Shown here: positions 1-64,000 of the stretch, in pieces
Layout: each line of letters starts with the position of its first letter
How positions within the stretch are numbered: position 1 is the stretch's first letter
NCBI GenBank assembly: GCA_965116495.1
Contig: OZ220696.1
Coordinates: forward strand, 3,392,001-3,456,000
DNA: 64,000 nt
Source: Gammaproteobacteria bacterium
GTDB lineage: Bacteria > Pseudomonadota > Gammaproteobacteria > Eutrophobiales > Eutrophobiaceae
Direction: 5' to 3'
Made by a program: the position numbers and the translations under genes
The notes under the pieces: generated by a model
The model's database searches: none
What the model was told of the DNA's origin: nothing
Seen by the model: the letters and a program-made list of their open reading frames with translations, nothing else

Positions 1-86
1 ATTCCGGCGAACGCCCGAAGCCAGTACAATAACCGCCTCGAACCAACTGTCATTCCTGCGAAAGCAGGAATCCAGTACAATAACCG
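1..86. repeat. Tandem copies of REP-like palindrome GTCATTCC-N-GGAATCCAG
   Basis: Partial copy at 1-24 and gtcattcctgcgaaagcaggaatccag at 49-75, each followed by tacaataaccg. Confidence 0.8.
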
Positions 87-112
87 TCTCGAACAGACAC
101 ATTATTTCACTC

Positions 113-916
113 ATGATCAAAGCAGCAATATGCGGCGCCGCGGGGCGCATGGGAAAAACCATCCTGGAAGTTATCGGCGAGGCCGACGGCATCGCGGCCG
201 GTGCAGCAATAGAACAAAGCAGTTCACCGGCGCTGGGCCTTGATGCAGGCGCACAAGCTGGCATCGGCACGCTGGGTGTCAGCGTAACCGATGATCTCGA
301 AGCCATCATGGACGACTTCGACGTATTGATAGACTTCACCCGGGCCGACGCCGTGCTGGAAAACCTGGAACGCTGCCGCGCCGGTGGCAAAAAAGTAGTC
401 ATAGGCACCACCGGCCTGTCCGCCGACCAACAGCAGACACTACGGGCCGCGAGCGAGGAGATCGCCATCGTGTTTGCCCCCAACATGAGCGTAGGTGTCA
501 ACCTGTGTTTCAAACTGGCGGAACTGGCTGCACAAGTAGTCGGCAACAGCACTGATATCGAAATCATCGAAGCACACCACAACCGCAAGATCGATGCTCC
601 CTCAGGCACCGCGGTACGCCTGGGCGAAATCGTGGCCGAAACCCTGGGCCGTGACCTGGAAGAATGTGCAGTATACGGCCGCCAGGGCGTGACCGGCCCG
701 CGCGCGCGCAAGACCATCGGCTTCGAAACCATCCGCGCCGGCGACATCGTCGGCGAACACACCCTCATGTTCGCCGGCGCCGGCGAGCGAGTGGAAATCA
801 GACACGTCGCCACCAGCCGCAAAACCTTCGCCACCGGCGCAGTACGCGCCGCGCAGTGGATCATGGACAAGGAAACCGGGTTGTATAGCATGCAGGACGT
901 GCTGGGGTTGAGTTGA
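113..916 (+). CDS. dapB: 4-hydroxy-tetrahydrodipicolinate reductase
   Basis: [21 protein letters not shown] and [15 protein letters not shown] motifs. Confidence 0.97.
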
Positions 917-1398
917 TCATGCCGGCGGAAGCTCTATTTGAATCAGGCAAGCAGGTGATTCTTCCGGAATGGATCGATTACAACGGCCACTTGAACGTGT
1001 CCTATTACGTCCTGGTGTTTGACCGTGCCACGGATAAATTTTTCGATTTCATGGGCCTGACTGCTGATTTCAGGACTGCCGGCGACGTATCAGCTTTCGT
1101 TGTGGAAATGCACATCAACTACATCCGGGAGGTGAAGGAAGGCGACGAAGTATACGTTACCACCCAGTTATTGGATTACGATGCAAAACGCTTCCATTAT
1201 TTCCACCGCATGTACCACGCCGAACAGAACTATCTCGCCGCAACCAGTGAAATGTTGTGCCTGTACATGGACATGAACCAGCGACGTGTCACGCAAATGC
1301 CGACCCCCATCCAGAACCGTCTCGCCGTAATCAAGCAAAGCCACGCCAAATTGCCGTTGCCCGAACAGGTCGGCAGGGTGATAAAGGTGAAGCGGTAG
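913..1398 (+). CDS. Thioesterase family (hotdog fold) protein
   Basis: [13 protein letters not shown] motif typical of 4HBT-like thioesterases. Confidence 0.85.
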
Positions 1399-1421
1399 AG
1401 CGTTCTAACCCTAAAATACAA

Positions 1422-1835
1422 CTAACATCCCATAGCCCTTGCATGACCGGATAATGCGTAATTCAGGATTTGCCGGTCCCGCGTGACCAGGGAATAATCA
1501 TACTCCCGAGCAGTTGCAATCAGAATCCTATCAGCCGGGTCGGCTGGTGGCTCTCCCGGGAGAGTTGCTGAAGCAATGAGAACGGATGGTGACAGGTCCG
1601 TCAGGGTTACTCCCGGTAAACCGCATAACCTCCTGAACCAGACTTCCGGCCTGAGTGTCAACAGGATTCTCTTCTTTGCTGAAAGTGTTGCTATTTCCCA
1701 TGCTGTAATGGGAGAAACAACAAGCTGCTCGTTACGCTCCAGCGCCCGGGGTAATTCTGTCGCGGCCGGGTCTTGCAACGGAGCACCCTCCATCAGCCAG
1801 ATAGCCGCACAGGTATCAAGCAGGTGATCCGACAT
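1422..1835 (-). CDS. vapC: PIN-domain VapC toxin
   Basis: LLDTCA, SPITAWEI, DPADRILIATA, LVTRD. Confidence 0.9.
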   Translation of the reverse strand: MSDHLLDTCAAIWLMEGAPLQDPAATELPRALERNEQLVVSPITAWEIATLSAKKRILLTLRPEVWFRRLCGLPGVTLTDLSPSVLIASATLPGEPPADPADRILIATAREYDYSLVTRDRQILNYALSGHARAMGC

Positions 1836-1847
1836 TTCCGGCTATTA

Positions 1848-2249
1848 CTATAGCTGTGCGTTCCATTTCTCTCCAGTCGGCTCAGTCAGGTCAACACCTG
1901 GCGCAATCGTAACTGTACCCTTGAGCGCGCCGAATATACGAGAAAATATACTTGCATTCTCATCCTTTTCAGCCCGCCTGGCATCGCTCATCACAAGTTC
2001 ATTCGTGAACGCTTTTCTGAAGACAAGTTTACGCCCTGCCATATCCACGTCCGACGTTTTATATCCTGCACTGAGCCATGCGTCAGCATTGACATGGTTT
2101 GAAGAATTGTTAGACCACCAGGGACGGTATTGATAAGCCGAGCGCGGCAAGTTATTTCCGATCACTTCTTCAACTTCTGTAAATGTCATCGGTATATATT
2201 CCATGCCGGCAGAAGACAGGTAATCGGTTAAAGGTGCATATTTTGACAT
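1848..2249 (-). CDS. Putative antitoxin with atypical N-terminal domain
   Basis: Directly upstream of vapC; C-terminus FGALKGTVTIAPGVDLTEP..W resembles PIN-neutralising antitoxin tails. Confidence 0.6.
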   Translation of the reverse strand: MSKYAPLTDYLSSAGMEYIPMTFTEVEEVIGNNLPRSAYQYRPWWSNNSSNHVNADAWLSAGYKTSDVDMAGRKLVFRKAFTNELVMSDARRAEKDENASIFSRIFGALKGTVTIAPGVDLTEPTGEKWNAQL

Positions 2250-2262
2250 GGCTCAAACTCCT

Positions 2263-2314
2263 AATAGTTAGTACATGTAATACACATACTATAAAAATAG
2301 TTAGTACATGTCAA
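2263..2314 (-). promoter_or_regulatory. Sigma70-like promoter with 16-bp direct-repeat operator
   Basis: Minus strand TTGACA (2309-2314), 17-bp spacer, TAGTAT (2286-2291); aatagttagtacatgt at 2263-2278 and 2296-2311. Confidence 0.65.
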
Positions 2315-2466
2315 TGGGTTTTTTTATCCAAAATATGTTTCCAGCTATCAGGTTTATCATAAGGGCGCAAATTAGAGGCGCCCGCGCAGCATCCATGAAA
2401 GATATTAGCGATGTTCCTATAACTTGGTGCTTGCTTCCTTTGCTATAAGCTTAAATTTTACGGTAT

Positions 2467-2805
2467 ATGAGGTTGTCTGGATTATGTCCCGGACTATCTA
2501 TTTGTTTACAACACCTCCAGATTGATGCCAACAGGGGAGACGCACAGGTCACCTGGGGTGGTGGGAGTCAGAGCATTACGCTGACCAGCATTGAGCACCT
2601 TATCGGCAGCAGCTATAACGACATACTGGCCGGGGACGTGATCGACTTGAGCGGATTTTCCGGCATCAGTTCCACGAACGATCTTGATATTGACAGTTTC
2701 GGGAAGAATGTGCGCATAGAGTTGTCAGGCACTGATTATCTGACCACCATCATCCTGACGGATTTCAACAGCGCCAACCTGGATAATTCTGACTTCATGT
2801 TTTAG
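2467..2805 (+). pseudogene. Fragment of RTX/hemolysin-type calcium-binding protein
   Basis: SIEHLIGSSYNDILAGD and DVIDLSG segments plus a T1SS-like C-terminus (LDNSDFMF); too short for an intact RTX protein. Confidence 0.55.
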
Positions 2806-2879
2806 TCAGTTCCGGGGTGAGGTTGACATTTCAATGTTTACAAAGGGGTATAAAGATGGAAGGGTTAGCATTTCTTTTT

Positions 2880-2899
2880 GTTATAATCTACGTTATAAC
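2880..2899 (+). promoter_or_regulatory. Palindromic operator overlapping -10 of the abrB-doc operon
   Basis: gttataa-tctacg-ttataac containing TATAAT, 20 bp upstream of the antitoxin start. Confidence 0.55.
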
Positions 2900-2919
2900 T
2901 CAAACCCGAGGTTTTACCT

Positions 2920-3141
2920 ATGCGCCTGAAAGTCACCACAGTCGGGAACTCAACCGGCATTGTTCTACCCAAAGACCTGCTGGCAAAACTGCGAGTCGGT
3001 AAAGGCGATCCGCTTTACGCGGTCGAATTACCTGACGGCATCAAACTTACGCCATACGATGAAGGATTCGAACGCCACATGGAGGTTGCAGAAGATATCA
3101 TGCGCAAGCGCCGCAATCTTCTGCGCGAACTGGCTAAATGA
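2920..3141 (+). CDS. AbrB/MazE/SpoVT-family antitoxin
   Basis: KVTTVGNSTGIVLPK motif; ATGA overlap with doc. Confidence 0.9.
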   Translation: MRLKVTTVGNSTGIVLPKDLLAKLRVGKGDPLYAVELPDGIKLTPYDEGFERHMEVAEDIMRKRRNLLRELAK

Positions 3142-3536
3142 ATCAAGAACCGGTCGGGATAACTGAAGAGCTTACCATTGCCGTACATGCAAGACAGATT
3201 TCCGAGCACGGTGGTGGCAGCGGTATAAGGGATAAGTCACTTCTGCAATCCGCCCTTGCCAGGCCCCAACAACTTTACGCGTATGGTGACCCCTTCCCTG
3301 ATACGGCATCTCTGGCTGCGTCGCTGGCTTATGGAGTCGCGAAGAATCATCCTTTCGTCGATGGCAATAAACGCACGGCTGCAGTTCTGTGCGAGCTTTT
3401 TATTGTGGTTAACGGCAGCAATCTTGCGGCAAGTGACGAGGAGATGTTAGGTATTTTTCTTTCCCTTGCCGAAGGCAGCATGAGTGAGAGTGAATTGGCC
3501 GGTTGGATCAGATCAAACCTGGCGCCGGCTTGCTGA
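3138..3536 (+). CDS. doc: Death-on-curing (Fic/Doc) toxin
   Basis: HPFVDGNKRTA motif. Confidence 0.93.
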   Translation: MNQEPVGITEELTIAVHARQISEHGGGSGIRDKSLLQSALARPQQLYAYGDPFPDTASLAASLAYGVAKNHPFVDGNKRTAAVLCELFIVVNGSNLAASDEEMLGIFLSLAEGSMSESELAGWIRSNLAPAC

Positions 3537-6500
3537 TGTAACCGGTTGGGTTACGGCGGCGGGTGAGCAGGTTTTCGGTTTCCCAGTGGGTGGTGGGGTC
3601 TGTATCGGAGAGGAATGTGGTGACGCCGTTCAGTTGTTTGGCAACCGGCAGGCCGTTCTTGAACAGGATCCGGTTGGTATGCAGCGCCGGGACGCGTTCG
3701 CCGGGTAGCAGGATGCCGACCAGGTTCAGTGGGTCGGTGGCGGAGATGACCACGGGGGGCAGGTCCCCGGCTTCCTTTTTCTGTTTCCGCAGCAGCGCCA
3801 GCGCTTCCGGCCGGGCGAATTGTTCGCCTGAGCAGCCTTCCACGAAGTAGCCGCCGCGGATCTCGCCGCGTGCTTCCATGCGCCGGCACACGTAGAGCAG
3901 TTCCCGCCACGGGGGCAGGTCGGATTCCCGTTCCAGCACTTTGCGAAACAGGACGCCGTAGCGTTTGAGCAGGGTATCGACTACCGCGTTGAGTGTGGTT
4001 TCGTCTGTGCTTGGCCAGGCATTTGTGGCCGGCGGTTCGGTGTCCATCGGCTCGATTGCCGACCAGCGACCGGCGGCGTCCACGCTGTTCATGACGGACG
4101 TCCTCCTGCGCCGGCGCTGCCCCTGCCCATAGCCGGGCCGTCTGTTTGCCGGCGTAATCAGCGCCCGCAATCCTGCGTAACTGTCGGAAGTGACCGCGCC
4201 GCAGGCGGCCAGCTCTGCCAGGGCAGTCTCTACCTGGGTGCGTAACAGACCGGTGTTACGCACCAGATCGGTAAAAAACGACGCGCCCTGGTGGTGCAGG
4301 ATGTCCAGGATCTTCCCAGCACCGGGCGACAGCTTCCGTTCCCCCGTCTCCCCGGAGGTTTGCAGTGTTTGCCAAAGCGCCAGGTTTTCCCGGGCCAGCA
4401 ATGCGATAGGTGTGTTTCTGAGCAATACTGCCTTGCTGGCGGGGGCCTCATCCCCTCTGGACTTGTGTCTGTTGCCGGGCAAACGGGTCCACACGATGCG
4501 GCCGCTGCTGCACAGCCAGTCCAGGGACGCACTGGAGTAGTCGCTCAAGCGGGCCGGCAGGATGTCTTGCTCCCACGCGGCCGCGGGAATGGGGAATCCC
4601 TCCAGTTTTTCCAGCACCGCCGGTAGCGCGCCGGCTCCCTCGGGCCGGATGTCACCCATGCCGTGCCAGTCAAACAGGAAGCGCATGTAGTCGGCGACTG
4701 TCACCGGCTGGATTTCCTGCCGTAAGGATTGAATGGTGTAGCGGTGCATGCGCGCGAGCAGGCCGCGTTCACACCATTCCGTTTCAGTTGCATCCGGGCT
4801 GAACTGCCCTTGCATGGCATAGCCCTCGTTCTGTAACGCCAGCAGCGCGACACTGATCTCCGTGGCGCCGGCTTCAAATAACTCGGCCAACATTGCCTCC
4901 GTTACGGGGCCGTAGCATTCGAGCCGGGCGCGGATGAGTTCGATGAGGGCGGTGTCTTTGGTCCAGTTCGCTGTATAAGGGGCCACCGCAGCTTGCCCCA
5001 GCATGTCGTTAGCCGGGGGTGGCGTGTTATCTGACTGGATTCCCGCATGCGCGGGAATGACGGTGGGGGGTGCGGGAATGACGGTGGGGGGTGCGGGAAG
5101 GACGTGAGTAGCGGCATTTGTGTATACGGCTTCAACCTGGGGCAGGCGTTCGGCGCAGGTCCACAGGGTCTGCTTTTCCTTGTGCAGGACAGTTGCGCGC
5201 CCATCCTCCGCAAGCCCTGTCAGCCAGGCGCGGCCGTCCGTCGCCGCCGGATTGGCGCCGCAACCTTCCCGTTCGGTCATGACGCCGGTGAGCATCAGTG
5301 CATCGTGCAGTTCGTCGGCATTGGTAACGGCAGGCCAGGCCTCACTACGCACCCGCTCGATGGCAGTGGGACTCAACCGGGCCAACTGCGCGGCGTCGGC
5401 AGGGTCCAGGAAGCGTCTGGCAATGACTGCATTGGTGCGGCGTTCTTCCGCGGGAGCGTCATCCAGGAACGCATAAGGGCGCGCGTTCAGAATCTCCTGT
5501 GCCAGGGGAGAGGGGCCACCCAGGTCGCGGCAATGGAAGTGAATACGCCCCGCTTCGAAGTCACGCAATACCTGCTCCAGCCCGGCAATGTCCATCAGCT
5601 CATGCAGGCAATCGTTGACTGTCTGCTCCACCAGCGGATGCTGTGGTATCTCCCTTTCCCCGGTGAGGTTATCCTGGCAGGCAAGCTGGTCGGGGAAGAC
5701 CACTGCCATCAGGTCTTCCGCGTCGCTGCGCTGGAACTGTGCAGGCACTTTCTGCCCGCCGTTAGTGCGCCTGACGGCCAGGGCGGTGCTGGCGTTCCAG
5801 CGCCAATGAGTGGGAAACATGGGCGTGGCCAGCAGCGCCTGGGTCACCGCGTCCCGGACGTTGGCAGAGTGCAGGTAGCGGGTAACGTCCTCCAGGGGAA
5901 AACTGTGGATCGCGCCCAGGGAGATGACGATGCTGTCATCCAGGGCCGCGGCCTGCAATTCAAAATTGAACTGGCGGCAGAAGCGTTTGCGCAGGCCCAG
6001 GCCCCAGGCGCGGTTGACGCGGGAACCGTAGGGGCTGTGCACGACCAGGTGCTGGTCGCCGGCCTCGTCAAAAAAGCGTTCAAACACGATATCCTGCCGG
6101 GTCGGGAGGCGCCCCAGGGCGGCGCGGGCGCCGGCCAGGTGGTCGGTCAACTGGCGCGCAGCCGACTCGCCAAACTGCAACTTGTCAACCAGCCAACGGC
6201 AGGCGGCATCCGTGCCGCGGGCCAGCTTTGCATCCATGAGGCCGCGCAGTTGTGAGACCGAGTGGCTGAGTTCATCCGAACGTCCCGGCGCTTCACCGAA
6301 CCAGAACGGAATATTGGGAGGCTGGCCCTGGGCGTCCGCGACCCGTACCTTGCTCTGTTCCACCTTGAGGATACGATACGAGGTATTGCCCAGTTGGAAG
6401 ATATCGCCGGGCAGGCTTTCAAAGGCGAAGTCTTCGTTCAGGGTCCCGACAAAATGCCCTTCCGGTTCCAGCACCACGTCATAATCGAACTGGTCCGGTA

Positions 6501-7992
6501 TCACCCCGCCGTTGGTAATAGCAGTCAACCTTGCGCCTTTCCTGGGCCGGATGCGCTTGTTCACTGTGTCATGGTGTAGATAACGACTGCGCCGGCCGCG
6601 CCGGGTTGAAAAGCCCTGCGCCAGCATGTCCAGCACCTCCGTGAATTTCTGCCGGGTCAAGTTCCGGTACGGGTAAGCCCGCGTCAGTTGCCGGAACAAC
6701 TCGTCTTCCTGCAATCCCTGCTCCTGCAATTCCGGGCTGGCCGCCTCGGCGATCAGTTGCTGGGCGAGCACGTCCAGGTGCCCCTCGGCAATGCTGATCC
6801 GGTCCAGTTCAGCGCGCCGTACCGCATCCAGCAGCGCTGCACATTCCACCAGGTCGTCCCGGCTCAGGGGGAACAGGCGGCCCTTGGGGGTCGCGCCCAG
6901 GTGGTGGCCGGAGCGTCCCACCCGTTGCAGGAACACGGCAATGGAGCGGGGTGACCCCAGTTGGCAGACCAGGTCCACGTCCCCTATATCGATGCCCAGT
7001 TCCAGTGACGCGGTCGCCACCAAAGCCTTGAGTTCCCCCCGTTTCAGGCGTTGTTCCGCGTTCAGGCGGTGCTCTTTTGCCAGGCTGCCGTGATGGGCGG
7101 TAACGTTTTCTTCACCGACAAGCTCCGCCAGTGCGCGCGCGGCCCGTTCTGCCAGGCGGCGGGTGTTGACGAAGATCAGCGTGGTTTTATGCTGCTCGAT
7201 CAGTTCAGCCAGTTGCCGGTACAGCTCCTGCCACACCTCTCCGGCCATCACCGCTTCCAGGGGAGATTCAGTAAGCGCCAGCGCGATGTCGATTTGTCTG
7301 GCGTGCCCGCGATCCAGGATGTTGCAATGATTCTGCCGGTTCCCGACCAGGAACCGGGCAATCGCGTCAATGGGGCGTTGCGTGGCGGACAGGCCGATGC
7401 GCACGGGAGTGTGCGCAGTCAACGCGTCCAACCGTTCCAGCGATAATGCCAGGTGCGCGCCGCGCTTGTTCGGGGCCAGCGCATGGATCTCGTCAATGAT
7501 TACAGTGCGCACGGTTTGCAGCATGTTCCTGCCGGAACTGCTGGTGAGCAGTATATAGAGGGATTCCGGGGTAGTGACCAGGATATGGGGCGGTACCCGC
7601 CGCATCTGCTCACGCGCCGTTTGTGACGTATCGCCGGTGCGCACCTGGGCGCGCACGTCCACCTCAGGCAATCCTTGCGCCTGCAGCATGTCCCGGATAC
7701 CCTGCAAGGGCCCCTGCAGGTTCTTCTGTATGTCATTGGACAGGGCCTTCAGAGGGGAGACGTACAGGACCGACGTTGCATCTGCCAATGTGCCGGCCAG
7801 GGCTGCCCGTACCAGGTCGTCGATCGCCGCGAGGAATGCGGCCAACGTCTTGCCACTACCAGTCGGCGCCGCGATCAGGGTATGACTACCCTGTTTGATC
7901 GCCGGCCAGGCATCTTCCTGCACCGGTGTGGGGCTGTCAAAGGTACTACGGAACCAAGCCGAGGTAACCGGGTGAAATATATCGGTTGACAT
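3508..7992 (-). CDS. lhr: Lhr-family ATP-dependent helicase (long form)
   Basis: APTGSGKT, DEIH, LSAT, LELGIDIG, QRVGRSGH and C-terminal GEIRGGYFV..SGEQFA region. Confidence 0.93.
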   Translation of the reverse strand: MSTDIFHPVTSAWFRSTFDSPTPVQEDAWPAIKQGSHTLIAAPTGSGKTLAAFLAAIDDLVRAALAGTLADATSVLYVSPLKALSNDIQKNLQGPLQGIRDMLQAQGLPEVDVRAQVRTGDTSQTAREQMRRVPPHILVTTPESLYILLTSSSGRNMLQTVRTVIIDEIHALAPNKRGAHLALSLERLDALTAHTPVRIGLSATQRPIDAIARFLVGNRQNHCNILDRGHARQIDIALALTESPLEAVMAGEVWQELYRQLAELIEQHKTTLIFVNTRRLAERAARALAELVGEENVTAHHGSLAKEHRLNAEQRLKRGELKALVATASLELGIDIGDVDLVCQLGSPRSIAVFLQRVGRSGHHLGATPKGRLFPLSRDDLVECAALLDAVRRAELDRISIAEGHLDVLAQQLIAEAASPELQEQGLQEDELFRQLTRAYPYRNLTRQKFTEVLDMLAQGFSTRRGRRSRYLHHDTVNKRIRPRKGARLTAITNGGVIPDQFDYDVVLEPEGHFVGTLNEDFAFESLPGDIFQLGNTSYRILKVEQSKVRVADAQGQPPNIPFWFGEAPGRSDELSHSVSQLRGLMDAKLARGTDAACRWLVDKLQFGESAARQLTDHLAGARAALGRLPTRQDIVFERFFDEAGDQHLVVHSPYGSRVNRAWGLGLRKRFCRQFNFELQAAALDDSIVISLGAIHSFPLEDVTRYLHSANVRDAVTQALLATPMFPTHWRWNASTALAVRRTNGGQKVPAQFQRSDAEDLMAVVFPDQLACQDNLTGEREIPQHPLVEQTVNDCLHELMDIAGLEQVLRDFEAGRIHFHCRDLGGPSPLAQEILNARPYAFLDDAPAEERRTNAVIARRFLDPADAAQLARLSPTAIERVRSEAWPAVTNADELHDALMLTGVMTEREGCGANPAATDGRAWLTGLAEDGRATVLHKEKQTLWTCAERLPQVEAVYTNAATHVLPAPPTVIPAPPTVIPAHAGIQSDNTPPPANDMLGQAAVAPYTANWTKDTALIELIRARLECYGPVTEAMLAELFEAGATEISVALLALQNEGYAMQGQFSPDATETEWCERGLLARMHRYTIQSLRQEIQPVTVADYMRFLFDWHGMGDIRPEGAGALPAVLEKLEGFPIPAAAWEQDILPARLSDYSSASLDWLCSSGRIVWTRLPGNRHKSRGDEAPASKAVLLRNTPIALLARENLALWQTLQTSGETGERKLSPGAGKILDILHHQGASFFTDLVRNTGLLRTQVETALAELAACGAVTSDSYAGLRALITPANRRPGYGQGQRRRRRTSVMNSVDAAGRWSAIEPMDTEPPATNAWPSTDETTLNAVVDTLLKRYGVLFRKVLERESDLPPWRELLYVCRRMEARGEIRGGYFVEGCSGEQFARPEALALLRKQKKEAGDLPPVVISATDPLNLVGILLPGERVPALHTNRILFKNGLPVAKQLNGVTTFLSDTDPTTHWETENLLTRRRNPTGYISKPAPGLI
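5035..5103 (-). repeat. REP-like element plus 21-bp tandem units inside lhr, in frame
   Basis: ctggattcccgcatgcgcgggaatgac followed by two ggtggggggtgcgggaa(t/g)gac units; encodes VLPAPPTVIPAPPTVIPAHAGIQ. Confidence 0.85.
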
Positions 7993-8047
7993 AGAAGGAC
8001 AGTTTATCTAAAAAGTTGGATGAATTGCAGTTAACCCGGATAAAGAT

Positions 8048-8449
8048 ATGAGTAAAGAATTACTGGTGCATGAGGGCGGTTGCCATTGCGGTGCGGTGCG
8101 CTTCGAGGTTAATGCTCCGGCGGCGGTCACCGTGCTGGACTGTAACTGCTCCATCTGCCGCATAAGCGGCCATGTCCACCTGCAAGTTCCGAAGTCACGC
8201 TTCCGCCTGCTACAAGGTGAGGACGCCCTGACTACCTACACCTTCAACACCGGCACGGCGCAACACTATTTTTGCAGCACCTGCGGCGTGAAGTCATTCT
8301 ACGTGCCGAGATCATTTCCGGAAGGCTACAGCGTCAACCTCAACTGCGTGGACAAGACACAAATCACCAACGTCACAGTCGAGAAGTTCGACGGTGACAA
8401 CTGGGAAGCGGCCTATGACCGGAAAAAGCACGCGCCGCGAAGTAGCTGA
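8048..8449 (+). CDS. GFA / CENP-V family zinc protein
   Basis: GGCHCGAVRF, CNCSIC, FCSTCG. Confidence 0.92.
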   Translation: MSKELLVHEGGCHCGAVRFEVNAPAAVTVLDCNCSICRISGHVHLQVPKSRFRLLQGEDALTTYTFNTGTAQHYFCSTCGVKSFYVPRSFPEGYSVNLNCVDKTQITNVTVEKFDGDNWEAAYDRKKHAPRSS

Positions 8450-8503
8450 ACACGCGAGCTTCTGATTGAGTCAGGCCCACGTAAAATCTCAAACCTGAAC
8501 CAA

Positions 8504-8929
8504 CTACGCAGCCCGGTCGGCGATAACAAGGCTTTGGCCAAGAACCCTGAGAGCCTTCTCAACCTGGCCTATATGGGAACGGTGGTCGAGATCAAGCAGC
8601 TTGCGGATCGCGCCTTCACTTAACCTAAGTCTCCGGGCGAGAGCGGTTTTTGTGATGCCCTGCGTGCGCATCGCCGAATACAGCGCCAGCTTGGCTGCAA
8701 CAATCAACGGTACGGAGATGAGTTCCTGACCTTTAATGAGAGGACTCGGTACAGGTATATCTTCACGAGCATAGGCGTACGCGCTCAACGCGGTTACTAA
8801 AGCATCTACAGCCGGGGTCAGCGCATCTCGCCTGTCAGTGCCACAGGTAAGAGCTTCGGGTATATCGGAAAAATAAACTGATACACCGTCTTCATCAGAT
8901 GCCAATTCGCAAGGATAAGCGTACTGCAT
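8504..8929 (-). CDS. hicB: HicB-family antitoxin with C-terminal HTH (no adjacent hicA)
   Basis: VYFSDIPEALTCG N-terminal region plus GITKTALARRL HTH; AGGAGG RBS before the ATG at 8929. Confidence 0.8.
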   Translation of the reverse strand: MQYAYPCELASDEDGVSVYFSDIPEALTCGTDRRDALTPAVDALVTALSAYAYAREDIPVPSPLIKGQELISVPLIVAAKLALYSAMRTQGITKTALARRLRLSEGAIRKLLDLDHRSHIGQVEKALRVLGQSLVIADRAA

Positions 8930-8971
8930 TAAAATTCCTCCTTCGTCTGTCAAGTGAAGAAAACTGTTTGG

Positions 8972-9598
8972 TCAAGTACTTGACATAGTAGGATGTAACT
9001 TCTTTTTCAGTTTTTCCAGGTCGGATGGGACGTCCAGATCGAATTCGGCTTCGGGGATGGGTAGCGTCCTGATCCTACCGGTGTTGTTTTTGAGGATGGA
9101 TTTTGCTCCCTCATCACCTTCCAGAGTCTGCACTTTCGGGTAAAATCCGGCAGGGATGACGGCCGGCGTACCGATGGTGTTGGCATAGCTACTAGCGATG
9201 ATTTCGGACGAGTTGGCAAGCCACAGGTAGAGCAGGCTGCGCAGGTGATCTTCAGTAACCAGCGCCTGGTCGCACAAGGTGACCAGCACGGCCCGACAAT
9301 CTAGTCTAACACTGTTCAGCCCCGCCTTGAGAGAGGATGCCAGCCCCTGTTGCCAGTCCTCGTTTAGAACCATCTTTACCGGTAGATCGCTCACAGCTTG
9401 TGCCACCGCCTCCGAGTTGGCGCCGACCACAACGATAATCCTGTCAGGAGGGAACAGGCTTGAGAGCTTGTCGACGGCAAGCCGCACCAGGCTGGAGCCG
9501 TTTATTTCGACCAGTTGTTTACACCGGCCATACCTGCTCGACCCGCCCGCGGCCAGGACCGTGGCAGTCACCCCAGTTATACGATGCTCGGCTATCAT
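8972..9598 (-). CDS. MocA/MobA-like nucleotidyltransferase
   Basis: VLAAGGSSRYGRCKQL, GLASSL, LCDQ, GDEGAK, DLDVPSD. Confidence 0.85.
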   Translation of the reverse strand: MIAEHRITGVTATVLAAGGSSRYGRCKQLVEINGSSLVRLAVDKLSSLFPPDRIIVVVGANSEAVAQAVSDLPVKMVLNEDWQQGLASSLKAGLNSVRLDCRAVLVTLCDQALVTEDHLRSLLYLWLANSSEIIASSYANTIGTPAVIPAGFYPKVQTLEGDEGAKSILKNNTGRIRTLPIPEAEFDLDVPSDLEKLKKKLHPTMSST

Positions 9599-9800
9599 GG
9601 GCCAGTTAAAGGATTGTTGATTAAGCGATGTTTAAGAGCGAGAAAATCATCCGTTTCCAACTCGTCATTGAGGGAATTGAGACAAGCAGGGTCGTAGCCT
9701 GGTTTTAGTCTCATAGGAACGATGGCTGGATAAAAGGCGGAACTGAGGCCACATTGACCGCTTCCAGAGGCTCTATTTCACCGCTGAAGGACGATTTCTG
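9595..9800 (-). pseudogene. Possible degraded antitoxin remnant
   Basis: Frameshifted PPFIQPSF / MRLKPGYDPACLNSLNDELETDDF resembles VapB-type C-termini; no toxin follows. Confidence 0.3.
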
Positions 9801-10244
9801 CATTATCTTGTTCCTGGAAAAGAAAACACTCTACCTACATAATAGCATTCACATCTCGCCATAGGACTATATAGACATGCCCGATATCCTTGCACCCTTA
9901 CCTTGTCTGGAATCCTACTAAATTTCAAACTTAGACACTACCTATTAACAGGAAACACATATAGGAAGACAAAGCCGGACAAGAACTGCGCCACTTAATA
10001 ATGCATCATCGCATACATTCAAGCTGAGATGTGTTATCAATTATCTTCATTCGAGGATTATATCCCTGATTATACAAAACTTTCATGATCAGAGTTCTGC
10101 ACACCCCGGCGTCTCCTGACATTCGCGCCTGGCTTCAGGACGGTGCGCGTTCGAGCGTGCTCTTTGATGTCGGCTTCCTCAAAAACCTGCAAAAACCAAT
10201 CGACACCCAACCCCTTGATTTAGTACACTGTACAACATTGGTAA

Positions 10245-10275
10245 GCGGGAGTAATCGGGAGATTGCTCCCGTTTT
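10245..10275 (+). terminator. Terminator-like hairpin in carA leader (possible attenuator)
   Basis: gcgggagtaatc-ggga-gattgctcccgt followed by a short T run, about 30 bp before carA. Confidence 0.5.
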
Positions 10276-10305
10276 GTATGTGCGTTGCTATGGTGGAGAA
10301 ACTAA

Positions 10306-11436
10306 TTGGGTCATTCGGCATTACTCGCGCTGGCGGACGGTAGCCTGTTTTATGGTGAATCCATCGGCGTTGCCGGCGCTGCAGTGGGGGAAGTGGTGTT
10401 CAACACCTCGATCACCGGCTACCAGGAGATACTCACAGACCCTTCCTACTGCCGCCAGATCATCACTTTTACCCAGCCGCAGATAGGCAACGTGGGCGTC
10501 AATTCGGAAGATGCGGAATCGGCCCGGGTCTATGCCGCCGGCATGATTATCAAGCAGACGCCCCGGATACCGAGCAACTGGCGCGCCGAGCAGTCGTTTC
10601 CCGATTACCTTGTGGCCAACAATGTCATCGCCATCGCCAATATCGACACTCGCCGTCTCACCCGCCTGCTCAGGGACAAGGGCGCGCAGGACGGTTGTAT
10701 TCTGGCCGGTCCGGACCTGGATGAAACGCGTGCCGTTGAACTGGCATGCGGGTTTCCCGGACTGCAAGGGATGGATCTGGCCAGGGAAGTGAGCACAAGG
10801 CGGGACTACCGCTGGCAGGACGGCGCCTGGTTGCTCGCAGACGGGTACGTAGCGCCGAACGCGGCGCCAAAGCGGAAAGTTACCGCCATCGATTTCGGCG
10901 TGAAAAGGAATATCCTGCGCATCCTCGCCGACCTGGGGTGTGAGTTGGAAGTGGTGCCGGCGACCACGCCTGCGGACCGGATACTGTCCCGTTCCCCGGA
11001 CGGTGTGTTTTTATCCAACGGTCCCGGCGACCCGGAGCCCTGCGCTTATGCCATAAGCGCCATCAGGGACATCGTCGCGGCAGGCGTCCCCACCTTCGGC
11101 ATCTGCCTGGGACACCAGTTGCTGGGGCTTGCCTGCGGGGCTGAGACGGTGAAAATGAAGTTCGGCCACCACGGCGGCAATCACCCGGTGCAGGAACTGG
11201 CTACGGGGAAGGTCATGATCACCAGCCAGAACCACGGTTTCACCATTGCCGAGCAATCCATCCCCGAGGTGTTGTCGGTCACCCACCGCTCACTGTTCGA
11301 CGGCACGGTGCAGGGCATCCGTCATAAACAACAACCCGCATTCGGCTTCCAGGGACACCCGGAAGCCAGCCCGGGTCCCCACGACGTTAAACCGCTTTTT
11401 GACCATTTCATTGATTTGATGGATAAGGATAAATGA
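10306..11436 (+). CDS. carA: Carbamoyl-phosphate synthase small subunit
   Basis: [32 protein letters not shown]; TTG start after GGAG. Confidence 0.97.
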
Positions 11437-11456
11437 ATAAGGAATTGTTTAATCAA

Positions 11457-11483
11457 CTGGATTCCTGCTTCCGCAGGAATGAC
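11457..11483 (-). repeat. REP-like palindrome
   Basis: ctggattcctgcttccgcaggaatgac between carA and carB. Confidence 0.8.
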
Positions 11484-11577
11484 GGTCTCTGTGGTTTTTT
11501 ATTCATCTGCGTTAATCCATGCCCCTGCAGGTTTCAAGCAAGGGTGCGTAATCTGCGCATGGATCATTTACGGACAG

Positions 11578-14500
11578 ATGCCCAAACGAACTGACATAGA
11601 AAGCGTCCTCATCATCGGCGCCGGACCCATCGTCATCGGCCAGGCCTGTGAGTTCGATTATTCCGGCGCGCAGGCGTGCAAGGCCTTGCGCGAGGAAGGT
11701 TACCGGGTCATCCTGGTCAATTCGAATCCGGCAACCATCATGACCGACCCGGACATGGCTGACGCCACGTATATCGAGCCGGTGCGCTGGCAGACCATAG
11801 CGAAAATCATAGAAAAAGAACGCCCGCACGCGCTGTTGCCGACGATGGGCGGGCAGACGGGCCTTAATTGCGCGCTCGACCTGGCCCGCGCCGGCGTCCT
11901 GGATGAATTCAACGTGGAAATGATCGGCGCCGACAAGGAGGCTATCGACAAGGCGGAGGACCGGGAAAAATTCCGCGATGCCATGAACAGGATAGGACTG
12001 GCCATGCCCGACTCAGGCCTGGCCCATGACCTGGAAACGGCGCTGGAAATCCAGGGTCAAATCGGTTACCCCATCATCATTCGTCCTTCGTTTACCCTGG
12101 GCGGGAGCGGTGGCGGCGTCGCCTGGAACAAGGAAGAACTCGTTGAAATCGTGGAGCGGGGACTGGAGGTTTCCCCCACCCACGAGGTCCTGGTGGAACA
12201 GTCCGTGGCCGGCTGGAAAGAGTTCGAGATGGAGGTCGTACGGGATCGGAAGGATAACTGCATCATCGTCTGCTCCATCGAGAATGTGGACGCCATGGGG
12301 GTGCATACCGGCGATTCGATCACCGTTGCACCGGCGCTGACCCTGACGGACAAGGAGTTTCAGTTGATGCGTGACGCTTCCATCGCGGTGCTGCGCGAGA
12401 TCGGCGTCGACACGGGCGGTTCCAACGTGCAGTTTGCCGTCAACCCCGAAGATGGCCGGTTGCTCATCATCGAGATGAACCCGCGCGTGTCCCGTTCATC
12501 CGCCCTGGCCTCCAAGGCGACGGGGTTTCCGATAGCCCGGGTTGCGGCAAAACTGGCAGTCGGCTACACCCTGGATGAACTGGATAATGAAATCACCGGG
12601 GGCGCAACGCCGGCTTCATTCGAACCGACCATCGATTACATCGTCACCAAGATCCCCAGGTTCACGTTCGAAAAGTTTCCCCAGGCCAATCCGCAACTGA
12701 CCACCCAGATGAAATCGGTGGGTGAGGTGATGGCCATCGGCAGGACGTTCCAGGAATCCCTGCAAAAGGCCTTGCGCGGGCTGGAAACCGGGGTGGACGG
12801 ATTTATCAATCTTTACGATGAAATCAGTGCAGACAACCTGGGGGAGATCACCCACGAGTTGCATAACCCTGGTTCGGAACGCCTGCTGTATGTCGGCGAG
12901 GCCTTTCGGCACGGCATGGATCTGGCCCGGATTCACTCCCTGTCACGCATCGACCCCTGGTTCCTGGCGCAAATCCAGGACCTGGTTGATGAAGAAAAAC
13001 GCCTGTCGGGTTCGCCCCTGGAGGCAATCGACCGGGAGCGCCTCTACCGGTTGAAACAAAAGGGCTTCTCAGACAGCCGCCTCGCCGCATTGTTGAACGT
13101 CAGTGAAGCACGGTTCAGGCAGCGGCGTCATCAATTCGATATCCGGCCCGTCTACAAGCGCGTCGATTCCTGTGCCGCGGAATTTCCCGCAACCACGGCA
13201 TACATGTATTCAACGTATGATGAAGAATGTGAAGCAAATCCCACTGCCAGGGAAAAGATCATGGTGCTGGGCGGCGGTCCCAACCGCATAGGGCAGGGGA
13301 TCGAGTTCGATTACTGCTGCGTACAGGCTGCGTTCGCCATGCGCGAAGCCGGGTTTGAATCCATCATGGTGAACTGCAATCCGGAAACCGTCTCCACGGA
13401 CTACGATACGTCCGACCGGCTCTATTTTGAACCGCTCACGCTGGAGGACGTGCTGGAGATTATTCACCTGGAACAGCCCCGGGGAGTGATTGTCCAGTTC
13501 GGCGGGCAGACGCCGTTGAAGCTGGCACGTGACCTGGAGGCCGAAGGCGCGCCGATTATCGGCACCACGCCGGATTCCATTGACCTTGCGGAAGACCGGG
13601 AACGGTTCCAGCGCCTGTTGCAGGAACTGGGCCTTAAGCAGCCGTCCAACCGGACTGCGCGAAACCTGCCGGATGCGATCAGTCTGGCGCAGGAAATTGG
13701 GTTTCCCATCGTTGTGCGGCCATCTTATGTATTGGGTGGCCGGGCCATGGAGATAGTCTATGACGAAGTGGACCTGAAGGAATACATGTCCCGGGCCGTG
13801 GCCGTATCCAACGACTCCCCCGTGCTGCTGGACCGGTTCCTGGACAAGGCCATCGAGGTGGATGTGGATGCGGTATCCGATGGCTCGGACGTGGTTATCG
13901 GCGGCATCATGGAACACATCGAACAGGCAGGTATCCACTCCGGTGATTCGGCCTGTTCCTTGCCGCCGTTCAGTTTGAGCGGGACGCTACAGCAACGCCT
14001 TGCCGAACAGGTGGATAAGATGGCGCGCGGGCTGAACGTGGTCGGCCTGATGAATACGCAGTTCGCCATACAGGGGGAGGATATTTTTGTGCTGGAAGTC
14101 AATCCCAGGGCATCCCGTACCGTGCCCTATGTGTCCAAGGCAACGGGGGTCTCCCTGGCTCGGATTGCAGCCAGGTGCATGGTGGGGAACAGCCTTTCCG
14201 AACAAGGAGTTACAGCCATTGCCGCACCGGATTATTACTCGATTAAGGAAGCCGTATTCCCGTTCGCCAAGTTTCCCGGTGTCGATCCCATACTGGGCCC
14301 GGAGATGAAATCCACCGGCGAGGTAATGGGTGTCGGCGCCGGTTTCGGTGAGGCATTCAACAAGGCGATACTGGCAACCAACCAGGAAATTCCGCAGCGC
14401 GGCATGGTATTCGTCAGCGTTCGCGATAAAGACAAGCCGGACGTCATGCAGATTGCCGCTGACTTTGCGGATGCAGGTTTCAGCCTGTGCGCTACCGAGG

Positions 14501-14799
14501 GTACGGCAAAGGTAATCAGGCAGGCCGGGGTGGAATGCATGCGGGTGAACAAGGTCGCTGAAGGACACCCTCACATCGTCGATATGCTGAAAAACGACGA
14601 AATCGACCTGATTGTCAATACCACGGAGGGAAGGCAGGCCATAAAGGATTCCCACTCCATCAGGAGCACTGCCATACAGCATAAGGTATTTTACGCAACC
14701 ACAATCGCCGGCGCCAAAGCTATAATTTCCGCGTTAAGAGATAACCATATTGACAGCATACATTGTCTCCAGGATTTGCATGAGGTGATGACACAATGA
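11578..14799 (+). CDS. carB: Carbamoyl-phosphate synthase large subunit
   Basis: [26 protein letters not shown]; start placed at the conserved MPKR. Confidence 0.98.
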
Positions 14800-15272
14800 A
14801 CAGAATACCGATGACCGCCAAAGGCGCCCAGCGTCTGCGCCGGCAACTGGGCGAATTGAAATCAGTCGAACGCCCCAGGATAATCCGGGCTATCGCGGAG
14901 GCGAGATCCCATGGCGACCTGAGCGAGAATGCCGAATACCATGCCGCCCGGGAGCAGCAAGGTTTTATTGAAGGCCGTATTGCAACCCTGGACGAAGCCC
15001 TGGCCGTAGCGGAAATCATCGAAGTTGAGAAAATCGATGCGGACGGGAAAATTGTGTTCGGCGCGACTATCGAGTTATTGAACCTTGAGAGGGAGGAGGA
15101 AGTCCGTTACCAGATCGTGGGGGAGAAGGAAGCGGATATCAACCTGGGGTTGCTATCCGTTACCGCGCCGATAGCCAGGGCGCTGATCGGCAAGGAGGAA
15201 GGGGACGTGATAGAAGTCAATGCCCCGGGCGGCGTTGTGGAATACGAAGTGCTGGCAGTTTCATATATTTGA
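14796..15272 (+). CDS. greA: Transcription elongation factor GreA
   Basis: [15 protein letters not shown]; follows carB. Confidence 0.96.
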
Positions 15273-15310
15273 ACGGATACACCAAAATCGAACCGTAGCG
15301 CCGACCCACT

Positions 15311-15337
15311 GTCATTCCGGTGAATACCGGAATTCAG
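15311..15337 (+). repeat. REP-like palindrome
   Basis: gtcattccggtgaataccggaattcag. Confidence 0.75.
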
Positions 15338-15380
15338 TCGGACAACGCGCCGCCAGCGGCGCTACATTGCAATATCAACC

Positions 15381-15995
15381 ATGTCTAAAAGCAGCAAGCG
15401 CTGGTTGCAGGAACATAACCGGGACCCGTTCGTCAACCTGGCCAGGGGCAGGAAACTCCGCTCCCGTGCGGTATTCAAGCTGGAAGAACTGGACCGGCGT
15501 TACAAACTGTTCCACTCCGGCCAGACCGTGGTTGACCTGGGCGCCGCGCCGGGTAGCTGGTCAGGTTACGCGGGTGAAAAAGTCAGGCCCGGGGGTAGAG
15601 TAATCGCCATCGATTTGCTGGAAATGCAACCACTTGCTGATGTAACGTTCCTGCGAGGGGATATTACCGATCTGGAGCACCTGCAAAACTGCATTGCCGA
15701 GTTGCGAAAGTTCAGGGTTGACCTTGTAATTTCGGATATGGCCCCCAATTTATCAGGTATCGCTTCGGTAGATCAGGCCAACAGCCTGAACCTGGCAGAG
15801 ACGGCTTCTCAACTGGCCTGTTCGGTACTGCAAAAGCGCGCACATTTTCTGGTCAAGCTTTTTCAGGGTGGTGACAGTGCCGCCTTCCGAAAGCAATTGC
15901 TGGAAAGGTTTGAAAAAGTTATACTTTGCAAGCCGCGGGCGTCAAGAGCAAATTCCAGAGAGGTATATATTCTGGCAAAAGGCTATAATGGTTAG
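15381..15995 (+). CDS. rlmE: 23S rRNA Um2552 methyltransferase
   Basis: RSRAVFKL, DLGAAPGSWS, SDMAPNLSG; upstream of ftsH. Confidence 0.95.
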   Translation: MSKSSKRWLQEHNRDPFVNLARGRKLRSRAVFKLEELDRRYKLFHSGQTVVDLGAAPGSWSGYAGEKVRPGGRVIAIDLLEMQPLADVTFLRGDITDLEHLQNCIAELRKFRVDLVISDMAPNLSGIASVDQANSLNLAETASQLACSVLQKRAHFLVKLFQGGDSAAFRKQLLERFEKVILCKPRASRANSREVYILAKGYNG

Positions 15996-16108
15996 CAGGG
16001 AGCAATAAAATGCGGGTGTCCGTCATTCAGTCGAGGCAGGCAGGATGCTCCGGCTGAAAGAGAGGTGGGTTCCCGATGATTGAACAGACAACATAGGCGT
16101 ACGGCGTA

Positions 16109-18037
16109 ATGTTAAAGAGTATATTACTATGGGTAGTAGTCGCCATGGTTTTGATGATGGTATTTCAGAATTTCGGCGTACGTTCTACCAGTACCAACAT
16201 CCCCTATTCCCAATTCATCCTGGACGTGAAAACCGGCAAGGTAGTTTCCGTCACTTTCGATGGCAGCACCATCTCGGGCAACCTGGCCGATGGGACCCGT
16301 TTCGATACGTACAGCCCGGAAACCAGCAATGATGCCCTGATCGGGACCTTGCTGGAGAACAATGTGGAGGTGCTGGGCGCCGAGCCGAACAAGAATTCGT
16401 TCTGGGCCCATGCCTTTATCTCCTGGTTCCCCATCCTGTTGTTACTGGGTATCTGGATTTACTTTATGCGGCAGATGCAGGGCGGTGCCGGCGGCAGGGG
16501 CGCATTGTCGTTCGGTAAGAGCCGGGCCCGGTTGTTAAATGAAGATCAGGTCAAGATTACGTTTAACGACGTTGCCGGCGTCGAAGAGGCCAAGGAAGAA
16601 GTCGTTGAACTGGTCGAATTTCTGCGCGACCCCGGCAAGTTCCAGAAGCTGGGGGGCAAGATTCCCCGCGGTGTACTGATGGTGGGTTCGCCGGGCACCG
16701 GCAAGACCTTGCTGGCAAAAGCGATAGCCGGTGAGGCACAGGTTCCCTTCTTTACTATTTCCGGTTCCGATTTTGTGGAAATGTTCGTCGGTGTGGGCGC
16801 ATCGCGGGTGCGCGATATGTTTGAGCAGGCCAAAAAACACGCGCCGTGCATCATCTTTATTGACGAGATTGACGCGGTAGGGCGCCACCGCGGCGCAGGT
16901 CTCGGTGGCGGGCACGATGAACGCGAACAAACGCTCAACCAACTCCTGGTCGAGATGGACGGGTTTGAAGGCAATGAAGGCATCATCGTTATTGCCGCCA
17001 CCAACCGGCCCGACGTGCTGGACCCCGCCTTGCTTCGTCCCGGACGGTTCGACCGGCAGGTGGTCGTCCCATTGCCGGATATCCGCGGGCGCGAACAGAT
17101 TCTCAAGGTGCACATGCGCAAGGTCGCTATCGCCGATGATGTGAAACCTTCTATCATTGCCCGGGGCACGCCGGGGTTTTCCGGCGCCGACCTGGCCAAC
17201 CTGATTAATGAAGCAGCGCTGTTCGCGGCACGGGCCAACAAGAATGAGGTCGACATGGAAGAATTTGAACGCGCCAAGGACAAAGTCATGATGGGCGCGG
17301 AACGGCGTTCCATGGTCATGAGCGATGACGAAAAGAAGCTCACCGCGTACCACGAAGCCGGCCATGCCATAGTCGGACGGCTGGTCCCGGGCCATGACCC
17401 TGTCTACAAGGTCACCATCATTCCGCGCGGGCGGGCGCTGGGCGTGACCATGTTTCTGCCTGAGCAGGACAGGTTGAGCTATTCGCGGCAGTTTTTACAG
17501 AGTCAGATATGTTCCCTGTTCGGCGGCCGTCTCGCGGAGGCCCTGATCTTCGGAGAGGATGCCGTGACAACGGGGGCCAGCAATGATATTGAACGCGCGA
17601 CACTGCTTGCCAGAAATATGGTAACCAAGTGGGGTCTTTCGGACAAAATGGGACCTCTCGCTTACCAGGAGGATGAGGGCGAAGTCTTTTTGGGGCACTC
17701 CGTGACCAAACATTCAACGGTTTCCGCGGCGACGCAGAATGATATCGACGCAGAAGTGAGACGGCTTATTGACAAGAACTACCAGCACGCCAAGAAATTG
17801 CTTGAAGCAAACCTGGATAAACTGCACATGATGGCTGATGCGCTAATCAAATATGAAACCATTGATTCGAACCAGATCGACAGTGTCATGGATGGAAAAG
17901 TACCCGGGCCGCCGGCGGACTGGAATGATGGAGACAAGACCCGCGGTAAAAAAGCTGGTCCTGACGAAGCACAACAGGAGGATGAAGCACAGCCCGTTGA
18001 AGGCCCTGCTATTGATGGGCCGGCGCGCCCCGCCTGA
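16109..18037 (+). CDS. ftsH: ATP-dependent zinc metalloprotease FtsH
   Basis: Two TM segments, [11 protein letters not shown] module, HEAGH. Confidence 0.98.
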
Positions 18038-18068
18038 AAATACCGGTTGAACACGGAAAACAAGGAGG

Positions 18069-19406
18069 ATGGAAGCTAGCTCACGAAAATATTTCAGTAC
18101 GGACGGCATTCGCGGGAGGGTCGGCAAGGAACCCGTCACCCCGGATTTCATGATGAAACTGGGTTGGGCCATCGGCAAGGTTTTGCATGGACAAAACGCA
18201 GGGCCTATCCTTATCGGAAAAGATACCCGTGTGTCCGGCTACATGTTTGAATCTGCGCTGGAGGCAGGATTGTCCGCCGCAGGCGTAGATATCCGGTTGC
18301 TCGGGCCGGTCCCCACTCCTGCTGTTGCCTACCTGACAAAAAATACCCGCGCCGAAGCCGGCATTGTCATCAGTGCTTCCCACAACCACTACTTCGATAA
18401 CGGCATCAAGATTTTTTCCAGGAATGGCAAAAAGTTATCGGATGCCGTCGAATTACAGATTGAAGAAGAGCTGGCCAACTCCATTGAGGTCGTAGAACCG
18501 GCCAAATTGGGCAAGGCGCGCCGTATTACGGATGCGCCCCGGAGATACATAGAGTTTTGCAAGAGCAGGGTCGATTGCGACCTCAGTGGAATTAGCATGG
18601 TAGTTGATTGCGCCAACGGCGCGGCCTACAAGATTGCGCCGAAGGTGTTTGAAGAATTGGGCGCTGCAGTCCATGCAATCGGCGTGGAACCGGACGGTTT
18701 CAATATCAACGAAGGTTGCGGCGCCACGAAGCCGGAGAACCTGCAACAGATCGTGTTGAAGAAAAACGCGGATCTCGGGGTCTCGCTGGACGGAGATGCC
18801 GATCGGTTGATCATGGTCGATCATAAGGGTGAACTGGTTGATGGTGATGAGATACTGTATATCATCGCGGCACGGCAAAGGGAGAGGCTCAATGGAGGCG
18901 TGGTCGGCACGCTGATGAGCAACCTGGGACTGGAGCAGGCACTGAGGGGAGTCGGACTGGAGTTTTACCGGGCCAGGGTGGGAGACCGTTACGTCATGGA
19001 ATTACTGGATGAAAAAAAACTGATACTGGGTGGAGAGCAGTCAGGACATATCGTAAACAGGAATTTCTCCGATACGGGTGACGGCATCATTTCCGCATTA
19101 CAGGTGTTGAGTACGATGACGGGTACCGGGAAAAGTCTGCGCGCATTAAAACGCGGCATGAAAAAATATCCGCAGGCATTGATGAATATAGCATTACAGA
19201 AACCCGTCAAGCTTCTGGATTATCCGGAGATCGACGATATTGTAAGGGAAGGTGAAAAACAATTGGATAACCCCGGCCGGATTTTGTTGCGGCCATCCGG
19301 CACCGAACCTTTACTGCGGGTAATGGTGGAAGGCAGTGATACCACCAAGGTCCGTTTGCTGGCGCAGAAGCTGGCCGAGGATATAGACACCATTATCAGT
19401 GGGTAG
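18069..19406 (+). CDS. glmM: Phosphoglucosamine mutase
   Basis: TDGIRG, ISASHN, DGDADR, RPSGTEP. Confidence 0.96.
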   Translation: MEASSRKYFSTDGIRGRVGKEPVTPDFMMKLGWAIGKVLHGQNAGPILIGKDTRVSGYMFESALEAGLSAAGVDIRLLGPVPTPAVAYLTKNTRAEAGIVISASHNHYFDNGIKIFSRNGKKLSDAVELQIEEELANSIEVVEPAKLGKARRITDAPRRYIEFCKSRVDCDLSGISMVVDCANGAAYKIAPKVFEELGAAVHAIGVEPDGFNINEGCGATKPENLQQIVLKKNADLGVSLDGDADRLIMVDHKGELVDGDEILYIIAARQRERLNGGVVGTLMSNLGLEQALRGVGLEFYRARVGDRYVMELLDEKKLILGGEQSGHIVNRNFSDTGDGIISALQVLSTMTGTGKSLRALKRGMKKYPQALMNIALQKPVKLLDYPEIDDIVREGEKQLDNPGRILLRPSGTEPLLRVMVEGSDTTKVRLLAQKLAEDIDTIISG

Positions 19407-19427
19407 AATTTTTGCAGAACTGTCGCC

Positions 19428-19542
19428 CGGATTATGGGGTCACGGATTATGGGGTCAGGTCGCACATTGCACACACAGCGGTTTGTTACGGTTTCACAGG
19501 CATTTCTTTGAGTGTGCAATGTGCGACCTGACCCCATAATCC
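19428..19542. repeat. 31-bp perfect inverted repeat with 37-bp spacer
   Basis: ggattatggggtcaggtcgcacattgcacac (19444-19474) and its reverse complement (19512-19542); cggattatggggtca tandemly duplicated on the left. Confidence 0.85.
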
Positions 19543-19562
19543 CAATCGCTATAATTACCGAC

Positions 19563-21164
19563 ATGACAGATGTAAATCAGCAGAAACGCATCCTGGTAGC
19601 GGATAAAATCTCTCCCGAAGGCCGTGCGTTCCTGGCCGAGCAGGAAAATCTCGTCGTTGATCATATCAATGACCTCAACGAATCCGGGTTGTGCGACAGG
19701 ATTGCTGACTATCATGCCGTCATTGTGCGCAGCGCCACGACGATCACAGCGCAGGTGATCGATGTGGCAACCAGGCTGGAAGTGATAGGCAGGGCCGGTA
19801 TCGGGGTGGATAATATTGATGTAGACCATGCAACGAGCAAGGGTATCGTTGTACTCAACACCCCGGACGCCAACGTGACCACCACGGCGGAATTAACCAT
19901 AGCCCACCTGTTTTCCCTGAGTCGGAACCTGCCGCAGGCCAACAGGTCGGTGAAGTCAGGGGAGTGGAAGCGCACCCGCTTCATGGGGGTGGAACTGACC
20001 AATAAGGTACTGGGTATAATCGGATACGGTCACATCGGCAGAATTGTTGCAGCCAAGGCGCTGGCCCTGGATATGCAGGTGATAGCCTATGACCCGTTCG
20101 TTACCGAGGAAATGTTTTTGGCCGACGGCGTCAGCGGCGTTGGGATTGATGAGCTGGTAGCTGAAGCTGATTACATCAGTCTGCATTGCCCGCTGAATGA
20201 CAAGACCCGCAACATCATGAATGCCAGCCGCATCGGGGCCATGAAACCCGGCGCAAGGCTGCTGAATTGTGCCAGGGGCGGGTTGGTGGACGAAACGGCA
20301 TTGTATGAGGCGCTGAAGAGCGGACACCTGGCCGGCGCTGCGCTGGATGTTTTTTCCAGGGAACCGCCGGATGGTTCTCCCCTCCTGACCCTGGATAACA
20401 TCCTGCTTACACCGCATTTGGGGGCATCGACCCGGGAAGCGCAAGCGGCGACCGGTATGGAGATTGCCCAGCAAATCTGCATTTATCTAAGAACCGGCGA
20501 ACCCATTAATGCGATTAATCTCCCGGCGGTGTCGGCGGATGAACTGGTAAAACTGCAGCCATACCTGGTGCTGACCCGGCGCCTGGGAAAATTGCTCGGC
20601 CACATGATCCCGGGCTCCACCAGCCAGTTGGAGGTATCACTCTTCGGTGAGGCGGCGGAGAGGGATTTGCGCAGTATTGCCACGGAAGGACTGGTAGGGC
20701 TGTTGAGCTCCCACATGTCGGCTGAAGTAAACCGGGTGAATGCAAAACATATCGCCGCACAACAGGGGTTGAGCCTGATCGAGTCCCGGGGAGGCGAACA
20801 TCCGGATTATCATTCGGCGGTCAGCCTCTCGGCCTATCACGGGGAACTGAAGACGCGGGTAATAGGGACACTGTTCCACAAGAAACACCCGCGCTTGATA
20901 CGCATTAACGACTACGAGATCGAGGCTGTACTGGAAGGCCATTTGCTGGTTACCCGGCATAATGATCAACCGGGTGTGGTTGCCGCCATCAGCAACCTGC
21001 TGGCCGCGGAGCGGATCAATATTTCACGCATGCAACTGGGTATCGTTTCCGGCAGCAACAAGGCGGTTGCCGTGATTGGGGTGTCAACCGCCCTGAAGGA
21101 CGAATTGATGGATGGGCTTGCCGAAATTGAAGCCATCAACAAGGTGATGCAGGTCACACTCTAG
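19563..21164 (+). CDS. serA: D-3-phosphoglycerate dehydrogenase, long type with ASB and ACT domains
   Basis: GRAGIGVDNID, GYGHIG, NCARGG, TPHLGAST, C-terminal NDQPGVV ACT domain. Confidence 0.93.
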   Translation: MTDVNQQKRILVADKISPEGRAFLAEQENLVVDHINDLNESGLCDRIADYHAVIVRSATTITAQVIDVATRLEVIGRAGIGVDNIDVDHATSKGIVVLNTPDANVTTTAELTIAHLFSLSRNLPQANRSVKSGEWKRTRFMGVELTNKVLGIIGYGHIGRIVAAKALALDMQVIAYDPFVTEEMFLADGVSGVGIDELVAEADYISLHCPLNDKTRNIMNASRIGAMKPGARLLNCARGGLVDETALYEALKSGHLAGAALDVFSREPPDGSPLLTLDNILLTPHLGASTREAQAATGMEIAQQICIYLRTGEPINAINLPAVSADELVKLQPYLVLTRRLGKLLGHMIPGSTSQLEVSLFGEAAERDLRSIATEGLVGLLSSHMSAEVNRVNAKHIAAQQGLSLIESRGGEHPDYHSAVSLSAYHGELKTRVIGTLFHKKHPRLIRINDYEIEAVLEGHLLVTRHNDQPGVVAAISNLLAAERINISRMQLGIVSGSNKAVAVIGVSTALKDELMDGLAEIEAINKVMQVTL

Positions 21165-21171
21165 ACCAATA

Positions 21172-22407
21172 ATGCGTATCAAAGCGTTCAGAGGGTATCG
21201 GCCCGTCAAGAACAAGGTTGATAAGGTCGCATCAAGACCTTATGACGTGCTGTCGAGCGCCGAGGCCAGGCAGGAGGCAGCCGGAAACCCGTTCTCTTTC
21301 CTGAATATCGTCAAACCGGAAATCACTTTCCCCGCAGGTACGGATCCCTACGGCCCCGATATCTACCGCGCTGCGGCGGTAAATTTCCAGGTTTTACTCG
21401 ACAATGGGACATTTGTACGGGACAAGCAGGATTGCCTGTATCTCTACGAACTGCGCGCAGGTGAGTGGCCGAGAACGGGAATTGTCGCTGCCGCTGCCGT
21501 GGAGGATTACCTGGAAGGCCACATCAGGAAACATGAACTGACCCGGTTCGATAAGGAGGCGGATCGCGCCAGTCATATTCGAACGACCATGTTGAATACG
21601 GAGCCGGTCATGTTTGCCTACCGCTATGACCGGGAAATCGATGAACTGGTCAAAACGGTTAAAACCGCCCGGCCGGAATACGATTTCATCGATGTGGATG
21701 ATGTCAGGCACCGGTTCTGGGTAATTGATGAAACTGAGACCATAGCGGCAATTATCGATGCGTTTGCCTGCGTCCCCGCGACTTATGTGGCAGACGGGCA
21801 TCACCGTACCGCAGCAGCAGCCGTAGTCAGCCAGGAATTGAACAGGCTTGATGGCGCCGACGCCGGCCATAATTATTTCCTCGCGGTACATTTCCCCGAT
21901 AACCAGTTGGAAATTCTCGATTACAACCGTCTGGTTGCTGACCTTAATGGCCTTGATTCGGATGCATTCCTGAACCGGCTGGCGGCTTCTTTCATCATTG
22001 AAAAGGCAGGAAGCCGGCCGGTCAGGCCGAAGCAGCCCGCTGAGACGGGCATGTACCTGGCAGGTGACTGGTATCGCCTGGTCGTGCGGCCTGAAAAGTA
22101 TGATGCCGTTGATGTCATGGCCACCCTGGGAGTCACTATCCTGTCGGAGTTGATCCTGCAACCCGTGCTGGACATCCATGACCAGAGGACCGACCCGCGC
22201 ATTACTTTCGTGGGCGGCGCGCGCGGGCCGGCAGAACTTCAGGGCAGGGTGGACAGCGGCGAGATGACTGCTGCCTTTACCCTCTGCCCGGTATCCGTAC
22301 AAGAGCTGATGACTGTCGCGGATGCAGGCGGGATCATGCCGCCCAAGGCCACCTGGTTCGAACCTAAATTACGCAGCGGGCTGGTGGTGTACAGCCTGAA
22401 AGACTAA
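21172..22407 (+). CDS. DUF1015 family protein
   Basis: PYDVLS, HELT, YVADGHHRTAAA, MPPKATWFEPKLRSG. Confidence 0.88.
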   Translation: MRIKAFRGYRPVKNKVDKVASRPYDVLSSAEARQEAAGNPFSFLNIVKPEITFPAGTDPYGPDIYRAAAVNFQVLLDNGTFVRDKQDCLYLYELRAGEWPRTGIVAAAAVEDYLEGHIRKHELTRFDKEADRASHIRTTMLNTEPVMFAYRYDREIDELVKTVKTARPEYDFIDVDDVRHRFWVIDETETIAAIIDAFACVPATYVADGHHRTAAAAVVSQELNRLDGADAGHNYFLAVHFPDNQLEILDYNRLVADLNGLDSDAFLNRLAASFIIEKAGSRPVRPKQPAETGMYLAGDWYRLVVRPEKYDAVDVMATLGVTILSELILQPVLDIHDQRTDPRITFVGGARGPAELQGRVDSGEMTAAFTLCPVSVQELMTVADAGGIMPPKATWFEPKLRSGLVVYSLKD

Positions 22408-22411
22408 TGTA

Positions 22412-22438
22412 GCCATTCCGGCGAATGCCGGAATCCAG
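22412..22438 (+). repeat. REP-like palindrome
   Basis: gccattccggcgaatgccggaatccag. Confidence 0.75.
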
Positions 22439-22514
22439 TAAACTACTTCCCTTGTCAGGATAAGGATAAACGGGATACTGAACTCGTTGGTCATTCCAGG
22501 TTAGAATGTCCCCT

Positions 22515-22601
22515 GGAGAGGTGCCAGAGCGGTTGAATGGGGCAGACTCGAAATCTGTTGTACGCCTCGGCGTACCGTGGGTTCGAATCCCACCCTCTCC
22601 G
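22515..22601 (+). tRNA. tRNA-Ser(CGA)
   Basis: Acceptor stem ggagagg/cctctcc, anticodon arm gcaga-ctCGAaa-tctgt, long variable arm, GTTCGAATCC T-loop; CCA not encoded. Confidence 0.95.
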
Positions 22602-22679
22602 TCATAGGCGTTCAATATTTCCGGGCAAAAACGTGAACATCCGCCAAATTGGGTCGGTATTATAGAGGGAGGTCACTCA

Positions 22680-22995
22680 ATGCCCACCAGGAATAGCCAG
22701 GCAAATACCAAGCCGGTCTGGTTAAACATGAGCCAGGCTGAATTGGATAAAGCCTATAAGCCCGCAACGCCAGTTACATCACCTCCATGCCCCGCTGCTG
22801 ATCAGTCACGGCGCCGATGAATCGCCGGAATTCATTCGACAGTCCCATGATTTTGCCAAAGCAATTGATGGTCTGGGAAAACCGCTGCACTATACGATAG
22901 GCATTGACCTGAACCACTTTGAAATACTTGAGACGCTGGCCGAAAAAACGGGCATGCCGGGTAGTGCTCTTTTGTCATTTATGCAGTTACGATAG
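22680..22995 (+). pseudogene. Internally deleted alpha/beta hydrolase (arylformamidase-like)
   Basis: N-terminal VWLNMSQAELDKAY joined out of frame to C-terminal LLISHGADESPEFIRQSHDFA..NHFEILETL; catalytic core absent. Confidence 0.6.
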
Positions 22996-23044
22996 ATAGT
23001 TATGGTCGGGACGTCGCCATCGCCTGTAGCTGCATCATTGTTAG

Positions 23045-24364
23045 TCACGTCGGTGGTGTCATGTCGTAGGTTTCTTTTTTAATCACTGCCAGGTATAAAG
23101 CCAGCAGCAACGCCGCGGGAAAGACCAGCGCCGACGCGCTGAGCGGGACGTTGAAGTTTTCCACGAGCCTTGCCGGTATGGGCATCAACAGCGCACCGAT
23201 GACAAACGACACGCAGGTCAGCAGGCCGAATGCGGTGCCGGCCATGGCTTTCTCGCAGAACCGCGTCGTCATCGTATAGCCCATCGGGCTGACACCGGCA
23301 AAGAAACCGATGGATAGAAACAGGATATACGCCATGCCGGCAGAGAGTTCGCTCATCAGGGTAAACAGCAGCAAAGCGACGACATCGCATAGCAAAAAGA
23401 TAACGCAGGTAATTTTGAAACTGCGAATATAATCCGAAATTATGTGGACCAGTAGTGCGCCGGTTCCAAAACCCATCCAGATGGTGGCATTGATGTTGCT
23501 TGCACTTGTCGGGTCAAAACCCTTGAAGATGAGCAGTTTGATCCCCCAGATGATCCCGACCCCCAGCATCATACCGAAGGTCAGCCCGCTTATCAGCGTG
23601 ACCTGCCAGAACAGGGGCTGGACGGACAGAACCTTCAGGTCCCTGAACAGGCCGCCCCAGAAAGACGGATGCGTACCCTGTTTTACGGTTTCACCCCGAC
23701 CATTGTCGGGTTCACGGACCAGCATGACGAAAGCAATCAGCAGCAGCAGTCCAATGAACGCCTCCAGCAGCATGATGTCCTGCCAGGTCAGCACCAGTAT
23801 CAGGTAGCCCACCGCGGCCTGGCCCAGGGTGTTCGCGGCGGCAGCCACGGTCTGTGCGATGCCGAAAACCAGGCCGAAATGTTTGATGTCGAACCAGTAT
23901 CTCGTCAGGTAGGCGAGGCCCGGGTAGCCGAAGGCGCCGCCGATACCCATTAATGCCTGGCCGATAACGATGACTGTTGCATTGTCGGTAAGACCGAAGA
24001 TCAGAGCCCCTGCCGCAACCATGGCGACACCGGCGCTTAGAATCATACGGGCACCGTAGCGGTCGAGCAGTCCGCCGGCCGGGATCGTCATGGCCGCGTA
24101 GGTGATCGCGTACACCGCCCCCAGTTCCCCGACTTGTGATAAGGTTAAAGACAGCGATTCGGCGATACTGGCATTGAGTACCGCGTAGCTGCTCTGGGTC
24201 TGAAACTTGTAGACTACATAAGTGACGGCCAGGCCCCAGATAACCCAAGCCAGCGGGTGCCTGAGGCCTTGTTGTCCGGTGCTTTGTCGGGTGGATACGT
24301 TCACATTTAATCCAAAGGTTCGATTTGGGCCGGCGTCATTTGCAGTACCGGAGTTTATGCCCAA
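23045..24364 (-). CDS. MFS transporter
   Basis: About 12 hydrophobic segments; GGLLDRYGAR motif A. Confidence 0.9.
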   Translation of the reverse strand: MGINSGTANDAGPNRTFGLNVNVSTRQSTGQQGLRHPLAWVIWGLAVTYVVYKFQTQSSYAVLNASIAESLSLTLSQVGELGAVYAITYAAMTIPAGGLLDRYGARMILSAGVAMVAAGALIFGLTDNATVIVIGQALMGIGGAFGYPGLAYLTRYWFDIKHFGLVFGIAQTVAAAANTLGQAAVGYLILVLTWQDIMLLEAFIGLLLLIAFVMLVREPDNGRGETVKQGTHPSFWGGLFRDLKVLSVQPLFWQVTLISGLTFGMMLGVGIIWGIKLLIFKGFDPTSASNINATIWMGFGTGALLVHIISDYIRSFKITCVIFLLCDVVALLLFTLMSELSAGMAYILFLSIGFFAGVSPMGYTMTTRFCEKAMAGTAFGLLTCVSFVIGALLMPIPARLVENFNVPLSASALVFPAALLLALYLAVIKKETYDMTPPT

Positions 24365-24534
24365 AATTCAAGTTAACGTAATTTACAACCGGATGTCTAT
24401 CTATTAATCAGGCAGTCTTCAATTCAAACATGTTTTTGAGTGCCGGCAACATTTTTATTGTATTGTTATTCACTTAATCTTGAGTTGGAGGAATTGTACA
24501 TTTATTTATCTCAATCTAATCCAGAAAGCAAATC

Positions 24535-26199
24535 ATGCTGAAAGATAAAGTTGTCTTTATCACCGGCGGCGTAAGGGGCATCGGCTACGGCATTGCCCTT
24601 GCCGTACTTGAAGCCGGCGCGCGGGTAGCCGGAATGCTTCAGGTACCTGTTTTCGTCGTATTGATTTCACTTTCTCAGGAGATCTTTGGAGCCGAAACTC
24701 CAACGGTTCCAAATGACCTAAACAGCACGAAGACGGTAACTCTGCTGTTCACGAACGACCTGGAAAGCACTTATGATCCGGTCCTGGCGTACTGGCGTGA
24801 CGACATGGAGCATATCGGCGGCATTGCTCAGTTGGCGACATTGATCGATAACTTTCGCGCCGCGGAAGAAAATGTCTTCCTGTTCGATGCCGGCGACATA
24901 TTCACCGGGGTCCTCGCCAAGCTCACACGCGGTGAAGTATCGTTCGAACTCATGAATACCATGGCTTATGACGCGATGGCGATAGGAAACCACGAGTTCG
25001 AATACGGCTGGCAGGTGCTGGCCAGGCAAAAACACCGGGTGGCGTTCCCCGTACTGGGAGCGAATTTGTTCTACAAGGATACTGACATACATTTCGCACA
25101 ACCGTATTCCATCATCGAGCGTGACGGGGTTCGTGTCGGCATTATCGGTATCATGGGTCAGGATGCCGCCACGGCCCTCAATCCCCCGAATATCGCCGGG
25201 CTGGAAGTGCGAGATCCGAAGTCAATCGTTCCCGACTACGTAAAACTGTTGCGGCCGGACGTGGACCTTGTCGTGCTGTTGACCCACCAGGGTAAGACGG
25301 CGCCCATGCAAACGGACGATGAGGCGCATCCTGAAATCAAGCGGGATATCGAGGCGGATATCGAGCTGGCCGGTGTCACAGACGGTATCGATGTGCTGCT
25401 GGCGGGTCACGCGGACGCCGGTACGGAGCAACCTGTCATCCACCCTGAGACCGGAACGCTGATCATGCAGACCTACGGCCAGGGCTTCCACCTGGGATTC
25501 CTTCAACTCCGGGTCGATCCGGTAAAACAGGAAGTGCTCTCATACGAGGGGCGCCTGGTGCCGGTCGACAGTGACAGGCTTGAACCTCACGCGCGCGTCG
25601 CCGGAAAGCTGGCCGCTTATCGTAGCCGGCACAGTGAGATCTACGAGGTCGCCGGCCATGCCTCGGATAGATTGAGCCGCCGCTATAATGAAGAATCGGA
25701 TTTGGGCAACCTGTTTGCCGATATCCGGCGCGCAGAGACGGGAGCCCAGGTCGGTGTTGCACTTTCCGGCGCAATTCGTCGCGATATACCCGCCGGCCCG
25801 GTCACGGTCGCAATGCTGCTGGACGCTTATCCATTCATCGACGATATCGTCACGGTGCGATTATCCGGCGCCAGGATTATTAATGCGCTTGAGCACAGCC
25901 TGTCTCTTGAGCGGGGGATTATGCAGGTCTCCGGTATGGCAGTGCGCTATGACCCCGGACAACCCGTCGGATCACGGGTCCTGGAGGTGCAGGTCGGGGG
26001 GGAGGCACTGCAAGAAGACGCCTTGTACACAGTCGCAACGGGCAGTTTTTTGCTTAATGGGGGGGACAATTACACTGATTTCCCGGACAGTGAAGTTGTC
26101 GCCGTCGGGCGCGATTTCGGTCAGGCCCTGGTAGCTCATTTCAAATCTCGGGATGTAGTCGGTATTCCTATGAGAGGTCGCCTGTTGTCCAGGCAGTAG
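24535..26199 (+). CDS. 5'-nucleotidase / metallophosphoesterase with an SDR-derived N-terminal fragment
   Basis: FTNDLE, DAGD, GNHEFEYG, AGHAD, GGDNY; first ~30 aa are SDR-like (VVFITGGVRGIG). Confidence 0.85.
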   Translation: MLKDKVVFITGGVRGIGYGIALAVLEAGARVAGMLQVPVFVVLISLSQEIFGAETPTVPNDLNSTKTVTLLFTNDLESTYDPVLAYWRDDMEHIGGIAQLATLIDNFRAAEENVFLFDAGDIFTGVLAKLTRGEVSFELMNTMAYDAMAIGNHEFEYGWQVLARQKHRVAFPVLGANLFYKDTDIHFAQPYSIIERDGVRVGIIGIMGQDAATALNPPNIAGLEVRDPKSIVPDYVKLLRPDVDLVVLLTHQGKTAPMQTDDEAHPEIKRDIEADIELAGVTDGIDVLLAGHADAGTEQPVIHPETGTLIMQTYGQGFHLGFLQLRVDPVKQEVLSYEGRLVPVDSDRLEPHARVAGKLAAYRSRHSEIYEVAGHASDRLSRRYNEESDLGNLFADIRRAETGAQVGVALSGAIRRDIPAGPVTVAMLLDAYPFIDDIVTVRLSGARIINALEHSLSLERGIMQVSGMAVRYDPGQPVGSRVLEVQVGGEALQEDALYTVATGSFLLNGGDNYTDFPDSEVVAVGRDFGQALVAHFKSRDVVGIPMRGRLLSRQ

Positions 26200-26238
26200 C
26201 AGCATGCGCGAATTACGAGCCACCTATGGAACTTCCGC

Positions 26239-27750
26239 ATGATGCGACTTTCACTTGTCATTTTGCCCACGCTGTATGTGCTGTTTCTGAACTCCTGTAC
26301 CTCTTCGCGTGAAGGGGAGCAGGTGGATAATAATGCATCGTCAAAACCGAATTTTATCGTCGTGCTGACCGACGACCAGGGTTATAACGATGTAGGCGTG
26401 TACGGCTCGTCGGATCTCAGGACGCCGGTCCTGGACCGCATGGCTGCGCAGGGGATCAGGTTCACCAGCTTTTATGCACAACCGGTCTGCGGCCCGTCCA
26501 GGGCTGCCCTGCTCACCGGCTCCTACCCGATCAGGGTGGCGGAACCCGGTAACAGGAAAAACCCGAACACTATCCTGCATACGCGCGAGGTAACGATCGC
26601 CGAGACCCTGAAAACCGCCGGCTACACGACTGCGGTAATCGGCAAGTGGCACATGGCCGGGGATGGCGACGAACCCTGGGACTTCGCCCCGCCGCCGCAA
26701 CCGCCTGGCCGGCCGGGCGGCAAGGGGCCGTTCAAGGCCGAACTCATGCCCAATGCCCAGGGCTTTGACTACTTCTACGGTACGCCCATGTTCCACGGCT
26801 ACACCCGGGACGTTGACCTGGCGCGCTTTATCCCCGAGATGATGCGCAACGGCGAGGTTGTGGAAAGTCCGGCAGACGTTGATCTCATGACCCGGAAATA
26901 CACGGAGGAAACCGTTGGATTTATCCGCGACAATCAAGACAAGCCTTTTTTTATCTATCTTGCCCACCACATGCCTCATTTGCCGTTGGGCGCATCATCC
27001 GCTTTTAAAGGCAAGTCCGGGCGGGGACCCTACGGAGATGCCGTCGAGGAACTGGACTGGAGCATGGGCGAAATATTCAGGGAACTGGAGCGCCTGCAAC
27101 TGGATGAGAAGACCCTGGTTGTCTATCTTTCCGACAACGGCCCCGAGGTCGGACACAGTGAAAAATACAAGGGTAGCGCGGCGCCCCTCAGGGGCGAAAA
27201 ATACTCTAACTGGGAAGGGGGTGTACGGGTTCCCGCCATCATGCGCTGGCCCGGCAAAATCCCTGATGCGAAGGTCAGTGACGAACTGGTGACGATAATG
27301 GATCTATATCCTACCCTGGTTGCGCTGGCGGGGTCGCGATTACCTGCGGGAACGGTATTCGACGGCGCGGATATCAGCCCGCTACTGTTTGACCGCCGGG
27401 GGGTGGTAAACCCTTACGCAAATTACTTCTATTATTCCCTGACGCAGTTGCAGGCTGTGCGGGCCGGGCGTTGGAAACTCGTCCTCCCCCGTCAGGCCGA
27501 TGGGCCTTATACCTCGTGGCTTGGCCGTTATACGGATGCAGTTGAAAAGCCCCTGTTATTCGACTTGCAGGAAGATCCGGGCGAGCAGGTTGACCTGGCC
27601 GGTGAGCACCCGGATATCGTTATGAGACTGATGCGGCAAGCGGACGCGGCCAGGGCGGAACTGGGTGATTACAACCGGATCGGAAGCGGGGCGCGGTTTT
27701 TCGATGAAGGCGAGAGAAGGCCTGCTACGTTTTTTCCGGATGCCGGGTAA
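26239..27750 (+). CDS. Sulfatase (Cys-type), probably exported
   Basis: DDQGYND, CGPSRAALLTG, GKWH, SDNG. Confidence 0.93.
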   Translation: MMRLSLVILPTLYVLFLNSCTSSREGEQVDNNASSKPNFIVVLTDDQGYNDVGVYGSSDLRTPVLDRMAAQGIRFTSFYAQPVCGPSRAALLTGSYPIRVAEPGNRKNPNTILHTREVTIAETLKTAGYTTAVIGKWHMAGDGDEPWDFAPPPQPPGRPGGKGPFKAELMPNAQGFDYFYGTPMFHGYTRDVDLARFIPEMMRNGEVVESPADVDLMTRKYTEETVGFIRDNQDKPFFIYLAHHMPHLPLGASSAFKGKSGRGPYGDAVEELDWSMGEIFRELERLQLDEKTLVVYLSDNGPEVGHSEKYKGSAAPLRGEKYSNWEGGVRVPAIMRWPGKIPDAKVSDELVTIMDLYPTLVALAGSRLPAGTVFDGADISPLLFDRRGVVNPYANYFYYSLTQLQAVRAGRWKLVLPRQADGPYTSWLGRYTDAVEKPLLFDLQEDPGEQVDLAGEHPDIVMRLMRQADAARAELGDYNRIGSGARFFDEGERRPATFFPDAG

Positions 27751-27849
27751 CGACTCACCCGGGACTTATGCAGAAATTCATCAGCCAAATTCCGGGGATA
27801 TAGTATGATTTACCCCGAAAACAATTATCCAGGTAGCTGAAATCCTATT

Positions 27850-28581
27850 ATGGGTGCACATGTTTTTAACGCAAAGCCGGGCGACATCGCCGATACGGTA
27901 CTCATGCCCGGTGATCCGCTGCGGGCGAAATATATTGCAGAGAAATATCTTACTGACGTCCGGCAGGTGACCGACGTCAGGAATATGCTGGGTTTCACCG
28001 GTATCTACAAGGGCATGAGGATTTCTGTAGTGGCCCACGGCATCGGAATTCCTTCTGCCTCGGTTTACTGTACCGATCTGATCACGGAATACGGGGTCAA
28101 GCGCATCGTCCGCGTCGGCAGTTGCGGGACGATAATGGCCTCAGTCAGGCTGCGGGATGTTGTCATCGCCATGGGCGCTTCCACCGACTCCAACGTAAAC
28201 CGGACCCGGTTTAACGGGTTCGACTTTGCCGCGCTGGCCGATTACGAATTGCTGGAGAATATGGTGCGCGCGGCAAGGGAGCGGGATATTCGCTTCCATG
28301 TCGCAAATGTCTTCTCATCGGACCTGTTTTATCCGCCTCCCGGCGGTGAGATGTGGGACACCATGGAACGGTTGAATATCCCCGTCGTGGAAATGGAGGT
28401 GGCAGGCATATACGGGGTCGCCGCCGAATACGGGGCCAAAGCGGTTGCGCTGTGCACGGTGACCGATGATGCCCGCGCCGTGACCGGAATTTCCGTCGAA
28501 GAACGTCAGGCCAGCCTGGATCAAATGATAGATATAGCGTTGGAAGGGGTTTCTTTTACCGTTCCGGTCAAAGATCGCTGA
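27850..28581 (+). CDS. deoD: Purine nucleoside phosphorylase
   Basis: LMPGDPLRAKYIA, VRNMLGFTG, RVGSCG, VEME. Confidence 0.93.
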   Translation: MGAHVFNAKPGDIADTVLMPGDPLRAKYIAEKYLTDVRQVTDVRNMLGFTGIYKGMRISVVAHGIGIPSASVYCTDLITEYGVKRIVRVGSCGTIMASVRLRDVVIAMGASTDSNVNRTRFNGFDFAALADYELLENMVRAARERDIRFHVANVFSSDLFYPPPGGEMWDTMERLNIPVVEMEVAGIYGVAAEYGAKAVALCTVTDDARAVTGISVEERQASLDQMIDIALEGVSFTVPVKDR

Positions 28582-29890
28582 GACGCTTGATCAGCAGGTC
28601 GACAGCATAGCCTGAAGACCAGGCTTCACAGTGGCCGGTATCGGGCAAAACATGCCATTGCTTGTTTTCATCGGGTTTCAACCGGGTGAAGGCGTAGGTG
28701 AATTCTCCCAGTGAAAAATATTCGTCACCTCCGCCCCGGGGGTCTTCCATCTTCCTGTTGATGTTCGCGACCAGGTCAATCCTGTGGTTCGGCTCCCAGT
28801 CGGCTTCCGGCCGGAAAGCCATGCTGCTGTCATCGAAGGGCGGGTAGAGCTCCAGTCCTTCTTCCTGTGAATAATCACAGGCATCCGTTTTGTGGACGTG
28901 GTTGGCAAATATTTCATACGTGACGCCGAAGTGGGCATAAGACCCGGGCATGCGGCACTTGCTTGTGGATGCCAGCGCTGCACACTCGTTGTCGGTCGAA
29001 CAAACGCTTGTCCCGTCAACGTCACAATGTCCCTGCGTGTATTGGCGCCGGCTGCAATGGGTATTGATATCCCAGTTATTAGGACCGCCTACGAGCAGTT
29101 GATAATCGATGATCGGATCCAGTCCATGCCAGAGTCTGGGTAGAAAGGTCGCGTTGCTGCCCATGCTGCAACCGGCCGTTGCGAACGCCCCATCACCTGC
29201 CAGGTTTTCATGGACCCAGGCAATGATCCCGGCGACGCGCTTGTTCAACTCGTAGATGTTGGTGGCGCCATCACTGGTGCGTGAATACCAGCCCCAGTTT
29301 ATCGGGGACCGGAAAGGCGGGGCGAAATCCGGTGCGGTAAAGCCTTTTTCCCAGCGCACCATAACGCTGCGAACAGGCGCCTGTTGTTCCAGTTCCACCA
29401 CATACTCCGCATAACGGTAGTCCGTGCCACCGGCGCCCGAGTGCAACAGCACTGTCTTGTCGCCGTCTGGCGTGAGCGCCAGGTGGCCGGCCATATCATC
29501 AACCACGTAGGCGAGCGCCAGTTTGGACTCGTCCGGATTGCGTGCCTGCATCAACACCTGCATGCCGTCATCTTTATATGCAGGCACCAGGCATTCACGC
29601 CAGTCGGCGCAGACCTGTCTGCAGCTGTAGTTTACATGGTAATCGCCGTTATCATCAGGCGCTGATTTTGTCAGGTTGAATGCGGAGGAGGGTACTGCAG
29701 GGTCCGGTGTTTCACAGATTTCCACCTGTGTTGCAAACATTTCAGCAACACTTAGCGGCCCTGATGCCGCAGATCCTTTGTCCGGCAGGTTACCCGCAGG
29801 CACATCATCAGCCAGGCAGGTGTGCGAAATCAAGGTAGCTGTCAGGAAAACAGCGCAGTGGTTCTTATTCATGTTTGTGTCAAGCGTCAT
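28568..29890 (-). CDS. Secreted Cys-rich hypothetical protein, possible alpha/beta hydrolase
   Basis: Signal-like N-terminus, GCSMG nucleophile elbow, C-terminal TGHC. Confidence 0.6.
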   Translation of the reverse strand: MTLDTNMNKNHCAVFLTATLISHTCLADDVPAGNLPDKGSAASGPLSVAEMFATQVEICETPDPAVPSSAFNLTKSAPDDNGDYHVNYSCRQVCADWRECLVPAYKDDGMQVLMQARNPDESKLALAYVVDDMAGHLALTPDGDKTVLLHSGAGGTDYRYAEYVVELEQQAPVRSVMVRWEKGFTAPDFAPPFRSPINWGWYSRTSDGATNIYELNKRVAGIIAWVHENLAGDGAFATAGCSMGSNATFLPRLWHGLDPIIDYQLLVGGPNNWDINTHCSRRQYTQGHCDVDGTSVCSTDNECAALASTSKCRMPGSYAHFGVTYEIFANHVHKTDACDYSQEEGLELYPPFDDSSMAFRPEADWEPNHRIDLVANINRKMEDPRGGGDEYFSLGEFTYAFTRLKPDENKQWHVLPDTGHCEAWSSGYAVDLLIKRLSDL

Positions 29891-29935
29891 TCATATACAG
29901 GGAACCGCTGAGATTAAATCATAGTTTCCCTGAAC

Positions 29936-30252
29936 TAACTCGCATATCTCACCAATTCGCTTGTCATCAGCGGAAAGTTTGATGCTATCAATAAGTTATA
30001 CCGGTTTATCTCACCTGGCTGCCGTCACACACTGCGCTGGATGCGCCCTCGCTTGTCTTTTTGCCGCTAATGGGCACGTGTTCATTGCGCCCATCCCTGG
30101 GCGCAACCCTGCGGGTGGCTGTCGCCGTGCAAATCGGCTGTCCTGCCGATTTGTCCCTCAACCATAGCCACCGCTATGGTTTCGGTCGCCTGCACCCACC
30201 AGCGGCAAAATCCTGCGCGATCATCGCATCCATTGGTGAGATATGCGGGCTA
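29936..30252. mobile_element. MITE-like element, copy 1
   Basis: TA-ended 21-bp terminal inverted repeats with 2 mismatches; interior shared with 43020-43336 and 46890-47080. Confidence 0.8.
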
Positions 30253-30266
30253 ACCATGTGTCACTA

Positions 30267-30890
30267 CTACCTGTCCGGTTCTCGGGCAGACCCGTTATTT
30301 TCCAGGTAGTCGCGTAACTGTTCCTGCGCCCCGGTATGGCCCCGTTCGGCCGCGTGGCGGTACCAGAGTATAGCCTCTGCATGATCCCTGGGTACGCCTT
30401 CGCCCCGGGCATACATGTAACCCAGGTAGTACTGTGCGACCGCATGCCCCTGTTCGGCGGCTTTGTGGAACCAGCGCGCGGCCTGGGCCTTGTCTTCAAT
30501 CTCCTCCGTTTCACCGAAGTACATGGCGCCGAGCCGGTATTGTGCGGCGGCATGGCCCTGACCGGCAGCCTCGCGCAACCAGTGAAGCGCACTGCCGACA
30601 TCCCTGGTTACCCCTTCGCCCCGGGCAAATTTGTGTCCCAGGTAGTATTGCGCCGATGCATGTCCCTGCTGCGCGGCTGAAAGGTACCAGCGCGCAGCCT
30701 CGGCGTCGTCTTCGGGCACGCCCTGGCCATGGTCGTACCTGCTGCCGAGAAGAAACTGCGCCCCGGCGTCTCCCTGTTCCCCGGCCTTGATTAATTCCTC
30801 CAGTCCACCCGCGGCAAGCGCCGTGCAGGCACACAGTATCAAACCCGCCGGCAGGCAACTGAATATGGTGATGTGCTCAGAATTGGTCAT
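30267..30890 (-). CDS. Sel1-like repeat protein
   Basis: Repeated AAxQGHAxAQYxLG..GEGVxxD units. Confidence 0.92.
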   Translation of the reverse strand: MTNSEHITIFSCLPAGLILCACTALAAGGLEELIKAGEQGDAGAQFLLGSRYDHGQGVPEDDAEAARWYLSAAQQGHASAQYYLGHKFARGEGVTRDVGSALHWLREAAGQGHAAAQYRLGAMYFGETEEIEDKAQAARWFHKAAEQGHAVAQYYLGYMYARGEGVPRDHAEAILWYRHAAERGHTGAQEQLRDYLENNGSAREPDR

Positions 30891-31060
30891 TCACGTGGTT
30901 GCGCATCCCGGTATGTTCCATCTAATGAACCCAGCACACGCAATAAAGGCGGCATCAGGAAAATTAACGACTCGAACGTGCGGATATGGCAGTTAAGCGG
31001 GGAGTATAACAAAGACAGGGCTATTACGCCGCTCAATCCCCGGTAGCTCTCAACTGCCCC

Positions 31061-32779
31061 TCAGCCGCCGGCAGGGTGGCAGGGTGAGCCACTGCAGCGA
31101 CCGGTTGCCCTGGCCAGCGCTTGCGATACTTTTTCCCGGTTGAATTGCCGCCAGCGACCGGCGACATGCTGGTCAGGCCGAATCAGGTAGTAAGTCCCCG
31201 GCCGGGCATCGTAATGCCGGTGCAACAGGCCGTTGTTGTCTACAATCCAGTTTTTGCCTGTCCCTTTCCCTGTGCCGGTTACGACCAGGGTTTCGACCGG
31301 GATTTGCTCCGTGCCAGCGGCGTCGAGTTCCGCTGCCGTGCTCCCGTCTCCGCTGAAATAGATACCGGAGAAACGGTCGCCCAACTGGTTCAGGAACCAG
31401 GAGTCAGCGCCGTTGATGGTAATGGGGGCATCAAGGCAGGGGGCGCCTGGACGTTGCCTGTCGTTGAACTCATCTTCATCCGGCGTATTCAGGGGTGAGC
31501 CGTCCAGTACGCTGGGGGTGGACAGGCGCCCGGGGTTGACGAGCCTGCGGGCGAACTCGAAATCCTTGGCAAGTTCCAGGGTGGCGTTGCGGAAGGCGAG
31601 GCTGACTTCACTTTTCGGGGTCATGAAGTCAGTGCTGCGCGATGAATTCATAACGTTCTCCTGCGCGCCCAGTATCCGTTCATCGTCATAGCTGCCGATC
31701 AGGCCGGGCGGTGCGGCGCCGGTCAGGACCAGGTGGAGTTTCCAGACCAGGTTATCGACGTCCTGCAGCCCGCCGTTTGCCCCGCGCGCCCCGAAAGGCG
31801 ACACGAGATGGGCGGAATCGCCGGCGAATATCACCCGGTTATGGACGAATTTCTCCATGCGGCAGCACTTGAACGTGTACAGGCTCACCCATTCGTACTC
31901 GAATTCCAGGTCCGAACCGAGAAAGGCCTTTATTTTGGCGTCGATATTCTCTTCCTTCATCACCTCGTCACGGTCGATGTCCCAACCCATCTGGAAATCG
32001 ATACGCCAGACGTCGTCGGCCTGCTTGTGTATGAGCGAAGTCTGTCCGGGATTGAACGGCGGGTCGAACCAGAAGCGCCGGATCGCCGGGAAATCAGCTT
32101 TCATGCGCACGTCGGCAATCAGGAAGTTGTCCTCGAACACGCGGCCGACGAAATCCAGTCCCAGGGCCTCCCGTACCGGGCTGCGATGCCCGTCCGCGGC
32201 CACCAGGTAATCGCAGCTCAGCCGGTATTCCCCGGCGGGAGTGCTGACAGTTACTATGACCTTGTCGGCATCATTGACGACACCGACCACCTCGTTTTGC
32301 CAGCGTATTTCTGTTTGTGGATATTCCGGAAATAAATTGATCAGGTATTCTTCCGCGTAGAACTGCTGCAGGTTGATGAACGCGGGAAATTTCTGCAGTT
32401 TATCCGGGAGCAGGTCGAACTTGTAAATCGGTTCGGTTTCCTTGCCGAAATAAACCCAGCCCTGGTTCCATACCACGCCTTTTTCCATCATGCGTCCGCT
32501 GGTGCCGATGCGGTCGAGAATCTCCAACGTGCGTTTCGCCCAGCAGATGGCGCGCGATCCGTTACTGACTGTATTGTATTTTTCCAGGACCACGGACCGG
32601 ATACCGTAACGGGCCAGGTCTATGGCGCTGGCCAGGCCGATGGGACCGCCGCCCGCGATGATCACCGGGATATGGGTCATTGCGCCCGAATCGATCTCGG
32701 AAGGACGGACAAATTCATACACGCGCCGCGCCTGGCGGCTGGTCTGTCGCGCCTTGCCTATATCGCCGTATGTTGCCAT
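31061..32779 (-). CDS. FAD-dependent monooxygenase (MhpA/PheA-like)
   Basis: GGGPIG, AADG, GDSAHLVSPFGARGANGG, LIRPDQHV. Confidence 0.88.
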   Translation of the reverse strand: MATYGDIGKARQTSRQARRVYEFVRPSEIDSGAMTHIPVIIAGGGPIGLASAIDLARYGIRSVVLEKYNTVSNGSRAICWAKRTLEILDRIGTSGRMMEKGVVWNQGWVYFGKETEPIYKFDLLPDKLQKFPAFINLQQFYAEEYLINLFPEYPQTEIRWQNEVVGVVNDADKVIVTVSTPAGEYRLSCDYLVAADGHRSPVREALGLDFVGRVFEDNFLIADVRMKADFPAIRRFWFDPPFNPGQTSLIHKQADDVWRIDFQMGWDIDRDEVMKEENIDAKIKAFLGSDLEFEYEWVSLYTFKCCRMEKFVHNRVIFAGDSAHLVSPFGARGANGGLQDVDNLVWKLHLVLTGAAPPGLIGSYDDERILGAQENVMNSSRSTDFMTPKSEVSLAFRNATLELAKDFEFARRLVNPGRLSTPSVLDGSPLNTPDEDEFNDRQRPGAPCLDAPITINGADSWFLNQLGDRFSGIYFSGDGSTAAELDAAGTEQIPVETLVVTGTGKGTGKNWIVDNNGLLHRHYDARPGTYYLIRPDQHVAGRWRQFNREKVSQALARATGRCSGSPCHPAGG

Positions 32780-32804
32780 TAGAATATTCTATCCGCGAAG
32801 ATGT

Positions 32805-33023
32805 TCACTTGGGTCTCTTTTTGAATCCTTCGACAGTCAGTCCGCTGTCTTTGACTATTCCAGCCATTGTGCAGGCATTAATCGGACTATTTCCCGGGAT
32901 TGTCACGAAATGAACTCCATCTGACATAACTGTATGCTTTCTTCCTTCCCTGACAATATTGAACCCGGATTTCTGTAACGCACGTACGGCATTACGATGA
33001 TTTACACCGGGGATTTTGGGCAT
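32805..33023 (-). CDS. hicA: HicA-family toxin
   Basis: ALQKSGF..REGRKH..VTIP; follows hicB. Confidence 0.8.
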   Translation of the reverse strand: MPKIPGVNHRNAVRALQKSGFNIVREGRKHTVMSDGVHFVTIPGNSPINACTMAGIVKDSGLTVEGFKKRPK

Positions 33024-33025
33024 GA

Positions 33026-33223
33026 TTACAGAGCTACTTCAATCTCGCGACATGTCTCCTCTGTGTATTTTTCTGAAACAGCCGCCAGATAATCCTGAAT
33101 GGCTTCACCGATGTTAGTGACAGCTTTTTCTTCCGTTTTTCCTTGAGACCAGCATCCGGGAAGAGCCGGACAGGAAATGCTGTAGCCTTCACCTGATTCC
33201 TTAATTACAACCATATATTCCAT
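33026..33223 (-). CDS. hicB: Short HicB-family antitoxin
   Basis: CPALPGCWSQGKTEEKA. Confidence 0.85.
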   Translation of the reverse strand: MEYMVVIKESGEGYSISCPALPGCWSQGKTEEKAVTNIGEAIQDYLAAVSEKYTEETCREIEVAL

Positions 33224-33286
33224 ACTGATTTTCCTTTGTCGATGGATTGACGGATCAGTTCCTCGGTAATCCTACTTTATTCGGCA

Positions 33287-33469
33287 CTGGAGAACAAGTC
33301 ACTCCGGGATTACAGCATCACGCAGATCGCCTTCAGTTACGGCTTCAATGACGCCGCGCATTTCAGCCGCAAGTTCAAGGAGAGTTACGGCGTTTCCCCG
33401 AAAGAATATCGCGGCAGGTATGTATTGCAAAAAAAACCCGTGGTGTTGAAGACACACCACGGGCTATAA
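33287..33469 (+). pseudogene. C-terminal remnant of AraC-family regulator
   Basis: SITQIAFSYGFNDAAHFSRKFKESYGVSPKEYR with no start or N-terminal domain. Confidence 0.75.
33429..33463 (-). terminator. Rho-independent terminator of the FadL-family gene
   Basis: cccgtggtgt/acaccacggg stem with an 8-nt A run (U tail on the minus strand). Confidence 0.75.
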
Positions 33470-33526
33470 AAGCTCTGACTGCTATAGTAGGAAGGAAAGT
33501 CTTTGGCTGTAAACCATGAGCGTATG

Positions 33527-34978
33527 TCAGAAGCTGTACGTGATATCAAAACCAAACAGATTTATCCAGCTGCCGAACGTGAAATCCTCGTCGCTGGTAA
33601 CGTTTGTCAACACACCGGGGCTGTCAAATGCAACTTTGGAGAAACCGCCCATGTTACGGCTCTCACCCGCTTTGATTGTTCGATCCTCGTAGAATACGCC
33701 TTGCCAACCTGCGGTAAGTGTCCAGCCGCGGCCATCTGAATTGGTCAGGTCATACGTGGCGCCGGCGCCTATCCAATGCCGATCACCCGACCAGAACAGG
33801 ACATCAATTGTTTCATCAGGCGCAGTTTCCGGATCATAGCGGTAACCGCCCAGGAGGGTCAGTTGGTCATTCAATCTGTATTGGACTCCTGCAGCAACCG
33901 CCAGGGTATCATCCCCTTCCCAGTCATAAGTCACGCCGGTGACACCATTGAGGGCGGGTCCGACCGGACCGACAAGACCGCTGAGTGGTTCACCGAATTT
34001 TATGTTGGCCCGTTTGCCGACGGCATCCGCGTCCGACCAGAACGTGTACTGCAAATCGACGGACCAGGTAAGCGCGTCATTGATATCGTAAGCAAAGCCG
34101 GCCTTGAGGTGGGCGGGCGTGTCGAAATCCAACTTCCAGGGCACGATTGACTTTCCCAGACCAAGAGGATTGTTGAAATCGATGGTCGCCTCTCCGTCAA
34201 AAGTAGTATCCTGCTCGCTGCGATAGGTCACGCCGATAGTCAGATCATCCGACACATCGTATTTTGCCCCGATGGTAAAGCCGATCTCATCAAAGGCCGG
34301 GTCGAACTGGAACGGAGGAACAAACAGGGGGAAATCCATCTCTGTCTCCAGGAGTATCCGTCCTACTATGAGCTCATTCGGTCCTGTATGGCCACCCAAT
34401 GCTGTGACCGGCACCAGCCTCTCTACAGTCAAATGTTTGAAAGCCACGATATTCAATGCGACGCCCACGTTAAGCCGGTCGGTAACTTCCATGCCTACGA
34501 CCGCCCCTAAATCAACGGTGAAGAAGGCCTGGTTGCTGAAACTGTACCGGTGAACACCCGCATCGTTTTCCCAATCTGCCGTCAAGGCAAACGGTACACC
34601 AAGGCCGACCCCTGCGGTAATCTTTTCACTGAGAGGAAGATAAATGCCTAAACCCGGGGCAGCGGCAATCTCACCGTTAACAGTTGTTGCTTCAACGTCA
34701 TAACTGCCGCCGGAGTCATCCATGGTTAACTGATTCGTGTCTACAAACCTGAGTCCCAGACTGATGACCGGCTTTTTGAATTCTGCAGCCCCGGCAGGAT
34801 TGACATACCAGGTACTTGCGTCTGCGGCAACGCCCTGGGTCGCGCCGGCCAGTGCACCCTCGCGGTTCGACATCCCCATTGTTTGGACGAAATCAGCGGA
34901 GGCACTTGCCGTATAACAGGTCAGTACTACGAGGCCAAACATACGTACAAAATTATTAGCAACTTTATATTTCATCAT
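33527..34978 (-). CDS. FadL/TodX/TbuX-family outer-membrane hydrophobic-compound channel
   Basis: Signal peptide, ALAGA..ADASTWYVNPAG hatch motif, beta-barrel pattern, terminal ITYSF. Confidence 0.88.
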   Translation of the reverse strand: MMKYKVANNFVRMFGLVVLTCYTASASADFVQTMGMSNREGALAGATQGVAADASTWYVNPAGAAEFKKPVISLGLRFVDTNQLTMDDSGGSYDVEATTVNGEIAAAPGLGIYLPLSEKITAGVGLGVPFALTADWENDAGVHRYSFSNQAFFTVDLGAVVGMEVTDRLNVGVALNIVAFKHLTVERLVPVTALGGHTGPNELIVGRILLETEMDFPLFVPPFQFDPAFDEIGFTIGAKYDVSDDLTIGVTYRSEQDTTFDGEATIDFNNPLGLGKSIVPWKLDFDTPAHLKAGFAYDINDALTWSVDLQYTFWSDADAVGKRANIKFGEPLSGLVGPVGPALNGVTGVTYDWEGDDTLAVAAGVQYRLNDQLTLLGGYRYDPETAPDETIDVLFWSGDRHWIGAGATYDLTNSDGRGWTLTAGWQGVFYEDRTIKAGESRNMGGFSKVAFDSPGVLTNVTSDEDFTFGSWINLFGFDITYSF

Positions 34979-35140
34979 CTCCTCCAGGCAAACCATCACA
35001 AGTGTAAAACGATGTTGAAAACAACTTACCAGCGAAAACATACACAATAGTCTTATGGCATACCGAAATATTTGGTTCGATAAAGATTCGGGTGCCGTAG
35101 TTATAATCCTGTCTCATTTATTATTATAATACAATACACA

Positions 35141-35170
35141 TTATACACAATTATCCATTTTTATCCATAA
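35141..35170 (-). promoter_or_regulatory. Phased 10-bp repeats (candidate operator) in fadL/ALDH divergent promoter
   Basis: ttatacacaa-ttatccattt-ttatccataa, reverse complements of TTATGGATAA-like units. Confidence 0.6.
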
Positions 35171-35239
35171 TTAACTATTTTCTGAATAAGAACCCTGTTG
35201 TAATAGGGTATAATACCTAATCATACCTACCCAACAAAA

Positions 35240-36670
35240 ATGAGAGAAAAAATGGAAGCTGATGAGAAAGCAAAAGCACAGAGAGCGGAAGTTGCATCGC
35301 TGATTGAACAGGCAAAGTCTGCCCAGAGGGAAATTGGGAACTACACCCAGCAGCAGGTTGACGAACTTGTCACTGCAATCTGCTGGGCAATAGTGCGCCA
35401 GGACCGTGCTGAAGAGCTTGCCAGGATTGCCGTGGATGAAGGCGGGTTCGGCAACTACGACGACAAGGTGATGAAAATACGCAACCGCTGCATGGGTACG
35501 CTGGCAGACATGCAATCGGTTAAGACAGCCGGGATTATTGAGGAAGATCCTGACAGGGGATTGCTCAAAATCGCCAAGCCGGTTGGCGTGGTTGCGGCAT
35601 TGATACCGACAACCGGTCCGGATGCAACCCCTCCGTTAAAGACGCTGCTGGCGGTAAAGGGCCGCAATGCCATCATCGTTGCCGCCCATCCCCGCACCCA
35701 GCAGACTACCGAGTTGACCGTTAAATATATGCGTGAAGCCTGTGAACAGGCCGGTGTGTCGGCAGACCTGGTGCAGGTGATCCGGAAGCCGTCGCTTGGA
35801 AAGACACAGGCGCTGATGGAGATGGCTGATCTGGTGGTTGCCACAGGCGGCGCCGGCATGGTGAAAGCGGCTTACAGCTCCGGCACGCCGGCCTATGGCG
35901 TCGGCGTTGGCAACAGTGTGCATGTTGTTGATGAAACAGGAGATTTACAGGATGCGGCCAATGCTGTCACGGCTGCAAAAAAGTTTGACTACGCCACGTC
36001 CTGTCTTGCTGATAATGCCGTAATAGCGCATGATACGATTTATGATGATTTTGTCGGCAGGCTGAAAGAGATGGGAGGATATCTTTGCTCAGCCGATGAA
36101 AAAAGGCAGCTACAGGAGTTGATGTGGCCTGATCCTGACAATCATATACCTGCCCTGGAAATTATTGCCAAGCCCGCGACGACTATCGCAAAACTGGCAA
36201 ATATTGAGGTGCCGGATGATTGCGGCTACCTGATTGTGGAAGAGACGGGAGCGGGTCCGGATCATCCTTTCTCGGGAGAGAAGCTTTCTTCAGTGCTGGC
36301 GCTATACAAGTATTCAGGCGAAATAGACAACGCTATTGACCGGATAAATACAATCACAGATTACCAGGGGCAGGGTCATACCTGTGGTATCCATTCAAAG
36401 ACTGAGGAAAACATCATGGCGGTCGCGATGAACACCAAAACAGGCCGCGTCATGATCAACCAGAATCTTAACGAAGGTGCGGGTAGCCCGCGTAACGGGC
36501 TACCCTATACACTAAGCCTTAGTTGCGGTACCTGGGGTGGAAATATCACTACCGAAAATGTCAATGCGCGCCACATGATAAACGAGACCTGGGTATCAAG
36601 GCCCGTTACTCCACGGGCAATAGACGAAGAATCGCTGTTCTCGGAACATTGGGACAAGCATGGAAGGTAG
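35240..36670 (+). CDS. CoA-acylating aldehyde dehydrogenase
   Basis: KPVGVVAALIP, ATGGAGMVKAAYSSG, DYATSC, GEKLS, SCGTWGGN. Confidence 0.9.
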   Translation: MREKMEADEKAKAQRAEVASLIEQAKSAQREIGNYTQQQVDELVTAICWAIVRQDRAEELARIAVDEGGFGNYDDKVMKIRNRCMGTLADMQSVKTAGIIEEDPDRGLLKIAKPVGVVAALIPTTGPDATPPLKTLLAVKGRNAIIVAAHPRTQQTTELTVKYMREACEQAGVSADLVQVIRKPSLGKTQALMEMADLVVATGGAGMVKAAYSSGTPAYGVGVGNSVHVVDETGDLQDAANAVTAAKKFDYATSCLADNAVIAHDTIYDDFVGRLKEMGGYLCSADEKRQLQELMWPDPDNHIPALEIIAKPATTIAKLANIEVPDDCGYLIVEETGAGPDHPFSGEKLSSVLALYKYSGEIDNAIDRINTITDYQGQGHTCGIHSKTEENIMAVAMNTKTGRVMINQNLNEGAGSPRNGLPYTLSLSCGTWGGNITTENVNARHMINETWVSRPVTPRAIDEESLFSEHWDKHGR

Positions 36671-36707
36671 TGAGACAGTGCTGCGACAGTATTCCGGTAA
36701 TGATGGG

Positions 36708-36753
36708 TTATGGACAACATAGATTATGTGTGAGTATGAAAAAATATGGTATA
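36708..36753 (+). promoter_or_regulatory. Candidate operator upstream of the regulator gene
   Basis: ttatggacaa at 36708 and TATG recurring every 10 bp at 36725, 36735 and 36745. Confidence 0.55.
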
Positions 36754-36790
36754 ATTAACCGTTATACAATAATTCTCCTTGAGGGGCCAT

Positions 36791-37591
36791 ATGCCGGCAC
36801 AGAAGAAATTCCTTACTATCACCGAAGCAGCAGATTACCTTAAAGTCAGTAAAACCTCATTGCGACGCTGGACAAACAACGGCCGCCTCGCCTGTTATCG
36901 CGTCGGTCACCGCAATGAACGCCGATTCTTACTCGACGACCTCGTCGCCTTTATGGGTGAATCCATAGATACGGGCGATTATCAGGATGGTTCTCGAATT
37001 ACTGCATCCGACGCAACCCAACCTGTTAACCAAAGCGCCCGGGCCACACGTAAACATATCTGTACTTTTTTCAAGAGTCCCAAAGAACAGTGGGGCCTGT
37101 TGCGGATGCATCTGCTCGATCATCTCAACTCTGAAGCAAAAACCGTCTATATCTATCAACGGGATAAACAGCAACTGTTGAACTGGCTCAGGAACGAAGA
37201 CCTGGACCCGGAAGATTTGATTGATCGTGGCGTACTTGAATTGTATACCGATGCTGATACGTATTTGAAAGACGGCCACTTCAGTACCGATCGTATGTTG
37301 TCCTTCTGGCAGGATATCATTACCAGGCACGAGGCATCCGGCACCAAGAGGTTACTTCTTACGGGTGAGATGGGCTGGGCCAGCAGCGGCGTTATGGGCT
37401 GTGAACAACTGGTTCCGTACGAGGCAGCCCTGGACGCGATGCTGGAAGTTACCCCCTGGGTCAGCGTAATTTGTCAATATCCTGTCTACCAGTTCTCAGG
37501 TTCCACGGTATATGACAATTTGTGCGTACATACACACGTACAATTGGTTGATCGCCTGGACACCGGTTTCAGCCCGATCGGCACAAGCTGA
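36791..37591 (+). CDS. Excisionase-like HTH plus MEDS (DcmR-type sensory) domain regulator
   Basis: LTITEAADYLKVSKTSLRRW..GHRNERRF N-terminus; HICTFF, TGEMGW, YEAALD, ICQY, THV in the C-terminal domain. Confidence 0.85.
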   Translation: MPAQKKFLTITEAADYLKVSKTSLRRWTNNGRLACYRVGHRNERRFLLDDLVAFMGESIDTGDYQDGSRITASDATQPVNQSARATRKHICTFFKSPKEQWGLLRMHLLDHLNSEAKTVYIYQRDKQQLLNWLRNEDLDPEDLIDRGVLELYTDADTYLKDGHFSTDRMLSFWQDIITRHEASGTKRLLLTGEMGWASSGVMGCEQLVPYEAALDAMLEVTPWVSVICQYPVYQFSGSTVYDNLCVHTHVQLVDRLDTGFSPIGTS

Positions 37592-37637
37592 AATTATCGT
37601 ATTACTTACCGGTCCCTGTCCGGACGGTCTGAACGGC

Positions 37638-39982
<2,345 letters not shown>

Positions 39983-40007
39983 TCAATCACGTCTGAAATT
40001 ATCAGGG

Positions 40008-40047
40008 TTATGGATAATTAATTATAGTTATGAATAATTATTTATAC
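40008..40047 (+). promoter_or_regulatory. Phased 10-bp repeats (candidate operator) in xecC/monooxygenase divergent promoter
   Basis: ttatggataa-ttaattatag-ttatgaataa-ttatttatac. Confidence 0.65.
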
Positions 40048-40158
40048 TATAATATAAGCAGTAAGAGATTTCGATAGTCGACTTGAAAAATGAGTGTGTA
40101 ACCCGGGTAGAACAATAACCAAGGATCAAAATTGGTATAGAGAAGGGGGATAAAATCA

Positions 40159-41172
40159 ATGAACGCTGCAAATTTGCCTGGTAATCGGCATTTCACCTGG
40201 TTTAAACCGGAAAGACGCAGACCCACAGATTACGAATCCTACACATTAGGACAACAGTCAGGCCCTCATCAATGGCTGGATGTTGATTGGCCCCTTTGTT
40301 TTGATGATGGTCAAGAGCCTTTCACAGAAGCTGCCTCAGAAATAATATGTACTACCTGGGATCAATTTCGTGATCCCATGAAAGTATGGCAAAGGCCTTA
40401 TGTCTCTCGAAACAACCATGAAGAGCAGGCACTGGACGGCATGACAAAACAGGCTTTGCAGGACGGTGTTGCCGACCGCATCAATCCTGTCTGGCGGGAT
40501 GAAATTCTGGGTAAGTATTATGCAGCATGGCCTTTTGTGGAGTATGGCCAATTTTTAGCGATATGTTATGCAGTACGGCAGGTACTGGATGCAACACTCA
40601 CGTTTTCGTTGGGGTTTCAAGCTACAGATAAAGTGCGCCATCAGCAGGATATTGTGCATCTGATTTTTGATTTAAAGGAAGCGTTACCCGGTTATTCCGA
40701 TGAACAAGCCAGGTCAGCCTGGATGAATTCTCCCGCGCTTGTTCCAACTCGTGAAATAACCGAACGCCTGATCGATTCCGATGACTGGGCGGAGATAGTC
40801 ATTGTTTTGGGGCTGGTGTTCGAGCCGCTCGTCGGAAATTTATTCAAAACCGAATTCATGACCAAGAATGCGCCCATAAATGGGGATGCAGTCACGCCCA
40901 TGATTCTGGCGAATGCGCGGCGTGACTCTAAATATCACCTGCAACTTGTTCAGGCAATTGTCAATATGGTTTTGGCTGACTCAAAACATGGAGCTGACAA
41001 TAAAAAGATTATTGGAAGCTGGCTGGTAAAATGGACACCGCTGTGCGAAACAGCAGCGCAGTCATTGCAAACGGTTTTCGAGATTGATGGAATTGATGCT
41101 GAACCTTTTGAACAGGGATTTACCCGGGTTAAAAACATGCAATCATCGCTGGTACAAGAGCTTGGACTTTAA
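40159..41172 (+). CDS. Alkene monooxygenase hydroxylase beta subunit (AmoA/EtnA-like)
   Basis: WFKPERRRPTDYESYT, WDQFRDP, DKVRHQQD, NGDAVTP; first of the four-gene beta-coupling-alpha-reductase order. Confidence 0.9.
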   Translation: MNAANLPGNRHFTWFKPERRRPTDYESYTLGQQSGPHQWLDVDWPLCFDDGQEPFTEAASEIICTTWDQFRDPMKVWQRPYVSRNNHEEQALDGMTKQALQDGVADRINPVWRDEILGKYYAAWPFVEYGQFLAICYAVRQVLDATLTFSLGFQATDKVRHQQDIVHLIFDLKEALPGYSDEQARSAWMNSPALVPTREITERLIDSDDWAEIVIVLGLVFEPLVGNLFKTEFMTKNAPINGDAVTPMILANARRDSKYHLQLVQAIVNMVLADSKHGADNKKIIGSWLVKWTPLCETAAQSLQTVFEIDGIDAEPFEQGFTRVKNMQSSLVQELGL

Positions 41173-41188
41173 ACGAGGAGATATAATT

Positions 41189-41488
41189 ATGATTTCAAAT
41201 AATAGTGTCGGTATCTCATTGATGAAAAGTGATGAAACACGTGCGACCCTGGAATACCTGGAAGAAAGTGCAAGTGATGCTCGCGTGAGTGATCGTGACT
41301 GTTATTACAAAGTTGAACGTGATAATAAACTTGAATTTGACATGGAAGGGATATCGGATTTCCTGGGCCGTGACCTTGATACGGATATTTTCCTGGTAAA
41401 TATGAGCTCTTACTATGGCCGAATTGTTGTTTCTGATGGAAAAGTTGAAATTTTCTCAGAAATAAAGCCCGAACGCTTCAACGACTGA
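41189..41488 (+). CDS. Alkene monooxygenase coupling protein (MmoB/DmpM family, AmoB/EtnB-like)
   Basis: VGISLMKS, FLVNMSSYYGRIVV; GAGGAG RBS. Confidence 0.9.
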   Translation: MISNNSVGISLMKSDETRATLEYLEESASDARVSDRDCYYKVERDNKLEFDMEGISDFLGRDLDTDIFLVNMSSYYGRIVVSDGKVEIFSEIKPERFND

Positions 41489-41501
41489 TGGGAGAGATTT
41501 A

Positions 41502-43016
41502 ATGACTGCTAATCTGGTGGAAGTACATGAAAAGGCAAAAGATTACGATTGGGATTTTTCGTTTGCGGAAAAAAGGCCGAAGTTTGACACAAAATATAAT
41601 ATCCCGACGAAAGGCAAGGACCCTTTTCGTATGCTGGTGAGGGATTACATGAAGATGGAAGCCGAAAAGGATGATCGCACCCATGGGTTTATCGATGGCG
41701 CGCTGAGGATGGGAATAGCGGAAAAAATGGAACCAAGGTTTAACGAGTGTTTGAAATTGACACTGTTGGACCTGGGCAATGCTGAATATGTGGCAGTTGC
41801 AGCCTGCGGCGGCATTATTTCATCCGTTCAGAACCAGGAACTCAGGCAAGGCTATCATGCGCAGATGCTGGATGAAATTCGTCATACCCAGCTGGAAATG
41901 GCCTTACGTAACTATTATGTAAAGAATGTTCCTGACCCGGCCGGGTGGGATCTTGGACAAAAAGCTCTGTTCCAGCATCCCGGCGGGCTTGTCGCAGTAG
42001 GTGAGTTCCAGCATTTCAATACCGGTGATCCCATAGATTGTATTATTGACCTGAATGTTGTAATTGAAACTGCTTATACCAATATCCTCCTGGTCGCTGC
42101 GCCACAGTCGGCAGTCCTGAATGGCGATCATGCCCTGGCGACAACATTTCTTTCAATTCAATCCGATGAAGCGCGGCATATGGCGAACGGATACGGCTCG
42201 TTGATATCGGTCCTGCGTAATGAGGAGAATGTGCCGTTGGTTAACGACGCCCTTGAACGCCATTTCTGGCATGCGCACAAGGGACTGGATGCGCTGGTCG
42301 GATGGCAGTCTGAATACGGTTCCGTAAATCGTGCATGGGCTTACAGAGATCAATGGCAGGAATGGATTGTCGATGATTTTGTCGGGGGTTACCTGGAAGG
42401 CCTGGGTGAATTCGGCGTAGAAGTGCCGAGGTTTCTGGGAAAGGCCGTGGAAGATCTTGACTGGATGACCCATACCGTCGGTCAGGTATTTTCAGCCATC
42501 TGGCCGCTGAATTTCTGGCGTTCCGATGCCATGAATGAAAAAGACTACGAATGGTTCGAGAAAAATTATCCCGGCTGGCATAAATACTTTGGCGCATACT
42601 GGGATGGCTATAAACAACTGGCGGATCCGGCCGGTGGGCACATCATTTTGCAGGAGTTGGAAAGTCTGCCGCCGATTTGCCAGGTTTGCCAGTTGCCCTG
42701 TGCGCTGCCAAGACTGGATATCAATGAATTCCGCCTGGTTGAAGTCAATGGATCACAGTATCCGACCTGTAGTGAAGGATGTGAATGGGTATTGAGGAAA
42801 TGGCCGAAGGCCTATACCCGGCGCAAGCAGTTCTGGCACAAGTATCACGGCTGGGACCTGGCTGATGTCATTTCAGATCTCGGCTATATCCGCCCTGATG
42901 GTAAAACCCTGATAGGCCAACCTACGGTTTCTCCGGATCAAAAGATGTGGACGATAGATGACATCCGGGCGCTTAGATACGAGGTCAAGGATCCGCTTCA
43001 TGGAGTCTGTCACTGA
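41502..43016 (+). CDS. Alkene monooxygenase hydroxylase alpha subunit (group-4 SDIMO, AmoC/EtnC-like)
   Basis: Di-iron ligands NAEY, DEIRH, ETAYTN, DEARH; KGKDPFR..DYMKMEAEKDDRTHG and YIRPDGKTLIGQP match recalled Rhodococcus AmoC. Confidence 0.93.
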   Translation: MTANLVEVHEKAKDYDWDFSFAEKRPKFDTKYNIPTKGKDPFRMLVRDYMKMEAEKDDRTHGFIDGALRMGIAEKMEPRFNECLKLTLLDLGNAEYVAVAACGGIISSVQNQELRQGYHAQMLDEIRHTQLEMALRNYYVKNVPDPAGWDLGQKALFQHPGGLVAVGEFQHFNTGDPIDCIIDLNVVIETAYTNILLVAAPQSAVLNGDHALATTFLSIQSDEARHMANGYGSLISVLRNEENVPLVNDALERHFWHAHKGLDALVGWQSEYGSVNRAWAYRDQWQEWIVDDFVGGYLEGLGEFGVEVPRFLGKAVEDLDWMTHTVGQVFSAIWPLNFWRSDAMNEKDYEWFEKNYPGWHKYFGAYWDGYKQLADPAGGHIILQELESLPPICQVCQLPCALPRLDINEFRLVEVNGSQYPTCSEGCEWVLRKWPKAYTRRKQFWHKYHGWDLADVISDLGYIRPDGKTLIGQPTVSPDQKMWTIDDIRALRYEVKDPLHGVCH

Positions 43017-43019
43017 CGA

Positions 43020-43336
43020 TAGCCCGCATTTATCACCAAGTCGCTTATTGCTATCCGAAACATGATTGCTGTCAATAAGTTATAGTTATATTCACACGAT
43101 GTCATCATTACAGACTGCGCTTGATGCGCCCTCGCTTGTCTTTTTCCCGCCAGCGGGCACGTGCTTCCTCAACCAGAGCTACGGCTATGCTTTCGGTCGC
43201 AGGCACCCGCTGGCGGGACAAATCTGCCAGGAGCAGATTTGGACGTCCGCAGGACGCCCGCAGGGTGTGCGCCACGGAAGGCGCACATCTAAAATCCTGC
43301 GCGATCTTCGCATCACTTGGTGATAAATGCGGGCTA
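43020..43336. mobile_element. MITE-like element, copy 2, inside the monooxygenase operon
   Basis: Perfect 22-bp TIR tagcccgcatttatcaccaagt / acttggtgataaatgcgggcta. Confidence 0.85.
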
Positions 43337-43337
43337 A

Positions 43338-44357
43338 ATGAAAATAACGGTTGAGCCTTTCCTCCACGAGTATGAATGTGAGGAAGGAGAAACCATATTA
43401 AAGGCTGCGCTGAGACAGGGATTGTTTATACGCTATGGTTGCAAACACGGTGGTTGCGGCACCTGCAAGTCGCGTTTAATCGACGGAGATATTGACGAAC
43501 CTCCCTCCACGTTTTGCCTAAGCCACGCAGAAAGAGAAGATGACTGGTTTCTCCCTTGCGTGTCGGTCCCCACCGACGATTGTACTATTGATATCAGTAG
43601 TATGGGTATTTCGGAAGAGGAGTTTCTTTCAGGGGATCAGTCCGGGGAATATGAAACCAGGATAGAGATTAATGAACCTCTGACAAAGGATATTCGCAGG
43701 CTGCGGTTGCGTATTGTCGATGAGGATGGGATGAAGTTTACTGCAGGACAATTTGCCAATATCCAGGTTCCGGGCACCCGGCATTTGCGGCCCTATTCAA
43801 TGGCAAACTCCCCTGAAGAAAAAAACATTCTGGAATTCATCATCAAGGTCTTTCCGGATGGAAGATTTTCCCAACTGTTGGAGGGCCGGTTAAATACAGG
43901 TGACAGATTACAGGTGCATGGTCCTTATGGGGAGCTGAGAATCAGGCTCTCACACAGAAATATCATCATGGTCGCCGGTGGGTCCGGTCTGGCGCCGATA
44001 TTATCCATGTTGTACCGATTAGCGGAAAAAGGAAATGAACGGCCCGTCCAATTCTTTTTTGGCGCCAGAACACATGATGATCTTTACCATATCAAAGAGA
44101 TAGAAGCTGTGGCGCAAACCATGCCGGTGCTGCGATTTATCCCGGTGTTATCCGATAGCTGGCCGGGTGACTGGCGCGGGGAAACGGGGCTGGTAACCGA
44201 AGCGCTGGCCCGGCACAGGGAATCATTCAGGAATTGCGACGCCTACCTGTGCGGGCCACCCCCCATGATAGATGCGGCGACATCCTTGCTTGTGGAACGG
44301 GGAGTCCGGGCGCGGAATGTGTATTTCGACGCATTTTATCCGGCCGCACCTGACTGA
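43338..44357 (+). CDS. Alkene monooxygenase reductase (2Fe-2S, FAD/NAD; AmoD/EtnD-like)
   Basis: CKHGGCGTC..C ferredoxin, RPYSMAN, GGSGLAP, YLCGPPPM. Confidence 0.92.
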   Translation: MKITVEPFLHEYECEEGETILKAALRQGLFIRYGCKHGGCGTCKSRLIDGDIDEPPSTFCLSHAEREDDWFLPCVSVPTDDCTIDISSMGISEEEFLSGDQSGEYETRIEINEPLTKDIRRLRLRIVDEDGMKFTAGQFANIQVPGTRHLRPYSMANSPEEKNILEFIIKVFPDGRFSQLLEGRLNTGDRLQVHGPYGELRIRLSHRNIIMVAGGSGLAPILSMLYRLAEKGNERPVQFFFGARTHDDLYHIKEIEAVAQTMPVLRFIPVLSDSWPGDWRGETGLVTEALARHRESFRNCDAYLCGPPPMIDAATSLLVERGVRARNVYFDAFYPAAPD

Positions 44358-44400
44358 ATTTGGCCCGGGATATATATATTTGTAGATGCCGGAGTGCGAA

Positions 44401-44489
44401 GTATGGATAATAGTGAATAGTTATGGACAAATAAACACAGCTTGGATAAGATTAAATATAAGTTGAAAAAATGTTTCCCGCATGGACAA
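44401..44489 (+). promoter_or_regulatory. Phased 10-bp repeats (candidate operator) upstream of xecA
   Basis: gtatggataa-tagtgaatag-ttatggacaa, plus gcttggataa (44440) and gcatggacaa (44480). Confidence 0.65.
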
Positions 44490-44578
44490 CAGTGTGTTTG
44501 TCCATCACTCATGGAAACAATAACACGGCCTGGCAGACTACGGGGCCAATAATATCCCGATTTGGGAGGAGGCATAAA

Positions 44579-45691
44579 ATGGCAGAGAGTGATGTGTTAA
44601 TTCCAACAAGCATGGTCGGCAATTATCCCAACCCTCGCTGGTGGGATGCTGATTACGCCAGGTATTTTACCGGTGATCAGAACCCGCCCGATGCGATGTC
44701 CCGGGAAGCCCTGGAAGATGCAATGGCAGCAATTGCCCATGATCAGAACCACGCGGGCCTGGATATTATAGCCGACGGCCGTTTGCAAGGTGATAATTAT
44801 GCCGACGTTGCCGTGTATCATTATTTAAGGCGCATGGGTTATGACCTGTCCGGTGGTTACCTCGGGTTCCCGATCTACAGCCGGTTGCATGCCGGCACGG
44901 TCACGCAGGAAATAAAACGCCGCGGACAGATGATGGTGGAGCAGGCAAGAGCGTTGCGTGAGGTCACGGATAAACCCATCAAGATCCAGTACACGGGCAT
45001 ACAGGTTTTAGCCCAATGCACTAACGACTTGTACTACTCCAACAGCCGTGATCGCGCTATGGACGTTGCCAAGGCCATTAACGAAGATATCCTTGCCGTC
45101 GATGACCTGGGGGCCGATTATATTCAACTGGATGAATTCACCTGGCCTTATTTCTACGAGGATTGGGCTATCGAGGCTTTCAACAGGGCAGTGGAAGGCG
45201 TAAAAAATGCGAAAATCGTCTGCCACATCTGTTGGGGCAACTGGGGCGGCACCCCGGCATATTATCCTGATGATACTGCCGATGCGGGTGATGTCTATGA
45301 TTTAACGAAGCGCGCAGAGGACGCTGATGCACCGAACCCGACTTCATCAGTAGTCCCGCAATCGTATCAGGCAAACATCGATGTATTTAATATTGAAGGC
45401 ATCGGTCGTCTGCCGTTTGAAAATTCGGGTCTGGATATTCTGAAGGAACATCCCATACCGGATAATATGAAGTTCTGGGCAGGTGTAATTGACGTCAAGA
45501 ACACCATAACGGAAACGGCTGAGGATGTGGCTGCCAAGATCCGGCAATTGCTTACTGTAGTCCCTGCTGAACAATTGGGTGTGACGACTGACTGCGGCAT
45601 TATTTTATTGCAGCGATATATTGCGCAGGAAAAATTGTATGCCATGGTGGAAGGCGCCAAGATTGTGCGCGCAGAACTGGGCAAGGCATAA
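44579..45691 (+). CDS. xecA: Epoxyalkane:coenzyme M transferase (Xanthobacter XecA type)
   Basis: IPTSMVGNYPNPRWWD, GGYLGFPIYSRLHAG, zinc ligands HICWGN and TTDCG. Confidence 0.93.
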   Translation: MAESDVLIPTSMVGNYPNPRWWDADYARYFTGDQNPPDAMSREALEDAMAAIAHDQNHAGLDIIADGRLQGDNYADVAVYHYLRRMGYDLSGGYLGFPIYSRLHAGTVTQEIKRRGQMMVEQARALREVTDKPIKIQYTGIQVLAQCTNDLYYSNSRDRAMDVAKAINEDILAVDDLGADYIQLDEFTWPYFYEDWAIEAFNRAVEGVKNAKIVCHICWGNWGGTPAYYPDDTADAGDVYDLTKRAEDADAPNPTSSVVPQSYQANIDVFNIEGIGRLPFENSGLDILKEHPIPDNMKFWAGVIDVKNTITETAEDVAAKIRQLLTVVPAEQLGVTTDCGIILLQRYIAQEKLYAMVEGAKIVRAELGKA

Positions 45692-45714
45692 CGGTATCTG
45701 TACGTAGTAAACAT

Positions 45715-45753
45715 GCCGCGGGAACCTGCGACAGGTTTCCGCGGCGATGTTTT
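45715..45753 (+). terminator. Strong hairpin after xecA (terminator or mRNA stabiliser)
   Basis: gccgcgggaacctg-cga-caggtttccgcggc followed by gatgtttt. Confidence 0.55.
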
Positions 45754-45776
45754 GCCTTATCCGCTTGTGAAAACTT

Positions 45777-45971
45777 ATGCCTGTATATACCCTGCATTGT
45801 CCTGATTGTAAACGTGTATTCAAAGGCCTTGTTTTAGCCGGCACACGCGAACCTGCAGAGTGGGTGTGTTCAGTTTGCGGAGGAAATAAAGCAACAAGAA
45901 CTAATCCTGAGCAGCGAGAGGAGCACCCCCTGGAGGCAGAACACGGAGCAGGATGCCCTTGTTGTCAATAG
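45777..45971 (+). CDS. Small zinc-ribbon (FmdB-like) protein
   Basis: MPVY..CPDC..CSVCG and C-terminal CPCC; directly follows xecA. Confidence 0.7.
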   Translation: MPVYTLHCPDCKRVFKGLVLAGTREPAEWVCSVCGGNKATRTNPEQREEHPLEAEHGAGCPCCQ

Positions 45972-46121
45972 CCCGCCCGGGCGACTGCCAACATCTACAG
46001 AGACGACGAGTGGAAGTCCGCCGCGATTGATGGGCGGCGGTGCCGGCGGGTGCTTCGGATCAGCCAATCCTCGAGCCCCGGGGAACGTCAAAGTTATCAA
46101 TAACACAACGGGAGAATAGAA

Positions 46122-46892
46122 ATGGCTGACAGATTTGGTAACAAGTGTGTGATCATCACAGGAGCGGCGGGTGGTATAGGCTTTGAGGCTGCAAGGATGT
46201 TCGGGCAGGAAGGCGCCCGTGTATGTATCATGGATATAAACGAAGAAGCTGCAGACTCCGCTGTGGATCAACTAAGGAATGAAGGTATAGATGCAGTCGC
46301 ATTTCAACTTGATGTGACGGATGAGGCTGCAGTCGGACATGTTTTTGCCGGCGCGGTGGAAAACTTCTCCGGAAAAGTTGATATTCTTGTCAACAATGCA
46401 GGAATCGCTGATTTTGGTTCCGTTGAGACAACCGATACGGCAATATGGCGGCGTATCATGGATGTCAATGTCACCGCGACCTATTTTTGCTCGCGCGCCG
46501 TCCTGCCGGTTATGCGGAAACATGGCGGCGGCGCCATCGTCAACTTTGGTTCTGTTGCGGGTCATGCAGGGATCAACAATATGGCGGCATATTGCAGCGC
46601 GAAAGCTGCCGTGATCGGGCTGACAAAACAAATGGCGGCGCAATATTCGGCTGAAGGCATCCGGGTTAACTGCGTGAGCCCGGGTACGGTGGCAACAACG
46701 GCGATGGGTCACCAGTTACTTGGCAGCGATACGTCGGACGAGGCACAGAGGCGGCGCCTGTCCAAGTACCCGATAGGGCGCTTTGGTGAACCTGGGGAAA
46801 TCGCCCGGGCAGTATTATTCCTGGCTTCTGAAGAAGCGAGTTTTTGCTGTGGTTCTGATTTTGCGGTAGACGGCGGTATGACCGCTATTTAG
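46122..46892 (+). CDS. xecE: 2-(S)-hydroxypropyl-CoM dehydrogenase (SDR)
   Basis: NFGSVAG, MAAYCSAK, QLLGSDTS..RRLSKYPIGRFG match recalled XecE with Arg/Lys sulfonate ligands. Confidence 0.87.
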   Translation: MADRFGNKCVIITGAAGGIGFEAARMFGQEGARVCIMDINEEAADSAVDQLRNEGIDAVAFQLDVTDEAAVGHVFAGAVENFSGKVDILVNNAGIADFGSVETTDTAIWRRIMDVNVTATYFCSRAVLPVMRKHGGGAIVNFGSVAGHAGINNMAAYCSAKAAVIGLTKQMAAQYSAEGIRVNCVSPGTVATTAMGHQLLGSDTSDEAQRRRLSKYPIGRFGEPGEIARAVLFLASEEASFCCGSDFAVDGGMTAI

Positions 46893-47080
46893 CCCGGATT
46901 TCTCGCCAGGACAGCCGATTTGCACAGCGACAGCTGCCCGAAGGGTTGCGGCCTGGGATGGACGCAATGAACGCATCAAGCGCAGTCTGTAATGACGGAA
47001 TATTGGGAATATTGCCATAACTTATTGACAGCAAACATGTATCTGATAGCAACCAGCGACCTGGTGAGAAATCCGGGTTA
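46890..47080. mobile_element. MITE-like element, copy 3 (shortened, opposite orientation)
   Basis: TIR tagcccggatttctcgccagg / cctggtgagaaatccgggtta; its first TAG is the xecE stop codon. Confidence 0.8.
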
Positions 47081-47089
47081 AAGGAGGTA

Positions 47090-48016
47090 TTGGTGTACAC
47101 ATACGAGAATAAGGAATGCAGTCTCAGGGAGCTGGTCAGTCACGTCAAGCGTGATGACTGTGTCGCGGTAGGCGGCGGTTTGTCCTGGCGCGAGCCCATG
47201 GCCGCGCTGCGCGAGTTGATCCGCCAGGGTACCGGCAATCTTACGGTTGTGGGTTCCGCCCACGGTATCGACATCGACCTTTTATGCGGCGCAGGGCTGG
47301 TCGCCGTAAGCGGTGAATCCTACGTGGGGTTTGAACAGGATTTCGGCATGGCGCCAAATTATCGGCGCGCCTGCGAATCCGGGCAGGTGCGGGTGGCCGA
47401 CAGTTGTTGTTATACCCTGGTGCAACAGTTGCGGGCAGCAATAGCCGGCATACCGTTTATGCCGATGCGCTCGGTCCAGGGCAGCAGCTTTATGAATTTG
47501 CACCCTGAATACAAAACCATGACCTGTCCTTATAGCGGTGATGAACTGGTCCTGGTGCCGGCATTACAACCCGATATCGCCATACTCCACGCACAATATG
47601 CCGACAAACACGGGAATTTGCATATTGAAGGTCCGCCGGTTGCTGATATCCTGTCCGCCAAGGCGGCCAGGAAGGTGATTGCGACGGTGGAAAAAATCAT
47701 CCCCCGGGAAGAGTTGACGAGAAAAGGCGTCACCATCCCCTATTTCTATGTGACCGCAATAAGCGAGGTAGCCTACGGTGCGCACCCGACCTCCTGTTAC
47801 CCTTTTTATGCCTATGATCGGGAGCATACCTCGCGGTATTATGAGGCGGCCAGGGTCAGCCGGGAAACGTTTGCCGAGTCGTATCTGCAACCCTACATAT
47901 TCAACATTTCTTCCAATGAAGATTACATCAGCGCCGTTGGCGGTGAAGAAAGACTGAAAAAACTGCGCGAATGGAATAGCGGCGCCCAACAATGGATGGC
48001 TCTCTATGCTGGATAA
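47090..48016 (+). CDS. CoA transferase subunit A (GctA-like)
   Basis: REPMAALRELIRQG, LVPALQPDIAILHAQ.AD..GN, GAHPTSC. Confidence 0.88.
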   Translation: MVYTYENKECSLRELVSHVKRDDCVAVGGGLSWREPMAALRELIRQGTGNLTVVGSAHGIDIDLLCGAGLVAVSGESYVGFEQDFGMAPNYRRACESGQVRVADSCCYTLVQQLRAAIAGIPFMPMRSVQGSSFMNLHPEYKTMTCPYSGDELVLVPALQPDIAILHAQYADKHGNLHIEGPPVADILSAKAARKVIATVEKIIPREELTRKGVTIPYFYVTAISEVAYGAHPTSCYPFYAYDREHTSRYYEAARVSRETFAESYLQPYIFNISSNEDYISAVGGEERLKKLREWNSGAQQWMALYAG

Positions 48017-48866
48017 GACCAGACCGGTATCTTGCACCCTGGGTGAGTTGTTGATATATCAACTCTCACTGACTGTTAATGATGGCATTCTTGCCTTTCA
48101 CGGCTTCGGTTCCCCGCTGGTTCAACTGGCCTTGCACCTGGCCAAACGCAATCATGCCCCCAACATGGTATTGATTGCCGGCGCCACCTACGGCGTAAAC
48201 CCGAACCCACCTTTCCTGACACCCACGTCAAATGACTGGGTTATGAGTCAGGAAGCCGAATGTTTCCTGGATATCGAGGAGTTGTTTGATATCGGCGCCA
48301 GCGGGCGCCTGGGCCGGATGTTCCTGTCCGGTTTGCAGATTGATAAATGGGGCAATATGAACGTGACCCGCCTGGGCGGCGATGACAGCTTGAAACTGAA
48401 ATTACCGGGTGGGGGAGGGGGCTGCAACCTGTCCTGCGACGTCGAAAACATAACGATATGGACAGGCGCACACAGGGCGCCGGCTGATGACAGAGGCCGC
48501 AGGCGTTTTCGCCTGGTTGATACCTGTGATTTTATCACCAGCGTCGGCCACCGTACCGTCGATGATCAGGCGCGTGACGAAATGCCTTACCGGGGCGGTG
48601 GTCCTGATTGCATTATCACCGACCTGGGTGTCTTTGATTTTGATGATTCCGGCCATGCACGCCTGGCTGCCGTCTACCCGGATACTGATGCAGATCTGGT
48701 CCGGGAAAATACGGAATTTACCTTCCCGCTGGGGGAAGACCTCTCAATGGTCGATCTGCCGTCACCGGACATGATTGAATTTATCAGGGCAATGGACCCG
48801 ATGAAAATTCACCATCGGGAACTCAGACGGAGTGATCACGGCCGGACATTTGATCTGGCAGTCTGA
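48006..48866 (+). CDS. CoA transferase subunit B (GctB-like)
   Basis: QIDKWGNMN, LPGGGG, CDFITSVG, IITDLGVFDF. Confidence 0.87.
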   Translation: MLDKTRPVSCTLGELLIYQLSLTVNDGILAFHGFGSPLVQLALHLAKRNHAPNMVLIAGATYGVNPNPPFLTPTSNDWVMSQEAECFLDIEELFDIGASGRLGRMFLSGLQIDKWGNMNVTRLGGDDSLKLKLPGGGGGCNLSCDVENITIWTGAHRAPADDRGRRRFRLVDTCDFITSVGHRTVDDQARDEMPYRGGGPDCIITDLGVFDFDDSGHARLAAVYPDTDADLVRENTEFTFPLGEDLSMVDLPSPDMIEFIRAMDPMKIHHRELRRSDHGRTFDLAV

Positions 48867-48886
48867 ATACCGGCTCGGAGCGAACA

Positions 48887-49801
48887 ATGGGCGGTGAAAT
48901 ATTACAGACAGGAGGTCTCAGACAACAACTGAATTTTGTTCCCCTGCCTTATCGCCGCGTCAGTTTCCAGCCATACAACGGCGCAATGACTGCGACTGGT
49001 ATTGAGAATCACATCAGCTCCCGTGAAGTCTACCGCCGTACAGACATCATCGTATTGCATAATGACGAGCAGGAATATGCGGTGGTTGCGGTTCAACGAG
49101 AATCCTCCGCAGATCTGTTCAACCGTGTTGATAAAGTAGAAGTCCTGGCGCTGCCGGAGGACTGTATTTTTCTGGAAAGCCCGGGGACGGACCCGGCTAA
49201 CCGCTCCGCCCTGGCAAAACTGGCAGTCGATAACAATGTGTCCAGTGACAAAACGGTCATTGTAGTGGGCACGTTTGACCACGTGAATATCATCCATCGC
49301 CCGGACCCGCTGATACTGCGCGTAGTAGAGGTAGTACCGCCGGAGCCGCCCAAGTTGTACCACATGGTGGAACAGGTGCTGGGCTATGCCGACCTGCCTC
49401 CCGTTGTGCCCCGGCTGGAACAGATCGAACTCGTCGAGTTATGTAAATCCGTCACGCCCGAGGCCTACCTGGTGCCCTGCCGTTCGGGCGGGCTGGACGA
49501 CCTGGGCGCGCCGGTATTTTTTCTGGATGAACGCCCGGAAAAAAGGGAAAACTGGACCCTGGTGGGCTGTGAGCGGAGTCTGCAGTTTCACCGGCATTAT
49601 TACGATGATGAACCGCCGCAGGTGGAGATGTGTCCGCGCCGCATAGTAAACAGGGACGGTGAAAAAACCATATTGAAATGTTGCCTGCTGGAATTTGACG
49701 TCGAGCAGGAGGGCGAACTGGCAGTGGTTCCATGGGGCGCCGACCTGCCCATGGTGGAACGGGCATTGAGAGAGATATCCAGGGGTGTGAATTATGCCTG
49801 A
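48887..49801 (+). CDS. Cys-containing hypothetical protein heading the CoM biosynthesis block
   Basis: Overlaps the comA start; LVPC, LVGCERS..FH, MCPR and KCC motifs. Confidence 0.7.
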   Translation: MGGEILQTGGLRQQLNFVPLPYRRVSFQPYNGAMTATGIENHISSREVYRRTDIIVLHNDEQEYAVVAVQRESSADLFNRVDKVEVLALPEDCIFLESPGTDPANRSALAKLAVDNNVSSDKTVIVVGTFDHVNIIHRPDPLILRVVEVVPPEPPKLYHMVEQVLGYADLPPVVPRLEQIELVELCKSVTPEAYLVPCRSGGLDDLGAPVFFLDERPEKRENWTLVGCERSLQFHRHYYDDEPPQVEMCPRRIVNRDGEKTILKCCLLEFDVEQEGELAVVPWGADLPMVERALREISRGVNYA

Positions 49802-50660
49802 ACTGGCCTGGAGCAGGATCATCAAGAGCACACGCGACCCCCGCACCGATAAACCGCGCCGGCAGGGAATTACCATGGTGAACGATACCGGGAGCGGCCT
49901 GTATGAAACCAGGGACGCGTTGTCGATTTCATCACACCTGACGGATTTGTGGAAATTCAGCTTCGGTACATCGGCATTCATGGACAGGCGGGTGGTCATG
50001 GAAAAACTTGAGCTGCTCAACAGCAATAACATACTGACTTTCCCGGGAGGCACCCTGCTGGAAGTCGCGCTGGTTGAACACCACTGCCGCGTCTACATGC
50101 ACCACGCAAAGAAACTGGGCTTCAAGGCGGTCGAGATTTCCGATGGAACCATATCCATTCCGCGCTTTCGAAGAAAAAATATTATTGATTGTGCGCTGAG
50201 CGCAGGCCTTGTTGCGATCACCGAAGTCGGAAAAAAAGACCCTAAACGGCAGCCGACGAGCGAACAACTGGCAACGGAGGCGCTGGAAGACCTGGAATGG
50301 GGAGCCGAATGGGTCATTGTCGAAGGAAGGGAAAGTGGAGTAGGGATCGGTATATACGATGAGTATGGCCATGTGGAAGAGATCGAGGTAGACAGGATTT
50401 TGGAAATTATGGGAGATAAGATAAATCGGCTGATCTGGGAGGCGCCGCTGAGGTCGCAACAATCGTTCCTGATAGAACGCTTTGGAAGTAATGTCAATAT
50501 CGGCAATATCGAATGCAACGAAGTCCTGGCCCTGGAAGCGCTTAGAAATGGCCTGAGATTTGAAACATTGCATGGCGTTACGAAGGACCTGATGAAAAGC
50601 GGTCGTTGGGACCCCAATGAAGTTGAGCCTGACAGTACGGATGTCAAGGGTACCGACTGA
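49794..50660 (+). CDS. comA: Phosphosulfolactate synthase (ComA / XcbB-like)
   Basis: KPRRQGITMV.D.G, KFSFGTS, PGGTLLE, EISDG, EVGKK, VEGRESG, LIWEAP, LEALRNGLR. Confidence 0.93.
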   Translation: MPELAWSRIIKSTRDPRTDKPRRQGITMVNDTGSGLYETRDALSISSHLTDLWKFSFGTSAFMDRRVVMEKLELLNSNNILTFPGGTLLEVALVEHHCRVYMHHAKKLGFKAVEISDGTISIPRFRRKNIIDCALSAGLVAITEVGKKDPKRQPTSEQLATEALEDLEWGAEWVIVEGRESGVGIGIYDEYGHVEEIEVDRILEIMGDKINRLIWEAPLRSQQSFLIERFGSNVNIGNIECNEVLALEALRNGLRFETLHGVTKDLMKSGRWDPNEVEPDSTDVKGTD

Positions 50661-50667
50661 AAAATCA

Positions 50668-52176
50668 ATGGGCAAATCCCATACTCCAGGGAAAAGCGGC
50701 CAGGCGGTTCTTGAGCGGGACAGACTGAAATCAGCGCCGGCAGCCAGCCTGGTAGGTTCCGCTTTCTCACAGGAACTCAAACAACAACTGGGCCTGTTTT
50801 CCGCCATGGGACTGGTTGACCTGGCCTATACGATTACCGGGATAAATACCGGTATCATCCCCGCCGGGAAGGGAGGCGAACTGTTGGCAGAGTTACTCGA
50901 ATTACATTCACGGCCGAACAGTTTTACCCCCGGGCCGGAAGCAGGCGATTTATATACCAACAGGGAAGCATGGTTACGGCAACGGACGGATTCGGTCGGG
51001 TGGCTCGGCGCAGGAAGAGCGCGGCGGGAAGCGACAACCTCTGCTTTCCATGTTTTACTGAGACGGCTGCTGCTGGAATTACTTGCTTCACTTGCTGAAT
51101 TCGGACAGGCGCTGAAGCAACGGGCAGGAAACTTCAAGCAGGCGTATGTACCGGATTACACTTACCTGCAGGCGGCGCAGCCGACAACCTTCGGCCATTA
51201 CCTGGCCGGCTTTGTCTTCCCCGTACTCAGGGATTGCGAACGGATTCAACAACTGTATCGCCGCGTCAATTCCAGTCCGATGGGCTGCGGCAGTACCACG
51301 GGTTCGCGACTGGCCGTAGACAGGCGGCAAATGGCGGATTTGCTCGGCTTTGATGCCCTGAGCATCCACACCCGCGATGCGATGTGGCAACCCGATATAC
51401 CCATCGAAAGCGCAGCCGTATTCTGTAGTTGCGCAGTGAATATGAGCCGCCTGGCTGAAGACCTGCAAATATTTTCCAGCCAGGGATTTGTCCTGGTGGA
51501 ACTGGCGGACCAGCATGCCCGCGCCAGCAGGATCATGCCCCAGAAGAAAAACCCGTTTGCGCTGACACATGTCCGCAGCGTATGCAATGAACTGATGGGG
51601 TTGATGACTTCCGTGAACGCCATGGCAAGGACCCCGACAGGACAACCTGATAACAGGCTGTGGATATACGGCGCCGTACCCGATGCCGTATCCAACCTGA
51701 TTAATGCCGTCTACCTGATGACCGACGTGGTCCTGAATATGGAGTTGAAGCATGAACGCGCAAGAGAACTCCTGGATGATCCTTCGATCATGGCGACCGA
51801 TTTGGCGGAAACCCTGGTTCTGCGCGGCGAAATCGACTATCGGAGCGCCTATGAACTGGTCGCAAGCCTGTTCCATGGGGGCACGGAAGGCGGAATAAAC
51901 AATATCAATGCGTCAATTCTCAAGCAGGCGGCTGCATCAGTTCTGGGCCGTGAAATATCGATCAGTGACGAGGATATCAAACAGGCGCTGGACCCTGGCC
52001 TGGCCTTGGAAGCGCACACCGAACCGGGTACTCCGGCGCTGGGATCAATGGATGAAATGCTGGAAGGCTGTGGGAAGGAATTGCAACTGATCGGGGAAAA
52101 CGCAGAGCAGGGCAAACAGCGTCTGCTGCGCATTGAAAAGCAGTTGCTGGACACGACGCGGCAGTACCCGGGGTAA
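50668..52176 (+). CDS. Argininosuccinate-lyase-like enzyme (XcbC-like)
   Basis: AGRARRE, DYTYLQAAQP, ASRIMPQKKNP; follows comA. Confidence 0.85.
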   Translation: MGKSHTPGKSGQAVLERDRLKSAPAASLVGSAFSQELKQQLGLFSAMGLVDLAYTITGINTGIIPAGKGGELLAELLELHSRPNSFTPGPEAGDLYTNREAWLRQRTDSVGWLGAGRARREATTSAFHVLLRRLLLELLASLAEFGQALKQRAGNFKQAYVPDYTYLQAAQPTTFGHYLAGFVFPVLRDCERIQQLYRRVNSSPMGCGSTTGSRLAVDRRQMADLLGFDALSIHTRDAMWQPDIPIESAAVFCSCAVNMSRLAEDLQIFSSQGFVLVELADQHARASRIMPQKKNPFALTHVRSVCNELMGLMTSVNAMARTPTGQPDNRLWIYGAVPDAVSNLINAVYLMTDVVLNMELKHERARELLDDPSIMATDLAETLVLRGEIDYRSAYELVASLFHGGTEGGINNINASILKQAAASVLGREISISDEDIKQALDPGLALEAHTEPGTPALGSMDEMLEGCGKELQLIGENAEQGKQRLLRIEKQLLDTTRQYPG

Positions 52177-52183
52177 AGACGGA

Positions 52184-53539
52184 ATGGTTACGCATATCAG
52201 TGATTTCACCATTTACGGTTCGTCATGGACTACGCCCGAAACCAGGGAACTGTTCTCGGAAACAGGCCTGGTGCGCGGTTGGATGGAAGTGATGACCGTC
52301 CTGGCGGAAGCCCAGGCAGAGCACGAATTGATACCTGTTGAAGCGGCCCGGGGGATCCGTACAACTTTCGAGAACTTGGTTGTCGATGAAGAGTTTTTAA
52401 CTGAGGCGGGAGAGGATTTCAGGAAGACCAACCATTCACTGATCGGTCTGATCAAGGCAATGCAAAAGAGATGTGGCGACCCTGGGGAATGGCTGTGCTA
52501 CGGAGCGACGGTTCACGATATTACGGATACCCATATGTGCAGGACCCTGGTTGCCGTCCTGGACCTGTTTGTGAAACGTGTCATACAGGTAGAAAAGTAC
52601 CTTGTTGCGCTGGCCCTGGAACACAAGGACACGGCAATGTGCGGCCGTACCCATGGTCAAATCGGGTTACCTGTCACATTCGGCTACAAGGCCGCGAACT
52701 GGCTTGATGAGTTTGAACGCCACCGGCAGCGGTTGCGTGATATGAGGTTCCGGCTGGCAGTCGGCCAGCTTGCCGGCGGGGTTGGCAGTCTGTCATCCCT
52801 GGGTCCCCGGGCGCAGGCTATCCAGGAGGCGTTTTGCGGGAAGCTGGGTCTTTCGCCGCCACCCATCTCCTGGACGACCACCCGGGACCGTTATGCCGAG
52901 TGGTTGAACAACCTGGCGTTAATTGGCGCCAGCGGGGACCGTATCGGTCAGGAGATTTATAACTTGCAGCGGCCGGAAATCGGTGAGGTCGCCGAGGGTT
53001 TTATCAGCGGCACCGTGGGCAGTATTACCATGCCGCAAAAAAGGAACCCGGAAATATCCGAACACCTGGGCACCTTGTCCCGCCTGGTGCGTCATCATGC
53101 TGCCTGGATGATGGAAAACCTGGTCCATGATCACGAGCGTGACGGCAGGTCGTGGAAAGGTGAGTGGCTGATCATACCGGAGAGCAGCCTGGTAACCGAT
53201 AAAGTGCTGGTATTGCTGCAATCACTGTTGTCGAACCTGGTAGTCAATAAAGAAAGAATGCTGGAGAACCTGGCAGGCACCAACGGCATGATTTATTCGG
53301 AAGCGGTTATGCTTAAACTGTCGGCCAGGACAGGTAAACAGACAGCCCACCGGTATGTTTATGACTGCGCCATGCAGGCGCACGAAACAGGCCGTCACCT
53401 GAAAACGATCCTGGTTGAGGATGCGGATGTCGCGCAATGGCTCAGCCCCGCTGAACTGGATGAATGCTTTGAATTGAACAACAGCACAGGTCATTGTTCC
53501 GCCATGGTGGAGCGGATGGTCGCAGGGATAGATTTGTAA
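52184..53539 (+). CDS. Adenylosuccinate-lyase-like enzyme (XcbD-like)
   Basis: GATVHDITDT, GRTHGQ, GSITMPQKRNP, HDHERD. Confidence 0.85.
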   Translation: MVTHISDFTIYGSSWTTPETRELFSETGLVRGWMEVMTVLAEAQAEHELIPVEAARGIRTTFENLVVDEEFLTEAGEDFRKTNHSLIGLIKAMQKRCGDPGEWLCYGATVHDITDTHMCRTLVAVLDLFVKRVIQVEKYLVALALEHKDTAMCGRTHGQIGLPVTFGYKAANWLDEFERHRQRLRDMRFRLAVGQLAGGVGSLSSLGPRAQAIQEAFCGKLGLSPPPISWTTTRDRYAEWLNNLALIGASGDRIGQEIYNLQRPEIGEVAEGFISGTVGSITMPQKRNPEISEHLGTLSRLVRHHAAWMMENLVHDHERDGRSWKGEWLIIPESSLVTDKVLVLLQSLLSNLVVNKERMLENLAGTNGMIYSEAVMLKLSARTGKQTAHRYVYDCAMQAHETGRHLKTILVEDADVAQWLSPAELDECFELNNSTGHCSAMVERMVAGIDL

Positions 53540-54543
53540 TGAGTTCATCATTTGACGATATCATCAATAAAATCCCGCGCTACCACCTGGCCCGGTATCC
53601 CACTCCACTGATACAGGCCGAACTGCTACGAAAGGAAATCGGAGGACCGGATATCTGGTTCAAACGGGACGATTTAATCAGTTTCGCCATGGGTGGCAAC
53701 AAGGTGCGCGGACTGGAGGTGATATTGCAGGATGCAGTAAATAACCGCGCCGACACCCTGGTCACCGGCGCCGGCGTGCAGTCCAACCATGTCCGGGCAA
53801 CCGCCGCAGTCGCCGCCTACAAAAAACTGGACTGTGTCGCCATTTACTGGGGTGATGAGCCGGGGTCGGTCGATGGAAATTATCGTGTAACGAAAATGCT
53901 CGGCGCAGAGATTCGATTCACCGGAAACCCCGAAAGGAGTTCAGTTGACGGCTATATCAGTGCCGTGGCAGACGATCTGAAAAGTCGGGGAAAGCGTCCT
54001 TATCCCATACCGAGGGGCGGCGCTTGTGCCATGGGGGCGCTGGGCCATGTCATCGCAGTGCGGGAACTCCAGTTACAATGCGAACAATACGGTATCGAAC
54101 CGGACGCAATCGTCTTTCCATTGGGCTCCGGCGGCACTTACGCCGGTTGGTTGTTGGGACTGCGGTTGCTTGGGCTTGACTGGCAGATAGAATGCTTTAC
54201 GGTCAGTAGAGAGCCGGATGAAGTGGCCGGGCAGGTCGCAATACTGGCAACGGAAGCGGCAAGCCTGCTTGATATGGATATCAGCTTCACAAAGGCAGAC
54301 GCGCCGGTTCATGGCGGCTTCATAGGTGAGGGTTACGGAATCCCGAGCCCCGAAGGCGCTGCAGCAATTCGGACTACGAGCAGATCTGCAGGGCTGCTTC
54401 TGGATCCTACCTATACAGGCAAGGCCATGGCCGGCTACCTCGATGGCTTGCATCGGGGAAAATTCAATCACTACCAAACCGTAGTATTCATTCATACCGG
54501 CGGTGAACCGGCATTTTTTGCCGGTGACGGGGAATGGCTATGA
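53539..54543 (+). CDS. PLP-dependent D-cysteine desulfhydrase-family enzyme (XcbE-like)
   Basis: KRDD, GGNKVR, QSNH, GSGGT, LDPTYTGK, FIHTGG. Confidence 0.88.
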   Translation: MSSSFDDIINKIPRYHLARYPTPLIQAELLRKEIGGPDIWFKRDDLISFAMGGNKVRGLEVILQDAVNNRADTLVTGAGVQSNHVRATAAVAAYKKLDCVAIYWGDEPGSVDGNYRVTKMLGAEIRFTGNPERSSVDGYISAVADDLKSRGKRPYPIPRGGACAMGALGHVIAVRELQLQCEQYGIEPDAIVFPLGSGGTYAGWLLGLRLLGLDWQIECFTVSREPDEVAGQVAILATEAASLLDMDISFTKADAPVHGGFIGEGYGIPSPEGAAAIRTTSRSAGLLLDPTYTGKAMAGYLDGLHRGKFNHYQTVVFIHTGGEPAFFAGDGEWL

Positions 54544-54551
54544 CTATCCCC

Positions 54552-54630
54552 GTCATTCCGGGATGTTCGTCAATCCTGACTGTTTGTCATACCGGTCTGT
54601 TTGTCATTCCGGGCTCGACCCGGAATCCAG
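54552..54630 (+). repeat. REP-like palindrome with partial tandem copies
   Basis: gtcattccgggctcgacccggaatccag at 54603-54630 preceded by gtcattccggg and gtcataccgg fragments. Confidence 0.75.
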
Positions 54631-54660
54631 TCGTATTCCTGCCAGTAATGGAGAACAGTT

Positions 54661-56712
54661 ATGAGCGGTTGGGCTGAGCGCCTGCTATGCGCAGACCACG
54701 TCGCAGTCATCGGTGCATCCGCTACCGAGGGGAAACTCGGTTATCTTTTCATGCAAAATCTTGTCCATGCCTATCCGGGAAACATCTATCCCATCAACCC
54801 GAAACAGGACCGGATACTCGGGCTTCAGACATACCCGTCCGTTAAAGAAACCCCGGTCCCGGTGGACCTGGCGATTCTGACCACGCCTCCCGGCGCTGCG
54901 CCGCAGATAATCGAAGAATGTGTTGCAGCAGGGGTTGCAACAGCCGTGATTATCAGCGGCGGTTTTGCAGAGATCGGTAACAAGGGAATTGAGCTGGAAC
55001 AGGCGGTTGCAGAAATCGCAAAAAAAGGACGGTTACGCCTGTTGGGCCCCAACTGCTTCGGCGTAATTAACACACACCTGGGGTTGAATGCTTCTCTGGG
55101 GCTGGGTCTGCCCGAGAAAGGCGGGGTGTCGTTGATTACCCAGAGCGGCGCGTACGGCATGGCCGCGTTTACCCGTTCAAAACTGGGAGAAATCGGGTTC
55201 GCCAAGGTGATCGCACCGGGCAACAAAATAGATATTAACGAAATCGAACTGCTTTCCTACCTGCGCGATGACCCTGACACGCGGGTCATTGCCATGCTGA
55301 TAGAATCCATAACTGACGGGCGCGCATTATTCGAAGAGATAAACCTGACCACGGAAACCAAGCCGGTAGTTATATTAAAGACCGGCAGGACCGGCTCGGG
55401 GCAACGCGCCGCCGCCAGCCACACCGCGGCGCTTGCCGGTGATTACGCGGTAACGGCGGCGGCACTGCGCCAGGCCGGCGCGCACTTGGTAACCGACGGC
55501 CAGACCCTGCTGGATACCGCGGCGGCGCTGGACAAGCAACCGTTCCACGAGGGAAAACGCGTGGCAATCATCACCAACTCGGGTGGGACAGGAGTCGAGT
55601 TGACCGATTTGCTAACCGATTACGGTCTTGAAGTGCCTGCCTTATCAGGGGGATTACAGGAGGAAATAAGCGCTTTTTTACCTGATCAGGGCAGCGCGGT
55701 AAACCCGGTCGACGTCACTACCCAATGGCACCGCTTTACCGAGATGTACGGTTCGGCAATCCGGTTGTTAACGGAATCTGATGAAGTTGATATTATTTTG
55801 CCCGTCCTGCTGCAACGTTCGGCAATAATGCCCGAAGTCACCGAGCGTGTCATACGGGAATACCAGTCGGCAAAAGCCGGGAACAAGGCTAAACCCGTGC
55901 ATGTCTGCTGGGTCGCCGGACCCGAGGCGGACAATAACAAAAAGAAACTGCAGGACAGCGGAATCCCGGTCCACCCCTGGCCGCTGCGCACGGCCAAAAC
56001 CATCGCCGCCTGTATCGGCTCCAGGCCCGGGAATGTCGGGGCCAGTCCGGACAAGCGTCCCCGCCCTGACCGGGTTTGCGCTAATGAATGGGTACCGATG
56101 GACCTTGCATTGACTCTTATTCAGGAAGAGGGGATTAATACAGCCCGCTGGTATTATGTAAACGGAGCAGCCGAACTGCATTCTGTCAGCAAAAGCGCGG
56201 CTTACCCCCTGGTGATTAAAGCCATACGCCCGGATTTGATACATAAATCCGATGCCGGGGCGGTCAAGGTCGGAATTTCTTCAGCGCAAGAGTTGATGTC
56301 AACAGCCGCTGAAATGGAATCCCTGTTCGGCAGCGGGCCTTTCCTGGTGCAGCAGCAGGTAACGGCCGGCGTGGAGTTGTTGCTGGGAGCAACCCGGGAT
56401 GACAATTTCGGGCTGGTTATAACGTTCGGCATCGGCGGTACAATGGTGGAAGTGCTTAAAGACGTAGCATTGCGTCTTGCGCCGGTCAGCGTGGAAATGG
56501 CGCATGAGATGCTGGATGAAATAAAGGGCCGGCAACTGCTGGATGGCTACCGGGGTAACGCGCCGGTTAACCGGGATGCACTTGCCCGGGTGATCGCTGG
56601 TTTTTCCCGGTGGATAGATGAATCGGCCTGGATTGAGCAGGTTGACATGAACCCGGTCATCGCCCACGGGGATGAGTTGACCGTGGTCGATGTGAGAATA
56701 CTTGCCGGATGA
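54661..56712 (+). CDS. ADP-forming acyl-CoA synthetase (acetate-CoA ligase family, fused alpha/beta)
   Basis: VIGAS, ISGGFAE, GPNCFG, SHTAALAG, NSGG, NPVD, HKSDAGAV ATP-grasp. Confidence 0.9.
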   Translation: MSGWAERLLCADHVAVIGASATEGKLGYLFMQNLVHAYPGNIYPINPKQDRILGLQTYPSVKETPVPVDLAILTTPPGAAPQIIEECVAAGVATAVIISGGFAEIGNKGIELEQAVAEIAKKGRLRLLGPNCFGVINTHLGLNASLGLGLPEKGGVSLITQSGAYGMAAFTRSKLGEIGFAKVIAPGNKIDINEIELLSYLRDDPDTRVIAMLIESITDGRALFEEINLTTETKPVVILKTGRTGSGQRAAASHTAALAGDYAVTAAALRQAGAHLVTDGQTLLDTAAALDKQPFHEGKRVAIITNSGGTGVELTDLLTDYGLEVPALSGGLQEEISAFLPDQGSAVNPVDVTTQWHRFTEMYGSAIRLLTESDEVDIILPVLLQRSAIMPEVTERVIREYQSAKAGNKAKPVHVCWVAGPEADNNKKKLQDSGIPVHPWPLRTAKTIAACIGSRPGNVGASPDKRPRPDRVCANEWVPMDLALTLIQEEGINTARWYYVNGAAELHSVSKSAAYPLVIKAIRPDLIHKSDAGAVKVGISSAQELMSTAAEMESLFGSGPFLVQQQVTAGVELLLGATRDDNFGLVITFGIGGTMVEVLKDVALRLAPVSVEMAHEMLDEIKGRQLLDGYRGNAPVNRDALARVIAGFSRWIDESAWIEQVDMNPVIAHGDELTVVDVRILAG

Positions 56713-56719
56713 TGAGAGA

Positions 56720-58084
56720 ATGATGGCAGAACGACTGGTAATAGTAGGGGGAGTCGCCGCAGGCGCCAAGGCGGCTGCCAAAGCCCGGAGAATGAGGCCG
56801 GACCTGGATATTGTCGTGTACCAGGATGAAACGGAAGTCTCCTATTCGGCATGCGGTCAACCCTATGTATTGAGCGGCGTCATTGAAAACAGGGATAAAA
56901 TCATCATTCGCCGTCCGCAGGAGTTTGCCGGCGATAATATCCGTGTCCTTACCCGGCACCAGGTCGAAGCCATCGACGTAGCAACCCGGCAGGTACGGGT
57001 CAACGACCTGTCCGGAAACGGCGTGCAGACAACTGCTTATGACAAGCTCATCCTGGCAACCGGCGCCAGGCCGGTAATTCCGGCCGTTGACGGAATTGAA
57101 CTGGAAGGCGTGTTGACGCTTCGATCCATATCCGACCTGGACAGGTTCAAGTCGGCCATAAGTATCCTGAAACCGAAAAAAGCCGCGATCATCGGGGCGG
57201 GATATATCGGTCTGGAACTGGCCGAGACCTTCCATGCGCTGAATATAACAACGGCCATCATCGAAAAGTTTGGCCGGATCCTGCCGAAATTCGACGGGGA
57301 AATGGCGCAGCAGGTCAGCGCTCACCTGGTGGAAAATGGTGTTGAACTCGTAACGGGAGATGGGTTGGCAGGGATTGGCGGGCATAATGGCAGGGTGGCT
57401 TCGGTCACCACGGAATCGGGATTGAGCAGGGACGTCGACCTGGTGGTGATTGCCATCGGGGTCAGGCCCAATACGGACCTGGCGCGGGACGGCGGAATTG
57501 CAACCGGTGAAACGGGGGCCATCGCAGTCGACAAAAAAATGCAGACCCGGGTTCCGGGTGTGTATGCCGCGGGCGATTGCTGTGAGACTATTGACCGGGT
57601 CACCGGAAAAACCACCTGGTTGCCGTTGGGTGATATTGCCAACCTGCAGGGCAGGGTTGCCGGCGAGAATGCCGCGGGGGGTAATGCCAGTTTCCCCGGC
57701 GTGCTGGGTACCGCCATATTCAAGACTTTTGATCTCAATGTTGCCTGCACCGGGTTGTCCGAGACCTCAGCCCGGCAAGCGGGCTATGAGGCCGTGTCCA
57801 TCAATGTGAACCGGTCCGACCGTGCGCGCTATTATCCGGGCGGCAGCAGTCTGGCGATAAAACTGGTTGCCGACAAACAGGGCGGCCGGTTGCTGGGCGC
57901 CCAGGTTATCGGACCGGGCAAGGCCGACAAGATGATAGACATTGCCGCGACTGCTCTTCTCGGCAGGTTGACCTGCGGGGACCTGGAGAACGCGGACCTG
58001 GCCTACGCACCGCCGTTCAGCCCGGTGTTATCTCCGATGATAACGGCGGCAGGCGCCCTCAACAGCAAAGTCGGTAACAGGTGA
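56720..58084 (+). CDS. CoA-disulfide reductase / NADH oxidase family flavoprotein
   Basis: GGVAAGAKAAAKARR, single-Cys SYSACG, GAGYIGLE, AAGDC, LAYAPPFS. Confidence 0.9.
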   Translation: MMAERLVIVGGVAAGAKAAAKARRMRPDLDIVVYQDETEVSYSACGQPYVLSGVIENRDKIIIRRPQEFAGDNIRVLTRHQVEAIDVATRQVRVNDLSGNGVQTTAYDKLILATGARPVIPAVDGIELEGVLTLRSISDLDRFKSAISILKPKKAAIIGAGYIGLELAETFHALNITTAIIEKFGRILPKFDGEMAQQVSAHLVENGVELVTGDGLAGIGGHNGRVASVTTESGLSRDVDLVVIAIGVRPNTDLARDGGIATGETGAIAVDKKMQTRVPGVYAAGDCCETIDRVTGKTTWLPLGDIANLQGRVAGENAAGGNASFPGVLGTAIFKTFDLNVACTGLSETSARQAGYEAVSINVNRSDRARYYPGGSSLAIKLVADKQGGRLLGAQVIGPGKADKMIDIAATALLGRLTCGDLENADLAYAPPFSPVLSPMITAAGALNSKVGNR

Positions 58085-59145
58085 AACTGAACTTCATCAG
58101 CCTGGTTTTTGCCGCGGTTTTTTTCTACGTTTCCCCGGTCAACGTCGCGGCTGCGGACAAACCTGTTACCGTCCCGGTTCTCGTCGCACCGTTTAACGCC
58201 GGTCCGCTTGCCGGTGACACGATATTAATGAACCGGATGATCCAGGGACGGCATGCCGTTGTCCTCCTGCCCCAGGAGACCCCCGGGTATATCTACAACA
58301 TCCGCGCGATGAAGAACCCGGAAAACTGGGGTACGACGCTGTTCAATACCGAAGATACGATTATCCAGTTGGCGTTCCATGGCGGGTCGGATGAACTGAA
58401 GGAGTTTTTGCCGGAAAAAATCGCTATCAGGTTCAAGTTGCTCTACTGCGAAGCCTGGTGGGGTGGGGGGAAGGTTTTCATTACCTACGAGGAAACTGTC
58501 AGCAGCCTGTCCCAACTGCAGGGCAAACAGGTTTCAATCGGCCTGAGAAGTCAAAGTGACAGGGGCGTATATCCAAGGTTATTTCTTGAACACGGTTACC
58601 GGGTGACGCCCGAAAATACGGATATCCGCCACCTGACACCGGTCGCCCTGTCACAACAACTGATCGATGGCGTCACGGATGTGGCCGCAGGCAGTTTCGG
58701 CACCGAACCCGGCCGCAACCACTGGTTGATCCAGCAGGTGGTACGCAAGATAGAGGCCGCCGGAAAAAAAATGTACTACCTGGGAATCGAAAAAGAGGTC
58801 GTGGAAAAACTGAACATGAAGTTCGGTACCACCTGGATGCCGATAGAGTTGCCGGCAGGGACCCTGCCGCACCAGGATGGACCGTTGCCTTCGGCCATAA
58901 ACCGGGGATACAAAGCGTCCCACCCTGATTTCCCTGAAGAGCTTGCCTACCATATAATCATGACCATCGCCCGGTTGGGGCCGGAAATGAAAAAATACCA
59001 TGCGATCTGGAAGTTGTGGTCTCCGCAACTGATGCTGAGCGGATTAACGGAGGAAAACGTTCATCCGGGGGCCAGACGCGCATACCGGGAACTGGGTTGG
59101 TGGGAAGACCGTAACCGTGAATTTCCGGTTACCTACCCGCGCTAG
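58081..59145 (+). CDS. TAXI-type TRAP solute-binding protein (divergent)
   Basis: Signal peptide, ETPG..NI, L.QLQGK.VSIG, HPGARRAYRELG; precedes a fused permease. Confidence 0.75.
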   Translation: MKLNFISLVFAAVFFYVSPVNVAAADKPVTVPVLVAPFNAGPLAGDTILMNRMIQGRHAVVLLPQETPGYIYNIRAMKNPENWGTTLFNTEDTIIQLAFHGGSDELKEFLPEKIAIRFKLLYCEAWWGGGKVFITYEETVSSLSQLQGKQVSIGLRSQSDRGVYPRLFLEHGYRVTPENTDIRHLTPVALSQQLIDGVTDVAAGSFGTEPGRNHWLIQQVVRKIEAAGKKMYYLGIEKEVVEKLNMKFGTTWMPIELPAGTLPHQDGPLPSAINRGYKASHPDFPEELAYHIIMTIARLGPEMKKYHAIWKLWSPQLMLSGLTEENVHPGARRAYRELGWWEDRNREFPVTYPR

Positions 59146-59163
59146 AAACTTGTTAAGTTACCC

Positions 59164-59190
59164 GTCATTCCCGCGCACGCGGGAATCCAG
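59164..59190 (+). repeat. REP-like palindrome
   Basis: gtcattcccgcgcacgcgggaatccag, one mismatch from the copy inside lhr. Confidence 0.85.
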
Positions 59191-59211
59191 TCACACATTT
59201 ACCTTATCCTC

Positions 59212-61035
59212 ATGTCCATCGATTGGCATAAAACCCGCGCCGTCATCCAATTCCTGTTTGTAACAACCGGCGTGCTGCTGTCCGCATCCATCGCGGTTGC
59301 ACTATTCGGTTATGTTCGCAGTTCTCCCGCCCATTACTCAAGCTTCGTGCTCGGCATCGTCATCATGTCAGGTCTGCTCGGCCTGCGAAACCTGCTGGAT
59401 GAGCACCTGCAGGACAACAGGGGCAGGTACTTTCACGTCAAAAGTGTCGTTGCCGTTGCCGGTTTTATCCTGGCTGCAACAGGCGCCGTCTACATCCGTT
59501 ACAACGTATCAAGGCTGGAGCTGATCCAGCCGTTTTTTGAGAACATCGACGTGGTTTACGGTTTGATTTTTACGGCCGGGATCCTGTTGCTCACCATGCT
59601 GCACTGGGGGCTCTTGCTTACCTCTATTATCGCAATGGCAATCGTCTATTTTTTTTACGGCCACCATATCGATAACGTCCTGTTTACCCATCCGCACTAC
59701 CAGACCGGCTTTGTTATGAACTATATCGGGCTGGGAACCACACAGGGCTTTTTCCTGTTGACGCAACTGGCCGCCGACAGTATTTATTTCCTGCTCATCT
59801 ATGCCAGTGTGCTGATCAGTATCGGCGCATTGCAGATGGCGCTGGAACTGGGCAAGGTATCAGGTAAAAAGGTGGCAGGTGGCGCCGCTTATCCGGCGAT
59901 CCTGGGCAGCGGGATCGTCGCCTCGGTGATGGGGCAGGCCGTATCCAACGTGGTGCTTACCGGCCGGTTTACCATACCCATGATGAAAAAAAACGGTTAT
60001 TCCGCGTCAATGGCCGGAGCTATAGAAGCGGTAGCCTCTACCGCGGGCCAGCTCATGCCGCCAATTCTGGGCTTGGCGGGTTTTTTGATCGCCGCGTTGC
60101 TCAACATTCCCTATATAAAGGTTGCAGGCGCCGCACTGTTACCGGCGTTGCTGTTTTTAACCGGCATATTCATCAGCGTGTCGCTATACGCAAGACGGCA
60201 ACAGATCCCGAAGCTGACTGATAATTTTGATGCCGGAAGCGTTATCAGGATTGCGCCTACTTTTGTTGTTTCGTTTGCCGTTGTCCTGATCATGTTGCTG
60301 ATGCACTACTCCCCATCCATCGCAGGGATGTGCGGGATCGCCGCTGCGTTGGCTCTGTCCATGTTCCAGGGCAGGTACAGGCCGACAGCAAAAAAGATTT
60401 TCGGCGCGCTGGAGGAAGGGTTCGTGCTCGTTACGCTGTTGTCGTTGCTGATTATCGCCATCGGTCCCCTTGGACAGACCATGATCACAACGAATTTATC
60501 CGGACGTCTCGGTTCAGTCCTGGTCAATATCCTGCCGGATGCCCCGTTACTTCTGCTGGTCGGGGCCATGGTCATCACGCTCATACTGGGCATGGGCCTG
60601 CCTACCCCCGTCGCTTACGTCGTGACGGCCCTTGCAGTGGTGCCGTTTCTGCAGCAACTGGGGTTCCCTGCGTTTCAGTCGCACTTCTTCGTGTTTTATT
60701 TTGCCGTGTTCTCAACGCTGACGCTGCCCATTGCCGTTGGGGTGCTGGCTGCGGCCAAACTGGCCGGCTCCAGGTTCATCCCCACCGCCGTCAATGCGTT
60801 AAAATTGACTTTTCCGGTTTTTCTTATTCCCTTCGCGGTGATCTACAACCCGGAACTCTCCATGATTGACGACTGGACCTGGCGCACGCCTGTGTTGTTC
60901 GCAGCCCTGGTTGTTATCCAGGCATGCATTGCAGCCGCTATATTCGGTCCGGCCTCCGGACATTCCAGGCCGGCTCAGCGGGCATTCCTCCTGCTTGTTT
61001 CCTTAGCGGGCTTTTATTTCTTGTTTTTGAGCTGA
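59212..61035 (+). CDS. TRAP transporter fused 4TM/12TM permease (TAXI type)
   Basis: TGRFTIPMMKK.GY..AGAIEAVASTAGQLMPP, LGMGLPT..AY, HFFVFYFA. Confidence 0.9.
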   Translation: MSIDWHKTRAVIQFLFVTTGVLLSASIAVALFGYVRSSPAHYSSFVLGIVIMSGLLGLRNLLDEHLQDNRGRYFHVKSVVAVAGFILAATGAVYIRYNVSRLELIQPFFENIDVVYGLIFTAGILLLTMLHWGLLLTSIIAMAIVYFFYGHHIDNVLFTHPHYQTGFVMNYIGLGTTQGFFLLTQLAADSIYFLLIYASVLISIGALQMALELGKVSGKKVAGGAAYPAILGSGIVASVMGQAVSNVVLTGRFTIPMMKKNGYSASMAGAIEAVASTAGQLMPPILGLAGFLIAALLNIPYIKVAGAALLPALLFLTGIFISVSLYARRQQIPKLTDNFDAGSVIRIAPTFVVSFAVVLIMLLMHYSPSIAGMCGIAAALALSMFQGRYRPTAKKIFGALEEGFVLVTLLSLLIIAIGPLGQTMITTNLSGRLGSVLVNILPDAPLLLLVGAMVITLILGMGLPTPVAYVVTALAVVPFLQQLGFPAFQSHFFVFYFAVFSTLTLPIAVGVLAAAKLAGSRFIPTAVNALKLTFPVFLIPFAVIYNPELSMIDDWTWRTPVLFAALVVIQACIAAAIFGPASGHSRPAQRAFLLLVSLAGFYFLFLS

Positions 61036-61063
61036 CGCTCGATGACGGTGGAGGTTATTACAT

Positions 61064-61306
61064 CTATGACCGGTGAAGGGCATCATCCGGCTTGGCGCAG
61101 CACGGGTCACTCTGCTGTATCGGCGGGCATTTAACCGTGCCGTAGGAACAGAATACACAACAGTCGCCCGGTTTTGGCTTCAACAACGTATCGCAGTTTT
61201 CGCACTGGTAAAACCACTGGCAGGCATCAGCCGGCATTATTTCCGTTTTTTTGTGGTTACAGCCAGGGCATGTAATCTCTGATTCCAGCGTGACGAACCG
61301 GTCTAT
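61064..61306 (-). CDS. GDCCVxC-domain Cys-rich small protein (not in ORF track; ATA at start position)
   Basis: Translates IDRFVTLESEITCPGCNHKKTEIMPADACQWFYQCENCDTLLKPKPGDCCVFCSYGTVKCPPIQ... Confidence 0.8.
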   Translation of the reverse strand: MDRFVTLESEITCPGCNHKKTEIMPADACQWFYQCENCDTLLKPKPGDCCVFCSYGTVKCPPIQQSDPCCAKPDDALHRS

Positions 61307-62064
61307 TACTGTTTCCGTGATAAATACTTTACCGGAACGGCAAAGGATATGACACCGATAGCTATTCCAAGGAGCCAGTTCAGAATGCCGTTATCCCCGC
61401 CATACCGGTTGGGGTTTCTTGCCGCGGTGAGCCCGGGAATGGCGGGTATGTCGCCACTGCCGTTGCCCACCACGAGCTGGGCCTTCATGCCTTTTTCCAT
61501 GTGGGCAGCCATGTCACAGTGGACCAGGTAGGTCTTGTCATCGCTGGGAACGATGAACGTTCCTGTCTTGCTGAAGCCGCCGTTGGTCTCAAGGTGGAAC
61601 ATGCTCTGCGGGTACAGGTAACTGGGCAGACCGTGTACCATCCATTGGTGCCTGACATCATCCTCGTTGGTATATGTCACGGTGATGCGTGAACAGGGTT
61701 TGACGCGCCACTGGTGTTGATTGAAGCCGAATGTCCTGTCCGGATAAGGCGCTGCATACTTCTTGCCGGCCGACACGCTGATTTCCACGTCCTCAGAAAT
61801 CGCGCGGCAATCGCGCGGCAGTTCATCCCTGTTTTCATTCATCACCATGCCTTCCATGTCCAGTTTCATGTTGCCGCAGGCGCCTTCGCCGCAGCGTCCT
61901 TCACCGCACATGCCTTCGCTATCCATGTCCATCCGGCTGTTTTTTTCAACCTCCTCAAGCTGGAAGGGGTTTTGTTCCGCACTAACGCCGGGCTGGGACC
62001 ACGGGTTGACCAGGATGGAGGCCGTAACCAGGGCCAGGGGATTTAATGCCTGTTTAATCTTCAT
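61306..62064 (-). CDS. Exported cupredoxin-like protein with N-terminal EGxCG repeats and C-terminal membrane anchor
   Basis: NPFQL..EGMCGEGRCGEGACG; HQWM and HCDMAAHMEKGM type-1 copper motif. Confidence 0.8.
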   Translation of the reverse strand: MKIKQALNPLALVTASILVNPWSQPGVSAEQNPFQLEEVEKNSRMDMDSEGMCGEGRCGEGACGNMKLDMEGMVMNENRDELPRDCRAISEDVEISVSAGKKYAAPYPDRTFGFNQHQWRVKPCSRITVTYTNEDDVRHQWMVHGLPSYLYPQSMFHLETNGGFSKTGTFIVPSDDKTYLVHCDMAAHMEKGMKAQLVVGNGSGDIPAIPGLTAARNPNRYGGDNGILNWLLGIAIGVISFAVPVKYLSRKQ

Positions 62065-63751
62065 TCTTTCTCACCGTCCGGATGAGCAGGATTGTCACGG
62101 CAAGAAACAGCCCCGCCGTGATTGCAAACAGGATCATCCTGCCCGGCAGCGCCGTTTGTTCCTCAAGGTCGGAAAACCGTCCCCCGGGGTCCATATCACC
62201 CCAGACGGGTACCTGGCGCCGGTAGTATTCCTGGTTGAAAAACAGGGACAGGTCCCCCGCCGTTTCAGGAATCCCGTCCTCTCCCAGGAACTTCTCATAG
62301 ACAATCATGCTGATATCCCCGCCGGGGTTCATGCCGTCGGTAGTCACTGCCTGCTCACGATGGTCGTGGATGAACCAGACCCCCTCCCCGTAACTGTGCA
62401 GGCCGTCATTAACTGTATTCAATTCGAGGTCCAGGCGCTGGGCCGCGCTCAGCCATACGACGTCCCGCGTCACCCGGGCAACCGGGTTCTGTTCGACGCC
62501 GTCGTAATGGGTAATGGTGACCTTGTGGCCGTGGGTGTGCAGTGATACGCCCTCAGCCCCGGCATTGAGGACGCGCAGTTTTATTTTTTCATCCGGTTTG
62601 ACCAGTACCAGGGATTCACGCATGGTGTAGGGGAAAGAACGCCCGTTAAGCAGGAAGTATTCGGGAACGCGCCCGGTGGTGTTGTATTCGCGGTTGGTTG
62701 CTTTAGCGATGAACCGGGGGTCGCTGCTCTGTTGTATGAGTTCATGTAATTCCTTATCCGCTTCGCTGTACTGCAGGTCGTATTCCCTTGCATAGTTTTC
62801 CCTGACGGCGGCAGACGGGTAACGGACGTGACCGGCGCCCACGTTGAATGTCTGCACCCGGTTGTCCGGACGGTTCTCTTCGACGACGAACATGCCCTGC
62901 AGTCCCATCAACACGTGTACCTGTGGTTGCACATGACAATGGTAGAACATGGTGCCGGTCTGCCGCGGCGTCATGTCATAAGTCCGGCTCTCACCGGGCA
63001 TGATCATCATCTCACTAATCCTGGGAACACCGTCGTTGCCTTCTCCCTGCGCATCCTGGTAGGGGTGGTCCACGCCATGAAAGTGAATGGTATGCGGCAT
63101 ATAGTGGGTATTTTCCAGGGTGACCCTCAGTCGATCGCCCTGTTCGATCCGGATCACCGGAGACGGCAGGCGCAGCATCTCGTTAGCCTCGATGCTTTCG
63201 AAGTTGACCGTAGCCATCCCCCGCTGTTTGGGGGTGAACACCCAGAATCCGGGCTGGATACCCGGGGCGACGGAGTAGGCAGGAATAAACTCTTTCATAT
63301 CAGGAGAATGACCGTTCAATTCGGTTACTTCCAGGCGGATATGGATATCGTCGGGGTCACCGTCGTTGTCGATATCGTTTTCCTTGACAACAGCATCCGG
63401 GGCAAGCTGTGTACGCATCAGGACAGGCATTGACACATTATTCGTTCCCTTGACAAAAGCGGCGATTTCGGCGGGATTATCCGGCTGGCACAGTCCTGAT
63501 TCCTGGATCCTGAGCCCGTCAACCAGTTGTTCTGTGCGCCAGTTCCGGTTAACCGGCGGGCACGTCTCTTCGGGTTCAAGTAATAAGTCTGCCTGGCTCG
63601 CAGGCGCCGGGATATAGCCGCGCCCACCGAATATATCGAAATAATCCTGCTGCAGACCCGACGGTATCCAGTTGACCGGAACCAGGTAAACCAGGCAAAC
63701 AAGTAAAACAAGATTGATTATCGACAGTGTAATAACACGCTTATGCCGCAT
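62054..63751 (-). CDS. Two-domain multicopper oxidase, membrane anchored
   Basis: HTIHFHG and YHCHVQPQVHVLMGL in domain 1; LHTHGH and WFIHDH in domain 2; hydrophobic N- and C-termini. Confidence 0.88.
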   Translation of the reverse strand: MRHKRVITLSIINLVLLVCLVYLVPVNWIPSGLQQDYFDIFGGRGYIPAPASQADLLLEPEETCPPVNRNWRTEQLVDGLRIQESGLCQPDNPAEIAAFVKGTNNVSMPVLMRTQLAPDAVVKENDIDNDGDPDDIHIRLEVTELNGHSPDMKEFIPAYSVAPGIQPGFWVFTPKQRGMATVNFESIEANEMLRLPSPVIRIEQGDRLRVTLENTHYMPHTIHFHGVDHPYQDAQGEGNDGVPRISEMMIMPGESRTYDMTPRQTGTMFYHCHVQPQVHVLMGLQGMFVVEENRPDNRVQTFNVGAGHVRYPSAAVRENYAREYDLQYSEADKELHELIQQSSDPRFIAKATNREYNTTGRVPEYFLLNGRSFPYTMRESLVLVKPDEKIKLRVLNAGAEGVSLHTHGHKVTITHYDGVEQNPVARVTRDVVWLSAAQRLDLELNTVNDGLHSYGEGVWFIHDHREQAVTTDGMNPGGDISMIVYEKFLGEDGIPETAGDLSLFFNQEYYRRQVPVWGDMDPGGRFSDLEEQTALPGRMILFAITAGLFLAVTILLIRTVRKNED

Positions 63752-64000
63752 AGTCCTGGTGTTTCTTGAAATGTGTAAGAATGGTACAGCGTTTTACACT
63801 TGTCGGGAAGCCGGATGGCCGATCAGGAAGCCTGCTGTTTCTCCTTTCTCTCTTTTTCCTGTTTTTTTACGGTATACCACATCACCAGGCCGGCTGAGAC
63901 AAGCAGTATGGTGAACCACATGCGTGAAGGATTAAATCCGTCAACTCCCAACCCGTAACCGACACCGAAAGGGAATACGGAGATGTATTCTTTGTCGTTA

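Follow-up and report, generated by a model that had tools for sequence, protein, structure and literature searches.

A chromosomal gene cluster predicted to convert propene-type alkenes via coenzyme M, adjoining copper monooxygenase genes, in an uncultured gammaproteobacterial genus

The marine gammaproteobacterial genome described here (family Eutrophobiaceae) carries an intact cluster of single-copy genes whose products are predicted to oxidize propene-type short alkenes to epoxides and to convert these, using its own coenzyme M (CoM) and CO2, to a product that is likely acetoacetate; we put the probability of this reading at about three in four. The cluster lies in a 64,000-nucleotide stretch of DNA (the window) and forms the left 28 kb of a chromosomal accessory segment, the right part of which holds a divergent copper membrane monooxygenase (CuMMO) and copper-handling genes. 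The original prediction described an island of 27.5 kb, but the segment extends over about 45 kb, from about 33412 to window-coordinate 78638, 14.6 kb past the window end. At its left junction, 129 bp are left over from the 3′ terminus of an AraC-family gene (33283-33411); they are 86% identical to the end of the AraC gene occupying the same site in the carrier-free genome G049 (L034 13161-13289). Every element predicted earlier was recovered as an open frame at or inside its expected position by ORF and profile matches, and four elements are additional: an XecB-like zinc ribbon, a CoA-transferase pair, an acyl-CoA synthetase and a CoADR-like flavoprotein. All of the alkene/epoxide genes are single copy in this 99.5%-complete genome.

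The monooxygenase genes are all on the forward strand and encode the hydroxylase beta subunit (amoA, 40159-41172; PF02332, E 5.7e-55), a coupling/effector protein (amoB, 41189-41488; PF02406, E 1e-23), the hydroxylase alpha subunit of a group-4 SDIMO (amoC, 41502-43016), and a 2Fe-2S/FAD/NAD reductase (amoD, 43338-44357; PF00111, PF00970 and PF00175). The amoB ORF opens at 41084, but the methionine at 41189 is the likely start, and the PF02406 match begins at ORF residue 40. Compared with AmoC of strain PE-TB08W, the alpha subunit shows 81% identity; the value is 67% for PmoC of Mycobacterium sp. M156 and for the NBB4 alpha subunit and 55% for EtnC of Nocardioides sp. JS614, versus 35-43% for enzymes with other gene orders. 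A tree built with a quick version of the method places it in a clade with PE-TB08W (SH-aLRT 99) among the propene monooxygenases of group 4, and its di-iron ligands (E95, E125xxH128, E189 and E223xxH226) are invariant in all eight aligned alpha subunits. Identities and tree placement thus agree on group 4 rather than group 5 or 6, and AmoABCD is predicted from sequence to be a four-component group-4 di-iron alkene monooxygenase, a group characterized as alkene-focused (PMC11825192). Given the retained ligands and the 81% alpha identity to the propene-induced PE-TB08W enzyme, AmoABCD would epoxidize the alkene.

Downstream of amoD is the gene for an XecA-type epoxyalkane:CoM transferase (EaCoMT; 44471-45691, likely start 44579, forward strand), followed by a hairpin with a 15-bp stem at 45714-45746. 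[quoted passage not shown] Two dehydrogenases – R-2-hydroxypropyl-CoM dehydrogenase (XecD type, R-HPCDH; 37638-38390, reverse strand; PDB 2CFC, E 1.3e-102) and S-HPCDH (XecE type; 46122-46892, forward strand; PDB 4GH5, E 7.3e-74) – are, by sequence, separate orthologues of the two characterized enzymes. The first keeps R152 and R196 (relative to 2CFC), and the second keeps the RxxK sulfonate pair (chain R225/K228) with a methionine at the R152 position, residues whose roles in specificity are described in PMC11199699. Together they would convert the two 2-hydroxypropyl-CoM enantiomers to 2-ketopropyl-CoM. The 2-ketopropyl-CoM oxidoreductase/carboxylase (XecC type, abbreviated 2-KPCC; 38387-39961, reverse strand; PDB 1MO9, E 1.3e-241) keeps the equivalents of C82/C87, H84, H137, M140, R56, R365 and the Phe501-His506 dyad of 1MO9, and the dyad, which is reported to specify carboxylation (PMC8358701), is retained by all 11 homologues with a covered C-terminus. 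With this catalytic set, 2-KPCC would cleave the thioether reductively and carboxylate the enolate to give acetoacetate. The carboxylase residues and the R/S specificity residues support the propene-type, CO2-fixing pathway originally proposed, which stands as a prediction at the sequence level.

CoM would be supplied by XcbABCDE, whose genes are on the forward strand and whose products all exceed curated NCBIfam cut-offs, in agreement with the predicted CoM supply: xcbA (48887-49801; 475.6 bits, cut-off 150), xcbB/comA (49794-50660; 295.1, cut-off 280), xcbC (50617-52176; 648.4, cut-off 575), xcbD (52133-53539; 643.6, cut-off 600) and xcbE (53494-54543; 510.8, cut-off 450). The block is not led by comA, as had been thought; xcbA is first and comA second. 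The cluster resembles that on plasmid pXAUT01 of Xanthobacter Py2, with xecA-(xecB)-xecC-xecD-xecE-xcbABCDE present (identities of 69, 49, 65, 62 and 62% for xecA to xecE, and 58, 56, 46, 45 and 53% for xcbA to xcbE) and identical catalytic residues in 2-KPCC, R-HPCDH and S-HPCDH. The XecB-like protein (64 aa; 45777-45971, forward strand) scores just under the PF09723 cut-off (E 2.7e-8), is 49% identical to the product encoded in the Py2 xecA-xecC gap, and is conserved at 76-100% in four of four related MAGs. However, Py2 has a six-gene group-1 alkene monooxygenase on a plasmid, whereas the window has a four-gene group-4 enzyme on the chromosome and distributes its xec genes over two divergent units. 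This divergence of xecC-xecD from amoABCD-xecA is as originally laid out. The 197-bp AT-rich region between xecC and amoA (39962-40158) is presumably a control region; it has sigma-70-like hexamers on both strands, overall not above chance, and no sigma-54 site within the 197 bp. A predicted HTH and MEDS-domain protein (36779-37591, forward strand; PF14417, E 2.3e-34; PF12728, E 5.3e-13) would regulate the cluster.

Uptake would be served by a FadL/TodX-family outer-membrane channel, the predicted entry for hydrophobic substrates (33527-35047, reverse strand; PF03349, E 3.9e-41), and by a TAXI-TRAP system made up of a solute-binding protein (58081-59145, forward strand; 47.8 bits, below the TAXI cut-off) and a fused TRAP permease (59212-61035, forward strand; TIGR02123, 326.7 bits, cut-off 320.65). 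The FadL/TodX gene, beside which is a strong terminator-like hairpin (33435-33465), is 91-94% identical in all four related MAG loci, and the TAXI-TRAP genes are kept in G040, G050 and G056.

The cluster also includes a companion module, encoded on the forward strand: a two-subunit CoA-transferase (47090-48016 and 48006-48866; PF01144, E 7.4e-26 for subunit A), a fused alpha-beta ADP-forming acyl-CoA synthetase (54661-56712; PF13549, PF13607 and PF13380), a flavoprotein of the CoA-disulfide-reductase/NADH-oxidase family (CoADR-like; 56702-58084; TIGR03385, 411.5 bits, below the 578.8 cut-off) with a single redox cysteine in the motif SYSACGQPY (best PDB match 6RUZ, E 5.4e-115), and a SauS/EutE-like acylating aldehyde dehydrogenase (35240-36670; NF047625, 512 bits, below the 600-bit cut-off). 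The first three are shared by the JS614 and NBB4 alkene loci, at 51% and 43-44% for the CoA-transferase subunits and 42-46% for the synthetase. The module would most likely convert the acid product to its CoA thioester, or else form a C2 branch from epoxyethane to acetyl-CoA, a conversion for which this set has been proposed. The epoxyethane cluster of Methylohalobius crimeensis lists all four, including the acylating aldehyde dehydrogenase (PMC11507031).

Actinobacterial clusters offer further comparisons. In Mycolicibacterium chubuense NBB4 (on pMYCCH.01) and in Mycobacterium sp. M156, PmoABCD is associated with a 2-KPCC homologue with the Phe-His dyad, two SDRs, a CoA-transferase pair, a CoA-binding synthetase, a CoADR-like protein and comA, and has an alpha subunit 67-68% identical to ours, although the NBB4/M156 locus is on an actinobacterial plasmid, its epoxide enzymes are only 39-51% identical, and no FadL, TRAP, XecB or CuMMO genes occur in the 25 kb examined. 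JS614 EtnEABCD (pNOCA01), for ethene and vinyl chloride, shares the group-4 operon order, EaCoMT, the CoA-transferase pair, ADP-forming synthetase, CoADR-like protein and xcb genes, but its alpha subunit, at only 55% identity, falls in a separate Etn clade, and the 31 kb examined contains a single SDR gene and none for a 2-KPCC orthologue. The window thus resembles the propene-type locus of NBB4, with 2-KPCC and two SDRs, rather than the JS614 ethene locus.

Because the companion module matches an epoxyethane-to-acetyl-CoA set and the CuMMO recalls ethene-oxidizing Haliea, ethene could nonetheless be a main or additional substrate. The island might serve mainly for ethene, with CuMMO or AmoABCD making epoxyethane that is converted to acetyl-CoA without carboxylation by EaCoMT, one SDR, the acylating aldehyde dehydrogenase, CoADR-like protein and CoA-transferase/synthetase. 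The companions match the 13-gene M. crimeensis cluster and the JS614 locus, CuMMO is reported as linked with EaCoMT in ethene-growing Haliea sp. ETY-M (PMC6440738, PMC4036023), and the PE-TB08W EaCoMT is listed as converting epoxyethane well (PMC6440738 Table 2). We consider this improbable, however, because five species keep under selection a carboxylase-type 2-KPCC and both stereospecific HPCDHs, none of which an achiral C2 substrate requires; moreover, the alpha subunit groups with propene monooxygenases apart from EtnC, and PE-TB08W is described as not growing on ethene (PMC6440738).

The CuMMO genes xmoB, xmoA and xmoC lie past the window end (L033 519-3528, reverse strand), and copper/haem-copper accessory genes continue up to L033 14568. 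The tail of the xmoCAB array is within the window and is likewise on the reverse strand, with a 252-aa cupredoxin-like protein (61306-62064), a multicopper oxidase (62054-63751; PF07732/PF07731), and, following xmoB, the 3′ part (63823-64000, continuing to window-coordinate 64437) of a gene whose 204-aa product is secreted, anchored at its C-terminus and belongs to no known family. By sequence, xmoCAB is predicted to encode a divergent copper membrane monooxygenase, and the scores of XmoA, XmoB and XmoC exceed the cut-offs set for NCBI's bacterial Amo models. The cluster gene order is the same in four independently assembled MAGs from four other species, and at least three of these four carriers show collinearity across the whole accessory segment. 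Together with a 10,349-nt contig of a separate run that spans 39512-48014, this shows that the contig is not chimeric. Marker genes are present in 5 of 23 species of this uncultured genus, the same five among 126 family genomes, and the multicopper oxidase is in the same five of the 23.

CuMMO genes in the same segment, and their Amo-model scores, could mean that the CoM pathway chiefly detoxifies epoxides from co-oxidation, as proposed for methanotrophs, with an alkane or ammonia as the real CuMMO substrate. Such a role is argued for M. crimeensis, a CuMMO organism with EtnE, SDR, CoA-transferase A/B, CoM genes, synthetase, a sulfoacetaldehyde-dehydrogenase-like aldehyde dehydrogenase, CoADR-like protein, MEDS regulator and divergent DSOR, but which has one SDR, its pMMO elsewhere in the genome and no alkene monooxygenase (PMC11507031). 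Here a dedicated alkene monooxygenase is encoded immediately upstream of, and on the same strand as, EaCoMT, and the acetoacetate product is a growth substrate, making detoxification a very unlikely main function. A hydroxylamine dehydrogenase family search gave no match, with the control likewise silent. [quoted passage not shown]

The closest precedent is PE-TB08W, a cultured marine propene-assimilating Halieaceae isolate (Suzuki et al. 2019, PMC6440738). According to that account, it grows on propene, 1-butene and n-butane, propene induces its alkene/epoxide genes, and epoxypropane and epoxyethane are both substrates of its EaCoMT. It has a four-gene group-4 amoABCD (the sequence comparison covers AmoC only) and a cluster described as containing XecA-type EaCoMT, 2-KPCC, R- and S-HPCDH and CoM genes, similarly mosaic, with an actinobacterial-like monooxygenase and Xanthobacter-like epoxide genes (PMC6440738). 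The possibility that an identical cluster was already characterized in a close relative is thus borne out for the gene blocks, but not for their order, reported as EaCoMT, S-HPCDH, CoM genes, 2-KPCC, R-HPCDH, seven truncated genes and amoABCD (PMC6440738), versus xecD-xecC divergent from amoABCD-xecA-xecB-xecE-CoA-transferase-xcbABCDE in the window. Also, pmo-like genes were reportedly undetected in PE-TB08W by Southern blot or PCR (PMC6440738), whereas the window's segment carries a CuMMO. Growth of PE-TB08W on n-butane, with EaCoMT and 2-KPCC transcripts reported on butane (PMC6440738), raises the possibility that AmoABCD is in practice an alkane (e.g. n-butane) hydroxylase with the epoxide genes as side equipment. 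This is highly doubtful, since PMC11825192 portrays group-4 enzymes as alkene-focused and no complete alcohol/aldehyde route is apparent, the segment having no recognized alcohol dehydrogenase and only the acylating SauS-like aldehyde dehydrogenase.

Two insertions distinguish this genome from its relatives. A 318-bp MITE (43020-43337), bounded by perfect 22-bp terminal inverted repeats and showing an apparent TA duplication, sits between the amoC stop and the amoD start, so that the gap is 321 nt here versus 0-13 nt in four related MAGs; it is absent at this site from all four and from contigs of runs X6 and X10, and it has 71 matches in the genome. An 85-aa ORF (43066-43323) was rejected as a gene because it is inside this MITE. 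A 189-bp insertion (46893-47081), skipped by the run X6 contig, holds a half copy of the same family (83% match to MITE positions 3-111). Although both are specific to this genome and one separates amoC from amoD, decay of the cluster to a non-functional monooxygenase deserves hardly any credence, as both insertions are intergenic, all frames are open and 80-100% identical to those of relatives, and the amoD start codon is intact.

This case is therefore already known in kind, with precedents in Xanthobacter and PE-TB08W, and, as anticipated, the novelty is in the host lineage and accessory genes rather than the core chemistry. What is new is the extent of about 45 kb, the adjoining xmoCAB with copper/haem-copper genes, the collinearity and distribution within the genus, and the amoC/amoD MITE, which may reduce how much reductase this strain makes or uncouple its synthesis.

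The genome of the window is a single contig of 4,341,124 bp (completeness 99.52%, contamination 1.14%), and the frames listed between 33527 and 61035 are all open, each with a clear family, as the original prediction had it. A FadL/TodX channel (33527-35047, minus strand) precedes a SauS-like acylating aldehyde dehydrogenase (35240-36670) and a MEDS-HTH regulator (36779-37591), both on the plus strand, and these are followed on the minus strand by the XecD-type dehydrogenase R-HPCDH (37638-38390) and the XecC-type carboxylase 2-KPCC (38387-39961). The remaining genes are on the plus strand: amoA (beta subunit, 40159-41172), amoB (coupling protein, 41189-41488), amoC (alpha subunit, 41502-43016), amoD (reductase, 43338-44357), the XecA-type epoxyalkane:CoM transferase EaCoMT (44471-45691, with its start likely at 44579), a zinc ribbon of 64 aa (45777-45971), the XecE-type dehydrogenase S-HPCDH (46122-46892), a CoA-transferase pair (47090-48866), xcbA, xcbB/comA, xcbC, xcbD and xcbE (48887-54543), an ADP-forming acyl-CoA synthetase (54661-56712), a CoADR-like flavoprotein (56702-58084) and a TAXI-TRAP transporter (58081-61035). 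The pathway genes are present in single copy, each being found once by tblastn against the whole genome. Judged by its sequence, this is a predicted alkene-to-acetoacetate gene set that is real, intact, conserved and of a known kind.

The component set encoded at 40159-44357 is that of a group-4 di-iron monooxygenase (SDIMO), with a MITE separating alpha from reductase. The alpha subunit shares 81% identity with AmoC of the cultured marine propene user PE-TB08W, 67% with PmoC of Mycobacterium M156, 67.5% with its counterpart on pMYCCH.01 of Mycolicibacterium chubuense NBB4, and 55% with EtnC of Nocardioides sp. JS614 and of NBB4 pMYCCH.02. Identity falls to 43%, 38% and 35% for enzymes of other gene order, from M. 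dioxanotrophicus PH-06, R. ruber YYL and Methylocella tundrae, respectively. A 2025 review sets group-4 membership at an alpha identity of at least 50% to members (PMC11825192). On this measure, and by its position within the group-4 clade of our tree, the alpha subunit belongs to group 4 as expected and not to group 5/6. That tree is a quick maximum-likelihood version of 48 rows, comprising the window, 18 of 20 loci with alpha-subunit relatives (L019, at 38% and cut, and the partial L020 being excluded), 23 of 120 listed proteins (4 of them named), three plasmid-borne group-4 references and three outgroups. In it the window alpha forms a clade (SH-aLRT 99) with PE-TB08W, the sequences of four gammaproteobacterial MAGs and an unnamed protein. 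This clade is nested among the propene monooxygenases of group 4, its neighbours coming from MAGs with the titles Kofleriaceae and Polyangiaceae; the EtnC sequences form a clade of their own, and the outgroups branch far away. Residues E95, E125/H128, E189 and E223/H226, which we take to be the di-iron ligands (two E...ExxH sets), are invariant in all eight alpha subunits aligned. AmoABCD is thus a predicted short-alkene epoxidase of the propene-monooxygenase subgroup. Elsewhere on the same contig (C1) there are two distant SDIMO-like alpha genes (~578462 and ~585260), which share 25% identity with amoC and are accompanied by reductase-like genes (~581923 and ~587064); these are probably phenol/toluene-type enzymes.

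The downstream enzymes are consistent with a propene-type, CO2-fixing route, and here the original prediction is borne out by the active-site residues of the carboxylase and by the signatures of both stereospecific dehydrogenases. The window DSOR matches the 2-KPCC of Xanthobacter with an E-value of 1.3e-241 (65% identity by tblastn) and in the alignment retains R56, C82, H84, C87, H137, M140 and R365, which we take to be functional residues, as well as F501 and H506. The last two stand in for the usual DSOR His-Glu dyad, and mutagenesis is reported to show that they exclude protons and promote carboxylation (PMC8358701). This Phe-His dyad is kept in all 11 homologues whose C-terminus is covered: nine from MAG loci, four of them gammaproteobacterial, and those of Xanthobacter autotrophicus Py2 and NBB4. 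One more homologue, at L020, is cut and outside the count. R-HPCDH (match to 2CFC, E 1.3e-102) retains R152 and R196, described as its sulfonate ligands (PMC11199699). S-HPCDH (match to 4GH5, E 7.3e-74) has Met at the position of R-HPCDH R152 and retains the only RxxK pair of the chain (R225/K228, chain numbering), so that the two SDRs are, by these signatures, predicted separate R- and S-specific enzymes and not duplicates. EaCoMT is 69% identical to XecA and contains an H-x-C motif and a C-terminal Cys, presumably the zinc ligands, as in the MetE family. The coenzyme M genes form one block in the order seen in Py2, and all five of XcbA-E score over the NCBIfam curated cut-offs, with identities of 45-58% to the Xanthobacter proteins.

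Two insertions interrupt the cluster, both intergenic. The first is the MITE of 318 bp (43020-43337), which sits just after the amoC stop (43016) and directly before the start of amoD (43338), ends in perfect 22-bp terminal inverted repeats and has an apparent TA duplication. It is absent from the four MAGs, in which amoC and amoD are less than 15 nt apart, and is skipped by one contig each of sequencing runs X6 (10,349 nt) and X10 (4,419 nt); by ending the close spacing of amoC and amoD, it may affect reductase synthesis. The second is a 189-bp insertion (46893-47081) holding half a MITE copy, and is likewise missing in relatives and skipped by the X6 contig. The family has 71 matches in the genome, including a further copy at ~29941-30253. 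A small frame, orf85 (43066-43323), was considered as a fifth monooxygenase subunit and rejected, because it falls within the MITE and nothing in relatives corresponds to it. A sigma-54 promoter upstream of amoA has been claimed for PE-TB08W (PMC6440738); no such site was found near 39962-40158, and the window as a whole has 19 matches against 37.7 expected. Scans of 33000-48000 gave 25 sigma-70 matches against 18.7 (sd 4.4) and 24 terminators against 15.0 (sd 4.2), neither clearly above chance, and we therefore cite only two long hairpins.

The genes around the pathway core recur in known clusters. The JS614 and NBB4 loci share the CoA-transferase pair, the ADP-forming synthetase and the CoADR-like flavoprotein with the window, and the M. 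crimeensis cluster has these three and the SauS-like aldehyde dehydrogenase as well (PMC11507031). Such companion genes have been proposed, without proof, to convert epoxyethane to acetyl-CoA (PMC11507031). Because the companion proteins here score below the NCBIfam equivalog cut-offs, we name them at family level only. The CoADR-like protein retains the single redox Cys of its family. The module would serve in the activation of acetoacetate, or as a C2 branch.

Beyond the transporter the strand changes, and the minus-strand genes extend past the window end into the adjoining sequence (L033). Within the window are a cupredoxin-like protein (61306-62064), a multicopper oxidase (62054-63751) and, spanning the end, a 204-aa protein (63823-64437) with a signal peptide and a C-terminal membrane helix. 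Upstream of these is a complete xmoCAB (L033 519-3528, contig positions 3456519-3459528), with xmoC at L033 2671-3528, xmoA at 1819-2565 and xmoB at 519-1748. All three products score over the Pfam and NCBIfam cut-offs, the subunit order is C, A, B, and both the 'HGE' after the XmoB signal peptide and an 'HxH' line up with PmoB of the pMMO structure 6CXH. Among PDB sequences pMMO outscores AMO, and the best relatives of XmoA are 57-58% identical, one 98% cluster apart. The hydroxylamine dehydrogenase family had no match in the genome, nor in the control genomes. These features identify xmoCAB as a putative divergent copper membrane monooxygenase (CuMMO) in the same segment as the alkene genes. 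The 204-aa protein that follows xmoB belongs to no family in Pfam or NCBIfam; our guess is a PmoD-like copper protein. Read from the far end, the minus-strand genes begin with a COX2-like protein, a COX1-like protein, SCO1/SenC, a 188-aa ORF and DUF2231 (L033 10352-14568, contig positions 3466352-3470568), and continue with several unknowns, a MutS-related ATPase, YcxB and a GSDH-like beta-propeller. By gene order, COX2-COX1-SenC may resemble the norSY-senC (sNOR/B-type haem-copper oxidase) set; the COX1-like protein matched no PDB sequence at 1e-5. Ammonia oxidizers are described as having norSY-senC (PMC6967387).

Closely related genes are carried by five of the 23 genomes of the genus: that of the window (G000) and G037, G040, G050 and G056. 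Across the 126 family genomes, alpha is matched in six at E<=1e-50 and XmoB in six at E<=1e-20; identities among the five carriers are 94-100% and 92-100%, respectively, and the sixth match is G105 of another genus for alpha (only 38% identical) and G119 for XmoB (52%). EaCoMT (5/126) and the multicopper oxidase (5/23 in the genus) are confined to the same five. G050 and G056 share the full order collinearly, as does G040 across the stretch compared. The flanks are core, with the left FAD monooxygenase in 21 and CarB in 22 of the 23 genomes, and the distribution of the segment is patchy: by this one gene, CarB, the window's genome is no more distant from the non-carriers G055 and G048 (92%) than from the carriers (90%). 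The carB ORF (11479-14799) opens about 25-33 codons upstream of where the match begins in all 21 relatives, and so its true start is probably downstream.

Two genomes that lack the segment, G049 and G052, lose homology at 32770-32779 and regain it at 78639, with ~4.5 kb at the site; in G049, the only one annotated, this stretch encodes a TonB receptor, a nitrilase-family protein and an AraC regulator. A 129-bp remnant of the 3' end of the AraC gene (33283-33411) lies right before the FadL terminator, and a minus-strand HicA/HicB-like toxin-antitoxin pair (32805-33223; 72 aa and below the Pfam cut-off, 65 aa and above it) fills the rest of the left junction. The accessory segment thus spans about 33412-78638, roughly 45 kb. 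The marks of a mobile island would be an integrase or transposase, a tRNA target or flanking direct repeats; what the segment displays is presence and absence among species only. Neither an integrase nor a transposase is present among the ORFs scanned in it, and the two junctions share no word of at least 11 nt, for which reason we use 'island' for an accessory segment and not for a proven mobile element. At the left of the window, some small genes beside an Lhr helicase look defense- or addiction-like: a PIN-domain protein and its DUF7662 partner on the minus strand (1422-2249), and a Fic/DOC protein (3138-3536). Parts of the stretch occur in 20 sequencing runs from 8 studies, none on record as RNA, and among the four runs compared, X10, labelled 'sponge metagenome', has contigs 95-97% alike.

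The closest studied system is PE-TB08W, which grows on propene, 1-butene and n-butane, responds to propene by inducing amoC, EaCoMT, 2-KPCC and both HPCDH genes, and yields a recombinant EaCoMT that consumes epoxypropane and epoxyethane (PMC6440738). It has the same blocks in another order, with seven truncated genes between its epoxide genes and amoABCD, and the same mosaic of monooxygenase and Xanthobacter-like epoxide genes, noted by Suzuki et al.; in contrast to the segment described here, no pmo-like gene is reported there as detected (PMC6440738). Prior characterization of the cluster in a relative therefore holds for its blocks and not for their order. The 31 kb of the JS614 ethene/vinyl chloride locus contain a single SDR and lack a 2-KPCC orthologue, whereas the window and the propene-type locus of NBB4 each have 2-KPCC and two SDRs. 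Haliea ETY-M and ETY-NAG use ethene and have a pMMO-like enzyme; remarks in the PE-TB08W paper add a co-transcribed EaCoMT (PMC6440738). Among the titles and abstract openings of the papers retrieved, no island linking an alkene-epoxide set to a CuMMO was found. Because PE-TB08W has the same blocks, induced on propene, the core is already known, and what is new is the gene order, the host genus and the physical joining to a divergent copper monooxygenase; the novelty lies, as anticipated, in host lineage and accessory genes rather than in core chemistry.

The 22 group-4 sequences counted in the 2025 review are all actinobacterial but that of PE-TB08W (PMC11825192). By record titles, the 19 loci with alpha at least 61% identical divide into 12 Actinomycetota, 4 Gammaproteobacteria, 2 Myxococcota and 1 Chloroflexota. 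Two of the loci, L005 and L006 (MAGs titled Kofleriaceae and Polyangiaceae), have amoA, amoB and amoC, with amoD matched only in L005; alpha identity is 73%, no CoM or epoxide genes lie within 10 kb on either side, and they are candidate alkene monooxygenases outside the Actinomycetota.

We suggest, tentatively and at odds of roughly three in ten, that one conserved chromosomal segment gives a gammaproteobacterial genus of uncultured marine bacteria two hydrocarbon oxygenases unrelated to each other: an iron enzyme (the group-4 SDIMO) and a copper enzyme (the divergent CuMMO, which has dedicated copper-supply genes). Both would feed one CoM epoxide pathway. The two might be exchanged by a metal-dependent switch like the sMMO/pMMO of methanotrophs, or might divide substrates, the copper enzyme taking ethene as in Haliea ETY-M and the iron enzyme propene and butene as in PE-TB08W. 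The range of group-4 alkene monooxygenases now includes a gammaproteobacterial clade of five species, with close relatives in MAGs labelled Myxococcota and Chloroflexota, and a rare CO2-fixing 2-KPCC chemistry and bacterial CoM synthesis are placed in uncultured marine bacteria. Expression of these stereoselective enzymes, being of Gram-negative source, may be easier than that of actinobacterial ones. With an iron and a copper monooxygenase coupled to one epoxide pathway, intact in five species, the choice of oxygenase by metal or substrate becomes testable outside methanotrophs, and the carriers may act as a sink for ethene and propene in the sea.
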